The notes below the pieces were generated by a model. It saw only the letters and a list, made by a program, of their open reading frames with translations, was not told where the DNA came from and searched no databases. A stretch of DNA of 64,000 nt from Prorocentrum cordatum (taxonomy: Eukaryota): the NCBI GenBank assembly GCA_963575745.1, contig CAUYUJ010000237.1, positions 1 to 64,000 of the forward strand. The letters are read 5' to 3'. Made by a program: the position numbers and the translations under genes. Of this stretch, positions 1 through 64,000 are shown piece after piece (positions within the stretch are counted from its first letter, which is position 1; each line of letters begins with the position of its first letter).

Positions 1-265
1 GGTGTGTGTGTGGTGTGTGTGTGTGCGTGTGTGTGTGTGCGTGTGTGTGTCTGTGTCTGTGTGTCTGTGTCTGTGTCTGTGTCTGTGTCTGTGTCTGTGT
101 CTGTGTCTGTGTCTGTGTCTGTGTCTGTGTCTGTGTCTGTGTCTGTGTCGGTGTCTGTGTCTGTGTCTGTGTCTGTGTCTGTGTCTGTGTCTGTGTCTGT
201 GTCTGTGTCTGTGTCTGTGTGTGTGTGTGTGTCTGTGTGTGTGTCTGTGTGTGTGCGTGTGTGTG
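1..265. repeat. (GT)n/(GTGTCT)n microsatellite
   Basis: Direct reading of the sequence; the overlapping VC/SV/CL ORFs are translation artefacts. Confidence 0.95.
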
Positions 266-349
266 ACAAAAACCGTACGCGCAGGGGGGACGAACACTCC
301 CCGGACGTCACCAGGGGAGAGAGGAGAGTAGTATTCTTACTGCTTAATT

Positions 350-1190
350 GTAGAGGGAGGAGAAAAAGGAGGAAGATGAGGAGGAGGAGGGGGAGGAGGA
401 GGAGGAGGAGGAGGAGGAGGAGGTGGAGGAGGAGGAGGAGGAGGACGAGGAGGAGGTAAGAGGAGGAGGAGGGGGAGGAGGAGGAGGAGGAGGAGGAGGA
501 GGAGGAGGAGGAGAAGGAGGAGGAGGAGGAGGGGAGAGGAGGAGCTGAGGTAGGTGCGGTGAGGAGCGGCGGTACGCAGGGAGAAAGGAGAAGGAAAAGG
601 AGGAGAAGTTATGGTGGGAGGGGTGAGGAGGAGCATTGGCAGAAAAGAAGGAGGAGGAGGAGGAGGGAGAGAGGAGGAGGAGGAGGACGACGACACGACG
701 GACGACGACGGACGAGGAGGTGTGGAGGGAAGGAGGGGAGGAATAATGACAAAAGGCAGGAGGAGGAGAAGGAGGAGGAGGTATAGAGGGAGGGAGGGGT
801 GAGGAGGAGCATTGGCAGAAAGGAGGGAAGGAGGGAGGGAGGGAGGGAGGGGAGGAGAAATGACATAAGGCAGGAGGAGGAAGAGGTATGGAGGGAGGAG
901 GGAGGGAGGGGAGGAGCAATGACAGAAGGCAGGAGGAGGAGGAGGATGATGATGATGATGGATGATGAGGAGGAGGAGGAGGAGGAGGAGGAGGAGGAGG
1001 AGGAGGTATGGAGGGAGTGATGGGAGGGGGAGGAGCAACGACAGAAGGTATGGAGGGAGGCAGGAGGAGGAGGAGGAGGAGGAGGAGGAGGAGGAGGAGG
1101 AGGAGGAGGAGGAATAGGAGCAAGGACAGCAGGGAGGGAGGGAGGCAGGAGGAGGCATGGAGGGAGGGAGAGAGGGAGGAAGGGAGGAAG
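350..1190. repeat. (GGA)n purine-rich simple repeat
   Basis: Long GGA runs with an internal duplicated block (gtgaggaggagcattggcagaaa near 623 and 799). Confidence 0.9.
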
Positions 1191-2049
1191 GCGGGCTCTG
1201 GCGGCCCCGCGCACAGGGCCGCTGCACGGGCGCAGCCCTTGGCTGGGCTGCGCCGCTCATTGGGCCGTTGTGGGGCGGGCCTTGCTGGCCCGCTGCTCGG
1301 GCGGGCCAGCATCCCCCTCCCCGTTGGGCGGCGCCCAGGCGGACGGCTACCCGGACAGCTACCGCCATCCGCACTTCAGCGGCCCGGCGCCGGGTGGCCA
1401 CCAGGCGGCCCCGCCGGCAGTCGCCGCGCTATGCGCGGGCAGGTCCGCCGCGGCGATCGAGGCGCAGTCCGCCAGGCCTGGAGCAGCAGGGGTGGGTGGG
1501 GAGGGGAGGTTTGACCCCAGACCTATGACGACGAGGGCGACGAGGACCAGGGATGAAGAGAAGGAGGAGGAGGAGGAGGAGAGGAAGAGGAGGAGGATGA
1601 GGAGGAGGGGGAGGGGGAGGGGGAGGGGGAGGAAGAGCAGGAGGAGGCTTGGCTTGGCTCGGGTTGGCCCTAAAGGCTGGTGCAAAACTTCGTTCTTCAA
1701 GTCGGAACCCTCCTCAAAATCATGGTCCGCGGAGGCTGAAGAGGCTCGCTGGGTAGCCAGACGGCCCAGCTCGATCACTCTGAGACGGTCCTCGACCGTC
1801 AGACCAACAGCTTTCAGCACTTCGCCCCGCCCGCCCACTTCCCCCCGCTCCCACGTCGAACGAGGCTGGCTGACAGGGCTGTAAGGGGGCAGGGGCGGCC
1901 TCGTCCTGCTTACGCAGGCTCCCTTTCGCCGCTGGACGTCAACCATGATAATCCTTGCAACGACTGCAAACTTTAAGGCGACTGTGCGCGGCTTTAAGGC
2001 CAGAGCCACATGTTCAAAAGGAGCCGCCGTCCATCCGTGAAACCCTTGC

Positions 2050-2270
2050 AAACGGTTAAGACGAATTTGCGCGGTGTTCAGGCCAGGGCCACATTTTGAA
2101 AGCGGCCCGCCCTCCATCCCCGAAGCTGTTGCAACTTTGTATAGGACGGATGTGCGCGACGCTCAGGCCAGAACCACATTTTGAAAGCGGACCGCTCTCC
2201 GTGTTAAGACGAATGTGCGCGGTGCTAAGACGACAGCCACATTTTGAAAGCGGCCCGCCCTCCAGCGGCG
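2050..2270. repeat. Three diverged copies of a ~65-85 bp unit with core CCACATTTTGAAAGCGG; dispersed family
   Basis: Core seen near 2090, 2174 and 2238; related inverted motifs (GGGCGGGCCGTTTCAAAAT, GCGCCGTTTTCAAAATGG) near 48552 and 48721. Confidence 0.65.
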
Positions 2271-2657
2271 AAGGTGTTGCACATGTCAACTGTAAAGGTC
2301 ATAACTCATAAGTGGTTCGAAATCCCCAGGCAAAGCGCCAGGCCGGCCTACCGAACCGTCTCGGGGTGCGGCAGTGAAGGGTTTCTTATACGAAAGATGA
2401 AGGGATAATGAGGATGATGAGGATGAGAAGGCGGAGGGTCAGCGACGACGATGTCGTCGGGCCTTGGAGGTTGTGTAGTAGGAGGAGCGCAGGAGGAGGA
2501 GGAGGAGGAGGAGGAGGAGGAGGAGGACGACGACGACGACGAGACACATACACAACAGGGTTTCACTCCCCTATGCCGGGGTACCTAACAGGGAGGAGCT
2601 GGAGACGAAAAAGGAAAACTGATAGAAGGATGACGGGGAGAGGGGGAGGAGGAGGAG

Positions 2658-2679
2658 ACCGTAACCATGTTGGCTCAAT
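2658..2679 (+). other. Relict dinoflagellate spliced leader (19/22), followed by a second more decayed copy at 2681-2700
   Basis: ACCGTAACCATGTTGGCTCAAT versus consensus DCCGTAGCCATTTTGGCTCAAG; then CCGTAGTGTTTTGGGACAGG. Confidence 0.75.
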
Positions 2680-2853
2680 TCCGTAGTGTTTTGGGACAGG
2701 ACTTGACCTTGCTGGCGCGGGGTGGATGGCGGCCCCCAGAGTCACGCTTCGTCGGTAGGTCGGACGAGGGCTATTTGTTTCCCTGGCGTTCGTCCGCCAG
2801 GAACCTTTCGCGATTGCTAGTTTCAGTCTTCGGCAGCTTCCCTGGCTCAAGCG

Positions 2854-3882
2854 ATGGTGGGTTGGGGATGCAGGGCATGTAGTGCACGGAGCAGAGGCGC
2901 TCAGGCTCGATGCTGCACTTGCAAAGGCTACAATCCAGAACATGGGCGAAAGCCAGCGGCAGGACAAGGGCCACCTCAACACGGGGTATGGGCAAGAGGA
3001 CCAGGGGCGCGCGACTGCCTCTTGGCCCTTGGGGAGAACGACCACCCAAGGCCCCGCGAGGACCAGTGCAGCGCCAGCAACCGAAGAGCAACATTGTACA
3101 GCAATTCGATGAGACGCAGATGGAGACTTGGAGGAACATGGCTGACGGCAAGTTTTGTCATCGTCTCGGGCGCCCTGTCGCGGAAACAGCGGGACAGGAT
3201 CACCTACCGCCGTAGGCTGCGCGCGGCGGCAATGGGGGATCCCGAGCTCAACAAGGACCTGCCCCAGGCGGTGGCAAGAGCGCAGCACATGGTGCTCCAG
3301 CCCACCCAGCGCGCAGACAACGCCCAAGCGGCAGCGCGGGAGGCCGCCATGAAGGCGGTGGATTCCCAGCAGGTGCTGCAGCAGGCAACGGAGGAGCTCG
3401 AGCAGGCCAAGCGCGAGGCTGCAACCAAGATCGGCAGCAGTCAGCCAGCAACAAGAGAGCTTCCCCCAGAGCTCTGGAAGCACGTGCGCAAGCTCGCGGA
3501 GCTCGTTAAGAAGCTCACGTCCAGCGCTGAAGGAACCGCGGCAGCGGGTGACGGACTAGAGGAGACAGGAACCAGGCAGCGGGACAAAATCCAGCAAGCG
3601 CTCGCGCAGGTGGAGGCCTTGCTGCGAAACATGCTGGGGCTGCTGCCAGGGCCGGCGCCGCTACTCCAGCCGCGGCGCCAATCGCCCTTTGGGATCCATG
3701 GGGGCCAAGAGGACGCCACCATGGAGGGCTCCCAGTGGATACCTGTTCCAGACGATGAGAGATCGCGGCGGGATGGGATGAGAACGCGTCAGAGGAGACC
3801 AGAGTCAACGCCATTGCAGGTTTCTTCAAAGCCGCGGCCGCGAAGCGGCTGCGGCGAAAGTGATAGGATGGAAATGGAATAA
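2854..3882 (+). pseudogene. LINE-A ORF1-like coiled-coil protein (true start probably further downstream)
   Basis: Ala/Gln/Glu-rich heptad-like sequence (AQRADNAQAAAREAAMKAVDSQQVLQQATEELEQAKRE), lying upstream of EN/RT. Confidence 0.55.
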
Positions 3883-3899
3883 CCGAGTGCGATCCACGC

Positions 3900-4620
3900 G
3901 GCGCCTGAGATCCCCGCGGCGCTCGTCGGCAGGGCGCCGCACCAGCAGGGCACGGGGGGGGGCGCGGGCGCGGGGAGGCGCCTGCGAGACGCGAGCGGCG
4001 GGGCGCAGTTTCGGAAGGCCTCGGCCGCGGACGCGCGGGTGGTCGATGCCCGAGGCCCGAGGCCCCGACGGCCAGCGCCGCGGGGCCCTCGGCGGAGGGG
4101 TGGCCGACGCCTCCGCGCTGGGCCGCGACGGCGGCGAACGCTCGCTGGCAGGCGGCCCCGGCAGAGTCGCGGGGGAGGCGTCGGCGCGGGATCGGGCGCG
4201 TCAATTTCGGCGACCAGCGGCGCGCAATTCCAGAGACCCTCTGCCGCAGACGCGCGGGTGGCCGAAGCCAGAGGCGCTGGGGGCCAGCACCGCGGGGCCC
4301 TCGACAGAGGGGGGGCCGATGCCCCCGCGCAGGGCTGCGACGGCGGCGGCGCCGCTCCCGCGCGACGCCCGCGACCCCTGCACTCGCTGGCGGCCAGCCC
4401 TAGCAGAGGCCAGGAGGAGGCGCGGGCACGGGGGCGAATGCTCCAATTTCGGCGACCAGCGGCGCGAAAGTCCAGAGACCCTCGGCCGCAGACGCGCGGG
4501 TGGCCGACGCCCGAGGCGCCGCGGGCCAGCGCCGTAGGGCCCTCGACGGAGGGGCGGCCGACGCCCCCACTCCGGGTTGCGACGGTAGCGCAGCTGCGAC
4601 TACGGCCCATGCGACCCCCG
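3900..4620. repeat. GC-rich tandem repeat, about 3 copies of 220-240 bp, between LINE-A ORF1 and ORF2
   Basis: The motif GCCGC(G/A)GACGCGCGGGTGG recurs near 4025, 4243 and 4484. Confidence 0.75.
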
Positions 4621-7600
4621 TGATCCCTGGCGACCCCGTCGTTGGGAGGCGCGGGAGGCGGCGTCGGCGCGGGAACGACCTCATCGTCTTCAGCGACCCA
4701 AGCCTGGGACGCAGACCCTCTGCGAAGACCGCCCGTTGGAGCGAGAAGGGCCCGAGCTACCTCGGGCCCGACAACCGCGCGTCAGCAAACTCGCGTCCAG
4801 GGGGTCGCGGTGCGCCGCCTGAAAGGAAAGAGGCCCGACGATGCCAATGAGATGATCTCCGAGGTGGGCTGGGCCGCCATGGCGGTCGCGGCAACGGGGG
4901 CAGCGGGGCATGGGGCACGTGGCCATGGAGGAGCAAGGCCCAGTTCCAAGAAGGACCTGGCATGGAGTAGCAGGCACAGTGGGCAGCTGTGTCGACTCGA
5001 CTCCAGGGATTGGAGGTGCTCTTCGTGCCCGCGCACCTGACAGCACGAGTTGGGCTGGCAGGCCCACGCGTTGAGACTCTCAACAGCATGGCGTCTTTTG
5101 TCAAGACCAAGGGTCTTCTGTTCATCCTTATGGATGATAGGAAAATGGGGCAGCCTGAAGTATACAAGATCCAGATCATCACTTTTCTCAGGAGTGTGGC
5201 GCAGCCCAGAGGAGGAACGGCTAGGTGGTCATAGACTCATTGACGATTGCTTTGTCTCTGGGCAGCTAGGTGGATTGGCCCCCCTCAGATGAGAAGTGAA
5301 AAGCCCCTTGGGCGGCCCCGCGCCACGGCGTGCTCGGGGCCCCCCCGAGCAGCGCCAGAGCAGGTCGCGACGCGAGCGCCAGTGCAGCCAGTGCCAGTTT
5401 TAACAGCTTTTGGCCCAGATGAGTCCTGAGACCTCCATTTGGAAGCGATCCAGGAAAGAGTAAATGTCAGCATGCGCGCCCGGAGCTCGCCGACAAGCAG
5501 CTGGGATCGCCAGGTCATGCATGCGTGGAGCATGCCCCGGCAGCTGAAAATTTGCTGCGCAGCAGGCAGGCCGACGACGGGCAGGCAGCAGCAAGCAATG
5601 AGGGCTTTCTCTCGAGTCCAAGCCCACTCCGTTGCAAGCGACCAAGCCGGTAGGGTCGTCGAACGCAGCCGGCGCCCATTCGCAGTTGACGGCCCTACAG
5701 GCGCGACTTCGTATTCCGAGAGGCCCCGTGTCCAAGGGGTGGGGACGGGAGGTCGGTCTTGTGGGCGGTCGAAGCGATGGCGTGCTTTGCTGCAGAGCTG
5801 CTTGGGCGAGCAGCGGATGCAATGGACGGCTCCGGCAACGAGATGTCAAACCAGTTCAGAAATCTTGGCAGCGAGGCGATCGACAGGGAAGTCACAGCAG
5901 CGGGCCGAATGGCCCGCGGGATCGAATCCCTTTTTCGCAGGAGTGCCCCCGGGGATTCAGGAACTGGGCCCAGGTCAGTTTGGAACAAGGGGCTGGCCGT
6001 GCATCGCCACGCAAAACTCTGGGGCACGCCCGAGAATGTCCTCTTCGTGGCCAGGGGCGCCCAAGGCGATCCGACCCAGGATCTCTCGGTCAGGATTCAG
6101 CGGCAAAAGCAAGGGCCGCCCACGGGATCAGGCATGGCGCAGGACATCCGACGCGCGGCGAGAAAGCATAGCGCCCCTCTAGACCCCATCGAGAGGCAGG
6201 AAGTCTTAGATGCCCTCGAAATTTGCGAAACCGCTCTTAGGCATGGGGGCTGACCGAAGCAACCCGAGCTGGCGGGGCCAGCCCCCGCTAGGTGGCACCC
6301 CCCGCCTCGCCTACCTCCTCCACTCTTTAGAGCTAGAGCTGGCGTGGCCAGCCCAGACAGCGGTCAACGTAGTTCAGCCCATGTATAAGTCTGAGGAAGA
6401 TGACGGACCAATCGCTCTCACCCACGCGCCGCGCGGAGTCTGGCCCCGGATCCGGAGATGGCAGGTCGCCGCGTGGTCGGCCCCGCGCGTTCGCATTCGG
6501 GATGAGGCGGCGGTTGGGCCCAGTTGTTTGCGCGCGGCGTTGTTCCGACAGGTGAAGTTGGAATTGCTCCTCCCCCAGGGTTCCCCTGGTGCGAGGCGCT
6601 TTAGGATATGGTAAGTTGCATGGCGCGCTTCAGCCACGGCAGCTGTGGATAGCAGGTGGGCAAGTTGGCTGCCCTCACCAGCCTCGTCCACGGGCTGGGC
6701 CTCCACTCCGATCCTCGCCTCTGCGAGGGAGATGGGGCGGTGGCCGTGCCAGTCCAGGCCCCCAGGGAATCCTGGCAGGTCGCAGCCACAGCTGCAGCGT
6801 AGCCTTTCTTGCTATGGCAAGCAGGGAGCAATGTCTCCGCATTTCAGCCGAGACAACGCTAGTGCCCCGCCCACCGCACATCGCCAGTGCTGCTCATTCT
6901 ACGCTGCAAGAGTTAGATATCTGTCATTCTGAAGTGCAGCCAGATAGTCCAGGACATAGGCATCGATGGCACGCCGCATCGCAGCGTCACGGCGCGCGCC
7001 AAAGAGAGACGGCAGGCCGGCACAGACAGGGGCAATCTGATCAAGCTAGTGGCCAAGTCGGCGCGCAATGGAACTAGATTTGCCAGGGCAGGGTACGTCC
7101 CGCAGGCAGCTTGGGGCCAGGAGACCCATTCGATCGCGCCGCCAGTGCTGCTTGGCACGCGCGCACAGATCTCGGGGATGATTGGCCGAGAGGAGGGGGG
7201 CTGCGCGACGGCCGCGACCCGCGCGACACCCCCATCGACCCACCGAGATCCTATGGTTTTTGGCGGACTCCGATTGTTTAAGAAATGGGTAGCCATTCTG
7301 CCTATCATCGCCCTGGACAGAAGACAGGCACTAGAATATTGCATGGCGGAAGGCTCGGGCGGATCTCGAGCCAGCCAGCGACGCGCTCAGCAAAGTCAAG
7401 GGCGCGCTCGCGGCACCGATTGCCGCTTTGCAGGATTTAAGTTTCAAGGCAGACGCGCCGCAGAGCTGGGGCGACCAGGACGGGGGGGGGGGCATCAATC
7501 GGAGGCGGACGATCCCGAGCGCATTGGTTGAGTTTGAATACCATGGCGCATTGGATCAGCAAGCGTGGTCGACGGCATCCAAGCACTTCCAGGGTAAGGG

Positions 7601-9296
7601 GCTGGAGCTAGAGTTTGGCCCCGATCTTTGCACGAACAGAACAGGGCGCGAGTGCGCCAGCTCAAAAAAAAGGAAGCATTGTGAATTGAGTGTTTTCCGC
7701 ATGGTCATGACAGGAGCACTCCGGCCAGCCAGCAGAGGATTTGGCGTGGAGGCCTCGCGACCGCCACCGCCGCCCCCCGAGGCCGACGCGGCCGGCCCGC
7801 CCCAGAACCCCGCGGGACCCCGAGACCGTGAAGTTTTCAGGAGGGGGAAGAAGAGGCTGGCTTGTCTTTTGAGGGCGTGCTGCGTCTGACCCAGGAGGAG
7901 GTGGAGCTGGCCTGGGAAGGCCCACCACGGGAGCCCATTGGAGCCCGAGGAGCCCTGCAGACCGCGTCGCCCGACCCGGACCAGCCTGGCTTGCCCTCGG
8001 TGCTTAGCGCCACAGGAAACGCGTTTTTCACCAAGTTTGGGAGTGCCCAGCCAATGAAACCCAGGAAGGGGCTCAACAATGAACTCGCTCCCCAGGCGCA
8101 GGATGAGGCCAACGATTGGCCTTGTTTCTGGCTCCGTTGGTTTGTGCCCGCGTTGAGGACGCACCGGCGCGCGACCCGCCCGGTCCATGGACAACCAATC
8201 TTGGGAGGCGAGCTGGGTGGGCAGCCCTCGTTTCACTTGGGCCAGCGTTCGATCATAGCCACAGACGGATCGGGAGGCAAATGCCATGAAGATTACCGCT
8301 TGCGTAGAGGCGGGCGGGCTCCTGCCATACTCAGAGGATGGGGGGCTCGCGGCTTGGGCACATGGACCAGTCGACCTTTGGAAGCAGCCCGTCCCGATCG
8401 CAGAGCTTACCGCAGTCTCCAAGGCCGTCCATTTCACGACAGGCCCGCTGGTGCTAGTTGCAGGCGCGTAGAATCTCGCCGATGGGATTAGGCAAGGCCC
8501 AGCAGGACTGCATGGGAGCATGCGTTTGTGGAGTACTGTTTGGGAGGCGGTCGGTGACCGCCCGATCGGTCGCCCAAAAAGTCAAGGCCCACCTCTCGGT
8601 AGAGCAGGCCAGGAGGTCCAGGTTCTCCCAGCGCAGTGGCTCGCGAATGTGCATGCTGATGTGTGCGCAGGGGAGGGAGCGAGGGCCGCCCAGGTGCCAG
8701 CCCAGGACACTCAGGAAGTTGTCAGGATCGATGAGCTAGCCAGTCGAGCCCAGCGAAGGCTCACCACAGTGGTAGCACACGTTGCCAGCCACGCTCTGGA
8801 GATTTGTGGGGCTTCGTTTCGGACCGATCGGCAGCATGAGGCCACAAGGCGGGCGGAGGGGCGGAAAGCGCACGAAGAAGCTGCGCGATCAGTCAGGCCC
8901 GGCGCCAAGCGAAGACTGGTGCCATGGGCACTTTACTGCGTGACCTGCCACGGCCGACCCGCCGCCGAGGTCCCCCGCGCCTGCAGTGGCTCGCCTCCCC
9001 ATGCCGAACTCTCCCGCTGCAGCTTGACCCCACCCGCAGGTGGATGAGGTTTCGCGGTTTCTTGTGGTGCAGGGCCTGTGGGGGGGTGGGGGCCCAAAGT
9101 TTCCACGCGTGGGAGAAGCCCTGCACGAGCCTCCGAAGGAGGATCGCTGATGCCCGCGAAGGAGGGAAGATGCCTAAGTATAAAGGGTGGCCCCACCCAG
9201 ACGACCTGGAGCCCCCCGGAGAGGTTTCATTCTAAGTGGTCGCTGCCACTGCGCCGCATGCCAGAGGACCATCGGCGCCCAATTCGGTAAGAGGTA

Positions 9297-11500
9297 AGGG
9301 GAGGAGGAGGAGGAGGAGGAGGAGGAGGAGGAGAGAGGAGGAGGAGGAGGGGAGGAGGAGGAGGAGGAGGAGGAGGAGGAGGAGGAGGAGGAGGAGGAGG
9401 AGGAGAGGGAGGAGGAGGAGGAGGAGGAGGAGGAGGAGGAGGAGGAGGAGGAGGAGGAGGAGGAGGAGGGAGGAGGAGGAGGAGGAGGAGGAGGAGGGAG
9501 GAGGAGGAGGAGGAGGAGGAGGAGGAGGAGGAGGAGGAGAGGAGAGAGAGGAGGAGGGGCACGGGAGAAGAGGAAGAGGGGTATACCTTGTGGCGTCCTG
9601 ACCAAAGCCGGGGCGGCCAGGAGAGGGAGCGGAGGGGAGGGGATGGCCCCAGACTTCGCGACGTCTTGTAAGGAAATGGCGGCCAGGCTCTCCACGGTTT
9701 CGCATGGCTTTCGGGCGTCGTCAAAGAGGGATACGTGAAGAAAGCAACACGTCTTCAGGAAGGGCGCGAGGTTTCGGGGGTTCGCGTACACAAGCAGTCA
9801 CGACTTCGTGGAGGAGGAGTGCAGACGTCTGGGGACAGAGGATCGAGGTTCGGGGATTGAGCCTCTTGGATGGGGGCGGTCTGGGATTTTGGGTGGGGGT
9901 TAATGGGGAAGGGATTCTCGTCGCTACTATCGGACTTTCTTCGAAATTATGGTTCAAACACTAAGTTGTATAGGCCCGGGGCGGAGGAGGATGAGGCGGA
10001 GGAGGAGGAAAAGGGGGAGGCGGAGGAGGAGGAGGATGAGGGGGAGGAGGAGGAGGAGGAGGAGGAGGAGGAGGAGGAGGAAGGAGGACGCCAGCGACGA
10101 CGACGTCAGCGGGAGTGTTCGTTGTCGTCCTCATAAGAGGAGGAGGGGGAGGAGGAGGAGGAGGAGGAGGAGGAGGAGGAGGAGGAGGAGGAGGGCCAGC
10201 GACGACGACGTCAGCGGGAGTGTTCGTTGTTTCGTTGTCGTTCTCGCAGGAGGAGGAGGAGGAGGAAGAGGAGGAGGATGAGGAGGAGGTGGAGGAGGAG
10301 GCGGGAGTCGTCAGCGTTCCGCCCCCCACTGCTCCCCCACCCGTTATTCATTCCATCGTGGCACAGCTTGCACAACATCTATCCTTTTGCGGGCATCCTT
10401 GCTTCACAAGCCCTACGTAGGAGTCTCATTTCCTTGTGGCGCGCTGTTACGTAGAAGCTGCCATCTTACCACCGAGGCCACATCGCCTGAGCGGGGTACC
10501 TTTTTCTTGTGGCAAAGGCGCACAAGTCCGACGGATCCGCGAAGGATGAGACGGGGGAGAAGGAGGATGAGCAGGGGGAGGAGGAGGGAGAAGGGAGAAG
10601 GAGGAGGATGGAGGAGGAGGAGGAGGAGGAGGAGGAGGAGGAGGAGGGGGAGGAGGAGATTGAGGAGCAGGAGGACGAGCAGGGGGAGACCACGGTTCGC
10701 TCGCTGGTGCAAGCCCCTGGGTCGTCTCGGGTGCCCCTCGGGATTCGCTCGCCGCCCACAGCCGCTCTAGCTCAAGCGCACGCTTGGGCTGCGTGATGCT
10801 CCAGACCCTTCGGATTCTCTGAGGCTCCTCCACTTCCTCCTCCTCATCCGCAACCTCCGCCTTCTCTTTCCCCACCTATGCCCTCATCCTCGGCCTCTTC
10901 CTCCTCCTCCTCCTCCTCCTCCTCCTCCTCCTCCTCCTCCTGTGCCTGGCCGCGAGAGGTCGCGCCAGGCACGGTGCCGGAAGAGCTTCCCATGCCCTTT
11001 CTCATGGTCTGCGCCGGCCCTCCCACGCACACGTTGCCGCAATATTGCGCCGCCGTCATCCTCCCGCTCCTCCTCCTCCGCCTCCTCCTCCTCCTCCTCC
11101 TCCTCCTCCTCCTCCCACCCCCTCTTCTCCGCGTTTGCCTCCCTCATCTCAGGCATCGCCTCCCCACCCCTTCCCGACCGCTCCAAGGGTGCAGTCCGAC
11201 CAGAGTTTTGAGGGGAGCTCAGTGGCGACGCGAGGCCCCCCCCCACCGAAGGCCCAAGAGGGCAAAGAACATCGGTCATCGATCTTCTTGCTCCTCATAA
11301 CTCTCCTCCTCCTCCTCCTCATCCTCATCCTCATCCTCATCCTCAACTCCCTCCTGCTTCTCCTCCTCCTCCTCCTCCTCCGTCCCTCCCTCCCTCCCTC
11401 CCTCCCTCCCTCCCTCCCTCCCTCCCTCCCTCCCTCCTCCTCCTCCTCCTCCTCCTCCTCCTCCTCCTCCTCCTCCTCCTCCTCCTCCTCTTTCTCTCCT
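9297..11500. repeat. Clustered (GGA)n/(CCT)n simple repeats with short unique inserts
   Basis: Direct reading; includes a duplicated gccagcgacgacgacgtcagcgggagtgttcgttgt near 10090 and 10195. Confidence 0.85.
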
Positions 11501-11889
11501 TCTCCTCATCACACACGCGCACAACCTCAAGACACCTGAGTTCAATGAACGCTGCATGCCGAAAGCACTGACATAAAGATGCGAAGACGGGAGGACAGAG
11601 AGCAGTGGTGGCGACGGTGGCGGAACGGATGCCTATCCCCTGAGCGAGTGCTCCCTGAAATCCGCTACCATCTCGCGACCCAAGTAGGGATCCACGGGCA
11701 CATGGAAGCGCCTCAGGTCAGGGTGAGGCTCCCAAGGGCCCCAGACCCCGCTCACTTCTGGAAACTGGCCCCTGATCTCGCAAGCAAACGCAAGCGCGAG
11801 CATGCGGCACAACTCTGTCGGGTACGCGATTGCTGCAACAGGCCTCAAGCAGCCTAACTCTCTTTGCTTTGTAGAGGACAGGTAGCCCT

Positions 11890-12612
11890 GTTCTGTTTCC
11901 TTTCACGCTTTCGCACTCGCCGTGGTCCACTCGCCGTTGTCCCGAACCCCTTGGAGAGCCAAGTGCCGATGATCCCCTGAACACTTTCTTCCTCAAGACT
12001 GTGAACTCATAATGGCCTCAAAGCCCGGAGCATGCACACATAAGAATGTGGTTGGCTTGAGTGCCTGTGATCCGAAGCGACATTGGTGTATGTCCACCTT
12101 CTTGACGCACGCGCGAGAGAGGAGTCGAGTGATCTCAGGGAGCTGCCAAATGGAGGGAGCCTGCGCCCTGTGACCTTTGGCAAGGTGTTCAAGCATCATG
12201 AGCACTCCGGTTAGCACGCATCCATAGAGGAACACAGTGGCCGTTCTAAGCAAAGCGTTGCCCACTCGAACTTGGCTCCGTCTTCGGCGGTGAACACATT
12301 GAGGCCCCTGGGTTGGAGGAGGCTGCGGAGGGGGCGCGATTTTGCTGTAACTCCTGGGCAGGCTTCGAATCGGGCAGCAGACCAGGTTTCACAGGGTGGG
12401 CCCGCCATTATTCCACAAATGCGGCCGTGCTTGAATAACCCTCACCACCACGACACAGCTTCAGGCGCGGCCCAATCCCCCAAGGTGGCATCGTTAGTCA
12501 GGTCCAAGGAAAGCACCACCACTGCAAATCCCCTGTCCCCGCATTCCTGGTCGAGGCAGTCCTGGAGATTCAAGGATCTGCGATGTCCCGAAAACAGATG
12601 CAGAGAGTACCT
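11890..12612 (-). pseudogene. C5-cytosine DNA methyltransferase domain of LINE-B (disrupted)
   Basis: Motif I LHLFSG (12603-12586), an in-frame TGA at 12444-12442, motif IV AGPPCETWSAAR (from ~12405), a frameshift, motif VI-like MLEHL, motif VIII-like QCRFG..KPT, and a C-terminal C..DHRH..L.G...GEWTTASAKA. Confidence 0.85.
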
Positions 12613-13330
12613 GATCTTTTCCACTGTGGGAGGGCTCGTGTCGCCCACGAATTGTGCTGGTCGTTCTCCAGCCGTCCTCTCGGCTGGGCCACTTTGTCGG
12701 TGGTGACTGCGGCAGGGACACCGTCCGGCGGCGGTGGCGCACATGGCCCACGACGAAAGCTTGGCCCACGCAGCGCTCCTCGCCCCGAAGCGTCAACAGC
12801 AGGCAGTCTCTCAGCCCGACGGAGAATCTGCCGGCTGGTGTGCGCGACCTCCCCCTGTTCCTGGGTGGGAACCCCAGGGCGGCCCAGAAGACCTCCCCAG
12901 TCGGGATGCTGAGAGCCTCTGCACCGTCCTATGGGTGAGGTCGCTCCAGGTGGCGCAGCTCCAGAGCGAGCCCCGAGATGGAGTAGGCCTCGGCATCCCT
13001 GAACGTATGTTCTCTGCTCTCGCGCCGCATGTCGAAGTCATTCGAACGCCCTTGCGCGTGTGCTGGGGGTGGAGGGGTGGGGCAAGATCCCTGCCAAAAT
13101 AACATCATGCGAGCCACTCGCGCGCGTCGGCCACGCGCGCATGTCGAACTCCTTCCAAAACGTTCATCACCGACGCGAGGACACCGTCTTCGTCATCGGC
13201 GTGATCAGCATCGGCACCGTCATTGGCCTTGCCGTCGTCATCGTCATCATCGTCACCATCATCGCTACGATCATCACCGTGTCTACCGTTGTCGACGTCG
13301 CCATGATACCGCGCCCGCCCAAGTCCTGAG

Positions 13331-14460
13331 CTAGTGACTTTTGCCTAGGGCCATCCTGATGGATGTAATCTCCCCAGACACCGTGGCAATTTTGTGAGCG
13401 ACCTCACCCGTCATGTCACCCCTGTCGCTGATGAAGGTGCCAAAGGGTTTCATGATCCGCTTCACCGCGATAGGGGTCGCGAGCTCCGGCACGTTATCAA
13501 AACGATTGCATTTTCCCCAGGCCCAGAGCTGAATGGCCTTGGAACCTACCCCCATTGGAGCAAACATCAACTTGTTCTTGTCAAGATTCATGGTGATCCT
13601 CGTCTTCTTTATCGCCTGCGCGGCGACGGCAGTAGCTCTGCTGGCTGCTGCAGGGGAGTGCTGGGCTTGTGCCGCAGCACCCACCAGGGTGAGGTCCATC
13701 GACGAAGGAAGTGTCGGTTTGGGCTGCTTGCTGGGCCGTTCTTTGGAATCTCGGCTCCACCTCGGGCGCTCACGCAATCCATTCCTGCATCATGGCTTGC
13801 TGAATGTCTCGGATGGCTGGCGCAAGCGCGACGTCGAGCATGTCAGTGGCGGGCAGGGCTCCAGGCTTGCAGCAAAGGAGGAGGAGTCTGAACAAAAACC
13901 CAAAGCGCTTCGAAATCTCTCTAAACGCCGCGGGTCTGCGTCTCGGCGATGAGCCTCTTGACGTGCTCATCACTCACCTCCTTGTCGAGAATGACCAGGG
14001 GACCTAACTTCTCAAAGTAGACTGCAAACTTGAGGGCAGTAGAGCAGCAAACTTGGGGGGACCAGCAAACTTGAGGGCAGTAGAGTGGGGCCTGCCAGCT
14101 AGCAGCTCCATGACAACTCCCTGCTTCAACGGCAGCGCAATGACCTGCTTCTCAACTGGACTGTAACAAGCCGCGGCCAGATCCACTAACAGAACAAAAG
14201 CCGAGCGTCCCACGGCTTTGACCGCAGCTAGTGTGGAGAGAGCGAGGTGGGGGGAGAAGTCCGTGCTCATGCGCGGTCGACCTCCACATCTCAGGCGATC
14301 GCAAACATGGATCAAGGGGGCGTAGATTAGCGACGGGTCCCGTTTCCATAGGAAATTTCGGATTTCCGCCGCCGAACGAGGCGGCACCGGCCGCATTTTG
14401 TGGAGGGCACCTCCCCCGATCCATGGATTTGGCGGCCGCGCGCCAAATCCATGGATCGCT
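13331..14460 (-). pseudogene. LINE-B reverse transcriptase remnant
   Basis: AFVLLVDLAAACYS resembles the RT D-x-x-x-A-F-Y motif; NLDKNK..and KPFGTFISDRGDM resemble domain 7/thumb. No intact YxDD was recognised. Confidence 0.6.
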
Positions 14461-15449
14461 CATCTATTTTTGCGCGCCCCCGAACATCGGGTGCTCTTCA
14501 GCACCCTGGTGAGCAGGCAGGCGAGCTGGCGTCTCACATTGGCATGGTGTAGTCCGGGGAGAACATTACTGAGCATGATGCTGCGCTGGGAGGTCGCGAG
14601 CCTGTTGTGGTTTTCTTTGTCCTATGGCAACCACCTCGGGACGCGCGAAACAAAGGGGCTCCCTTTCCATGAACGCAGCCGTACAGAAGAGCGGATGGAT
14701 GAGCCTGGCCGTGGCAACATGGGGCCGCTGAGAGAACCTCACGCGTTAACAGACCCGGTCCACTAGCCTTGCCACTGCTAGCCGGGATGATGTCGACCTT
14801 GACTTGCGGCCTGGAAGCGTTGCATTCAAGCGTCCTGGGAACCTCCCGGGCAAGAAGGGCTCCAGTGTTGTAAAGCTTGACCATATCATCTCTTGAGGCA
14901 TGCGTGGCTTTTTCGATCTCTCCGAACTGCCTCTTGGAGTAGATCTTATCCGGTGAATTCAATGCGCCTCCGTTGGGGGCAAGTCTCATGGGAAAAACAG
15001 CTTCTGTGTTGTTCCACATCCCTCCTAGGTGAAAAGGCGCCCTGACATTGGCCTACTGCTGCTTAGGCCGCTTGGCATCGATGTAAAGTCCTACTACATC
15101 CCTGTGATACAAGCAACTGCGGATAGTCAGTGGAGAGCATGTTTCTGCAAATGGGTTCGGACATCTTAAGGAACGTGGCACACTCTAGCACACATGCAGC
15201 TGGTTGTGTGCTGTGCCACTTGAAATCGTACGCGGCCCTGCGCAATCTAGTCCAAACTGCGCAACGTTCGCTCTTGGACACACTGTGAGCTTCTGCCGCT
15301 TGTGACACGCCGACGTTGAGGACTGAGCAAGGAGTCTGAGCAAAGTTGCACGCTCGCTTCCTCCGACTGCTCTGGGAGCGGTTCATTCTCTAGGCTCATT
15401 CTGACATTGTCTCTAAGTTTTTGCGTTGCGAATTTCTGTGGATCGAGAC

Positions 15450-16270
15450 GAAGGCTTTCCTTCCTGGGGGGAAACATGCTGCCACCCCAGCTTCACAACC
15501 AACGCATATTGGTCGGTATGCCCCTCGCCAGTGTCACGATCGTAGAGAAACCTCATGGTGCTAACGTGCTGGGCAAGATCCAGAGAGGTAAGAATGTAGC
15601 CAATCCTTGCTGGTTGATCTCTGGCCTGAAACGTGCGCCCACAGGCATCATCGCGAAACGTGTTGATGGCAACAAGCTTTTGGGACATCAGAAAAGCGTC
15701 ATACCACCGCTGCCGTCCTCCTCGTCAATCCCTCAGTCCCCCGCGCATTCCGTCTGCAGAGAGCCCACGGCAGCATTGGCGTCTATCATGACACTTTGCA
15801 CCTTGCACCGTGAAGCAGTCGTCTCGAGGTCGTTCCGAAACGCTTGGCGTCTTCTAACGACTGTTCATCGGTGCGGCGCATGGGGAACCAGAAGGTTGCC
15901 ATACATCCGGGGGCCGCGATCCGAATCGCAAGGTGCCTGGGGGAGTCATCCAACACCAGGAACTGGGCCGGATGGAAACACAACGGCATTTGTTTGGTTT
16001 TTTTTCTCCGTTGGGAAAGTGAAGGTAAACCCAGAGCTCCGTGCCCTGGTTGTTCGCCTGGTGTCCCGAGGCAATGCGGTAGTGGGCCCCGCTGTTGGAA
16101 CTTTTGACCGATCTGTTGTTGTGACCCTCTTTGGACCCCAACAAGGTGCAACCCTTCTTTGTGAAGTTGGTGCTTCATCATGTCTACTCTGAGCCATATT
16201 TCTGCGGCCTTTCCCCAACGCTTGTTTTCTCTGAGCGCCTGAATATAGACCGTGCAACAATACACATCAA
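15450..16270 (-). pseudogene. LINE-B apurinic-like endonuclease remnant
   Basis: TVYIQAL..LHLVGVQ (xNV..QE equivalent), GTELWV, GRTF...RIGYIL, HTDQYALV (SDH equivalent), spread over several frames. Confidence 0.65.
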
Positions 16271-16489
16271 TACGCATGGTCTTGCAGTCGCTTTGCGTCT
16301 GGTGCTCAAGTTCTGGATGCAGGTCCCTAGCAGCGCTGACATTAGGAAGCTCCGCATCCATTTTCCCCCTCCTCTCCTGGGAAGCCAGCTTGGATAAACA
16401 TGCTCTTCAGGACCAGCCTGCAGGAGCCACTCCCACTGTTTCGACAACGCAAGCTGCACAGCCCCTACCAGGGGACCAGGGAGCTGTGG

Positions 16490-16960
16490 GGGTTGCTCGA
16501 GCTTTCGAAGTGCGGTCATCTTGGCAACGTTATCCGCAAGCGCATTCCACGGGTGCCCCAGGTGAGAGTGCTGGTGGGTGATGGTGACCTGCGCTCTGCC
16601 GGACGTTGGCATGAACACAATTTGCAGGAGCCTGGCAATGTCACGGTCGCAGGCCTGGCCAGTGGCCGCTTTCAAGGCTAGCAGCGAATCTGCGACAATA
16701 TGAGCTCTGCATCGAGGGGAGTATGCGAGCAGTCGGAGGCATGCCCAGATATGTGTGAGGCACTCCACAGCGGTGCTGGTTGCTTCCTCCTGCGTGAGGT
16801 CCATGGAATCGGTGCTTCCCATCACCCCCTCAAGGTTCCCGTGAAAGCAAAAGTGTCAGTCCTCCTGGCAACAGATGCAACACCCCATGCACCCTTTCCC
16901 ACTCCTCTCGTATATAAGCTGCCATCCGTGTAGACGTGGACGGAGTCAGGGGCGCCGTCG
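16490..16960 (-). pseudogene. LINE-B RNase H domain remnant, upstream of the endonuclease
   Basis: HVYTDGS..GAWGV, STAVEC, HIVADSLLA and HSHLGHPWNALADNVAK match the D-E-D-H-D RNase HI pattern. Confidence 0.8.
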
Positions 16961-19900
16961 GTAGGCGGACAGATCTGGAGGGCAAGTTTGGCATGGGTTT
17001 GAAACAACCCCGTGTCTTAATGTTGTTTTGTAGAGGGCGCCCGCAGAGGCGGGAAACGACCATGTAGGCCCTGCACAATGTGCAGCAATGGGGAAGAGCA
17101 GGGGAAGAGCATGAGTCAATTCCATGGTGCACCGGGGATGGGTTTGCGAGATCGGGTCCTTCTGGGTGCTGATCCTCTGGGCCACGAGATACCCTTACGC
17201 CCAGCCCTCAGGCGCCTTGAGGAGAGAAGGGAGGTGCAGAAGGATGCAGATCACTTGGGATAGTCTCCGATGACACGCCAGGGCCAACCGCTGCCGCCCC
17301 CTGTGAGCCTGTACTGGACCCTGATGCATGGAGGTCCTGGGACGTTGCATCAGGAAGGCTACTCACAGAGTCCTGAATTGTGTCAAGGGCCCTCGAGGGG
17401 TCCACACTTGGGCTGGTGGTCCCTGGCCAGCTTGCTTCCAGATCCGCGGGTGGCGTTAAACCCCTCGGCTCTACAGGATTCGTGTTGCAAATGCTGCACC
17501 AACTGCCGGCTGCCGAAAAGTAGGAAGATCTAAGGGGAGGCAGGCCTAAGTGCTGACACATCATCTTTGTCCTGGTCCTGCACATCTCTTGCGACTGCCT
17601 ACGCGTCTGGCGCACGTGAATCGGATCCTGCTGCTGGGCTAGGCCCCAAGGGTCCACGGTAATAGAGACCATGAGATCCCAGAACGGGTCGGCGCCCCCA
17701 GAATCTCCGTTCTTGGGAGTGCCAGTTGGATCAGGCATCCTGCAGGAAACTGGTGGGTGTCTTGTGAGGGGACTGTAGCCACTTGAGTCTCGGCTGTGCT
17801 GGTCGCCGCCGCAGTCGCGTTCAGCAGCATGCGGCCGAGTCTCTTTGTTCTTCAGCTCTGGCTGCCGTAGTCCTGGTGGGTGGGTAGCGGATTGCCCCGG
17901 ATCAGCCTGCGGCCCTTGGCCAAGTTTCCGCTGTTTGAGAGCCGACCTGGGGGGGGGAGGTGACGCGGGAGGGACTTAGAGCGGGATCCTGGATGCAAGA
18001 ATTTAATTAGGAAAACAAGTAGTAGTCTGTACTTGACCGCATCTGACCCTCGAGTCCGCTGTCTCACTCACGATGTGTCAGCTGTGCATCTGGCGGGTGT
18101 CCTTGCAGTTGCTGTGCTCGTCGAGTTTGCAGCCGCCAAGCCCGTCGTTGGAGTCCTGGCTGCGGCTGTCGTGCTCGATCTGCTTCCAGAATTCGTCGTC
18201 GCAGCTGTTGATGGCCATGGTCGAAGGGCTTGCGCTGCAGCTGTCATGATGATTTCCCTTGCCGCAACTCAAACGGCGTCTTGATGTTGGTCTAGGCATT
18301 CGGAGTGGCAGTCCCCATCTGGCGCGTAATGTTGTTGGGGATAGTGTCCTCATGCTCCGACCGCTCGTCCGCCATGTAGTGATCATTCTCTGGCCCTGCT
18401 TCACAAGGCTGCATGTCACGACGCCTCTTGTTGCTTCTTGATTCCGTTGTTCAGGACTGTTCGCATAGATCTCGAGCAAGCTGTATTTTCGACTCGTCTC
18501 CTGGTACGTTGTGAGCGAAGACGGTGGACAAAGATAGCTATGCCACGACATGTCTGATACAAGAATGCATTCGTTCATCGTAGTCCGATTCATCCACTCC
18601 ATGAGCAGTCTACAATGAGGCTAGTCCTTTGATTTGACCTCGGAGCTGTAAGATGTACTAGTCCGCAGCTTCCTGCTTGTAGCTTTCCTTCTTTTTGTTG
18701 GGAATGTTCGTCTGCATGAGCTGCGTCATGTCATCAAGGGTACCATCTCGTTGTAAACGCATCTGCCCCTGTTGTGCCGCCACCTATTCTGTCGTTCTTG
18801 GTGTAGGACGCCCCAGTACCTGATGTATATAACGCTTGAGGTCATCAAACTGCCATCAATTTTCTTCGACGTGTCCCTGAAGTGGCCCCCATGTTCGCTG
18901 TCGATGTTGTCGATGCCGTTGCCCTTGCCGCCACGCTCTGGGACATATGTTGTCGGCCATCGTGTTGGCATCTATTTCCAGATCCTTCGCTTACTGTCGC
19001 TGTCTGTCTCCTTGCAGTACCTGCTGCACGAGAGACATGCAGTAGTCCATCTTGTCTTGGAAGTAGGAAATTCCGATGTCTGGTACATGATGTATCTACA
19101 TGCCCGCCCACGCTTCCATGGCCTCGGAGTGGTTAGCATAGCGCTATTTCGTTTGTGTGGGCGGTCTCGTAGGCGATGGAATTGCCATGATAGTCTGTGG
19201 CTGCACACACCTGCATGAGTCTTAGGTCCTCTTGTCTTTGGTCATCTTCGTCTTGCCGCTCGTTTTCTTGTTTGTGTTGTTGCCGTTGCTGATCACCTGG
19301 GTCTCGTTGTTCGTTCCGGTCTGGTTCTCGCCACAGGAGTTGGAGCCTTGGTTCAGGATGGTGTTGTTGCTGAAGCTGGAACTGCACAAGGTCGGTCGAA
19401 GCCGTGTTCAGTTTGGTGGCAGCATGTTTAGTCTGCGGACGAGGCCCGCGTCCTTACGCGAAAGCCTCTCCAGACCTGCGAGCCACTGCCCCTGACCCAG
19501 GCCGGAGGAAAAAGCGGGGGTAAAAACAACGGGAAGCTCGAAGTGCTCTTTTGAAATCGCTGCTCCAGCTGCCGTGGGTGGCATAGTCGGTGGCGGCCAC
19601 TGTTGTACTTGTTGCTGCGCACTGCAGCCCGGCAAGGTGCCGCGAACATGATGTGCTGTCACTTCCACCAATGGCGAAGGTCACCTGTCCCTGTGGTTGG
19701 AGGTGAGGAGGTTGCGCCGCTGGCATTGCTGTGTAGCCCAACTTGCCCTGGCCCTTGGCTGTGCACATGGCCTGCATTATGTTCTGCTGCTCCTGTAACC
19801 ATTCAGGGTCCACCGCTCGAAAGATTCCTTGGCACCCATGCCCTGCATCTGGTGCTGCTGCGGGTGCTGCGGCTGCTGGGTAGGCATCGCGCCAGGCGTA

Positions 19901-21736
19901 GAAGGCGGCCCGACTAGCGGCGGCGGCGGCAGCTGTATACCTTGAGCTGCCATAGCCGAAGTGACTGTTCGCAGGTAGGCCTCATCTGGCGCTGCATGGT
20001 GTGCTGGGCGTTGATCTGCTGCTGGATCTGGATCTCTATTGCCGACGGACTGCTCGCTGCTGTATCTGCTGGCCCGTCTTGTGGTTCACCCGCCGCCATG
20101 CCACGCTGTTCTGCCGTCTTGGCATCCGCCTGTGCTGTCATCTCCGCCTCCCTTTGTTCCAGTTTCTGTGCCGCCTCTCTCGCGTCGCTGAGATCGTCCT
20201 CTAGGTCCTGGATTTATTCCTGCAGCTCTTTCAACATCATATGGCAGGCCCTCAGCTTGTTGTCCACTATGTTCTTGCGTTGCCTTGCTGCTGTGAGCTG
20301 CTCGCCTACTGGCTTGGTCGACTCCACCTTGTTCTTGGTGATGGCCATCTCTGATAGTCTCTCATTTCTCGTCGCTGTCGGACTTCTCGGCTTTGAGTGC
20401 CGCAATGCCCATCTGTGCCAGCATGATGAGACTCTGCTTGGCTCTCTCCTTGAAGGCCATCAGCTGGCTGGTGTCTATGGGCGGCTGCCATGATTCCCAC
20501 TCTGAATGATGGGCTTCAACTGCTGGGAGCGCCGGCGTGACCTTGGGGAGGTAGGCTATGGCCGCTTTGTCCTGGTGCGGCGGGGTTGGACGCTGCCGAG
20601 TAGGAGGACGGCTCTCAGGTCTTCTGGGCTGTGAGGTCGCGCGGCTGCGATTGTTGTAGTGGACTCCGCACAGGCGTTGCAGGTGCCCAGGCCGTTGCCG
20701 TGACATACAATGTAGTGGTCGCCGTTGTGCGCTATGATGGGCGCTGAACATTAGCCTCGAAGAGGCCACTCTCAAGACTGTCCTGGCTTTGGCTCTGTGT
20801 GCCTTGGCTCTGCGGTGCCAAGCCGGCTCGCGAGGTCGAGAGCCGGGATAAACACCCTCCGTGGTGCCTCGTATGAGAGGGAGGGACGGACAAAGGAAGT
20901 GGCCGAGTTATGAAGTCTCGACACACGCGCGTCAGTGAAAGGCAATAGATGCGGCCGAGTGGTGCTCTCGGCACACGAGGATGTACTGGCCTGCAGCCAA
21001 TTGCCTTCTCCTCATCTCCCTCCTCCTCAACCCCCTCCTCCTCCTCCTCAGCCCCGTCCTCCTCCTCTTCCTCCTCCTCCTCCTCCTCCTCCTCCTCCCT
21101 CCTCTTCCTCCTCCCTCCCCCTCCTTCTCCTTCTCCCTCTCCTCCTCCTCCCTTCTCCTCCTCATCCTCTTCCTGTCTCATCTCTCCTCTTTCTCCTCCT
21201 CCTCCTCCTGCTCCTGCTTCTGCTCCTCCTCCTCCTGCTCCTCCTCCTCCTGCTGCTCCTCCGCTCCCCCTCCTGCGGGGTCTGGTTCCCTCCGGGCCAT
21301 CCCGGACCACCCCCAGCAGTGCGGAGCTCCGCAGACCCCCTATCGCGCCACCCCGGCGCATGGGGCCCCATACCTCGAGCACTCCGCGACGGCGACGACT
21401 CGCTCCACCCTCGATGCGCCGGCCCCGCCCTCGCGCCTGTAGTCCCGCCGCGGACTGTGGACACCATGTTATTCGTTGCCTCCTCCTGCTCCTCCTGCTT
21501 CTCCTCCTCCTCCTCCTCCTGCTCCTCCTCCTCCTCCTTTCTCGTCTTCCTCCTCCTCCTCCTCCTCCTGCTCCTCCTCCTCCTTTCTCGTCTTCCTCCC
21601 CCTCTCTTCTCCTCTTCTCTCGTTTTACTCCTCTGTCCTCCACTCTCGTCCTTGCCGTCCTCCTCCTCCCGCGTGGGCGCCGCGTAATGCGAGCCAGTGC
21701 AAAGACCCCTCCACCCCCAATGCCCTGCACCGGCGC

Positions 21737-22239
21737 CCCAGGGAGCGGCCGCTGCCTGTATCCCTTCGGGCACGTTCAAGAGGGGGCGAGCCGGGCAGGC
21801 CCAGGGCCAGAGCACGTCGTTCCAGAGCGTTCTGCAGCGCTCGCAGCGCGTTCTGGAGCGCTCTGGAATGGCCGCGGCGCCCAATACGCCCTCCAGAGCC
21901 GCTGCATCTCTGGGATTTCCACGTTTTCCCAGTGCGATATTGTCCTGATCCTGGTTTTCTCATAGGACTATGGGGGGATACATGGCTGGGGCCATGAGAT
22001 CTCCCAAATATCATGTCGCCCCCGCGTCTTCTTCTTTCAGTGCGGTCCCTGCCCCTCCCCCTTCTTCTTCTGCTCGTTGTAATCATTATTATGCTTATTA
22101 GTATATCTCTTCTTATTATCGTGTTAGTATGATCATTTTTATTGCTACTACTATTATTAGTTATTAGTACTATTGTTATTATTACGATTATAAGTATGAG
22201 TATTATTATTATTATTAGTAGTAGTAGTATTAGTGTTAA

Positions 22240-22304
<65 letters not shown>

Positions 22305-22985
22305 ATAGTAGTATTATTACTGTTATTACTATTCGTATTATTAATATTTTCATTGTTGTTATTATTATTATTATTATTAATATTTCTATTATTATTCGTA
22401 TTATTAGTACGAGTATTACCATCATCAGTATTATCATTCGTATTACCCTTATTATAATTATTACTATTGTTTTTCTTTTTACTATTATTATTCCTATTCG
22501 TTTTCTTTCAGTGCGGTCCCTGGCCCCCCCCATTGTCCGCGCACGTGTCTCTGGCCACGATGCGCTCCCCCTCTTTCTCCTGGCCTCCTCCGGCACTCCC
22601 GATCCCTGCCGCCCAGCACCGGCAATACTCCTGGGTGGCAGGACCGCCTCGCTCCGGCTGGAGCTTTCGGCCAGCGCCACCTGGGAGCAAGTCGGGTCGG
22701 GCGAAAGGGGGGGATAGCAAAGGGGGGGTTTGATGATCAGCTCACGTAGCTGATTTTCCCGGCGCTGGAGGCGGCTATGTATCGAGGAATGACCCCCTCG
22801 GTGAGGCCGAAACCAGCTGCATGCAGCAAATTTCGTAACCCCCCCTTTCCCAATCCCCCCCTTTCGCCCGGCCCGAGCAAGCCTCCTCCTCCTCATCCTC
22901 AGACGTGAAAATCCAGCTCAACGTGAGCACGCAGACGACCGTGACCGCCAGTTGCCACGAGCAGCTCGGAGCCGCTCGCACGGCG
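21737..22985 (-). CDS. Putative host gene exons (about 22985-22883, 22680-22545, 21901-~21737); unknown protein with an N-terminal hydrophobic segment
   Basis: Phase-compatible joins: WQLAVTVVCVLTLSWIFTSEDEEEE / VALAESSSRSE...WPET / PALEGVLGAAAIPERSRTRCERCRTLWNDVLWPW; splice sites GC..AG and GT..AG. Confidence 0.4.
22075..22500. repeat. AT-rich (TAT)n/(TAG)n microsatellite block
   Basis: Direct reading; bracketed by a direct repeat TTCTTTCAGTGCGGTCCCTG near 22032 and 22503. Confidence 0.9.
22692..22876. mobile_element. MITE-like element with ~40 bp TIRs and a 5-bp TSD (GCAAG)
   Basis: 22692-22730 TCGGGTCGGGCGAAAGGGGGGGATAGCAAAGGGGGGGTT is the near reverse complement of 22837-22876; GCAAG occurs at 22687-22691 and 22877-22881. 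Confidence 0.75.
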
Positions 22986-23619
22986 CAGCGCCCATGTCAC
23001 ACCTCGAACGCATCCTGCACACCGGCCTGAACATTCACAGCACGAAGTAGGTGCCAGCCCAGAGAGTGAGCAGAGGAACGGGCGTTACAACCAAAACCTA
23101 TGCTCTTCTTTCGCCCGCAGCTTAAGTGCTCAGACGCCTAGACAGGGTAGTCCTGATACGAGAGAGGAGCGCAACGCCACAGCGAGCGTTCTTCCACCCC
23201 CGCGTCCGCCACCGCCAAATCGTGAGGGTGATGGAGGCCGTGGCGCGCGGTCTAGGGGAGCGGGCCAGGGCGTCTTTCGAACTCCTCCTTCCTCTTCTGC
23301 TTTTGCCTCTGCTGGCTTCCCCCCTTCTCTCGCCCGCAGCGCTGCCCGCTTATGCCGGGGAGGCCTGCAGTTTCGAAGCTATGTAGGCCGCGCAGGGGGC
23401 AACGGCCTTCAATCTTCGAGTATAGCTCGGTCCTAAAGCACCTCACCAGCTTTGACAAAGACACCAGCTCGAGAGGGGTCCGTCCGTCCTCCTCCTCTTC
23501 CGCCTGTCCCCGCTCGACAGTAAGCCAATATGAGTGCTACTCCCTTCTCTCCCTCGAAAATGGCTGTGGAGTCGCCCGCCCCCTTCCGCCTAGTGTTGTC
23601 TCCCTCACAGGATTTCACG

Positions 23620-23883
23620 ATTTGGCGCGTTCCATTGCTTTTTCTGATCGGAGCGTTCTCGGTGTTTCAAAACGGTGCAGCCGCTTCAGTGCCGGCCTCT
23701 TTTTCGGATCGGCGCTCTGCACCCGTCGTTCAGAATCTCGCTCTCGCCCTGCTCCTCCTGCTCCTTCCGCTCTTGCTCCCGTTGCTGTTTGTCTTCGTCC
23801 TCCTGCGTCCTCCTCGTCATCATCATCACCATCATCATTATCATCATCATCAGCATCATCATCATCATCCTGTTCTTTCTGTC
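23620..23883 (+). repeat. Copy of a dispersed repeat family interrupted by LINE-C; other copies at ~29550-29980 and ~31230-31400
   Basis: Shared TCGGTGTTTCA...TTTTCGGATCGGCGCTCTGC..CCGTCGTTCAGAAT.TCGCTCTCGCC; the interrupted copy resumes at ~29149-29350. Confidence 0.7.
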
Positions 23884-23904
23884 CCGTAGCCATTTTGGCT
23901 CAAG
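23884..23904 (+). other. Exact 21-nt DinoSL core at the 5' end of LINE-C
   Basis: CCGTAGCCATTTTGGCTCAAG matches the dinoflagellate SL exactly apart from the first, variable base. Confidence 0.92.
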
Positions 23905-23989
23905 GGCCTCTCGAGGATTTTGCCACAGGGGTTGTTGTGGGCACCTCAGCCAGTGCATTGTGCAATCCCCCTTCTCCCTCCGCTGCTGC

Positions 23990-24794
23990 CGTGGCAGTGG
24001 CGAATGTCGAGTCCATCAAATCCCTGTTGGCTGAGCATATTGCAAGTACGAGTCTCATGCTAGATCAAAAGTTCGATGCAAAGCTCGGGTCGATCACTGA
24101 GACAGTGACGGCCCAAGGTCAGAAGATCCAGGAAATGACGGACAACATCTCCTCGGTCACATCAACCCAGGACGGGCTGCAGGCTCGTCTCGGTGCACTA
24201 GAACAGGCGCATCTGTCATTTGTTTCGAAGGGTCCGTTTTCGCATGCAGTGCCTCTCTCGGGACAGAGAAGGGCCGTCGACTCTGACAGTTCCACCTCGG
24301 CTGGAAACAGTTCAGTTGCTCTAGAGGATGCTTATCGCCTGCTCATTCTGGGGTTCAAGGGTCGTCTCATGGCTTCGACGTTAGAAAGGATCGCCTCCGA
24401 CATTGTAAGCATGGGTGCGACGGAACAGGCGGGGAAACTCATTCGGATCCGTGCTTATGACCTACAGAAGAAGGTGACTCTGGATTTCCCTTCCCCAGCG
24501 ATGGCGTCCGGTTTCTCTGGCAATTTCAGGAAGTTGAGTGAAACCTACTCGGTGCCGAACCCAAGGGACCCGCAGGACCTCAGGTCTCTCCGTGTTCGCA
24601 GAAACCTTTCTACCCAGCATCGTTTTTTGTTCTTCCAGCTGGGGAGAGTGCGTCAGGCGTTGCAGGATGAGATGAATAAGGTAGCGCTTCAGGCTAATTC
24701 GAACGGGATTGGGGGTGATGTTTTTGCGCTCCGCTCGAAGGAGGATCCCGTCCTTTTTTTCACTTCAGATGCTGTCCTCAGAATGCCCGTGTAA
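23990..24794 (+). pseudogene. LINE-C ORF1 (coiled coil followed by an RRM-like region)
   Basis: DQKFDAKLGSITETVTAQGQKIQEM...LQARLGALEQ then RLLILGF; part of ORF 23352-24794. Confidence 0.65.
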
Positions 24795-25134
24795 TCCACA
24801 TTCGCATTGAGGAAGAAGGGCTCGCGGCTTTGGGTCTGCAGTCAGTTCGTGACAAATTCGAGACTGCGTTAGAGTCGGTTCCCTCCTGCCCCTTTTGAGG
24901 AGGAGCAGGACTGGCCTGGTGGCAGTAACTTATACAATGTGCCCAGTGGCCAGCTTTTGGACGCTAGGGAGAGGGGCGCAGATTGTGCCACAGATGGGGC
25001 CCCTCGAGTGTGAATTCAATTAGTAGCGGCAATGCCACCCAAGCTCAGCGCGCGTCTGATCAGTCTCTAAGTGGGGGGTGCCACCGGTTTGAAACGTCTC
25101 CTTCTTTTGCGCCGCCGCCGCCCTTTGCTCTCTC

Positions 25135-28100
25135 TGCCCCCACCTGGAACTCAAGGGGGCTCTTCGCTTCCATCTCTCATGCTTCCCTTCGTGCCTCCAG
25201 ACGGCACCATCAGTTCCTTGCGCATTCTTGTCGAGCCAGTATTTTGCGCATCCAAGAGACTCATGGCACTCAGGGTGATGCCGCGGCCATTCGGACTGAC
25301 TTGCGTGGGTGCTCCATTGGTTTCTCTGGCCGTAATTATGGCATCGCGGGTGGTGTACTCACTGTTCTCTCTCTTGCTCTCTGTCGCCTCTTCGCGGACG
25401 TCGAACGCCATCCTATCGTCCCTGGCGGAATACTTCTATCGAAATGTATTGGCTATAATGGGGCCTCATGGGTGCTCGACGTCCATCTCCCGACCTCTGG
25501 TGAGCCCGCCTGGGCTTTCATCCGTGATCTACGCCGTATTCGTGATGATCTTGCTACCGCTGGGGATGCCTTGTTTTTTGTTTGTGGTGACTTTAACTTC
25601 ACGTTGGAGGAGGAAGGGCGTCGGCGCGCGGATGGGCCCGGGTGGCGCCCTGGGCCGTTATCGACGCGCCGTCTTTGCTCAGCACTTTCCCCGCTGGACT
25701 GAGTTGCGCCGGCCCGAGCCGACCCGTCGCGAGTCACTGGACGGGCAGCTGGTACACGTGAGTCGTCTTGATCGCATAAGTGCGACGAACCCCTCTGCCA
25801 TTCTGTTGGACTTCGCGGTCACTTGTTCGGTTCTTGGCAAGGCGGCTCTTCTCGGGAATGTTTCAGACCATATTCCTGGCGTCGCATTGGTCAGGCGGTT
25901 TTCTCCTGCTGAGTTCCCGCGGATACCGTCCTGGATTGGCCGTCGCCTTATTTTTCATACCGGGCTGGCTTTCCTCTTGGGTGACCTGGACAGAGCTCTG
26001 CCGATTGTGGGCCAGGTCTCTCGGTTGAAACAGCGCGCGCGGGAGGCGGCCCACCAGACTAGGAAACGTCTTCGGGCGAATCGGCAACCGAGGTTGGTGA
26101 GGAGATCCACTTTGCAGTGGCTGCGCTGCGCAGTGTCCGCTCTCGTTCACAGGAACAGCTGAAAGCATAAACATAATCGCATCGTTAACTTGCTCGCTTC
26201 TCCGACGTCGACGAATGCACGCGCCGCTCTCCGTCTTTCTTGCGACCCGCATTCAGTCGCTTCAGAACCGAGAGATCAGGGCTCTAGACCAGGAGAATGA
26301 GCACATGACTGACCTGGATGTCGAGAACCGTCCGAGGGCCAAACGTCAGAGGCGCAAGGAGCTTTGGCGTCCGATGCACAAACGAATCTCCTTGGATGAT
26401 ATCTCGGGGCCCGATGGTCTCCCGCTTGGGTCCGCGGGGCCTGCTGGCGAGGCGCTTGCGGTGCATTGGGGGGGGAGTCTTTGGCGCTCGTGACTGCGAC
26501 GCTGGTCTTTGGCGAGCTGGATGAGATTGTTCAGCCCCTGGAAGGCGTGGCATTCCTGCAGACTCCTTGGTCATGCTATTCGATGGCTTTGAGGCAATGG
26601 TGCGTGCCAGATCTGACCCCATGCCTGGCCCCGACGGCATTGTGTATTCATGTTGGAAAAGCACTGGCCTAATTCTGCATCAGCTCTGCCTTCGCGTCGC
26701 GGAGGCCCGGGGGCAGGGCTGCCGCGCAGCGAGCGACAGATGCTACTGATCTTTCCTGCGAAAGGGGGGCATGCTCCCGATCTCTCTAGCGCCCCTTCTC
26801 GTTATCCCGATGCCTGTCGTCCACTTGCCATGTCTGACGCCGATTGTAAGTTACTATCGATTGCTTTCTCGTGGAGACTTGAACGGCGCGCTCGCGAGAC
26901 TGCGTCGAAGGCTCAGGCCTGTCTCCCTGGTCGCTCGATGACCGACCACATTCTAGAAGCAGAAGTTTGGGGTGTTCAGAACTGCCTGCTGGGGGGGGAG
27001 ACCTGTCCTGCTGGTTTCTTACGGACTTCGTTGCCGCGTTTCCGAGTGTTGCGGTATCTTGGCTTCTGCGCGTTCTTCGAATGATGAATCTGCGCCTTGG
27101 GGTGGCTGGTTTCTTCGACGCGCTCTATCGGGATAACTCTGGCATCGCTTGCTTTGGGGGGCAACGTCGCCGAGCGATTCGTCTGTCGCGGGGAGTTCGG
27201 CAAAGGGGGCCCGTCCAGCATGCTGCTATTGGCTCTGGCGCTTGACCCATGTCTGCGTCGGCTAGCCTCTCGTCTTCCTCGGCAGATGATTGGGCATGCT
27301 GGTGATCTTTGGTCTGGTATGAGTAATGTCGTTATCGATATTCCGATGCTCATCCCTCTCTTGCAGCGTCTCGATGCTGGGATCGGATTTCGGCTGGACC
27401 TGGGGAAGTGCGCTCTGGCGCATCGTGGGTTGTCTCTTACTGCGCGCGCAAGACGACAGATCACACGTATGCTTGCTCATCTCGGCGCGCCTGATATTAA
27501 GCTTGCGCGGCACGCCCGATACTTTGGCATTCAGATTGGCCCTGAGGGGTGGCAGCGCGCACGGGACACGGCGCTTCGTAAGTACCATCAACGTTGTATC
27601 GAGACCCGTCGCCTTCGGATTGGTCTCGCTATGTCGATGCGCATGCATGTCGCGTTCGCTGTCTCGGCATGCGGTTCGTGACGCAATTCTACCCGGTGTC
27701 CAGAGCGATCATGCGCTGTGAGAGTAACATGCAACAGGAGCTGATTGCGGCCCCACGTTTCTCCTTCAATCGAGTTATGCGTACTCGCGTGCAATATCTT
27801 GGTCCTTCGGTTGACTTGCCTGACCCTGCGATGGTCGGGGCTGCCACTCAAGTTCGTCTTGCCCACGCCCCTCGGGTCTTTGAGTACGGGCGCCCCTGAC
27901 TGACCTCTGGTTGCATGGTGACTTTCGCCCCGCTCGCACGGCGTCTCCGTGGTGGCAGCGCACTGTTGTTCGTTCTGTTATCGGTTCCTGGGAAGAGACG
28001 ATATGCCTATGTAGTGCGCCCCTCCAGGCTGGGGGGATCCAACGGAAGCTTGCGGCGCGGCCCAGGGCACTACCATCGACTACTCTTCCGCTTCGCTGTC

Positions 28101-28620
28101 TATTCGATGTATCCCTGGGGTGGAGGCTACGCAAACATCGGCGACTGTTCACTGCGTTCGCAAAACCGTTGCTGCCTGTTCCTGTTATCTCGGGCTTGCG
28201 ATTTTGAAGGTTCGGTTCTCTCTCGCGGTGCGCGCGCGTGTGTGCGGGCGCGAGGTTCCACGGTGGAATCGATAGATGTTTCTGGCGATGCGACTCTGAT
28301 TGGGCGACGGGTTCTCTGGAACATTACCGTGTCTGTCCTGAATTTCGACAGCTCGGCCCAGTCCTCGCCCCATGTTTAGCCCCGTTTTTCAGCGAAGAGC
28401 CCTGGTTCCACTGCTCGACGCTGGCGCCCCCCCCCTCCCCCCCGCCCCTGTTGAACAGTCGTCTGCTCTGCGCGAGCATGTGCGACGCGTTTCTCTTCGT
28501 CCAGGGATGCTCCCGCGAGGGGGCGGCCATCGCTCCTGAGAATTTGTTTCTTGCCCGGATTCGCCCCCACTGTTGGCGCTATCCCAACGCGCAGCTTGCC
28601 TGGGCGTTGGCCAGGGGATA
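25135..28620 (+). pseudogene. LINE-C ORF2 (EN-RT-zinc knuckle), frameshifted
   Basis: Motifs are spread over ORFs 24983-25702, 25071-26162, 26567-26749, 26650-27084, 26967-27245, 27097-27681 and 28238-28621. Confidence 0.85.
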
Positions 28621-31495
28621 GCTTCTCTTCCAGCCTTGTTGCCTGCCCCTGCTCCATGGCCCCCCTTGCCCCCCTTGCTTCTCTCGCCCCCGCCCTTCCT
28701 GCGTTGCCGCCCCCCCCCCCCGCCGCCCCCGCCTGCCTCAGCGGCTGCTTCCTGGAGCGCGGGTTCCGCGAAGCTCGCCGTCGTTGCCGCCTCTCTCTCT
28801 TTTCTTTGACCGTCAGCCCTGCCCGAGCGCGTGGCGCGACAGGGCGAATGCTCGTGGCCTGGTCTGTCGCGCCGTCTTACATGTATCAGATAAAGCACGG
28901 CGCAGGTTACGGAAGTTGCACTGGGACCGCCTCCCCCTCTTTCCTTCTGTTGTCGGGCCGGGCGACCTGACGACGTTCGAGGGGTCGTTGGCTTAGCACC
29001 GCACCTGGTCGTTCCTGCTGGCTGGTGCTGCTCTCACTCTCCTCTTTTAAGGATTGCGCGCTGAGCTGGGCGTTGCCGCCATTTTTTCGCGTCGTCGATA
29101 AAGAGAACCCGAGAGGCCCCTGGGCTGCGATTGGGGAGGGGGGGGGACATCCTTTTCCTTATGTTCATCCTCCTGCTCATCCGCCACCTCCTCCTCCTCC
29201 TCCTCCTTCTTCCCTTCCTCCTATGCGTGCATCTGCCGTTTTCCGAATGTGTACAACACGACTGGTTTCTCTTTGGGAGTTCCACTCCCATGTTTGCCAT
29301 GACACACATCCGCGGGCACCGAACAGTCAGTGCAGTGGGAAGGGATGGGTGGGAATAGAAGGTCATGGTTGACGCGATCGCAGATAGCTGGCCTCTTCTC
29401 AGCTGCACACGATGAATACTATTATCCTCTCTCCCCTGATCCCGTCTGGAAGATAGAAGCCCTCTCCACGCGTTTATGTTTTATACAGCGGATGTCGCAA
29501 GTTGCGTTCGCCAAATATGTTTCTCCAAACATTGTGTTACAAGTATATGCTTTCGGTGTTTCACAATGGCTTTCCCGCTGCAGCGTGGGCCTGATTTTCG
29601 GATCGGCGCTCTGCTCCCGTCGTTCAGAATGTCGCTCTCGCCGCAGCGCGGGCCACGCGTCTGGATCCGAGCCGTTTTTCATCGTTGTCGCTCCCGTCAT
29701 GTCCCCTGCTCCGCCTTCCCCATGTCCTCCTGCTCCTCCCCAACATTCCACTCCAGCCCCCGCTGCTGCTGCCCGTTTTCGCTGTCCTCCCGTTCCTCCC
29801 GTTCGTCCTCCAGCCCATCCACCACTCCTCATCCTCCTTCTTCCCCTCGCCCTATGTGCGCAGCTGCCCTCTCCAGTTGTTCACACTACGATGGGGCGTT
29901 TTTGTTTGGGAGCTCTTGGTCTGCCGTGTCACGCGTCCGCGGGCGCAGAACAATCCGCGGAGTGGGAAGGGATGGATTGGACCCCCTTGGAGGAGCAGGA
30001 AATCAGACGTGGCCCGACCGCACCTACACATTGTTCATGTCTGAGTATTCGGAAATTATATATATATATATATATTAGGGGGGGGCAGGGTCCTTTCATT
30101 TCTAAGCGTTCTATCCCGGGCTTCTTCCTGGCCACTAGGGGGCCAGGAACAATTAGAAGCGAGCACGGTTACTACGCCGTTACAGAAGTTCGTCACGTTT
30201 CGTGAGGGTTTGAAGATTGCAGTGGTTTCGTGTCTTACTTCCGCGTGAGCGGGCGGGCAGAGTTTGACCACTGTCCCGACCGCGCCGAGCTGGCCCCCCC
30301 TTCCCCCCAGAATCCTAGCGGGCTGGGTCAAGAGCGGTCGGGTCAAAGATGCGGGATTTTCAAAAGTGGGATTTCATCCCTTACTATGATGGTATATATT
30401 TAAAACGGTGTAATTTAACATCCCGACGTAAAATCACACGGCTTTAGAACTCCCACCGGGCGGGATTTGCCTTTGCTTATGCAAGATGATCCAATCTCAA
30501 TGTATGACGAATTTTGTTGTAACGCCGATGCAGAAACGAGCACGAATAGAAACGAACGACGTGCAGGAAGCCCGACTTGGCCCGAGCGCGCCTCGATGTG
30601 TACCTGGCCGAAGGGGGCGCCCACGGCCCTCGTGTTCAGATCATCCATCTTCGGAGCGAGTTCCAGGCACGTGCCCTTGCAGAGTGCAAGTCCAGCGTTG
30701 ATAACATCTCGAGGCTCGAAACAGTGCGGGTAACGCTCGGCGGCGAAGAAGTTCCGAACATCCGGAGCGCGTTTGGATGTTCCGTGGGCTCCCCGATTGG
30801 ATTCGACGTGCTCCTAACTTGATTCCCACCCGTTTTCAAACACTTGGAATTGGTTTGAATGTTTCCCACTTTGCAAACTGGTTACCAATTCTGCCAAACC
30901 AATCGAACCGTATTCTCCGATCTCCGCCTGCAATTTCTGAGCTTTGTTCGAGTTATTCCTTTCCTTGGCTCCCGAACTCGAAGTTATAAATTCCCCTCCG
31001 CCCGAACCCAAACCATAATTTCTTTCCCAAGGATGACCGTCTGTGCCCCCTCAGCCAGTTACAAATCTAGCTTGCCTCTCTACAACTTTACATTCAGAAT
31101 ATATGTTCTTCACTCCCCTGATTCCGTCTCGAAGACAGGCGGCCCCTTCCGCGTATTATGTTTTGACACACACAGAGACACACCCGATGCCAAACATTGT
31201 TTTATCCAAGTGTTTTTTCAAACCGATTGGTTTCGGTGCTTTACAATGGTGTTCCCGCTGCAGCGTGGGCCTGATTTTCGGATCCCGAGCGTTTTATCAT
31301 CGTTGTCGCCCCCTCATGTCCCCTGCTCCGCCTTCCACTTGTTCCTGCTCCTCCCGCTCATTCCACTCCAGCTCCCGCTGCTGCTGTTCGTCCTCGTTTT
31401 CTCCTCGCTGCTGCTGTTCGTCCTCGTTTTCTCCTCGTACTCCTCCTCCTCCTCCTCCCCCTCTCCTCTCCTCCTCCTCCTCCTCCTCGCTCATC

Positions 31496-31529
<34 letters not shown>

Positions 31530-31677
31530 TCCGTTTTTTCGATTGGAGTATGGTGTCGTATATATTCCCTTCCTCTCCTCCTCCCTCCTCTCCTCCTCCC
31601 TCCCTTCTTCCTCCTCCTCCTCCTCCTCCTCCTCCTCCTCCTCCTCCGCTCCTCCCCTCTCTCCCCCCCCTCTCCAG

Positions 31678-31779
31678 TTCCTGCCTTCGCATGGCGCCCT
31701 CCGCCCCCTCCCGCCCGGCGGCGGGGGCGCGGGCCACTGCGGACGCCGCCGCCGGCTGCTGGTCGGCTGGCTTCACCAG
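31678..31779 (+). CDS. Host gene exon (possible ATG at 31691): MAPSAPSRPAAGARATADAAAGCWSAGFT(R)
   Basis: Ends ACC AG|GC (phase 2) and joins the exon at 40729 to complete a Cys-rich motif. Confidence 0.6.
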
Positions 31780-31879
31780 GCTGACGGCCAGCCGTTTTTG
31801 GCTTCGAGGAACGGGCAGGAGGGCAAGGAGGATCGTGGAGGACGATCGAGGATCGAGGAGGATCGAGGTTTCGAGATTC

Positions 31880-32015
31880 GACGATGGTGATGATGATGAC
31901 GATGATGATGATGGTGGTGATGATGATGTTGATGATGATCATTATCATGATGCTGATGATGCTGATGATATTGGCGATGATGGTGATGACGATGAGTGTT
32001 TAAAAATGGTGATGC

Positions 32016-32053
<38 letters not shown>

Positions 32054-32249
32054 CTGATGCTGCTGATGATGATGGTGATGGCGATGGTGACGGTGATGGT
32101 GGTGATAGTGATGATGGTATTAGTGGTGATGGTGACGACGATGGTGATGACGATGGTAACAATGAGGATGTTGATGCTGATAGTTATGATGTTGATGATG
32201 ATGCTGATGATGCCAGTGATGAATTTGATGGTGATGGTGATGGTGATGG

Positions 32250-32284
<35 letters not shown>

Positions 32285-32288
32285 GTGG

Positions 32289-32350
<62 letters not shown>

Positions 32351-32790
32351 TTGCTGATGTCGATCACGATGATGATGACGATGACAATGCGGATGGCAAT
32401 CATGATGATGATAATGATGATGACGAGGATGAGGATTATTAGGCGGAAGAGGAGGAGGAGAAGGAGGAGGAGGAGGAGGAGGAGGGGGAGGAGGAGGAGG
32501 AACAGGAGGAGGAGGAGGAACAGGAGGAGGAGGAGCAGGTGGTTGAAGAGGCTGAGGATAGTGATGATGAGGTTGGTGATGGTCATGGTGATGGCGATGG
32601 CGATGGTGATTCTCATGGTGATGGTAATGGTGATGGTGATGGTGATGGTGATGGTGATGGCGATGATGATGGCGATGGTAGTGGTGGTGGTGATGATGAA
32701 GATGATGATAACGATGATAATGATGGTGATGATGACGAGGAGGAGGAGGAGGAGGAGGAGGAGGAGGAGGAGGAGGAGGAGGAGAAGGAG
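31880..32790. repeat. (GAT)n/(GGT)n/(GGA)n microsatellite block
   Basis: Direct reading. Confidence 0.92.
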
Positions 32791-33519
32791 CAGGAGGTGC
32801 ATCGTGCGGCGACGATCCGCGAGACGTCGGGCAGCCCAGTGGGGAGCAGCGACGCGACACTAACGACCAGCTTGGCCGGAGGCGGCGCGAGCGGGGCCTG
32901 AGGCCTGCATCACAGTGGAGCTTCCCCGCTCTGGTCGCACTCTCCCACCAATGCACCAATACCTTACGGCGCCAGTTGCCAAATGGAGGGGGCCGAGAAC
33001 CTCTTCACGGCCCCTCCGCCACCGAAGACGGCCGCAGGGAGGGGTCCAGACGTGCCTCCACATGCTTACACCCTCACACCCATCAACCAACCAACCAATT
33101 TCCCATATTCCTTCCCTCTCTCCTTTCCCCTCCCTCTCTTTCCCCTCCCGCTCTTATTTTCCCTCCGACTCTTGGTCCCTTGCCATCTCTCCGACTCCGG
33201 CTCCGACTCCGACTCCGTATGGGACACGCGCCCTCGTCCAGCAAGAGCAGTTAGCGGGCCCCGGCCCACCCGCGCTGTCCGCAAAGGGCTTGCTGGCCGA
33301 CCGGCCGGCGGACTCGGAGCGTTCCTGTTCCTGTTCCCCTCCTTCCCCTGCCCTCGAAGCGTGAGTTGGTACGTCTCTGCCTCGCCAGGTTCCTTCCGCG
33401 GCGCGCGGGCGCTCCTCTCCTGCGCGGCCGTGCAAGACCGCGAAATCTATTCCACCTTCCAAGCGATTGCGCGGCATTCACACATTCGTCCTGCACTGTT
33501 CCCCTCCTAGGCCATAGGT

Positions 33520-33716
33520 ATGAGGAGGAGGAGGATGTTGATGACGATCATGCTGATGATGATGATGATGATAATGATGACGATGATGATCATGATGATG
33601 ATGATGAGGAGGAGGATGATGATGCTGATGCTGATTATGATGGTAATAATGATGATGATGCTGCTGATGCTGCTGCTGCTGCTGCTGCTGGTGATGATGA
33701 TTATGATGATGATGAC

Positions 33717-33803
<87 letters not shown>
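33520..33803. repeat. (GAT)n microsatellite, left flank of the DIRS-like element
   Basis: Direct reading; the same repeat resumes at 40263. Confidence 0.92.
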
Positions 33804-33807
<4 letters not shown>

Positions 33808-34466
33808 AGCTCTTGAGCAGTAATCGCAGAGCGTTGGAGGGCCGCGCGGTGCTTGTATCTGCTACCGCTTCGGCCCAAGCCTTTTTCGGAGGAGGTCGCG
33901 TGCTGCCAGGCCCGCCCGCGACCTGGATGCGCCAGGCGGCCCGCGGCGCGGTGTTCCTGGCGTTCCACGTTGGCACGGCGTGGCTCGGGCAGTGGTCGGC
34001 CAGCCGCGGCCCCGCCAGCCCTTCGGCCGCGCGGCCCGTGGCCGCCGCGCCGCCAGCCGTGGCGCCAGCGCCCGCTCCGCCATCGCGGAGCTGCCCGGCG
34101 GCCGCGCCGCCGACCTCCGCGCTGGCTGGCGAGTTGTGCGCGGAGTTGGAGAGGTGCCTGTCCTGGGTGGCTGCGGCACCGCTCGTGGAGTGCCCAGACC
34201 CTTGCCCGGCGTGCCCCGAGCTGGCCAAGGCGGAGTTCTCCTGGGGCTTCGAGGTTTTTCCGGGCCTGGGGACCTTCTTGTTGTGGGACCAGGCTGTGGG
34301 CCGCCGTGCGCGGCCAGGCGGACCGCTGCTGCGGCCTGAAGCGCGAGGGCGTCCTCGCGGTGGAGGTTCGGTTCGAGCCCACCCCGCCTGGCGGTGCTCC
34401 TGATCGCACGGTGCCCGGAGGCCGCGGCAAGCTCGTCGGCGACTGGACACCGCCTACGATCAAGGC

Positions 34467-35870
34467 ATGAACATTGGCGATGAGTTGTACGTCGAGTATG
34501 GTATGCCAGGGGCGCCTCTCTTACATGCCCGTGTCGTGGTCGCCGTCTCTGGGATTGAGAGGGTCCACGCGGCGGTAGTCTCGCAGGACCACGACCACTT
34601 CGTCGAGTTGTTCAGCGAGGACAACGACGACGTGCGGCACTGGTACCGCGTGGGGCCTGGGAGTGTGCTCGTCCGCGAGGATGGGGACATCACGCCAGCC
34701 GCCGGCGGAGCAGGGTTCAGGGTGTACGATTTCGCCGTGCCCCTCACGCCTGCGGAGCTACAGGCCTTCGCGCATCAGGCCGGGGTGTTCCTTGCTGGCC
34801 ATGATGCTGCTCTCGCTGTCGCTGCGGCGCGTCCTGCAGCTGGTGGTGGCGGAGCGGTGGTCGCCGTTGGCGGCGCTGGGGCGGCTGGAGCAGGCGCGGG
34901 GGGTGCGACAGCGCCCGCGGGGGGCGGCGGCGGGCTTGCCGTGGCAGGAGGACCAGCAGGCGGCCTCGCCGCGCTGCTCGAAGGAGGCGGAGGTGCAGCT
35001 GCCGGCCCTGGGGCAGCAGGAGGAGGTGGTGTCGGAGCTTTTGGCGCAGGAGCCGCCCCCGCCGCCCTGGGCGCGCCCGCTGGCGCCGCGCCGCGGCCCC
35101 AGCTGGAGGCAGGCTGGTTGCCGCGCCCCCGGCCGCAGCGGGAGGCGCCGCCGGGGCTGGCGCCCCCGCCCCCGCAGCCGCCGCCGCGGACGGTGCCGCT
35201 GGGCTCGCTGCGGCGCTGGCTGGAGCAGGTGCTGGGCCGCTGGCCGTCGCAGCCGACGGAGCAAGTGATGGTGCCGCTGGCTCGGGTGACTGCCGTGCGC
35301 TCTCGGCGCAGTACGACATCAACGGAAAGCGGCATCGGGCTTTCGCTTCGGGGGTCGCATTGCTTCGGGCCGTCGGCTGGAACGACTGGGTGGTGCCAGG
35401 ACCGAGGACAGCTCACTGGGTGGCGAACTTCATGCTGGAGAATGGAGGGGGCGCGCTCGGGCACCGCGTCCAGTGGAGGTCAGTTATTCGCCTGGGGCTG
35501 GATGACATAATCGTTTCGGCCCATCACGAGTGCTCGAAGATCTTCGACACGGACGGCGCTGTGCTACGACCAAATGGACCTCACGAGCCTTGCCAGCCTG
35601 GAGTTGGTCTCAAGACAACTTCAACTTTGTGAAGAAAGGGCACAGAGATCGCGTCCCGGGGACGCGCAAGGACAACAACGAGCACCAGGACGAGGAGTAC
35701 TACTTCACAGGGATGGCGACGACGAGAGGGCTCATGGCGGCCCCGGCCCTCTCAACCTGGATCAGCGAGCAGATCTCGAGGGGGAACGCCGTCGCCAAGG
35801 AGAGACGCAAAGCACGGGATGAGAGACAGCTTGCCAAGCCCAAGGTGGCCAAGGGGCCGAATCGGGGCGG
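34467..35870 (+). pseudogene. Gag-like ORF of the DIRS-like element (frameshifted)
   Basis: MNIGDELYVEYG.., a Gly/Ala linker, VPGPRTAHW, YDQMDLTSLASLELVSRQLQ, APALSTWI...KERRKARDER; position upstream of RT. Confidence 0.6.
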
Positions 35871-35963
35871 AGGGCAGCTGACCTCCACAACTACTCCACC
35901 GATCAGGGCTGTCTGCTGCTTCCTGGCCCCGGGCGCGCAGGCTTCCACATCTTCGGCCGCGAG

Positions 35964-38080
35964 GTGATGGTGCGCCAGCGCGACATCTTCCCCTTGCCTC
36001 TTCTCCCTGTCCCTTCTCAGACTGGTGCTGGCCGCCGTGCCGTCGCCCGTCGCGCTCGCTGCCGTCGCCATGCTCTCGACTGGGCCAACGACGGCATCCA
36101 ATCCCTTAACTCACTTGCTGGACGCGATTTGGCTGGGGATGGTGCCGCGAGCGCTGCGCAGCAGATGCGCCTCGAGCACCTGGAGCGCAGCTACTGCTCG
36201 GTTGGCCCCTGTCCTGCTGATGCACGTCGCCGCGGGGGCCTTCGCGAGCTCTGCGGAAGCGCCGCCATGTACGGCGAGTGCGCTACAACCGTCGTGGCCT
36301 ACAACATGGACGCTGCGTCCTGGCCGGACGCGGGAGCGAAGCCCGTCTCCTTGGGCGAGGCGCCGCCAGCCGAGCACCCTACCTGGTCGGGGGATCTGAC
36401 GGCCAATATGCGAGGACCTCCAGCTGCAGCGGCTGGCCTGCGGTCTGAGCTCGGACTTCCACGTCCTCATCTTGACCCTGCACTTCGGGATCACCGAGTG
36501 CATGGAGATTTCGTGACTGGACTGGTGAGTCGCGGCATGGCTCGCCCTGTGCCTGCCGTGGAGCTTGACGATAGCAATGCAACGATGGGTTTGTTCTTCG
36601 TCGAGAAAAAGAACCAGATGCAGAGGATCGCCTTTGACGCCAGGTTGGCGAACTGCGATTTCTTGCCGCCGCCGTCGACGCGCTTGCCCTCGGCCGCCGC
36701 CTTCGCGAAGCTGGAGACGCAGGAGTGCGACGTCGTCTGGTTCAGTAGCGGTGGCATCAGCAACGCCTTCTACGCCATCGAGGTGCCAGCAGAGTTGGGG
36801 CCCTGCATTAGGCTACCTGCGCTGCGCGGCGGCGCGGTGGGCTTGCAGGGTCGCAGCGCTTCGACGCTCTTGGTGCCGGTGCTGGCGGCGTTGCCGATGG
36901 GCTGGAGCGGGGCGCTGCACCTCTGCCAGCCGGTGACGGAGGAGGGGCTAGCGCGGGGCGGCCAGCGCGCCGAGGTCCTCGTGGAGGATCGAGAGGCCTC
37001 TCGCCCGCCGGGCCTGGGGCGCCCGCTGGGCGCGGCGCCGCGTGCGTCGACAACGTCATGGTCATGGGCTCGCCGAAGCAGGACGTCGGCACTGCGGGGC
37101 TTGCTGTAGCGGAGGCGCTCTCCAGCCAGGGCTTCGCGATCCACGAGGAGATGGGGCCGTGTGCCAGACGGACTTCGCGGGCCTCTCGTTCGACGGGCGC
37201 GGCCATGCGGCGCGGGCATCCACCGAGCGCGTTTGGAGGCTGCGTCTGGCTATTTAGGAGCTCTTGGGCCGTCGTGCCTGCTCAAGGCACGCGCTCGAGA
37301 TCGTGGCGGGCCATGCGACCTGGATCATGATGGTTCAGCGGTCTTCCCTGTCGGTGATCAGCTCCGCGCGCGCCTTTGATCGAGTCCAAGGGCATTGAGG
37401 AGGGCGATTTGTGGCAGGCCGCGAGGGGGGAGCTCTGGCACGTCAGGAACTTGCTGCCGCTGATGGCGGCTCACGCGGACGCCAGCTGGCACAGCCAGGT
37501 CACGACCAGCGACGCCTCGCACTGGGGCTGCGGAGCCTGCGAGCGCGAGGAAGCCGTGGAGGAGATCGCGCGCTGGGGGCGGACGGCTGAGCATTGGCGG
37601 TGCCGCCAGGGCGCCACGGCCGCTCGAGCCCGCGCCTTCGGGGGCGAGGATGCCCCTGCGATGCTGGGGCAGCTGCCGATGGCAGACGACCTGCCGGACA
37701 GCTTACGCCAGGCCGACGAGCATGCGAGGGCCTTCGACATGGTCGACGCGAGCTTCACTGTCCCAGAGGCATGACATGTCGTCGAGTCGTTCCCTTGGCG
37801 GGGCCCAGCGAACATACTGCGGCTGGAGGGGCTCATTCTTTCGAACTCGCTTCGGCATCCCCTTCGAGATCGGGAATCTTTCGGACGTCGAGTTGTGCTC
37901 TTGGTCGACAACCTGGGGCTGGCCCTCGCCGCCGGGAAGGGCCGATCGTCGGCCTTCCAGCTTCGAGACATCCTTCGTGAGATCAGCGCGCTCACCTTGG
38001 CGCGCCGCCTCCATGCGCGTGTCCGCTGGGCCCCGTCGGAGAGGAAAACGGCAGATAACCCGCCCCGAGGCTCGTATGAC
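35964..38080 (+). pseudogene. RT-RNase H of the DIRS-like element
   Basis: GLFFVEKK..QRIAFDAR.AN, ISNAFY, LPMGWS, ACVDN (decayed YVDN), TSDASHWGCG, HILRLE, LVDNLG...KGRSS, RWAPSE..AD.PPR. Confidence 0.85.
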
Positions 38081-38329
38081 CTCAAGCCGCAGCTGGAGGG
38101 GGAGGCCGCCGAGGCGGGGCCTGCTGCTGCTGGCGCTGGGCCTGGGGCGCTGGCAGCCGTGCCAGAGTTCCCGAGCTTCGGCGCAAGCAAGGAGCGGGCG
38201 GTCCCGCGCTCGCGAGAGGACGGAGCTGGCAGCCCCGCAAGGCGACTGGATGAAGATCATTGGCATCACGTCGGCTGCTGCGGCGACCGCAAGGAGGACC
38301 TGGCGCCGCGCGCCATCGCCCGAGTCGGC

Positions 38330-39201
38330 GCCCCTTCCGGGCTTGTGCCCGCCGACCTTCCTGGAGTCGAGGTCCGTGGCCAAGGCGACCTTCTCGGACT
38401 ACCAGCGGAGAGCCCAAGCCTTCCTGGGTTGGGCGCTGCAGGCGGGCTAGCTGGACCACAGTCGGGGACCTGAGGGCGACCGGGGCGCTGGCTGGCTGGA
38501 CCAAGGTGGTGCCGCGAGCAACGCGGATGCCAGTGCCGTGGCTTCTTGCAGCGGCGCTGGCTGGGCATCTGCTGTCCAGGGGCTTGCTGGAACACGCCGT
38601 GGCGCTGCTGCTGGCCTTCAATGCCTACCTCCGCCCAGGCGAGATGGATGCGCTGACGCCCATGCAGCTGGTCGCGCCGGTGGCGGGCGCTGGGTTCGGA
38701 CAGCAGCAGTGGGCATTGCTGCTGGGTCCGAGCGAGCTGGGGGCGCCGACAAGGGTAGGCGCCTTCGACGAGAGCATCGTGCTGGACGGGGTCGGGCACC
38801 TGTGCGAGTGCCTCGCGGTGCTCAAGCGGCGCGGCCAGCGCATGACGGACAGGCTCTGGAGCTTCGCCCGCAACGACCTGTCCGTGGAGATGCAGGTGTC
38901 CTCGGAGGCGCTGGGGCTGGGCCAGATGGGGCCGACCGCCCACAGGTTCCGGCGCGGCGGCGCGGCGCGCGACCTGCTGACCAGGGCGCGCTCGGCGCTG
39001 GAGGTCAAGTCGAGGGGGCGCTGGCCCTCCGACGCGATGCTGAAACGGCGCGGCAAGGAGGCGAGGGCCCTGGAGGAGCTGCGCAAGGCGCCGGCCCAGA
39101 CGCTCGAGTTCGGGCGGCGCGTCGCCGCCTGGCTGGGGCCCATCTTCCTGGAGCGGGAAGGCCTGCCGCCGCTGCCAGCGCTGCCAGTGGGGCGTCGCTG
39201 A
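38330..39201 (+). pseudogene. Tyrosine recombinase of the DIRS-like element
   Basis: FNAYLRPGE (catalytic R), HRFRRGGA (HxxR region), RGRWPSD.MLKRRGK (the catalytic Tyr position is not Tyr). Confidence 0.85.
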
Positions 39202-40002
39202 GCGATGGCGAGGTGAAAGTGAGGGTGCGTCGAGTCTTGAGAAAGGCGTTGGCCTCGGCCCAGGCCTCAAGGAAGCATGTTTTTCTGGAGTTGTATTCAG
39301 GCCAGGGGGGCATGTCAAAAGCGATGCGAAACCTCGGTTTTGGGGCGGTGCCCGTAGATAGTTTAAAGCTCCCTTGGTTTGATCTGGAGAGGCCGGGCAT
39401 CCAGGGGATCGTTAAGGGGGTGGATCACGGGGGGCGTCGTCGTCGGTCTCTGGATTGGCACGCCGTGTTGTTCGTGGTCTCAGGCTCGGCATGGGCCCCC
39501 GAATAGTAGGTGGTGCCATCTCAGAAGCCATTCTCACTTTTGGGGACTGCTCAATCTTAACCCCCGTGCCCGCCTTGCCTGCGAGAAGGGCAACTCTCAA
39601 TTTAAATGATGTATTTCCCTGATCCGTGCGTGCCGTAACAATCACGTGCCTGTGGCGCTGGAGAATCCTAGTAGCAGCTGGATGTGGCAGACGTCTCAAC
39701 TCGCCCGCCTCTCGGGGCGGCCCGATAGCCATCAGTGCGTCGCGCATTTTTGTGCCTTCGGAGCCCGCTGGCGAAAGCGCACTCGGGTCCAGGTCTGGAA
39801 TTCCAGTTTTCGGGTAAACCTCCCCAGGCCGTGCCGTGGGCGTTCTGGCCAGTGCAGTTTTTCGGGTAAACGCCACATGGTTCTCCCAGGCCGTGATTCA
39901 GGCTCGGGCAAATTGTGGACCAGTGTCGGTGAGACCCACCCTGTTCGTTTTTGTAACTTGTTTGCCCGAGCATTGGAGCAAACGATCCAGTCGCTGAAAT
40001 GA
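39200..40002 (+). pseudogene. C5-cytosine DNA methyltransferase domain of the DIRS-like element (one frameshift, one stop)
   Basis: Motif I FLELYSGQGG (39282-), motif IV GTPCCSWSQAR, motif VI LENPSSS, motif VIII-like FCAFGARWRKRT, C-terminal C...H..L.G...WT...HP..FC. Confidence 0.88.
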
Positions 40003-40262
40003 AGCCGACCCTGACAGATTGTTAGTTGCGGCTAATGCCAGAATCCCATTCGGGGTGGTTTGGGGTTTCTCTCTTCCTCTCTCGTTCGGTGTGTTTGTGG
40101 TGTGTGTGTGTGTGTGTCTGTGTGTGTGTGTCTGTGCTGTGTGTGTTGTGCCGTCCGTTCGTGTCCCTCTCCTCCGCCGAGCTTGGAGCGTGGCCCGTCC
40201 TGTCCTGCTCGACCCGCCTGGGCCGAGACACGCAAAATGTCTTTGCCTGGTTGAGCGTCGCA

Positions 40263-40690
40263 ATGATGATGGTGATGATGCTGATGATGGTGCTGGTGAT
40301 GTTGATGCTGATGATGATGATGATGATGCTGATGATGATGGCGATGGTAACGATGATGATGCTGATGATGGTAATGATGATGGTGATGATGCTGATGATG
40401 CTGCTGCTGATGGTGATGATAATGGTGATGGTGATGGTGATGATGATGCTGACGAGGAGGAGGAGCAGTAGGAGGTCGAGGAGTAGGATGAGTAGGATCA
40501 GGAGGAGGATAATCAGGAGGAGGGTCAACAAGTGGAGGAGGAAGAGGAGGACAAGGATCAGGAAGAGGTGGAGGATCAGGAGGAGAGGAGAGGCAGTAAG
40601 ATGAGGAGGAGTAGGAGGAGAGGGCGCAGGAAGAGGAGGAAAGGATGATCGGGATGGAAGAGGAGGCGGGAAAGGAGGAGGAGGAGGAGG
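40263..40690. repeat. (GAT)n then (GGA)n simple repeats
   Basis: Direct reading. Confidence 0.9.
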
Positions 40691-40728
40691 AAAACGAGGG
40701 CCCGCTCCTCTTGGCGCGCCTCTTACAG

Positions 40729-40829
40729 GGGCCTGTGCTGCTCCGGGGTGTTCGGCCCCCAGGGCAACTCGGCCTGCTTCAGTTTCCCAGACTTCACGTT
40801 CCTGCGCTGCTGCGGCGCCACGCTGTCGG
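40729..40829 (+). CDS. Host gene exon: (R)GLCCSGVFGPQGNSACFSFPDFTFLRCCGATLS(G)
   Basis: TTACAG acceptor, G|GC donor, high GC3, Cys-rich motif, phases match both neighbouring exons. Confidence 0.7.
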
Positions 40830-40885
40830 GCGGGGTTGCCGAGGCCTCGTCCTCCTTCTCCTCCACTTCCTCTTCCTCCTTTTCC

Positions 40886-40944
<59 letters not shown>

Positions 40945-41146
40945 GAACATTATTACTTCTAAAGAATAATTATTGTTGGGACCCCTGGTGCACGACCCCC
41001 CTCCAAAACCTAGGCCGCAGCCTCATTTCCTTCATTTTCTAGCGAAAGCTTCAGAAAAGTGGATTAGTACCGGATCCGGTTTTTTGTTGACGCTCGTTTT
41101 CCCTTGCAAAAAACACTATAAAATGAAAATTCTGGTTCTTAGTTGA

Positions 41147-41695
41147 TCAAATTTCAAGAATCCCTTGCAAAAAAAAAGGGAAAGTGGACAATCGTGCGCG
41201 CAAGACGAAATCCTTCCAAAACCTTAGGTTTCGTAACGATTTTAACATAAAAACATCAAAAACCCAATGGTTTTTTAAGAACAAATTGTCAAAATGTCCT
41301 TCCGCGCGCGCTGTCCGAATCCCACAAAACCAATGGTTTTTCAACATTTATGTTACATGAGCTCGCGCGAGCTACTTTTTCTTGTTCTAACATAATCAAA
41401 TTTCAATAATCCCTTGCAAAAAATAAGGTAAAGTGGACATTCGCGCGCGCAAGACGAAATCCTTCCAGAACCTTAGGTTTCGTAACGATTTCAACATAAA
41501 AACATCAAAAACCCAATGGTTTTTCAAAAAAAAATGTCCAAATTTCATCCCGCGCGCGCTGTCCGACTCCCACAAAACCAATGGTTTTTCAACATTTATG
41601 TTACATGACCTCGCGCGAGCTACTTTTTCTTGTTCTAACATAATCAATATTCCCTTGCAAAAAAAAGTAAAGTGGACATTCGCGCGCGCAAGACC
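41147..41695. repeat. AT-rich tandem repeat, ~249 bp unit, ~2.2 copies
   Basis: TCAAATTTCAA.AATCCCTTGCAAAAAA starts at 41147 and 41396; partial third copy from ~41644. Confidence 0.9.
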
Positions 41696-42131
41696 AACAA
41701 AAAACACGACGATCTCAGGAACTTGCCCCAAAAATGTGACCAACTCCGCTCTCTCTGTCTCTCTCTCTGTCTGCTCTCTGTCTCTCTCTCTGTCTGTCTG
41801 TGTCATGTATTGTATGTCACAATTGCAGGATGCTGGGCACACGCGCGCCCCGAATAAGTGACCAAGTTCTGTGGGTGTGTACCCCACGCCAGTGTAGTAG
41901 CCACGGTCGTCCGCACGCCACGAAGTGAAGTGTCCCAACGTCATAGGGCGGGAAGCTGGGTTTGGGTGGTCGCGAAGAGTCGTTTGGATATTTGGTAGAG
42001 CTTGAACTGCCCCCCCACGAAGTGGGGGTATTGTCTCGCGTCGCATGAAAACCCTGGCACTGGTGAGAACACTGAGCGTTCGGGTAAAATGATTGTTGTT
42101 GTTGTTGTTGTTGTTGTTTTTGTGCCTTGCC

Positions 42132-42168
42132 TCCGTTGCCATTTTGTCGCAAACCGTTTTGGTACAGG
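42132..42168 (+). other. Tandem relict DinoSL (18/22 copy plus a 15-nt remnant)
   Basis: TCCGTTGCCATTTTGTCGCAAA followed by CCGTTTTGGTACAGG, shortly after a (GTT)n run. Confidence 0.7.
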
Positions 42169-43649
42169 CGTTCTGTGCTTGGTCGTGCGAACCTCACAAC
42201 GGCGCTGCGCGTGCGAGCCGTTTGGCGTTCAGCGATCACTCTCCCTTTGCAGCCTGGGAGATCAGGTTCTTGCCCGTCGCGATGAGCAGCGCCGTGGCAC
42301 CGCCGCGCCCTTCCCAAGGCTCCCATCAGGGAAGGATGACGCTGCGGCGTGCAGGCCCACTGGCAGCACTGCAAGCGCTGCAGATCGCAGTGGCAGGGGC
42401 CACCGGTGGATCGAGGCGGTGCTGCTGTTGACGTCGCTCGTGGTGTTCCTCGTCCCCTTAGGCTCCAGCCTCGTGGCGCAGGAAGTGCAAGCGGGCAGTC
42501 CCGCGATCTCCAGGGCTTCTCCATCGTGGGCTTGGAGGCTTCCGAGCTCGACCCGCTCGCGTCACTGCCATCACAATGGTGCAGTCAAGCTCGTGACAAT
42601 CTCCTGGCGAAGACGGAGCCAAAGCCCCCGCCCGCGCTCCAAACCCAGGTCCGCCAAATACACTCGCATCCAACTGTTGGAGAAAAAGCTCGAAACAATC
42701 TTAAAAGTTGGACAGGTGGCGGGAAGACGCTGCTGCTCAACAGATACTGCGCATCCATATTCGACGAGATTTCCGTGGCCGATGGCAAGTGCAGTCGTGG
42801 TGTTCAGGCGATTCCTCCCGAGAAGGCGAAGCCCACGCAGACTCCTGGGAAGGTGTCTCCCTCGGCGCTGCTGGAGGCTTGCAACATGGAGGAGGCGCTG
42901 CTCGACGACCTCGTGGAGGACCTCCCTGAGGGCGTCGAGGCCACGCCCGAAGTTCGAGCTCAGCTGGGCGCCCGCAAGCAGGAGCTTCAGATGGGCATCA
43001 ACAATATGGCAACATATTGTTTTCGGAGCTGCGCGCGCCGATTTCCAGCGCTTTCGACTAGAGCACAAGGACTTGGTGGTGCGCCTGACCAAGAAGAGTC
43101 GCAGGGCGGTCGAGGGTTCCACCGCTGGAGGTGCTGGGGGTCAAGGACCCAGCGCTGGAGTTCCTAGTGGCGGACCCGCCGGGGCCCCTGTTCCTGAGCG
43201 TGCCCCTGCCAGCCCTGGCGCAGCTGACGGCGGAGGCGGGGCTTTTGCCGCTGCTACGTCCGAGGTCGCTGTGCCAAATCCCCAAATCCAAGCAGCTGTC
43301 GCCACATCCCCCGCTCCCGCCTTTCGGCGGGGTGCCCCGCCAACTCGGTTTCCGATTCGGCCGCCGGCGCGTCCAGCGTAACGATCCCGGCGGCCCGCGG
43401 CGCATCAGCTTGCGGTCTTCCTTCTTCCTTCAACGCAGATTGTTGTAATGTTTTGGCCGGCCTGCCAGTGCCATTTGGCCCTGGCTCCCCTGAGATGGAC
43501 TAGCTCTCTCTGGCGGCCATCAGTGTGAGTTGCAGCAGTTTCGGGGCCTTCGGGGGCCGGGCGCCGAAGTGCGATTCTGCGAATGTTGTGATTTGTTATT
43601 CTTCTGCAAGGCCAGTGCAGTTCCAGCGAGGCCGTTCTGGCAGCGCAAG

Positions 43650-45960
43650 GATTTGCGCGCGCCGCCGATGGGGGGCAGAAGCGAGGCGGGGGCGGCCCGT
43701 AGTCGCCGCGCGCCGCGGCCTCGCGCGCGCGACCGAGGGGCGCGCGAGCGCGCCCCGGCTGCTTCCGCCGCGCCCGAGCGCGATCCCGCCCGGCCAGCGG
43801 GCCGCCCTGCGCCTGCAAAGGGCGTCGATCCGCGCCGCGGCGGTCAGGCGCGTGCGACCGCCCCGCGGCCTCGCTGCGGCGGGCGGCCGCCGCCGCTGCT
43901 CAGCCCCTGCGCGGCCCCTGCTGCGGCAGGGCTTGCGCTGCCCACCTGCGCAGATCTGCTGCGGGCTGCGCGCCCAAAGCCGGCGTCGCCCCCGCCCTTG
44001 CGGGGCCCCCCTCCGCCCCCGAGTGGTGCTCCAGCGGGCGGCGCTGCTCTGTCGAGTCCTCGCGATCAGCTGCGGTCTTTCGGTTTGCGGGGGGATCGCC
44101 CGCCGCCCTGGCCGCCCCCGCCGAGCTGCGAGGCGGCGATTGTTGCGCTGCCTGGGGCAGTCGCGTCGGTGCCTCACCCGGGCAATCGCGACCCGCTGCG
44201 GTCGCTCGGGGCGCGCGGGGATCCTCCCGCGCCCCTGCCAGGTCCAGCTCCGGCGATTGCTGATGCTGCCTGGAGAGCCGCTGCTGCGCGCGCCGAGCGG
44301 CGTGGCTCGCTCGAGTTATTGCGACCTGCCGCGGTCGCTCGAGGCGCGCGGGCCCCCCCCCGCGCCCCCGCCTGCCTCGGCTTCGGCGATGGCGTAGGCT
44401 GCCCATGGAGCTTCTGCTGCGCGCGCAGGGTCACCTGCGAGCGGCGTGGCTCGCTCGAGCCGCCGCGACCTGCCGCCGTCGATCGGGGCCCGCGGGGGTC
44501 CTCCCGCATCTCCGTGGGATTTGGCCTCGGCGATGGCGGAGGCTACCCGTGGGGCCTCTGCTCGTTCGAGCCATCCCGACCTGCCGCAGTCGTTTCGGGC
44601 ACGCGGGGGCACTCCCGCCCCCCTTGCCTGGCTCAGCCTCGACGATGGCGGAGGGTGCTCCGCGAACATCTGTTGCGAGCGCAGGGCCCCCTGCGAGCGG
44701 CGTGGCTCGTTCGCGCCATCGCGACCCGCCGCGGTCTGGAGAGCCGTTGCCGTTCGCGTAGGGGCCCCGGCCAGCGGCGCGGAGACGCCCCGACCTGCCG
44801 CAGTCGCTCGGGGCACGCGGGGCCCCTCCCGCGCCCCGCGGCGCTGGCGGAGGCCACCCATGGGCCGCTGGCGCAAGCGCAGGGTCCCCTGCGACAGACG
44901 CGGTTCGTCCGAACCATCGCGCGTCGCCGCGGTCGCTCGGGCGCGGCGGGGGCCCCCGCGCGCCTCGGCCAGGGTCGACCTCAGCAACGGCGGAGGCTAC
45001 CCTGGGGGCATCTGCTGCAAGCGCAGGGTCTCCTGTGAGTGGCGTGGCCAAGCGAGTTGCTGTCCGCGCGCTGCTGCGACTTGTCGCTGCCCAGCGACCG
45101 CCCGGACCTGGGCGCGTCAGGCGCTGCCGCCCTCTCCATTGCCGGCCCCGGGGCACGTCTGCCCTCTCCGGCCCTGCGCGCAGGACAGATCGTCTGTTCT
45201 GATGTGGGGTGAGGTCTTCGGTTTTTTGAGCCGCGCCCGTCCGCTCGCCCCGCTCGGGCATCGCGACTTCCGCGCTCCGCGGGGCCATCTGCTGAGGGCG
45301 CTAGGCGCGCTTGGCGCCCGGCGGTCTGCCGGCGGCGCGCGAGGCCTGGGCGCCGCCGCCCCCGTCGCCCCCAGTGCCCTCCCCGAGGCAGCGCGTGCCC
45401 AGACAGCTTTCTTTGTTACTGCCAGCCTCGCCTTGTCGCTATCTACGCGGATGTCAGCCCTTCCAGTAGTCCACCCCCTGTTGCCGCCGCCCACCACGGC
45501 CTCGTAACTTCGCGAGGTCTTTGGGCCCGGGATTGGCTAGTTCGCCCTCTCCTGCGACCAGGCGTTGACCAAGTCCGCCTGAGCGGCGCCGCTCGGTTCG
45601 CGCGCTCGTCGGCCCCCGGCGCCTGCGGGGCTGCCGCGCGCGCGCCCTGCGCGCCCGAGCGGAGACCGCGACCGGTTTTTCGCTCGCGATCGGGAGAATG
45701 CCTCCCTCATTATCCCCCTCGCTGCGTTCCTGCAGTCTCTGCGGCCTCTCGCCCCCCCTCCCCCCTTCTTCCGCGGCCAGCGGCGCTGCTAGTTCGGCCT
45801 TTCGGGCGACCAGGCGTTGGCGAAGTCCGCCTGGGCGACGCTGCTCGGTTCGCGCGCGCGTCGGCCGCGCTCGCGGGGCTGCTGCGCGCGCGCGCCGCGC
45901 GCCCGCGCGGAGACCGCTCTCTCGCTCGCGATCGGGAATATTTTTGCCGCGGGAGGGCGC
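43650..45960. repeat. Extremely GC-rich diverged tandem repeats inside LINE-D
   Basis: Recurrent GCGACC(T/C)GCCGCGGTCGCTCGGGGCGCGCGGGG units; two copies of CGACCAGGCGTTG..AAGTCCGCCTG near 45556 and 45807. Confidence 0.7.
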
Positions 45961-48900
45961 CGATGGGTCCCTGGACTCGGCTTGAAGGCAGAGGTTCAAG
46001 TCCGGATCTGGCGTTCGGTCAGGGCGATGCTCTTGTTCTCTTCCTTGGAACATGTACAACTACTCTGCAGAGGCTTGTCTTGAGACTCTGAGGCTGCGCC
46101 GCATTCGGCACGAATTTCCTCTGGCGCTGTTCAACCCGCGCGTTGCAGGATACCAGGTCGCCACCTGTGGGGCGATTGCCGGCCGTTCAGCTGCTGCGTC
46201 TTTATCTCGCGCTCACTCTCTCGACGCGTTCGACAACATTCCCAGCTGCTTTTGCGGCGCGGGCGGCCCCATTTTGTTCTTGGACCTCATTTCGTTCTTG
46301 TGCGATGAAGAGGTTTCACTCGGCAGACATCGAAGTTTCGACGCGTGCGTCGACGATGCGAACGTGTCTGCGATTGGGGGATGGAGGCATGTGATCGAGT
46401 CGATTCTTATCAGGGCGCCCTGGTTGCATCATGCCATCGATGCCATGATGGGCAACCAGAATGCCCTCGACAAGGCTGCTCTCATCTGTTCGCGCCCTGC
46501 TCTTGGCGAGGCTATCGGAGCTCGCTCTGGGGTGGAGCACGTCGCCGTGGAGTGCTTCGAGGAAGGTTTCTAGGGGACTGGTTTGGTCTCCTCGGGAGCT
46601 GACGATTTTCGTTTCTCCAGGCACGTTTTTCTAGGCGGCAGTTGTTTCAAGTCGGTTATTCAGGAGCTGTCTAGGTCTGGTTGGGCTTCTGCCAGAAACG
46701 CCGACAATGGCCAACCTCTGGGTTGGTGCCTTGGCCCAGCGTTTGCCCACCTCCCACAGGCACCGCAGGCAGGGGAATCCTCGCTTCGGCAGCTGCAGGA
46801 GTGAACTTCGATGGCCCAGCGAACCTTTACTCCGACTGTGCGAACCAGAGGTCGCGGTTGTGGCTCGCACGGAGGTCGACGAACCGAGTACCAGCGAGGT
46901 GGAACGTTTTAGACGGACGAACAAGTACTACGCCGACTTAGCGGCCAAGAGCGGGGCTGAACTTCTCCCCCATCCTGATCTTGTTGTCAGGGAAATAATC
47001 GATGTCCACGTTCGTGTTAGTAAAGCTATGATCAAAATTGCTTGTCAGCTGCTGCCGCTCTGGCTTAAACTGCGACCTATCAGAGATCGAGTATGTCGAG
47101 CCTTCTGTGAAGCTGCCCGCTGACCACCTGTCTCATGTTTTCTTGCACCGCTCGGACGTGTACATTTTTTCTGGCGAGGACCATCGAGGAGTGTCCTTTG
47201 ATCATCGAGGAACATCGCACCAAAACCAGCACATGCACGGGGAGTGCGCGCCCGAGCGATGGTAAGTGCTCGGGATTGGGGGAGCTCTTTTCTGGCAGTG
47301 TCGACTGCTCCTCCGAAGAGAGCGTGGTGTCGCTTGCCCGCCGCTGGGCCGCTGCTCGAGGCCTCCTCGCTTGAACCATGACTTGATTGATGCCAACATT
47401 AAGTCGGGCCTGTCCCTCTACAGGAGGAATATTCAAAACTAGTCAAAAAATAGTATGGGGACGATTTGTTGATTTTGTTCAATCATGTTCTGGAATTTTC
47501 TGACTATTCGTTCGTCCAAAATGCGCCTGTAGGGGCACAGGCCCGACCTAACACAGTTGTGCGTTTATAGACTGCGCAGACGGCCTTTCTTCATGCACCG
47601 GTCCCAAGTGCCACCACTGCGGCAGTGGTGGTCGTCTTGTGCATTCCTCCAAGCCCTGCGTGCCAGACGCAAGCGGCGCTGGGCGGACGAAATGGAAGCA
47701 TGCGTGCTCTGGCCGTTCCCCGCAGGAGAGGAAACAGATTCGCAATGTGCTGTTTCTTCTCTCGCCCTGGGCTGTCGGCTCTTCCCCCTCCCATGCTCAG
47801 GCTCCGTCTGGCTGTAGCGTCTGGCGAGGTGGAGGAGGGAGGTGCCAGACTCTGGAGGTCGAGCCTCCCGATGCTTTGGGCGATGTCGAGGCGGAGGCCT
47901 CACGCTTCTTCCCCGCTTCTGCCAGCCCCGCAGCGGCCGCAACGGCGCCTTGCGCCTCCAGCTCCGCGCCCAGGAGGCCGATGAGCCCCTTCCCCAGAGG
48001 GGGCACTCAGACGTATATGTTCGAACAAGTGTTGTGGTTTATGTTAGTGCTGTTGTTCAGGTCCTGCTCCTCCGCCTCCCCCTCTTCCTGCTCCCTCTCC
48101 TCCTTCTCCTCCTCATGCGTATCTGGCTTCTCCTCCTCCTCCTCCTCTTCCTCCTCTTCCTCCTCCATCCCAGCTCCTTGTAAGTAGCTCCTCCCTGTCG
48201 CACCACCAGACGTGTCGTCAGGGCGGGCCGGGGTGGTTCGCCCGAGCCGCCCTCACCGCTCATGATCTTGAAGCAAACTCCATCTTTCCCACATCTGCAT
48301 GGCTGGGTGTCGGGCCATTGGAAAAATGGTGATCTCGCCTCGGCTCCGCGCACACTGGTGTACAACAGCTCATTCGTCACACGGTCGGATGGCGTGTCGT
48401 GTTGGTTATGATGATATCGCTTGGTGCCGCGCCCTTTCGTCTTGAATATTCCCGGCAGTTCTACGGATGGAACGCGCATGTTTTTCAAAATGGGGTTCTC
48501 GTTTTCGCGACGCGAACACGTGTTATTTACATGTCCGACTGCATGGACGGTGGGCGGGCCGTTTCAAAATCGGGGCTCTCGTTTTGGCGCCGCGTATGCT
48601 CTTCTTGGTCAGTTCCAACAGCCGCGCGGATTGAGGGCGAATGATTCTCAACAGCGGGATCTCGCCTTTGCGCGCGCACACTTGTCTTGAGCATGTCCAG
48701 AAGTTTCACGGATGGAGGGCGCGCCGTTTTCAAAATGGTCTTCTCGTTTGAGACACCTTCGAGCCATATTCCTGCAAATTCAAGTTCCAGATTTACGGAT
48801 GAAAGGCGACTCTGTCTCAAAATGGTCTAAATGGGGCTCTTGTCTGGAATTCAAAAGCTTCAACACGTAGCCAGTACGCCCGGATGGAGGGCGGATCCGT

Positions 48901-49579
48901 TTCGAACCAGGTGTGCCGCTGGACATCTCCTCGCACGTGATGTGCCCACCTTGTCGCAGCCCTTTATGCTCCCTCGGAGGATGGAAGGCAGTTCCTGTTC
49001 ACAACGGAGCTCTCACATCGGAGCTTTCGCCTGACTTGACGGGGGCGCGTGGCGCAGTGAAGAAAAAAACTTGTCAGGATTTTCGAGAAGGGGACCTGGG
49101 ACGGGGGGGGGATTGCAGAATGGTTGATGCAGATTGGGTTCCCTCTGGTCCTTCCTCGTCCTCCTCCTCCCTCCTCCCATTCCTTGCTCTCCTCCTAATC
49201 CTCCGTCCTCCTCCTCCTCGTCCCTTCTCGCTCCTGTTTCTCCTGTTCCTCCTCTTCCTCCATCCCTCTTGTTTTAAATCGCGCGTCCCGGTCGCACCAC
49301 CAGATGTGTCTGTAGGCCGGGCTGAGCGTATCGCTTGAGATCGTTCTGCAATCGATTATCTTGAAGCTGGTGGTTTTCAACATCTGGTTATCGCCCTAGC
49401 GCTATGCAATTTCTTTCTCTATACAAAATTTACACGGGTACAAGGCTGGTGGTTTCCAACATGTTGCTCTCACCATAAACGCTGCGCCCATTCGTCCTGC
49501 TGCCAGCAGTTGCACGGATGGAGGGCCTGTGGTCTTCAACTTGTAGCTCTCGGTTCAGTGCCGTGCACATTGGTTTTAG

Positions 49580-49736
49580 GATTCGCCAGCTGTGGCACGG
49601 ACGGAGTTTGGCACATCTTCAAGATGAAGATCTCGCCGGAGTTCCTCGAGCGCATGGTCAGTCACATGGATGGGGGGGTGGTTCTCTTCAGCACGGCGCT
49701 GTTCGCCTGCGACCTCGCCTCTTTTTGGTTTCCGAG
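49580..49736 (+). CDS. Host gene exon: (G)FASCGTDGVWHIFKMKISPEFLERMVSHMDGGVVLFSTALFACDLASFWFP(R)
   Basis: TTTTAG acceptor, AG|GT donor, high GC3, phase-1 entry matches exon 40729-40829. Confidence 0.7.
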
Positions 49737-49779
49737 GTGCGCGCCGCACAGCAGCTGCAGGGATGCACGGCGATTCTCT

Positions 49780-50200
49780 TCTGGACCGGGCCCGTGGCTG
49801 GGAGCCTGCCCCGAGCTTGGAACCCCACCCTTTTCAGCAGGGCGCTTTTCGCCTGCGGCATCCTCTCGTTGTGGTGTCCGAGGTGCACAGCCGCACAGAA
49901 CCGCCGCAAGGAGGACGCACGGCGATCCTCTTCCGGACCTGGCTTCCGGACCGGGCCCGCGGTTGGGAGCCCCCCCCGAGCTTGGGACCCCCCACACTTT
50001 TCGCGTGCCTTCGAGCTCGAAGGAGGGCGGGCGGTTCCCTTCAGAGCGGCCCCCCCCCCTTTGAATCGCGGGCTGTCGCTGGGAGCCTCCCCAGAGCTTG
50101 GACCCCCCCACCCTTTTCGCGTGCCTTCGAGCTCGAAGGAGGGCGGAGGGCGGGCGGTGTCCTTCAGAGCAGGCCCCTCCGCTCTGAAGCGCGGGCCCGC
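49780..50200. repeat. Short diverged tandem repeat (GGGAGCC..CCCGAGCTTGG..CCCC units)
   Basis: Units near 49800, 49964 and 50081. Confidence 0.7.
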
Positions 50201-50518
50201 GGGGCGCTCGTCCTTCAAGAGGTGCGCTTCCCGCGGTGGGGCAGAGTGCCTGCAGAAACGGACGGGGAGTAAACTTGGGACAGGAGGGTGTTCTGCAGCA
50301 TCGCTGATGCATCTTGGGTTCACGCTGGTCGTTCATTTTCATCCTCCTCCTCCTCCTGCTCCTCCTCCTCCTCCTTCTCCTCGGAGGAGGAGGAGGAGGA
50401 GTACGTGGATGGTGAGGAGGAGGAGGAGGAGGAAGAGGGGGATGAGGAGGATGAGGATGAGGGGGAGGAGGAGGAGGAGGAGGAGGAGGAGGAGGAGGAA
50501 GAAGAGGAGAGCTCGGAG

Positions 50519-50581
50519 GTCGCGGCCGCGGCTACGATCTGGGTACCTGGGGGCCGCTCCACCGGGGGGAGGGGCCCAGAG
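50519..50581 (+). CDS. Possible symmetric 63-nt host exon SRPRLRSGYLGAAPPGGGAQ
   Basis: AG|G entry and AG|GT exit, phase 2 to phase 2; a unique island between GGA and CCT repeats. Confidence 0.35.
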
Positions 50582-50690
50582 GTGCCGCTCGCGGGATGTG
50601 TAAGGGGGAGGGTCCCCCGCCTCCTCCTCCTCCTCCTCCTCCTCCTCCTCCTCTTCATCCTCGTCATCCTCCTCCTTCTCTTTCCCCTCC

Positions 50691-50712
50691 TCCGTAGTCA
50701 TCCTGGCTCAAG
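50691..50712 (+). other. Relict DinoSL (19/22)
   Basis: TCCGTAGTCATCCTGGCTCAAG immediately after (CCT)n. Confidence 0.8.
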
Positions 50713-53700
50713 GCTTGGTTGGCTTGAGCGAGCAGTGTGGATACCGCTGGTCCGCGGCCTGCTTCTGTTTGATCGAGTGTCAGTTCGCCTGAACCCTGAC
50801 CGTGGACAGCCCGCCCTGCCCGCGGGCGGGCTCAGCTACGGCGGTGCAGCTGCCCGCTGCCGCCTCGTGCGTTCCTCTTCTGTGAGCTCCTGCAGGAGCA
50901 TGCCCTTGGCATCGCTCGGACGTGTGCATTTTTCTGTTGACGAGGACCATCGAGGAGCATCCTTGATCATTTGGCGAAACAACCACGCACGAAACCAAAA
51001 ACAAACACAGGGAATGGACGTCGGAGCGATGGCCAGATGCCCGATGCGGAAGACAATGGGGGTTGGGCGTACGACCCGTGGAGCAAGGTTGGTCGTGGTG
51101 GTGGCAAAGCTCGTCAACGTCCTCTTGGTGGCTACATCGTGTGCGCCTGCGGGCAATGGATGCTGGTGGACCTGCTGGCAAGGCGCAAGTGGCTCTGCAT
51201 CGGTTGCCAGGGCATCCGCGAGCCCAGGGGACCTTCATCTCGCGACTCGTACGCCCAGGGCGACAAACAGACCAGCGAGGATGTCGCCATCGGTGGTGAG
51301 CAGCGCTGGCCCAATCAACAAGACCCCAATGCGCGCCGGCACTGGCGCGGTGATGTTCAGCAGCAGGAGGAGTCAGCCATCACCCTTGCTCGTGAGGTCT
51401 TGACTGCGCTCAAGCAGGCGGCGGGCCAACTTTCCCACTTTGACGCTCATAAGTATTGGCCCCTTTATCGCACCAGCTGCTCCAGGTTCGCCCCCGATGT
51501 CGGTTGAGGCAGCATGGAATCGTGCCTCTCAGTTGCGCAGGGCAGCTGCAGACCGTCTCGATAAGGCGCTGCGCAAGAGAGCGGAGCTGGATAATCAGGC
51601 GATGAAGACTCTGGACGATTTCATGGCGAATGACTTCGCTGCCGACCAGGCCCTTGAGGAGGCCACCCGAGTTGCGGCAGCTGGTGTGTTCACGCAGACG
51701 CAGCCCAAAGCTATTGCCAACAATAGTTCGCCTCTTTTTCAGGACTCGGCAAACCACTTGGCACTGGATTTTAACCAAGATATTGACCTATCTGGGCTGG
51801 CCTTTTCACATTCAAGATTGCGCGGACCTCCAGAAGTTCCAATCGGACTAGGCTGACAAGATCAAGATGCCTTTGCACGGCGGTCAAGACATAGGCGGGT
51901 CAGCATCTGCATGGGTTTCGTGCCTGAATGGAGGGGGGTCTCGCAAGAAGCGGAGGACTGGCGATGATGTAGATGGTTCCGCGGGTGTCGGAACAGAGCC
52001 GCCCGCCCCCAAGTCGAGCCCTGCCCTTCAAACGGCAGCAGGCGCCCCCGCCGCGGGGGCCGCGGGCTTTTCGGGCAGCGCGGCGAGCCCTCAGTAGCCC
52101 CAGCCAGCGGCTCCCCGATCGGACCCGAGCGCGCTCAAAGCTGATCAGCCTTGAGCTGACCAGCTCAAGGCTCATCAGCTCAAGGCTCAGCGAAGCCGCG
52201 AAGGCCACGGACGCGGCAAGGGCGAGGCCACGAGCGACAGACAAGGTTCCTGGCCCAGGTTCCCCTGGGGCTGCCCAACCAGTTCCTGTTCCTGTTTCCA
52301 AGGCCCTCGAGTTCATTTACTCTAACATCTCAGGATGTGGGCCCGCAGCTTCCATTTGGAATGCTCGCGCTGACGCCGACATTGTCCTTCTTGTTGAACG
52401 CCGTCAACGAGGGCATTTCTATCGCGGCCAAGGCGCCGCGCAAACTTGGGCGGCGCGTCGCAGCGCGCGGGCGCGCGGAGCGGAAGCAGACGATGCCTCA
52501 TCTGGCGCCTTTGTCGCAGCCCGCCCACATACATTTGGGTTCGCGAGCCTCGCTTTTTCAGCTGGCGAAGGGTCCGAGGCTGGTTCCTCTCATTGGCTGC
52601 AGTGCACGTTCTGTCTCAGGCACGTCTCGCTCGCCATCGTAGTTGTGCGCCTCCACGCTGGTGGCGAGCTTTGCGGCGACGCCCCTGGGCTGCTGGCAGA
52701 CATCGGCGCGCGCCAGAGCTCGGCCAGAGCCCCTGCCTTCGCCGTTGGCGACTGGCAGGTTGGACGCGGGGTTATTGAGGAGTCTTGCTAGCTGGGGCCC
52801 CCCGGCCCGACCGTTGCCCCCGCGCCTGGGGTCGCAGTCACTTGCGCGGGCGTTTCAACCGGCCGCGATGGTTTACGATGCGTGCTCGACAGTGTTTCAG
52901 TCTGCCTGCCGCTTCGCGGGTGCTGTCCCAGTTCCGCGGGGCTCCCGCGCGGCTCTCGGCTTCGATATCTCATCCGCCCCCAGATCCATCCACGCATGGA
53001 AAGCTATGCGCCGGAAGCCTCTCCTCGTTGAGGGCGCTGCAGCGCGGGTAGCTCCGCGGGCCCATTTCTCTGTCGAGACGAGGCCCCCCAAGCGCCATCG
53101 CTGGACTTCTCTCCGAGGCCGACTCGCTTGTGGCGGACCTGCTGCCGCTGCGCCCCGGCAGCTCAGACGTGCCACTAGCCTCGGGCAACTAGTTATATCC
53201 GATTGGGCCCACGCCCCCGAGGCGTTCTCCAATTTTCCCAGGATGGCGCCTCCCAGTCCGACGGTCGATGGTCGCAGCCCAGGTCGAGGGGCCTCGTTTG
53301 GCTGGCGGGGCTGTTCGATGGCGGGGGTCGGCTACTGTCCGGGTTCAGTTTCTCTTCGAGTTGGCGCCGCTTGACGCCGGCCCCGCGGCGCCCCCCCGGC
53401 CCGACCGTGCCCGGGCTGCCTGTCTCGCGCGACCCTGGCTCGGCTCTCGCAGCGGGCGCCCCCTCGGCCATTGGGCCCGCGCGATGTTCTGCCGCGTTTT
53501 CCAAGGCAGGAAAACAAAACATTCAAATTGTGGCCAGTGCGATTCAGGGGCATCTCTACTGCGGCTGCGGATGGGCCGGTCGATTTCGTCGACGAGTTGC
53601 GACGGGCGTTTGAGAGGCGCGCCGCGACGACTTCGAGTTTCATCCCACGTCGCGGCAAGCCTGACTTAAACACGTTTTTTCTATCGCTGCGCCGGCACTG

Positions 53701-54110
53701 CCCGCGAACTTTTCCGCGCGCCAGCTGGCCCGCTTCCCCGCGACGAGGTTGGCGATGGCGGCCCCTGCGCGCCCCTCCGCAATGCGTTAGCTGGCCAGCG
53801 CAAGTGCGCGGGCGTCGCGGCGCTTGCCGCCGATAAGCATGGGCCATTTCAACGAAGCCCCCGCCGCTAGGCCAGATGCGCGGGGCCAAGGCTCGGAACG
53901 AAGTGGACCGCGCCTGGTCCAGGAGAGTAGCCTTGAAGCGAAGCAGCGCTCAATAGATCTCCTGCGACGCATTTGAGGGGCAGCGGCCTGGTCCCTTCCA
54001 GCAGTTTGGCTCGCTTATCGCCCTGATCGAAAAGCCCGACCGTGGAAAACGGCCCATAGTTTTTCTTGGCTTCATTTATCCATTCCCTCTCCAAATCAGG
54101 GAAACCTTGA
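50691..54110 (+). mobile_element. LINE-E: 5'-intact, 3'-truncated non-LTR retrotransposon (Zn-finger ORF1, EN, start of RT)
   Basis: ORF1 CACGQW...CIGC and coiled coil; EN IYSNISG, IVLLVE, AVGDWQ (52310-52790); RT entry LIALIEKPDRGKRPI (~54015-54060), after which similarity stops. Confidence 0.7.
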
Positions 54111-54171
54111 TCACCCGGCGGGGCCGCGAGTGGCGCGGATTATGGGGCGCCGCGGCATGAGGATCCGCTAG

Positions 54172-54259
54172 CGCGTCTGGGTGGGCTGATGAGCTCGAGA
54201 CTGAGCTCGCACCAGTGGAACTCCTCAGAGCGATCCTGGTCCTGCGCTCTGAGCCGCGG
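54172..54259 (+). CDS. Host gene exon: (S)[29 protein letters not shown]
   Basis: CTAG acceptor (phase 2), CGG|GCACG donor (phase 0); fits both neighbours. Confidence 0.5.
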
Positions 54260-54334
54260 GCACGTCAAGGACGCTGTCCCCCGCCCGTTCATGCTCGACT
54301 CTCCTCTGCCTGCCTCGCCACTTGAGGGGATTGG

Positions 54335-54366
54335 GCGCGCGTGTGTGTATGTGTGTGTGCGTGTGC

Positions 54367-54403
<37 letters not shown>

Positions 54404-54523
54404 GGTGTGGTTATTGTTTGTGTGTGTTGGTTTGTTTGTGTGTGTGTTGCGTGCGTGGGTGCGCGCGAGCGTACGTGCGTGCGTGCGTGCGTGCGTGTGT
54501 CTGTGTGTGTCGGTGTGTGTCGG

Positions 54524-54578
<55 letters not shown>

Positions 54579-54605
54579 AGCGTGCGCGCGCGCGTGCGCG
54601 TGCGC

Positions 54606-54684
<79 letters not shown>

Positions 54685-54768
54685 CGTGTGTGTGTGCGTG
54701 TGTGTGCGTGCGTGCGTGCGTGCGTGCGTGCGTGTGTGTGTGTGTGTGTGTCTGTGTGCGCGTGTGCA
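54335..54768. repeat. (GT)n/(GCGT)n microsatellite
   Basis: Direct reading. Confidence 0.95.
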
Positions 54769-55593
54769 TCCAGTTTGCTGACTCGCTCCTTCCGTCTTCC
54801 GGTCCCGTTTGGCGCATGTCACCTCCACCTCGCCATTGTTTCGTTTATCCACTGTTCCCCCCCGCCACTCATGCCGCTTGAGTTGTGCTCGGTCTGCGGT
54901 TTCAGGGCGACCTCTGATGGACGCCGCCTCGCCAATGAGCGTGCTGGACCCGACCAAGAGGGGCCATGATAATCTCTCCAGGATCCGCAGGAATTTTCTC
55001 CCGTCCTACCGTGGCCCACTTGTGGCTTTCGCGGCGGCGGCAGCGGAGTTGGCGGTCTCAGTGGTTCAGGCTCCCGGCGGGATCCTTGGGCCATACCTGG
55101 GGCCGACCTCTGTTGACGAATCTGTAAGGGATTGCTGTCTCGGCTGGTCGCGCGCCCCACGGCGTGGCCTCGTCCATGCAGCAGGCCAGCTTCGAGGACG
55201 CGCGTCTTTTTTGTTGCTGGGGCCAGTGCCCCCCCTCTCCCGCGCATTGGAAGGCATCGCCCTCTCGGTGGTGGCGGCCTCTTTGCGGGAGTGGGGGGGA
55301 GTGGATGTGCAGGCTGCCGGCATTCTGGCTGGTGGCAGCGGGCGGAGGCAGTTCCTCGCCACGCGTGTGGCCCCTCCGCCGAATCCGGCCGAATCCTCCC
55401 CTCTTGTTCCCGCTGCTGCTGCTGCTTCCCCACCCCCTCCCTCTCGACTCCCCCTTCCGACGGCGTAGAGCGAGCAGGCCAGGGATGCAGGAGGGGGAGG
55501 CGGGGGGGCGGGGGGAGGCCGGGGCAGGAAGGGGGGGGGGGGGGGTGAGCCACCGCTCCTCTGGGCCCCACCCCCCTCGGCGACCTGTCGCAG

Positions 55594-55693
55594 TGGCCGC
55601 CGCTGGCGCCTGGGCCGCTGGCCGCCGTGCGGGCCGCGCTGGCAGACCTGAGCGCGGACTACCTGCACTTCTTCATCGAGGACCTGCTGCGCG
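55594..55693 (+). CDS. Host gene exon: WPPLAPGPLAAVRAALADLSADYLHFFIEDLLR
   Basis: CGCAG acceptor, G|GC donor, very high GC3. Confidence 0.6.
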
Positions 55694-55996
55694 GCCGGGC
55701 GCGATCGCCGACCGCGCCCGCGGATCGCGCGGGCCGAGGGCCCCTCTCCTGCCCCGTTCGCTCCACTCCTCTCGCTTCGCGCCCCGCCCTCGTCGCACTC
55801 CAGTTCGCTCCGTTTTCAATCCATGTTTTTCCCTCACAACATGAGCTCCTCGCACCTTTACGCTCCCCTCGCTTCGAGTTCCGCTCTGCTCTGCTCCGCT
55901 CTGCTCCACTTCACCTCGCACTCCGCTCCACTGGAGCGTGTTTCTTCATTGCTGAGGGCGTACTGGGCATTACAGCCCCTGGCCCCCCCCCCCTCC

Positions 55997-56088
55997 TATA
56001 ACGTAACGCCCCCCCCCCTCCCCAGTGCGCTCCGGGCACTGCCGCCGTGCGCATCGGGCGTACGGCGGGGGGGAGGCGTTACATTATA
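55997..56088. mobile_element. 92-bp MITE-like hairpin with ~22 bp TIRs ending in TATA
   Basis: TATAACGTAACGCCCCCCCCCC versus the reverse complement of GGGGGGGAGGCGTTACATTATA (20/22). Confidence 0.55.
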
Positions 56089-56299
56089 CCCCCCCTGGCC
56101 CCCTCCCCCCCCATCATGCCCACTATCGCCGAAAGTAAAGAAACGCGCTCGAGAGGAGAGGGAGCAGGGCTGCATGTGGAGGGCGCGCGTACGTGGCCAC
56201 GCAGCCCAAACAAAACACACACACAGAGCAGGAGCGTCCACGCCGTGCGTCGCGTCGCGCGCGTGGTGGTGGCGCCTTGCGGCCGTGGCTCACATGCAG

Positions 56300-56511
56300 C
56301 CCTGCCGCCTTTCTTCTTCCCCGACCTGCTCTGCGAGGCGAGGGCGCTGAGTGGCGCTGGCCCCCTCAAGGCCCCGGGAGGCCTCCGAGGGACTGCTGGC
56401 CCCCCTCGCGAGGACCCGCGGCGCATGCGGCGGGTGCTGCTGTGCGCCGAGGGCGACGCCGGCGGGGAGTGCGAGTCGTACACCCTCGGCGACGGCCTGT
56501 GCGCGCTCGAG
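56300..56511 (+). CDS. Host gene exon: (A)LPPFFFPDLLCEARALSG...RRVLLCAEGDAGGECESYTLGDGLCALE
   Basis: TGCAG acceptor (phase 1), GAG|GT donor (phase 0), high GC3. Confidence 0.65.
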
Positions 56512-57294
56512 GTGGGCGGGCACAGGGCGCTTGAGGGGGTTAAAGCTGGCACGGAGGTCAAGAGAGCAGCCTCGGTCTGTAGGGGTACCCCGATGTTCGT
56601 CGTGTCTGGGCCCTCCGCGTTGGAGAGTTCCTCGTTTTGGCTATCTCCACGGGCCTTGGTCATATCGGCGAAGGGCACGGGTCCATGAGGGGTGCAGCTG
56701 GTACGAGGGTGGTACAGTCAGTACAGCCGGCACGAAGGTCAAGAACAACCCTACTTTGTTGGGATGGGGGCGCTACTGTTGTTCGCGTGCCGGCCGTCCA
56801 CCTTGGAATGCCCGTCGTTTTTCCCGGAGAGGGCTCCGCTCTGAAGGGTTTTCTGTTAGTTGGTTCACCCCCGGGTCTTATTTGAGGTGGGCCAGCGAAA
56901 TTATTTGCGACAGATGACGAGGTTAAGTTTGATTTGTTTGAACAATTGCGTTCCGCGCGTGCCCGCTCGATGAGAATGCGCCCCCCATTTTCGGGTCCTT
57001 GGTCAATAGCGGTGTTCGCAGACCACCGCTTTCCCTCGTGAAAAAGGGGGCGCGGTGCGTTTTGCGAAGAGTCCGCGCTGAAACACTAGGGTTGGAGGCG
57101 TTGAGATTTGTAGGGACATGAAAAAACGTATACTGTTTGCGTGCCCGCTCGAGGATGGCGCGCCTTGCGCGCCGAAGCCCCGAGGCTGTCTCCAGCGAAA
57201 CGCTTGTGTTGCCGTACCTTGAGGGGCGTGGGCGCCCCAGGATGGCCAGGTAGTTCGGACTCCATGGGAGCGCGAACACAGCGTGATCTACTGA

Positions 57295-57855
57295 GGCTCG
57301 TGGCCCTCGGGGGCGCGGACACAACGCAATTCACGAGGGAGCGCGGCCCTGGGAGCGCGGACGCAGCGTAGTTTACACGGGATCGTGGCCCAGGGAAAGC
57401 AGACGCTGAGTAATTTGCAAGGGATCGTGGCCCTGGGAGTGCAGATGCGGCGTAATTTGCGATGGATTGTGGCCCTGGGAGCGCGGGCGCAGCGTAATTG
57501 ACGAGGTATCCTGGCCTCGGGGGGGGGCGGACATAATCTAATTTCTTGGGGATCTTGCCCCTGGAGGCGCGGGCACAAAGTAATCAACGAGGGATCGTGG
57601 CTCTGGGAGCGCGGACGCAGCGTAATGTACGATGGATCCTGGCCTTGGGGGGGCGGGCACAGCGTAATTTACTCGGGATCTTGGCCCTGGGAGCGGCCAC
57701 AGCGTAATTTACTAGGGGGTCCTGGCCCTGGGGACCCGGATACAGTGTAATTGACGAGGGATCGTGGCCCTGAGAGCGTGAATCTTGTGTAGCTTGCGAA
57801 GGCCGTATCGTGGCCCTGGGGGCATAATTCCGATGTAATTTGCGAAGACCGTGGT
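57295..57855. repeat. Minisatellite, ~42 bp unit, about 13 diverged copies
   Basis: Consensus like GGGATCGTGGCCCTGGGAGCGCGGACGCAGCGTAATTTAC; 42-bp spacing, e.g. 57421 and 57463. Confidence 0.9.
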
Positions 57856-58275
57856 GCCTTTCTAATTCCGCGGGGTCTGCCAAGCTCAACGAAAATGACC
57901 ACACCCACTGCTCTGTTTCTGCTGGCTGGAAGGCGGCAACAAAAGAAGAGCAGTGGCTGTGGTCGTTTTCCCGTCCCGTAAAGAGGCACCCAAAAACTCA
58001 CCCCGCAGACGCCGTGACGGTGTCTGCACCCGGCCTTGGGCCTTCGGCGATGGGGCGCAGTCCCTGATCCCTGTCCGGGCCCGTGGCTCGATCATGCGGG
58101 TACCGTGAGCGGCCTGAGTAAGGAACACCGACTGGCTTTTCAGAAGGGGCTCGGTCGTTCCCTCGGCGCTTGCCTGCATCACCTATCGTTCCTTGTGCGC
58201 TATGTATCATTGATCGTTCCTTCTGCGTGACTCCTTGGAAAAAACGGGCTTCGTTTCTGATCCACCGTTCCTCAG

Positions 58276-58360
58276 GCCAGGCCGGTGACTACAATTCTCT
58301 GCACGGGGCCCTGGGCCTTCGGCGACGGGGGCGCGTGCCCTCGCCGCCGCGTCTCGACTG
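58276..58360 (+). CDS. Host gene exon: ARPVTTILCTGPWAFGDGGACPRRRVST
   Basis: CTCAG acceptor (phase 0); putative G|GC donor. Confidence 0.45.
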
Positions 58361-59229
58361 GCGCCCTCCCCCCCTCGCGACGGGTGGGGGGGGGCGGCGC
58401 CGAAGGCTACGGGGCGGCGCCGAAGGCTGCGCCGCCTCGTCGGCGGGGCGGCGCCCCGCCCTCGGCAGAGGGCGAGGGGGCGAAGCAGGAGGCCGAGGAG
58501 AAGATCCTCCTCCTCCTCCTCCTCCTCCTCCTCCTCCTCCTCCTCCTCTTATTTTTGTTATTGTTATCCTTCTCCTCCTCCGTCTCCTCCTCGTCCTCCT
58601 CCTCTTATTCTTATTATGATTATCCTCCTCCTCCTCCTTCTCTTCAGTGGTCGTTTTTTATTCGTTGTTTTGCCGATCGGCGCGGGCCCTCGCACCCCCC
58701 CCCCCTCTCCCTCCTCCGCCCCCCTGGAGTGGATCTTGGCTGTTCTGGGCGCCCGTTTCAGCAGGCGGAGTCTCCCCTCATAGGACCCAGTGCTGCAAAC
58801 AGTCGCACTACGCAGAGGTCCAGAGCCAGACCCCCCCCCTCCCCCCCTACCGCCCAATGTCGAAACGCCGAGTAAAAAACGCCCACATGCGACCCTCTGG
58901 GGTTTCGTCGTCGTCTTCGTCGTCGCCGCCGCCGCCGCCGTCGTCGTTGTCGTCGTCGTCGTCGCCGTCGTCGTCGTAGTCGGCGCCCTTCGCCGTCGTC
59001 GACGGCGCCCTTCGCCGTCGCCTCCTCCCGCTCCTGCTGGCGTTGCCTCGCTGCCTCCGCCTCTGCCGCATCCTGCCGGCGTCGCCTCGCCGCCGCTGCC
59101 GCCCCGAAGGTCGCGGGGCCGAGGGGGAGCGCGGCGCTGGTGCGCTCGCCCTGTAATCCGCCGAGCTGGTCGCAGGGTCGGCACGAACCCGCGGCACGTG
59201 CCCGCCCCCCCCCCCCCCGGACCCCCCAG

Positions 59230-59500
59230 GCGCGAGATCCAGGGTCGAGGATCGAATTCAGGGGCAACGTCAGGGGGGCGATAGTCTCAGGGGGCTGGGA
59301 AGGCATCGACCCCCAAGCGGACAGGGGCCTGATGGCCCACGCCGCCCCAGGGCGTGCGGTGTCGCCATCGGTGACCTGTCGCCGATCTGCCATCGCCGTT
59401 GCAAGATCGATGTTTCCCCCCCCGAGCGGGTCCCGCCCTTGTCGTTCCCCCTCAGGGTCGATGATCCAGGCTCTTGGGCGTGTTGGAGCCTCCTTGAGCC
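59230..59500 (-). pseudogene. Possible LTR-retrotransposon aspartic protease remnant
   Basis: RAWIIDP.G...NIDLATA resembles W-I/L-I-D-S/T-G...L-x-T-A-N-G; very degenerate. Confidence 0.25.
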
Positions 59501-60001
59501 TCCGTCGTGGCCACGGCCAGATCTGCATCGACATTCTGGCCGGGGCGTGGTCTGCGTCAGGTCCACGGATCGGTTTTGAGGATCCTCCAGCCGTCGGTGG
59601 GCCTTACCAGCCGTTTTCAACCCCACGTGGCCATCAAGAAATGGTCCGCGACGGAAAGCCGGTCCCAGTGGTGAGGTCGTGAGCTTTGGGGCCTGCGCCA
59701 TGAACAAAGTCACGACGTCGGGGGTCGGATTCATCGCGCGGTGGCGGTAGGGGGTCGTCTTTTGCCTGCGCAGCCTGTGCGCCTTCAATTCCTTTCCCTG
59801 CGGTGGCGCGCACGAGGTGTTGGATCCGTGTAGCGCGGGTGGGGGCGGGGGCTTCCTCAGTGATTCTCCCGTCTTCTGCGGGGCCCTCCCAGAGGCCACC
59901 GATCCCCTCTGTGAGGGCCCCTGCCTCTTCAGAAGATCCCCCTCGCCCCACCCGCCTGCGAGCACCGCCGGCAGGCTCGGAGGGACAAAACACGGCACGA
60001 G

Positions 60002-60152
60002 CATAAACTTTCGGAGGTCCGCGCGGATTGCTTGGATCAGCACTGGGCCCGCCTCCCTGGCGCGCTCTGCGCGCCAGGAGCGGCGCCGGCTGCGCCGCCA
60101 GGGGGGCCCAGCGCCGTTCCAAGAAATCCGCGCGGATCTCCGGCAATTTAGG
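60002..60152. repeat. ~150 bp inverted repeat (MITE-like hairpin, ~55 bp arms)
   Basis: TCCGCGCGGATTGCTTGGA pairs with TCCAAGAAATCCGCGCGGA and the pairing extends on both sides. Confidence 0.7.
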
Positions 60153-60913
60153 GTCATTCCACAATCAGTGCTTGCATTGAAGGGGTCCTAGCGGAGATTG
60201 AAAGCGTAGTCGAAGGTACGGCGCTGATTTCTGTAGGCGGCCAGGTTCCAGGAGTCCTGGTTACGGGTTCTCAGGTTCCTTGTCTTGGTTCTTGGCCGAT
60301 TTCGGTGGGCGGCCAGGTTCCTGGGGTCTCTGTTCCGGATCAGGAGTTCACAGCGTTCTAAGATGCTTGGGTTTTCGAATTCTTGGTTGCCGTCAAGTAC
60401 CCAGGTCTATGCGACCACGATCGTAGTTACATGCTAGAAAGTGAAGAGAGAGGAGTACACATCATATAGTAGAGAGTAAAAATGAGAGATCACAGAATTG
60501 AGCATCTGGGCTTTATATATTGAGCACTTTCAACAGTTCACGCGTACAAGCATATGCAATGATAGCAACGTGGGTTGACAGCGTAAGTATTGATACGTCT
60601 ACTCATTTATTCATATTATATATATGCACGTGTGTAGAGGTAGGGAGAGAGAGAGAGAGAGACCACATACCGAGTGTGTATGGGGAGTTGCAAAGTTTAG
60701 AGAAGTTCATGCTTGTATGTTTACAGACATACGTGCACAGAGTTACACAGACTCGTGTATACCTATCGTTGTATGTATCGATGCACATACATATATACAC
60801 AGAACGAGAGAGAGAGAGGGAGAGAGCGAGAACAACAAAACGTTATAAGGTAAATGGTGAGCAGAGAGAGAGAGAGAGAGAGAGTAGTTCCCCTATCAGC
60901 GCTTATACCGCAG

Positions 60914-63370
60914 GGGCCCGATTGCAGAGTGACCGAGCAGGCGATGCTGGCTGGGCCGATTTCCCTGAGCGGCCAGATCCGTCGCCCCCTGTCGATTCAT
61001 CGCAGGGGTGCCTGGCGTGCCAGACTATTTCGGTTTTGGTTTTGGTTTTTGTTCCACAAGAACTCCCCCTGGGGCTTCGGCCCGTCCCGCCGGGGCCGCC
61101 GGGGTCCCGGGAGGATTGCCCAGACCCGGTTGCCAAGGATTTTTCTCTCCAGTTGGCTCCAAGTCGGCCCAATATGGCCTCCAATATGCATCCAAGACGG
61201 CCAAGATGGCTTCCAAGACGGCTAAGATGGCTCCAAGATGCCTCCAAGACGAGCCAAGATGCACCCAAGACGGCCTAAGATGGCATCAAGATGGCCCAAG
61301 ACGGCCCCAGAGGCCCCCAAGAGGCTTCCAGTACGGCCCAAGAGGCCCCCAAGAGATCCTCCAGGAGGGCCCGAAGAGGCCAAAGTCATTGATTGTCCTT
61401 CGTTTTTTGTTCTGTATATGTATACATACATACAGATACACACCAATATATGTGTATATATATATATGTATAGAGAGAGAGAAGATTTTGGCATTTGCGC
61501 CTTTTCGGCTTCCCGACGGCCCAAGACGCCCAAGAGGCCCCCAAGGTCGCCCCAAGATCGCCCAAGAGGCCTCCAAGATGGCCCCGTGACGGCCCAAGAG
61601 GCCCCCAAGACGGCCCCAAGAGGGCCCCAAGACGGCCCAAGAGGCCCCCAAGACGCCCAAGATGGCCTCCAAGACGGCCAAGATGGCCTCTAAGATGCCT
61701 CCAAGACGGCCAAAGACGGCCTCCAAGACGGCTAGGATGGCCCCAAGATGCCTCCAAGACGGCCCAAGATATACCCCAGACGGCCTTAGATGGGCCCAAG
61801 AGGCTCCCCAGAGGCCTCCAAGATGGCGCTCCCAAGAGGTCCTCCAGGAAGGCCCGAACTGGCCACAATCATTGATTTGCCATCGGTTTTCTCCGGATTT
61901 TGGCATTTGCGCCTTTTCGGCTCTCCGACGGCCCAAGACGGCCCAAGAGGCCCCCAAGGTCGCCCCAAGATCGCCCAGGAGGCCTCCAAGATGGCCCCGT
62001 GACGGCCCAAGAGGCCCCCAAGACGGCCCCAAGAGGGCCCCAAAACGGCCCAAGAGGCCTCCAGGACGCCCAAGATGGCCTCTAAGAACCCCTGATCTGC
62101 CCCAAGAGGGCCCCAAGACGACCCAGGCAGGCCCCCAAGACGACTTCCGACGGCATCAGACAAGCCAGGAACGTCCTAAGACGGCCACAGAGGCTTCCAA
62201 GAAGCCCCCAAAGGCTTCCAAAAACCTTCCAAGAGGCCCCCAGAAAGCTCCCGGGAGGCCCCAAGAGTGCCCCAAGAGGCGCCGAAGATGCCTCCTCCTC
62301 TTTTTTTGTTCCTCATCATCCCCCTCCTCTTCTTGCTCCCCCATGCGTCCCCCGAAGTCTTTCCAAACCGTCTCGGGGAACAACTGGCCCGATAGCTTGG
62401 CCAAGCTCTGGCCCAGCTGTCGGCCACAGAGGCGCTTCCAAAGGGGCAGGGGGCGGCGGTGATTCGCCGTAGGCGTCTTCGATGTCAGGGTTCGCGTTTT
62501 GGGGTTCTGGGCCGATCTCGGCGGGCGGCCAGCCTCTCGGGTTCCAGCTACGGGTCCAGGGATCCTGGCACGGTGGGGTATTTCGGTCCTCGAGGTCTGC
62601 CGGGCGTGTGCGACCAGGGTCAGACATGTATTGGAGCGTAGAGAAGACACATTAGAGGGCAGGGAGCAGATTTCAGCAGGGAGCATGAATAATAGAGATT
62701 CGAGAATTCAGGGTAGATCGACCCCTGAGGGTATAGAGAGTAAGAGTGGTAATGGCACAATTATATGTATACATACAAGGAAGGAGACGATAGAGAGCGA
62801 TATGTCGCGACTTGTGTGATACATCTGATATGCAATCGAAGTGTGGGTGAAGAGGTCTGAATGACAGGGTATAGAGTAGGTATATATGTAGAGAGAGTAC
62901 GTTTCAGAGGGGATAGAGCGAAGTTGGGCATAGAGAGAGAGGGAGAGAGCGATACATACATACATACATACATACATACATACATACATACATACATACA
63001 TACATACATACATACATACACACATACACACATACACACATACACACATACATACATACATACATACATACATACATACATGCATGCATGCATGCATGCA
63101 TGCATACATGCATACACACATACATGCATGCATGCATACATGCATACTTACTTACATACATACATACATACATACAGACAGACATACAAACATACATGCA
63201 TACATACATAATTACACGCATACCTACACGCATACATACACACAAACAGACATACATATGCATACATATATATATATATATATATACATATAACCACAAG
63301 ACGGCCGTGGCGCTTCGGGCCATGCACATTGGTCCTTGAAGTTTGGTATGCAGGCGGAATGGCAGGAAGG
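60914..63370 (+). CDS. Further candidate host exons (60914-61014, 62358-62445, 63301-~63368); frame ambiguous
   Basis: Unique islands between repeats, with AG acceptors and GC/GT donors that can be joined in phase, but alternative frames are also open. Confidence 0.3.
61150..62290 (+). repeat. Complex CCAAGA(C/T/G)GGC satellite with a ~410 bp higher-order unit; inverted copy at ~63540-64000
   Basis: GGCATTTGCGCCTTTTCGGC anchor near 61490 and 61902; reverse-complement units at the window end. Confidence 0.85.
62950..63292. repeat. (TACA)n/(TGCA)n microsatellite
   Basis: Direct reading. Confidence 0.95.
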
Positions 63371-64000
63371 TCAAGCCGACAAATTAGCGAACGCCGTGTT
63401 ACCTTTTCCGGCATCGCCGTTATAATCATGTTTCTCGTTATCCGTCCTCCATGTTTATGTTTCGTCATTCTCCCCATACGCTGCGCATTCTCCCCATCCT
63501 CCTCAGCTCTTTTTGCGGAAGCTCCTCCTTGGAGAGCCTCTGGTGGCTTCCAAAAATGTTACAGGCTTCCTTGAGGCCTTCTGCAGGCCTCCTGGGCGTC
63601 TTCTGGGGGCCTCTGGGGGCGTCCTCGGGCCACCTTGCCTCAAACCGCGGTCTCTCTGAACGACCAGGCCACGATTTGGAATGCTTCGGAGAATGTCTTA
63701 GGGCCATCTTGGGCCGTCATTGGGCTCTCTTAGGCCATCTTGGAACCCTGTTGTGCCGTCTTTGGGCTCTCTTGGACGGCTTCGGACGCCCAGAAGACCG
63801 CCGTCTTAGAGCGTCGGGAAGCCGAAAAGAGGAAAACCCAACAAAAATCACCAACGACCAATTGAAAATCAATGAATAGTGCCTCTTGGGGCATTCTTGG
63901 GAGTGCTCTCGGAGGCCTTTTGGGACGTTTTGGAGCGATTTTTGGGGGTATGACGGCCTCTTTGGGGTCGTCGTGGACCGTCTTGGGGCTCTTTGAGGCT

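Follow-up and report, generated by a model that had tools for sequence, protein, structure and literature searches.

Relict spliced leaders in a 64-kb window of Prorocentrum cordatum, one of them at the head of a decayed LINE

Introduction

A LINE must regain a complete, translatable 5' end in each cycle of copying, and the known solutions are internal promoters, ribozymes and the capture of host promoters. Where nuclear mRNAs are capped by trans-splicing, the host could supply a solution at no cost. Whether this has happened is the question raised by the window studied here, a stretch of 64,000 nt of Prorocentrum cordatum DNA in which an earlier note, made from the sequence, had placed four spliced leader (SL) motifs exactly at the 5' ends of four LINEs.

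Dinoflagellate nuclear mRNAs receive the spliced leader DinoSL, and relict SLs mark retroposed genes, as the earlier note had also stated; tandem relicts occur among them (PMC6050394, PMC12014239). Relict DinoSLs on retroposed genes were reported by Slamovits & Keeling 2008, as described in the same two papers, and SL-tagged dinoflagellate retrogenes have been surveyed on the genome scale (PMC5585692, PMC8045281).

Results

Four relict spliced leaders

We found four matches to the 22-nt DinoSL in the window:

2658..2679, plus strand: SL relict A, 19/22 to DinoSL, gapped-scan score 32
23884..23904, plus strand: SL relict C, exact 21-mer, gapped-scan score 42
42132..42153, plus strand: SL relict D, 18/22, gapped-scan score 28
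50691..50712, plus strand: SL relict E, 19/22, gapped-scan score 30

A search of the window with up to 5 substitutions returned exactly these four matches, all on the plus strand, and with up to 3 mismatches there were 3 matches compared to 0.00 expected from 100 shuffles. Counted over 21 nt, the mismatches to the 22-nt DinoSL are 0, 3, 3 and 4 across the four sites, and the base preceding the 21-mer of C (position 23883) is C, not A, G or T. In the gapped scan, the four sites score 28-42 and four further matches score 20-22, which is the noise level, with 0-6 such matches in each of six simulated windows. The motifs in the earlier note are thus real, correct in coordinates and strand, and far above chance. 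An SL RNA gene consists of the SL exon and a GT intron and lies in gene arrays, and this arrangement is found at none of the four sites; the bases directly 3' of the SLs are TC, GG, CC and GC, with GT after none of them, and Rfam detected no SL RNA gene in the window. The lack of GT 3' of any SL suggests that the motifs are relicts of trans-spliced RNAs rather than SL RNA genes. A weak SL-like stretch at about 29069-29092 falls under the noise threshold.

An exact SL heads a decayed APE-type LINE

The element that begins at 23884 (LINE-C) has the following parts:

23884..29150, plus strand: whole of LINE-C, with an approximate 3' end; cover by related contigs ends before 29010
23905..23993, plus strand: 5' leader of 89 nt; the Met of the homologues aligns to the GTG at 23994
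23994..24898, plus strand: ORF1; its frame changes once, near the T-run at 24754
25127..26078, plus strand: APE-type endonuclease of ORF2, Exo_endo_phos with E 2e-7 (Pfam)
26212..27884, plus strand: reverse transcriptase region of ORF2, in pieces over three frames that match profile positions 370-926 collinearly

Exo_endo_phos followed by a reverse transcriptase on one strand was found at C only. At E<=1e-3, the search with the endonuclease ORF gave 74 relatives, and all six long ones (6/6) carry both Exo_endo_phos and RVT_1. When the 74 relatives were used in tblastn, 95 of 95 HSPs fell within 24989-27678 on the plus strand. A LINE ORF2 HMM gave collinear matches from profile position 2 to 926, and hhalign gave 98% for a reverse transcriptase fragment. 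Pfam RVT_1 does not score the reverse transcriptase fragments directly, and the reverse transcriptase call comes from the profile built from the RVT_1-bearing relatives. A "longer" homologous-protein search with the endonuclease ORF returned none, and the endonuclease alone as a query found no relative in metagenome contigs.

ORF1 lies 5' of ORF2 and has homologues (P0075-P0081), two of which are database proteins with 49-56% identity (P0075, E 6e-82 and 56% identity, and P0076); the start codon of the homologues aligns 89 nt 3' of the SL. An exact SL at this distance before the ORF1 start is the trace expected from reverse transcription of an SL-trans-spliced LINE mRNA, so that the core idea of the earlier note holds for C, and the SL exactly at the head of a decayed LINE suggests that the LINE-C RNA was trans-spliced before it was copied back. 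The endonuclease and reverse transcriptase are broken by at least 7 frame changes and the copy as a whole by at least 8, and the copy is now dead.

In the DNA run X1, contigs 85-95% identical to parts of the LINE-C body have a summed depth of 10-20 compared to about 4 per exact contig, and the first 400 nt of LINE-C are at single-copy depth. The runs that cover 23700-28700 are DNA runs (X1-X3), with no RNA run among them. Compared with 22520-31360, runs X1-X3 yielded no further full-length copy of the C family. Joints from 23672/5 to 31248/97 in these runs were considered as a possible empty site and rejected, since their sides measure only 21-25 nt and a dispersed repeat, common to 23659-23802, 29553-29642 and 31233-31395, explains them. 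Rfam found no ribozyme or other family above its gathering score in the window, which is a weak negative, and Rfam need not include every such ribozyme; in 23600-24300, it gave only chance C/D-box matches on the microsatellite.

Units A, D and E are probably older and show no clear LINE domain

The other three SLs are 14-19% diverged (10 of 64 positions changed), compared to 0 of 21 in C. Two features of their units are referred to below:

2658..9297, plus strand: unit A, an SL-headed insertion of about 6.6 kb without a recognisable LINE domain; candidate boundary from a shared 15-mer
51973..52788, plus strand: unit E, an ORF whose motif order resembles that of an endonuclease; a lead only

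Searches for an endonuclease or reverse transcriptase in A, D and E gave no signal with Pfam (130 + 222 ORFs), a permissive Pfam scan (40 ORFs), tblastn (the 74 relatives), the LINE ORF2 HMM or hhalign (50 of 63 ORFs, the best of them at a probability of 0.6%), and neither did the read-through frames of A and D. Units A and D contain no recognisable protein domain whatever, an Atlas search with the first ORF of A gave no usable match, and the first ORFs of A, D and E are unrelated to the ORF1 family of LINE-C. For the ORF in unit E, 28 of the 30 named Atlas matches belong to Exo_endo_phos sets (score 0.91-0.92), which is a lead only; HMM, hhalign and Pfam were all non-significant for an endonuclease, a homologous-protein search returned none, and the AlphaFold model (pLDDT 32) is useless as evidence. 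The earlier note had taken all four motifs as LINE 5' ends of several dissimilar families, each preceding an ORF1. At C, the endonuclease, reverse transcriptase and ORF1 agree with this; several families are not supported, since no LINE domain could be detected in A and D and E offers a weak endonuclease-like lead, and the position before ORF1 is shown at no site but C.

Given the divergence of their SLs, domain searches probably have little power on A, D and E. In addition, the window has a GC content of 60.8% and contains 58 stop-free frames of at least 250 aa, so an ORF after the SL means little in these three units, and GC3 periodicity is too weak for frame calling. In nucleotide and tblastx self-comparison, the units are alike only in a 120-nt block (47145-47262 and 50909-51032). 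A, C and D have in common a TTTTG..ACAG-type motif shortly 3' of the first SL, and beyond it nothing is conserved among the four 5' regions.

Tandem relicts point to repeated retroposition

Two of the SLs are directly followed by another relict:

2680..2699, plus strand: second, older full-length SL relict abutting relict A, local score 18, offset 0
42154..42167, plus strand: truncated relict of the known 15-nt form abutting SL D, score 14, offset 0

The score of the second relict of A is reached by 0.7% of 4000 random 50-nt segments (p ~0.007). The leader of C contains a possible decayed older relict at about 23915-23928, which is marginal (score 14, p ~0.09), and the second-relict score in E is not significant (p ~0.27). 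Tandem layouts as in A and D also occur in the public contigs L015, L025 and L052. The second relicts suggest that the parent copies of A and D were already headed by a DNA-encoded SL and were trans-spliced again at it or just before it, which indicates at least two rounds of retroposition; tandem relicts are a known mark of such repetition (PMC6050394, PMC12014239).

SL sites in public metagenome contigs

An exact-SL scan of public metagenome contigs gave 126 loci with 138 sites, 38 of them with at least 1.5 kb downstream. Among 126 downstream ORFs of at least 130 aa, 88 were scanned with Pfam and 38 shorter or overlapping ones were dropped. RVT_1 was found in 0 of the 88 ORFs 3' of exact SLs (80 flank-bearing loci), and an HMM built from 6 LINE sequences had no match among the loci of the scan. 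The one Exo_endo_phos match is on an AT-rich, virus-like contig without a reverse transcriptase. Many of the public sites continue with GTAC, as SL RNA genes do, unlike the four sites here. Since the sample is not enriched for dinoflagellate chromosomes, it neither supports nor refutes SL-headed LINEs.

Discussion

Origin of the four motifs

Taken together, these results suggest that the four motifs are probably DNA-encoded relict SLs of reverse-transcribed trans-spliced RNAs, with C derived from the mRNA of an APE-type LINE and A, D and E representing older retrocopies. Each motif would mark the 5' end of an RNA to which trans-splicing had joined the 22-nt DinoSL, and the tagged RNA would then have been reverse transcribed and inserted into the genome. 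For one unit (23884 to about 29150), this RNA would be the mRNA of an autonomous APE-type LINE with the layout SL, 89-nt leader, ORF1 and endonuclease-reverse transcriptase ORF2. At least the LINE-C family would thus have had an SL-capped mRNA, with the SL as the first bases of a full-length copy. A, D and E, of about 6-8 kb, would be older retrocopies, likewise headed by an SL and of a nature that is no longer readable, E possibly being a LINE. The sequence itself shows the motifs with their statistics, the LINE anatomy of C, the tandem relicts and the repeat-rich flanks. That the RNAs were trans-spliced and reverse transcribed at full length, and that the flanking repeats play any role, we infer. 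That trans-splicing defines the 5' end is a reasonable inference for one LINE, C, rather than a strategy demonstrated for four families.

A wider reading, and the one in the earlier note, takes all four units as LINEs of dissimilar families in which the 5' end is regularly defined and capped by SL trans-splicing rather than through an internal promoter or ribozyme; the earlier note further proposed that such elements could be released from host introns. C fits the wider reading, the units are LINE-sized with about 5-8 kb between repeat flanks, the endonuclease-like ORF of E lies at the right distance from its SL, A and D went through repeated cycles according to their tandem relicts, and the window has no ribozyme or other Rfam family. 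Moreover, C with its unchanged SL already has at least 8 frame changes, and searches may therefore miss the older A, D and E. However, tandem relicts are also found on ordinary genes (PMC6050394), no method tried gave an endonuclease or reverse transcriptase signal in A, D and E, and their first ORFs are not related to that of C, which makes the wider reading unlikely for the four units.

It is quite improbable that the reverse transcriptase of a LINE, on reaching the 5' end of the LINE RNA, switched to an SL RNA or to another SL-capped RNA, the LINE RNA never having been trans-spliced. Chimeric retrocopies do arise by such template switching in mammalian L1. At the present sites, however, only the 21-22-nt exon is found, ending exactly at the exon 3' end without the SL RNA intron, with the identical exact junction in four independent units, and the truncated relict of D is what splicing at the AG within an older relict would be expected to give (PMC12014239). 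An SL-like 5' end that the elements encode and keep for a function (Sm binding, translation or cap mimicry), instead of re-acquiring it each cycle, could account for the TTTTG..ACAG-type motif common to A, C and D. The simplest reading of this motif is an older relict that has decayed, and the four 5' regions have nothing further conserved. The SL of the young copy is exact while those of the old copies are decayed, as for neutral DNA, and we consider a kept, encoded end highly improbable. In site-specific LINEs of the SLACS/CRE/NeSL type, the SL exon is split as the target and the endonuclease is restriction-like. LINE-C resembles them in being physically associated with SL sequence, and its SL could in principle be target DNA in an SL RNA gene rather than part of a transcript. 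Here, however, the whole SL exon precedes the element, unsplit and outside an SL gene, no GT intron follows the SL or the element, the endonuclease is APE-type, a microsatellite and a dispersed repeat lie upstream instead of an SL gene array, and Rfam detects no SL RNA gene; an origin of this type is already contradicted and has almost no chance of being correct.

Comparison with known systems

The reading of the motifs as relicts of trans-spliced RNAs agrees with what is known for retroposed dinoflagellate genes in the DNA-encoded 22-nt SL 5' of the copied unit, the tandem full or 15-nt truncated relicts from repeated cycles and the absence of an SL RNA intron after the SL. It differs in that one copied unit here is an autonomous LINE, not a host gene, and in that the four sites are directly 3' of period-3 repeats. 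An SL-headed LINE is thus a special case, or corollary, of known relict-SL retroposition in dinoflagellates and not a new process. The earlier note had left its novelty to a literature check, and close precedents exist. In Symbiodinium, the GO term "RNA-dependent DNA replication" is enriched among SL-tagged retrogenes (PMC5585692); the account of this enrichment there reads it as activation of the retroposition machinery and is silent on LINE 5' ends. In Schistosoma mansoni, a genome-encoded SL exon is fused to (retro)transposons, for which the authors suggest trans-spliced, retro-transcribed elements (PMC5832876). That case concerns another phylum and another SL, and assembly chimeras are allowed for there, whereas the junction of LINE-C lies in one contiguous window, 89 nt 5' of the ORF1 start. 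An SL-headed LINE was prefigured by these two reports.

SymbioLINE of Symbiodinium is likewise a dinoflagellate LINE with ORF1 and an Exo_endo_phos/RVT_1 ORF2, has conserved 5' and 3' UTRs and lacks a poly(A) tail (PMC5890265); "spliced leader" has 0 occurrences in the main text of that paper, and ORF1 of LINE-C differs in having no DNMT domain by Pfam. The trypanosomatid L1Tc/ingi elements are also LINEs in a host that trans-splices its mRNAs, and are transcribed unspliced from the Pr77 internal promoter (PMC1874656, PMC8190864), whereas LINE-C bears the host SL, the opposite solution. With an SL heading a real LINE, there is direct evidence in the sequence that the host solved the 5'-end problem at least once. 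If this holds more widely, the activity of dinoflagellate LINEs would be linked to read-through transcription and SL acceptor sites, and SL relicts could be used to pick full-length, recently active elements in very large genomes. The present basis is one element in one window, and it extends a well-known process.

Repeat flanks

The earlier note had each motif follow a microsatellite, and this is borne out at all four sites, where the period-3 score of the 60 nt 5' of the SL is in the top 3.5-10% of window positions. The flanks are:

2643..2657, plus strand: purine-rich run of 15 nt abutting SL A; candidate target-site duplication of low complexity
23817..23883, plus strand: (TCA)n microsatellite and 14-nt pyrimidine run directly 5' of SL C, 70% pyrimidine over 60 nt
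29160..29222, plus strand: TCC/TCA-type microsatellite just 3' of the likely end of LINE-C
42093..42131, plus strand: (TTG)n microsatellite and T-rich run 5' of SL D
50620..50690, plus strand: (CCT)n-rich tract 5' of SL E, 95% pyrimidine over 60 nt
58500..58645, plus strand: compound TCC-rich microsatellite, possible 3' flank of unit E, with a 16-mer in common with the 5' flank of E

Candidates for target-site duplications were found in A and E only, both of low complexity, and none was found for C or D; a poly(A) or other defined 3' tail was found for none of the four units. The 15-mer of 2643-2657 also opens the (GGA)n array at 9298-9312, and the candidate in A is weak because the 15-mer recurs at 9349 and shorter versions are frequent. 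As a tentative and somewhat doubtful scheme, dinoflagellate LINEs may propagate as SL-capped mRNAs without a promoter of their own, each full-length copy beginning with the SL and tending to land in or beside trinucleotide repeats. A pyrimidine-rich repeat and the AG inside the relict SL would form a ready trans-splice acceptor, at which read-through RNA of unidirectional gene arrays would be cut and capped exactly at the head of the element to begin another cycle, and tandem relicts would record the cycles. In the public metagenome contigs, a period-3 repeat lies directly 5' of only 8 of 118 SL sites, compared to 4 of 4 here. The repeat flank is weakest at site A, where only a short GAG/GGA run abuts the SL, the main (AGG)n array having stopped about 115 nt before it.

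SL motifs in the window

Copies of the 22-nt dinoflagellate spliced leader (SL, or DinoSL) had been reported at four positions in the window, and all four are present as described:

2658-2679, + strand, SL relict A, 19/22 match
23884-23904, + strand, SL relict C, exact 21-mer, preceding base C
42132-42153, + strand, SL relict D, 18/22 match
50691-50712, + strand, SL relict E, 19/22 match

With up to five substitutions allowed, only these SLs were found on both strands of the window, and at three or fewer mismatches there were 3 matches versus 0.00 expected from 100 dinucleotide-preserving shuffles. In a gapped scan, the four SLs scored 28-42, and four extra matches at 20-22 were noise (0-6 such matches per simulated window, n=6). 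The bases 3' of SLs A, C, D and E are TC, GG, CC and GC, with GT after none, unlike many public-contig sites in which the SL continues with GTAC..., where the SL RNA intron begins. In addition, no Rfam family, tRNA included, reached its gathering score anywhere in the window. Since GT does not follow the SLs and no Rfam RNA family is found, the four motifs are not SL RNA genes but relicts left by spliced RNAs.

A full-length LINE at 23884

The window has a GC content of 60.8% and 58 stop-free frames of at least 250 aa; therefore, an ORF 3' of an SL is meaningless by itself. Pfam was searched with all 130 frames of at least 180 aa. Of the 298 frames measuring 90-179 aa, 222 were searched as well and 76 were left out as low-complexity. 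The sole LINE-type match in both sets was Exo_endo_phos in the ORF at 24968-25699 (E 2e-7), and outside LINE-C (the element from 23884) no ORF of at least 90 aa on either strand reached a Pfam gathering score, the same 76 frames aside. A search of 1.84 billion representatives gave 74 relatives of the endonuclease ORF at E<=1e-3, and all six long relatives (1021-1273 aa) carry both Exo_endo_phos and RVT_1. When the 74 relatives were used as tblastn queries, 95 of 95 HSPs fell within 24989-27678 on the + strand. Matches to an HMM built from these six long proteins form a collinear chain (profile positions 2-926) across 25127-27884 in the frame order 2, 0, 1, 2, 1, 0, 1, 0, that is, with at least seven frame changes, and hhalign gave 98% for the fragment 27088-27678. 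ORF1 matched two homologous protein clusters, P0075 (56% identity, E 6e-82) and P0076, whose start codon aligns to GTG at 23994; it has a single frame change near 24755. The resulting layout is:

From 23884, + strand, LINE-C in the order SL, 89-nt leader, ORF1, ORF2

Taken together, the endonuclease and reverse transcriptase (RT) relatives, the collinear chain and the ORF1 homologues show that this element is a full-length, dead APE-type LINE. The frame change near 26720 falls within a contig of the DNA run X1 that is identical to the window, and thus an assembly error there is unlikely, barring X1 being the window's own source. The LINE-C body has a few related copies in X1 (85-95% identity), and over the first 400 nt of LINE-C the depth is that of a single copy. 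Relatives of the endonuclease were not found in metagenome contigs. One relative of the endonuclease, P0002 (39% identity), has a green-alga transcriptome (EukProt entry) as its only source label, which suggests either that dinoflagellate sequence contaminates the data set or that the LINE-C clade is more widespread.

Units A, D and E

The claim that all four SLs head LINEs held for 23884, was left with a lead in unit E, and found no domain behind it in units A and D. In A and D, the read-through frames contained nothing LINE-like (Pfam, E<=0.1), 40 ORFs were without a LINE-type match (Pfam, E<=2), and neither tblastn with the 74 relatives nor the LINE HMM gave a match. The LINE profile reached an hhalign probability of 0.6% at best with 50 of the 63 + strand ORFs of at least 100 aa in A, D and E. 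The first ORFs of these three units show no kinship to the LINE-C ORF1 family, and that of unit A had no usable match in the Atlas protein resource. The lead in unit E is:

51973-52788, + strand, endonuclease-like ORF (lead only)

By eye, its motif order is like that of an APE endonuclease, and Exo_endo_phos sets made up 28 of 30 named Atlas matches (score 0.91-0.92, with few features shared). Sequence and profile methods gave noise-level results for this ORF, and its fold model (pLDDT 32) was uninformative. The sole similarity between the four units is a 120-nt block of 74% identity between 47145-47262, in the far part of unit D, and 50909-51032, about 200 nt 3' of SL E.

The SL carries 0 changes in 21 positions in C versus 10 in 64 pooled in A, D and E. 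If SL divergence reflects age, a break every few dozen codons would be expected in the frames of these three units. Because at least eight frame changes have already built up in LINE-C despite its unchanged SL, the missing LINE domains are weak evidence against LINE identity. On our reading, C is a proven LINE, E is a possible one, and A and D may or may not be LINEs. The SL-headed-LINE observation is real and tidy, but was overstated in scope.

Repeats next to the SLs and at the unit ends

Each SL had also been said to follow a microsatellite, and this was borne out: the period-3 score of the 60 nt 5' of each SL ranks among the highest 3.5-10% of window positions, and in public contigs only 8 of 118 distinct internal SL sites score as high. 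The pyrimidine content of the upstream tract is 70% for C, 60% for D and 95% for E, and that of A is purine-rich (13% pyrimidine). Similar repeats also lie at the likely far ends of three units:

From 9298, (GGA)n array, unit A
29160-29222, repeat, LINE-C
58500-58645, repeat, unit E

The 15 nt adjoining SL A recur exactly at the start of the downstream (GGA)n array. The units look like insertions into microsatellites, but these flanks are of low complexity and C and D have no clean target-site duplication. Very high-copy repeats flank LINE-C at 22520-23109 and 29305-30484 (and also from 31075 onward), with summed X1 contig depths of 5000-7500 and 400-2450 versus about 4 for unique sequence. 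A dispersed unit common to 23659-23802, 29553-29642 and 31233-31395 ends in a variable pyrimidine microsatellite.

Tandem relicts and a proposed mechanism

Directly 3' of SL A lies a second, full-length relict with a local score of 18, which 0.7% of random segments attain, and directly 3' of SL D a 15-nt truncated one; the signal is marginal after SL C and not significant after SL E. Such layouts, also present in public contigs (L015, L025 and L052), are described in PMC6050394 and PMC12014239 as a mark of repeated retroposition. They show that the parent copies of A and D had a DNA-encoded SL at the head, were transcribed from upstream and were trans-spliced again at that relict.

From established dinoflagellate biology, we infer as the most likely course that the LINE RNA would be made within a larger RNA, or from some other start point, and that a capped SL of 22 nt would be joined to it at an acceptor some 90 nt 5' of ORF1. 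Translation of the capped RNA would be followed by target-primed reverse transcription running from the 3' end all the way to the extreme 5' end, making the SL the first bases of the new copy. At the new site, a pyrimidine tract and the AG inside the relict would re-form an acceptor. The structure of D shows that re-use of the relict AG occurs, and such re-use may drive LINE propagation.

Insertion into SL RNA genes, as by SLACS, is contradicted by the whole SL exon, the missing SL RNA intron, the APE-type endonuclease of LINE-C and flanks that are repeats. Switching of the reverse transcriptase onto SL RNA as template would be expected to bring in intron sequence, and none is present. An SL mimic encoded by the element itself is unlikely, because the four heads share only the SL and the older relict. 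Trans-splicing before retroposition, as proposed here, has precedents. Relict SLs on retrogenes are well described (PMC6050394, PMC12014239, PMC8045281 and PMC11453091). In PMC5585692, enrichment for 'RNA-dependent DNA replication' is reported among the SL-tagged retrogenes of Symbiodinium, which implies that RT genes with relict SLs were already seen, though read differently. In Schistosoma, according to PMC5832876, transposable elements are fused to SL exons encoded in the genome in six cases, and that paper suggests that these are trans-spliced, retro-transcribed elements. The main text of PMC5890265 describes SymbioLINEs, with 0 occurrences of 'spliced leader', and no paper stating that dinoflagellate LINEs start with an SL was found in the literature outside subscription journals and supplements. 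With LINE-C, an autonomous LINE joins the SL-tagged retrocopies already known, and this raises a testable idea about promoter-free LINE propagation and microsatellite targets.

SL sites in public contigs and other window content

Among 80 flank-bearing public loci, no RT was found downstream of an exact SL. Many exact DinoSL matches in public metagenomes lie on AT-rich, virus-like contigs, not dinoflagellate chromosomes (L002/L003 on one 12.7-kb contig, L061-L063, L047, L043 and L065). At L002 the SL is 13 nt 5' of an ATG; other such loci have RecQ helicase, DNA polymerase beta/lambda-like or DUF4116 repeat ORFs, and in one contig three SLs share a strand. These contigs may represent giant viruses that infect dinoflagellates and whose genomes encode SLs before genes.

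The window, with 142 TRF rows, looks gene-poor and repeat-rich. Longer tandem arrays lie at 3991-4585, 44187-44562, 41130-41697, 57265-57778 and 61150-62300, and their repeat length is about 220 nt in unit A but 133-144 nt in unit D. Upstream of unit D the repeat is a 250-nt duplication, and further arrays comprise a 42-nt unit in 12 copies and 11/21-nt CCCAAGA-type repeats.

Follow-up and report, generated by a model that had tools for sequence, protein, structure and literature searches.

We identify a retroelement copy at positions 33805-40262 (plus strand, 6458 bp) of a 64,000-nucleotide stretch of Prorocentrum cordatum DNA (hereafter, "the window"). Taken as a whole, it very probably represents a dinoflagellate family of DIRS-like (tyrosine-recombinase) retrotransposons, in a copy that has decayed and is no longer autonomous. 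On the plus strand it carries, in this order, an open reading frame (ORF1) in the gag position, a reverse transcriptase (RT), an RNase H, a tyrosine recombinase (YR), and a domain with the fold of C5 methyltransferases ("MT"). The preliminary description of this DNA had placed the same five parts on one strand, in one order and within one interval, all of which holds, although the parts are spread over several reading frames. Between RNase H and MT, the pol frame runs through a stop-free bridge that is unconserved as protein, and the YR has its own gene nested within this bridge, in the +1 frame. The type of element, a dinoflagellate YR retrotransposon with its own C5-methyltransferase-like domain, is already known. 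The MT version found here, however, has diverged so far that the standard family model (PF00145) fails to detect it.

A dead copy and its intact relatives

The element is collinear with relatives of ~ 1400 aa and lies between two trinucleotide arrays, located with TRF and in the sequence itself: (GAT)n at 33534-33804, which abuts the 5' end, and (ATG)n, the same repeat as (GAT)n, at 40263-40452, which abuts the 3' end. The inner edges of the arrays are the ends of the element, and once the element is removed, the right array is in phase with the left one. The copy lies within a (GAT)n array, and its flanks form a single in-phase microsatellite, a sequence in which a target-site duplication could not be visible. 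For the 5' array, there are two possibilities: the target array's left half, or a repeat carried by the element. At the other end, a 3' untranslated tail (40000-40262, plus strand) includes a (GT)n run at 40089-40150. Neither kind of DIRS-type terminal repeat (inverted repeats accompanied by an internal complementary region; split direct repeats) was found in the window or in two relatives with both ends visible, nor were long terminal repeats of the A-coding-B-A-B arrangement. A search within 400 bp of the ends of the window copy and of these relatives (L003, L004) gave nothing above shuffles; the ends used here are those suggested by the array edges, and the arrays on either side may in fact be the repeats.

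The window copy is a dead relic without function of its own. It has suffered at least six frame changes and two stops: the pol path contains at least five frame changes and TGA codons at 37772 and 39607, and the YR contains one frame change near 38447. Catalytic residues have been lost as well. Motif A of the RT reads GG where GD is expected, removing its Asp; in the YR, the nucleophile Tyr is gone (RRG, versus RYG or RYE in relatives) and the box-II His has become Arg. With a GC content of 0.677 and an observed/expected CpG ratio of 0.98 over 33805-40262, the element has no CpG depletion, and hence no sign of past methylation-driven decay. The dead state of the copy had escaped the preliminary description.

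Pfam was silent on pieces of the window copy (nine and then five, with zero matches even at E ≤ 10); the identities of its parts were settled through relatives. Intact relatives have three coding units: ORF1 (gag position), a single long pol ORF and a YR gene. Pol starts with RT and RNase H, continues in a bridge of ~ 375 codons and ends in a C5-MT-fold domain of ~ 260 aa; the YR gene, of the Cre/lambda-Int type, lies in the +1 frame wholly within the bridge. This layout recurs in all four loci that were fetched (L001-L004). Among the 150 matches listed, 16 relatives reach at least 900 aa; the MT sits at the C-terminal end in 16/16, RNase H and MT are collinear with the window in 16/16, and the RT is collinear too in 15/16. 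Named YR relatives come from Durusdinium, Symbiodinium and Prorocentrum, with a further one in a "Skav" gene model. These relatives support the earlier proposal of a YR retrotransposon carrying its own C5-MT-like domain. That proposal would have been undermined had the MT been found parted from YR and RT in other copies; instead, the MT accompanies RT and RNase H in all 16 long relatives and at all four loci. Trees of RT-RNase H and of the MT for 14 elements have three well-supported shallow clades in common, and the congruence that the preliminary description had proposed to check is broken by a single conflict, which is not significant (AU p 0.269). As judged from these alignments and trees, the MT is co-inherited with RT and RNase H.

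Profile searches, also proposed earlier as a check, had a mixed outcome. Of 21 long relatives, 7 had a weak RVT_1 match, which exceeded the cut-off in one; PF00589 stayed below threshold in 4 of 21; PF00145 never reached its threshold, as detailed below; and the window copy had no matches. For the RT, located by tblastn with relatives at 35973-37395 (plus strand) in three frames (35973-36998, 37046-37150 and 37171-37395), further evidence comes from the pol profile, for which RTs make up 11 of 12 matches among PDB sequences, the top one being a group II maturase (7.8e-5). Motif C reads CVDN in the window and YVDN, not YxDD, in the family. The RNase H (37409-38083, plus strand; tblastn) has an in-frame TGA at 37772-37774 and the conserved columns SDAS, DN and W.PSE.N.AD. 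Upstream of both, ORF1 (34464-35881, plus strand) was delimited by alignment to the ORF1 of L001-L004 (alignment A5) and by HMM, and is split across three frames (34464-35290 in frame 0, 35300-35629 in frame 2 and 35633-35881 in frame 1). Its earlier designation as "gag-like" agrees with its position and with its conservation among relatives, but it has no family match in Pfam or Atlas, the top Atlas match (score 0.86) being a lead only.

The tyrosine recombinase is nested in an open pol bridge

In the window, the YR gene occupies 38217-39201 (plus strand), with its N-terminal part in frame 0 (38217-38441) and the remainder in frame 1 (38452-39198) after the frame change near 38447. Its stop is at 39199-39201 and the N-terminal helix of the MT begins at 39213, so that the MT does follow directly on the YR stop, as had been noted. 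The window YR ORF is 63% identical to P0174 and shares 31-33% identity with the nested ORFs of L001-L003; the alignment keeps the R, K, R-H, W and Y columns. As the YR profiles (A3, A4) matched nothing among PDB sequences, a fold search was needed, and it returned Cre and lambda integrase; the fold was predicted for a relative (P0176), not for the broken window protein. In BLASTP, the window YR has no similarity to the middle of P0002 and P0014, which leads to the reading of the YR as a nested ORF of its own.

The pol bridge frame (38451-39212, plus strand) overlaps the YR gene. It is open, and the protein it would encode is unconserved among 12 relatives. In L001, L002 and L003, the bridge contains 0, 0 and 1 stops, respectively, versus 17-22 expected; none of 2000 synonymous shuffles was as open as the real frame at any of the three loci, and the third frame over the bridge has 24-30 stops. 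In the window copy, frame 0 is open across 38451-39506, but this openness is not significant in a copy so rich in GC (291 of 2000 shuffles were as open). The shuffles of the three relatives show that selection has kept pol free of stops where it crosses the YR gene, and the MT is therefore made as a fusion to RT-RNase H.

In DIRS elements, a frame that stays stop-free across another gene without conservation of the protein is known as a "long ORF overlap". Here, the open frame is that of pol running through the YR gene, and it joins the MT to RT-RNase H. Besides these overlapping ORFs, the element has other features of DIRS order: a pol ORF with RT and RNase H, and a YR in place of a DDE integrase or endonuclease. 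The nested YR and the selected open bridge neatly illustrate how such elements fit three enzymes plus an accessory domain into 6 kb. The preliminary description had not recognized the nesting or the overlapping layout of the genes.

A methyltransferase domain below the Pfam threshold

The C5-methyltransferase-fold domain of the window copy (39213-39999, plus strand) was identified by phmmer, by alignment and by an HMM built without window sequences, and through the fold of a relative (P0012). Its frame changes near 39420 and is interrupted by a TGA at 39607-39609. All four motifs reported for it previously are present at the locus: FLELYSG in frame 0 at ~ 39270-39300, within motif I (FLELYSGQGG); GTPC (motif IV) at 39457; ENP (motif VI) at 39661; and FGARWRKRT (motif VIII-like) at ~ 39745. 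A Cys/His segment is also present, and the C-terminal T..A..YP motif has mutated to T..G..HP. With a 193-aa window piece, phmmer retrieves 2406 representative proteins at E ≤ 1e-3, of which 1054 remain at E ≤ 1e-10, and the window-free HMM matches three MT pieces of the window (E 1e-46, 4e-23 and 8e-15). At 50% identity, the family comprises > 2400 clusters. An exhaustive search returned thousands of proteins, whereas a word-indexed one aimed at longer proteins returned nothing.

The fold is of Rossmann type, with motif I (F.G.G) and acidic motifs II/III, according to an AF2 model of P0012 (pLDDT 94.8; the window protein itself is broken) and an alignment of 31 relatives (A1), in which P89, C90, E155, N156, P157 and the motif-I Gly are nearly invariant. 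Among the fold matches listed, 50/50 are C5 enzymes, with DNMT3A/B among the tied best. The MT profile matches DNMT2 (E 0.006) and M.HaeIII (E 0.31) among PDB sequences; phmmer of the window piece against PDB gave nothing, and NCBIfam gave nothing relevant for A1. With PF00145, 0 of 21 relatives match at E ≤ 0.01, 3 of 33 at E ≤ 1 and 1 of 7 at E ≤ 10, and the 22-bit cut-off was never reached in 61 tests of relatives, the best score being 15.9 bits (P0263). That Pfam does not recognize the MT as a DNMT is a point that the preliminary description had missed.

The same description had summarized the literature correctly: classical DIRS elements carry a DAM-like domain, and DNMT-bearing DIRS elements and LINEs have been reported from Symbiodiniaceae (PMC5890265; 10.64898/2026.05.21.726589). 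The DAM-like (N6-adenine) MT domain is described for DIRS1-like and PAT-like elements (10.64898/2026.05.21.726589, and Goodwin & Poulter as cited there). Our element resembles these in its gag-position ORF, RT-RNase H, MT after RNase H, YR and long ORF overlaps, and differs in the lack of any detected inverted repeats with internal complementary region or split direct repeats. Its MT differs as well, having Pro-Cys and Glu-Asn-Pro, a motif IV of G-T-P-C rather than DPPY, and matches to MethyltransfD12 only at E ≥ 0.11 in 3 of 33 relatives; the listed fold matches are all C5 enzymes, the lack of Dam among them being no proof by itself. A C5 DNMT in a retrotransposon pol is likewise described for KnitGypsy-Dnmt3 of Klebsormidium (PMC5890265), which is, however, a Gypsy element with a DDE integrase, a charophyte host and a DNMT visible to PF00145.

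The nearest known kind, compared by description, is SymbioDIRS-Dnmt3, the DIRS-like retrotransposons of Symbiodiniaceae with a DNMT in pol and a separate YR ORF (de Mendoza et al. 2018, PMC5890265). Both have a dinoflagellate host, a divergent RT barely seen by Pfam, one pol ORF holding RT, RNase H and a C5-MT-type domain, a YR in a separate ORF, and many copies that are mostly silent or decayed. This agreement in host group and layout could mean that the MT is simply the published SymbioDIRS-Dnmt3 methyltransferase, with nothing new relative to that report; the same type of MT also adjoins a YR in the Skav211267 model and in Prorocentrum cordatum proteins, and DNMT3A/B share the best fold matches. 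We nevertheless regard this identity as rather unlikely. According to their Methods, de Mendoza et al. found their DNMTs with PF00145, whose threshold the family here misses in every test; a high score with that model would be expected of a recent offshoot of Dnmt3, and the Skav model has no match to it even at E ≤ 10. Moreover, the repeats described for SymbioDIRS-Dnmt3 as A-coding-B-A-B were not detected here. The family here is set apart from SymbioDIRS-Dnmt3 also by an MT of only ~ 260 aa with a Cys/His segment at the site of the target-recognition domain, and perhaps by the nesting of its YR in the pol bridge.

A second MT copy and the possible role of the domain

From a nearby LINE ("LINE-B") with a related DNMT, the preliminary description had inferred that the MT module moved between a LINE and the DIRS-like lineage. 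A second copy of the MT family is indeed present 21 kb from the element on the opposite strand (11900-12710, minus strand; tblastn, window-free HMM and translation). It is diverged and broken, matches the window-free HMM with E 9.9e-11 and 4.8e-8, and has the motifs LHLFSG, GPPCETWS, GN, CRFGS..KPT and C..H.HL.L.G..WTT, with ENP lost (EHL). By eye, an endonuclease-like stretch (~ 16330-15480), an RT-like stretch (~ 15000-13400) and RNase H-like motifs lie upstream of it on the same strand. Such an arrangement would suit the proposed exchange, but membership in a LINE is unconfirmed: Pfam matched 0 of 51 read-through segments, phmmer against PDB gave nothing relevant, and self-comparison of the window revealed no second copy of the putative unit. 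Near the second MT, the searches revealed neither a YR nor a DIRS-type RT, and the histories of MT and RT-RNase H agree within the DIRS lineage, leaving the exchange doubtful. A possible comparison for the second copy, given a dinoflagellate host and an "orphan" DNMT type, is SymbioLINE-Dnmt, for which a DNMT in the LINE ORF1 is described (PMC5890265); in contrast, the second MT lies downstream of the endonuclease- and RT-like stretches, if linked to them, rather than in an upstream ORF1.

Between motifs VIII and IX, the MT has only ~ 45 residues, with conserved C185, C211, C218 and H225, in place of a recognizable target-recognition domain; this Cys/Cys/Cys/His segment may perhaps bind zinc. 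The absence of that domain raises the alternative that the MT is not a DNA cytosine methyltransferase and instead methylates RNA, like DNMT2, or serves as a non-catalytic nucleic-acid-binding module. DNMT2 is among its best sequence and fold matches, and the SymbioLINE DNMT is reported to have been inactive on DNA in yeast (PMC5890265). On the other hand, the near-invariance of Pro-Cys, Glu-Asn-Pro and the SAM-binding glycines in the 31 relatives argues for catalysis, and the fusion to RT-RNase H would put the MT beside nascent cDNA; we consider the alternative quite unlikely. That the region is a mosaic of unrelated fragments from nested insertions is hardly credible and is contradicted by its collinearity with relatives: despite the many frame changes and the terminal repeats not found, order and spacing equal those of single-ORF relatives throughout (RNase H-to-MT gap of 1130 bp versus ~ 375 codons in P0002), with the same layout in all four fetched loci.

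Extrapolating from established DIRS behavior and from the yeast assay described for SymbioDIRS-Dnmt3 (PMC5890265), an active element of the preferred, DIRS-like kind would be reverse-transcribed to DNA away from the chromosome, its pol-borne MT would add methyl groups to cytosines in this new cDNA, making the cDNA look like the host genome, which is heavily methylated at CG, and its recombinase would insert the cDNA without a DDE integrase. Such self-methylation of cDNA is a candidate function of the MT; for a protein without the usual target-recognition domain, DNA methylation is not assured. Retrotransposons with their own DNA methyltransferase are among the few cases in which an epigenetic mark of the host may be written by a mobile element onto its own DNA. 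If the Pfam-invisible MT is active on cytosine, the trait would reach beyond Symbiodiniaceae, and published counts of DNMT-bearing elements in dinoflagellates are too low, because those counts used PF00145 (PMC5890265, Methods).

A broader reading, which we hold only tentatively and only as a whole, joins four parts. A cryptic C5-MT-fold domain may be general to dinoflagellate DIRS-like elements, including those called "DNMT-less" by PF00145-based censuses; the Cys3-His segment may replace the target-recognition domain, with the stop-free, selected bridge joining the MT to RT-RNase H; self-methylation of cDNA may be ancestral and far more widespread than reported, with hosts, including Prorocentrum-like ones, outside Symbiodiniaceae; and a LINE-like element may have acquired the same MT module as well.

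That the host is a dinoflagellate follows from an exact match (0 expected) to the 21-nt dinoflagellate spliced-leader motif, present as a relic at 23884 of the window, and from the named YR relatives.

Anatomy and decay of the window element

The element at 33805-40262 on the plus strand (GC 0.677) is a dead representative of a kind already known, and a variant of it in its methyltransferase (MT). All the pieces listed in the preliminary description (gag-like, reverse transcriptase (RT), RNase H, tyrosine recombinase (YR) and C5 methyltransferase) are visible in a three-frame translation of this strand, including the methyltransferase motifs FLELYSG, GTPC, ENP and FGARWRKRT, and they are spread over different frames rather than one. 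The YR frame stops at 39199-39201, and the MT-like part starts twelve bases further on. Pfam recognised none of the parts, even at E ≤ 10. The preliminary observation is confirmed, and the identity originally proposed, a YR retrotransposon with its own MT, is right.

The 193-residue MT piece of the window, its single TGA read as X, was used in an exhaustive phmmer search, which matched 2406 representative proteins at E ≤ 1e-3, of which 1054 also pass E ≤ 1e-10. Among the 150 matches listed, 16 are 900 aa or longer; the MT match is C-terminal in 16 of 16, and tblastn extends the similarity to the RNase H part of the window in all 16 and to the RT part in 15, with the order kept. Contigs recorded for six clusters of long relatives measure 6.0-6.5 kb, close to the length of the window element, and a metagenome contig scan with one long relative yielded four loci (L001-L004) that are ~30% identical over the full length. 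ORF1 is conserved across the window and these four loci; neither Pfam nor Atlas gave a recognisable family for it, so that “gag-like” describes its position only.

RVT_1 was weak in 7 of 21 long relatives and above the cut-off in one, P0114. When 13 pol sequences and the window pieces were combined into a profile and compared with the PDB, 11 of the 12 matches at E ≤ 1 were reverse transcriptases (best, a group II maturase at 7.8e-5; HIV-1 RT at 0.014). The RNase H columns SDAS, DN and W.PSE.N.AD are conserved among the pol relatives. In the pol alignment, RT motif C reads YVDN in 11 of 13 relatives (YVDG in P0084, YCDN in L001) and CVDN in the window (~37040-37060), the usual form being Y-x-D-D. 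For a family that has clearly multiplied, it is unusual to have Asn conserved at the position of the second Asp.

The window copy itself is dead. Its pol ORF, which runs from RT and RNase H through a bridge to the MT, changes frame near 37000-37046, near 37130-37170, near 37377-37409, between 38083 and 38451, and once more near 39420, and is interrupted by TGA stops at 37772 and 39607; the YR has its N-terminal part in frame 0 (38217-38441) and the remainder in frame 1. RT motif A has GG where the relatives have GD, and T..A..YP of the MT is mutated to T..G..HP. In the YR, FRRGG and KRRGKE stand against LRHGG and RRYGKE in P0174 (63% identical), such that the enzyme has lost its nucleophile Tyr as well as the box-II His. 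Assembly error could account for some of the frame changes, which fall in G runs, but not for the substitutions or the stops.

A recombinase gene nested within pol

The arrangement is clearest in L001, where a 498-codon ORF (4883-6376) lies in the +1 frame within the span of a 1410-codon pol ORF (2905-7134). L002 and L003 are arranged in the same manner, and the nested ORFs of all three are 31-33% identical to the window YR ORF. The window has the same frame relation, with frame 0 open across 38451-39506 and the YR in frame 1. A “long ORF overlap” is a known feature of DIRS elements, and the overlap of pol and YR seen here is that feature. Across 37 aligned YR sequences, the AYLRPGE, SKVG, LRH, RGRW and RRYE columns are invariant or nearly so, and PF00589 gave sub-threshold matches in 4 of 21 relatives.

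The middle of the long relatives (~residues 750-1125) has no similarity to the window YR ORF and is poorly conserved among 12 relatives. We counted pol-frame stops across the YR and compared them with 2000 synonymous shuffles per locus. L001, L002 and L003 have 0, 0 and 1 such stops against shuffle means of 20.9, 21.8 and 17.4, with 0 of 2000 shuffles at or below the observed count at each locus, while the third frame holds 30, 24 and 30 stops. In the GC-rich window copy the test was not significant (0 stops, shuffle mean 1.66, 291 of 2000 at or below the observed count; 6 third-frame stops). Given the stop counts in L001-L003 and the weak protein conservation, the pol frame is kept open by selection, not conserved as a protein. 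Through this bridge the MT is delivered fused to RT-RNase H, and the fusion is under selection.

Several database gene models (P0179, P0021, P0233, P0204) run from the YR directly into the MT. They may be frame-shifted copies, contain invented introns, or reflect a true fusion in some lineages.

The methyltransferase domain and published elements

In an alignment of 31 stand-alone MT relatives, the motif-I glycines, Pro-Cys, Gly-Asn, Glu-Asn-Pro, the C.FG..WRKRT block, a Cys/Cys/His pattern and T..A..YP are near-invariant; at the level of aligned residues, the catalytic motifs of the domain are conserved. An AlphaFold2 model of the MT of relative P0012, made with this alignment (pLDDT 94.8, pTM 0.91), was compared with the PDB by Foldseek. 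The listed matches are all C5 methyltransferases (MET1, DNMT1, DNMT3A/B, M.HaeIII, DNMT2, ZMET2, DIM2, M.HhaI), with moderate E values (best 2e-4) that do not separate the DNMT families. The relatives' MT domain is predicted to have the C5 methyltransferase fold. L003, which has one stop in its pol bridge and reads G-T-P-Y in MT motif IV (~6510-6520, pol residue ~1215), the catalytic Cys being gone, is a decaying copy too.

At the sequence level, the link to the standard family model is weak. PF00145 matched 3 of 33 relatives (best E 0.045), 1 of 7 in a further test (E 0.0088) and, at E ≤ 0.01, none of the 21 long relatives, and its 22-bit cut-off was never reached by any MT relative tested; the alignment profile matched DNMT2 at 0.006 and M.HaeIII at 0.31 in the PDB. 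The MT of this family is a variant that standard screens would miss.

Two Symbiodiniaceae retroelements with a DNMT have been published (de Mendoza et al. 2018, PMC5890265). In SymbioDIRS-Dnmt3 the DNMT is part of pol, a separate ORF encodes the YR, and the repeats follow an A-coding-B-A-B plan; SymbioLINE-Dnmt carries its DNMT in ORF1. The study detected both with PF00145, and the SymbioDIRS-borne DNMT methylated CG de novo in yeast. Our family matches SymbioDIRS-Dnmt3 in host group and layout. It differs in that PF00145 does not detect its MT at any accepted threshold, in the ~45-residue Cys/His segment that occupies the usual place of the target-recognition domain in our alignment, and in its repeats: our searches of the window, L003 and L004 found neither direct nor inverted ones at the termini. 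A 599-aa Skav211267 gene model carries a YR and this MT (E 8e-67 with the MT HMM) and has no PF00145 match at E ≤ 10; the same HMM finds this MT in 10 of 92 YR-set proteins. That the “Dnmt3” of SymbioDIRS is this very domain seems to us possible but rather unlikely. A full-text literature search found no other description of methyltransferase-bearing DIRS elements in dinoflagellates.

Inheritance, insertion sites and hosts

The preliminary description also proposed that the MT shuttles between classes of transposable elements, which overreaches. The second MT copy in the window (~11900-12710, minus strand) is a diverged, broken version of the same domain. Upstream of it on that strand we noted by eye RNase H-like (~16480-17100; VYTDGS ... 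HLGHPWNALAD), AP-endonuclease-like (~15480-16330; MIDANA ... RIGYILTS ... HTDQYAL) and RT-like (~13400-15000; FVLLVDLAAA ... SFVDG) stretches, all broken. No search confirmed any of these stretches, nor did the vicinity yield a DIRS-type RT, RNase H or YR.

We compared RT-RNase H and MT trees of 14 elements (12 relatives of at least 1300 aa plus L001 and L003, leaving out L002, L004 and the broken window copy). Both contain the clades (L001,L003), (P0002,P0003) and (P0009,P0024,P0102); one deeper clade differs, and the RT-tree clade is not rejected by the MT data (p-AU 0.269). These quick trees with long branches are consistent with co-inheritance of the MT with RT-RNase H, in that they show no detectable conflict, which falls short of proof of strict co-descent.

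Each of the three copies with both flanks visible has arrays of a single microsatellite on its two sides, equally oriented: the window element is exactly adjoined by (GAT)n at 33534-33804 on its 5' side and (ATG)n at 40263-40452 on its 3' side, which are in phase as (GAT)n once the element is removed, L003 by (AT)n at 1148-1239 and 7214-7350, and L004 by (ACTATATAT)n at 1-119 and 6292-6591. In L001, whose right flank is truncated, (TAGA)n occupies 1-246, L002 has no flanking arrays, and L004 has an internal (GAT)n at 261-330. The flanking arrays could reflect a microsatellite target preference, element-borne repeats or chance (n = 3). The element would be reverse-transcribed to free DNA and inserted by its recombinase, and the pol-borne MT would methylate cytosines of the new DNA. 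Long compound arrays of (GAT)n, (AGG)n, (TGGTGA)n, (GAG)n and (TTG)n flank the window element at 31883-32797 and 40263-40945 and produce spurious ORFs of great length in every frame.

Named YR relatives come from Durusdinium trenchii, Symbiodinium sp. CCMP2592, Prorocentrum cordatum and one “Skav” gene model. The 21-nt dinoflagellate spliced-leader sequence matches exactly at 23884-23904 (+) and with three mismatches at 2659-2679 and 50692-50712, where chance predicts no matches at all; these copies look like relics of retroposed, trans-spliced mRNAs. CpG observed/expected for the window as a whole is 0.89; the element within it reaches 0.98, and L001-L004 (GC 0.44-0.50) have 0.58-0.63. Methylation-driven CpG decay may differ between the hosts.
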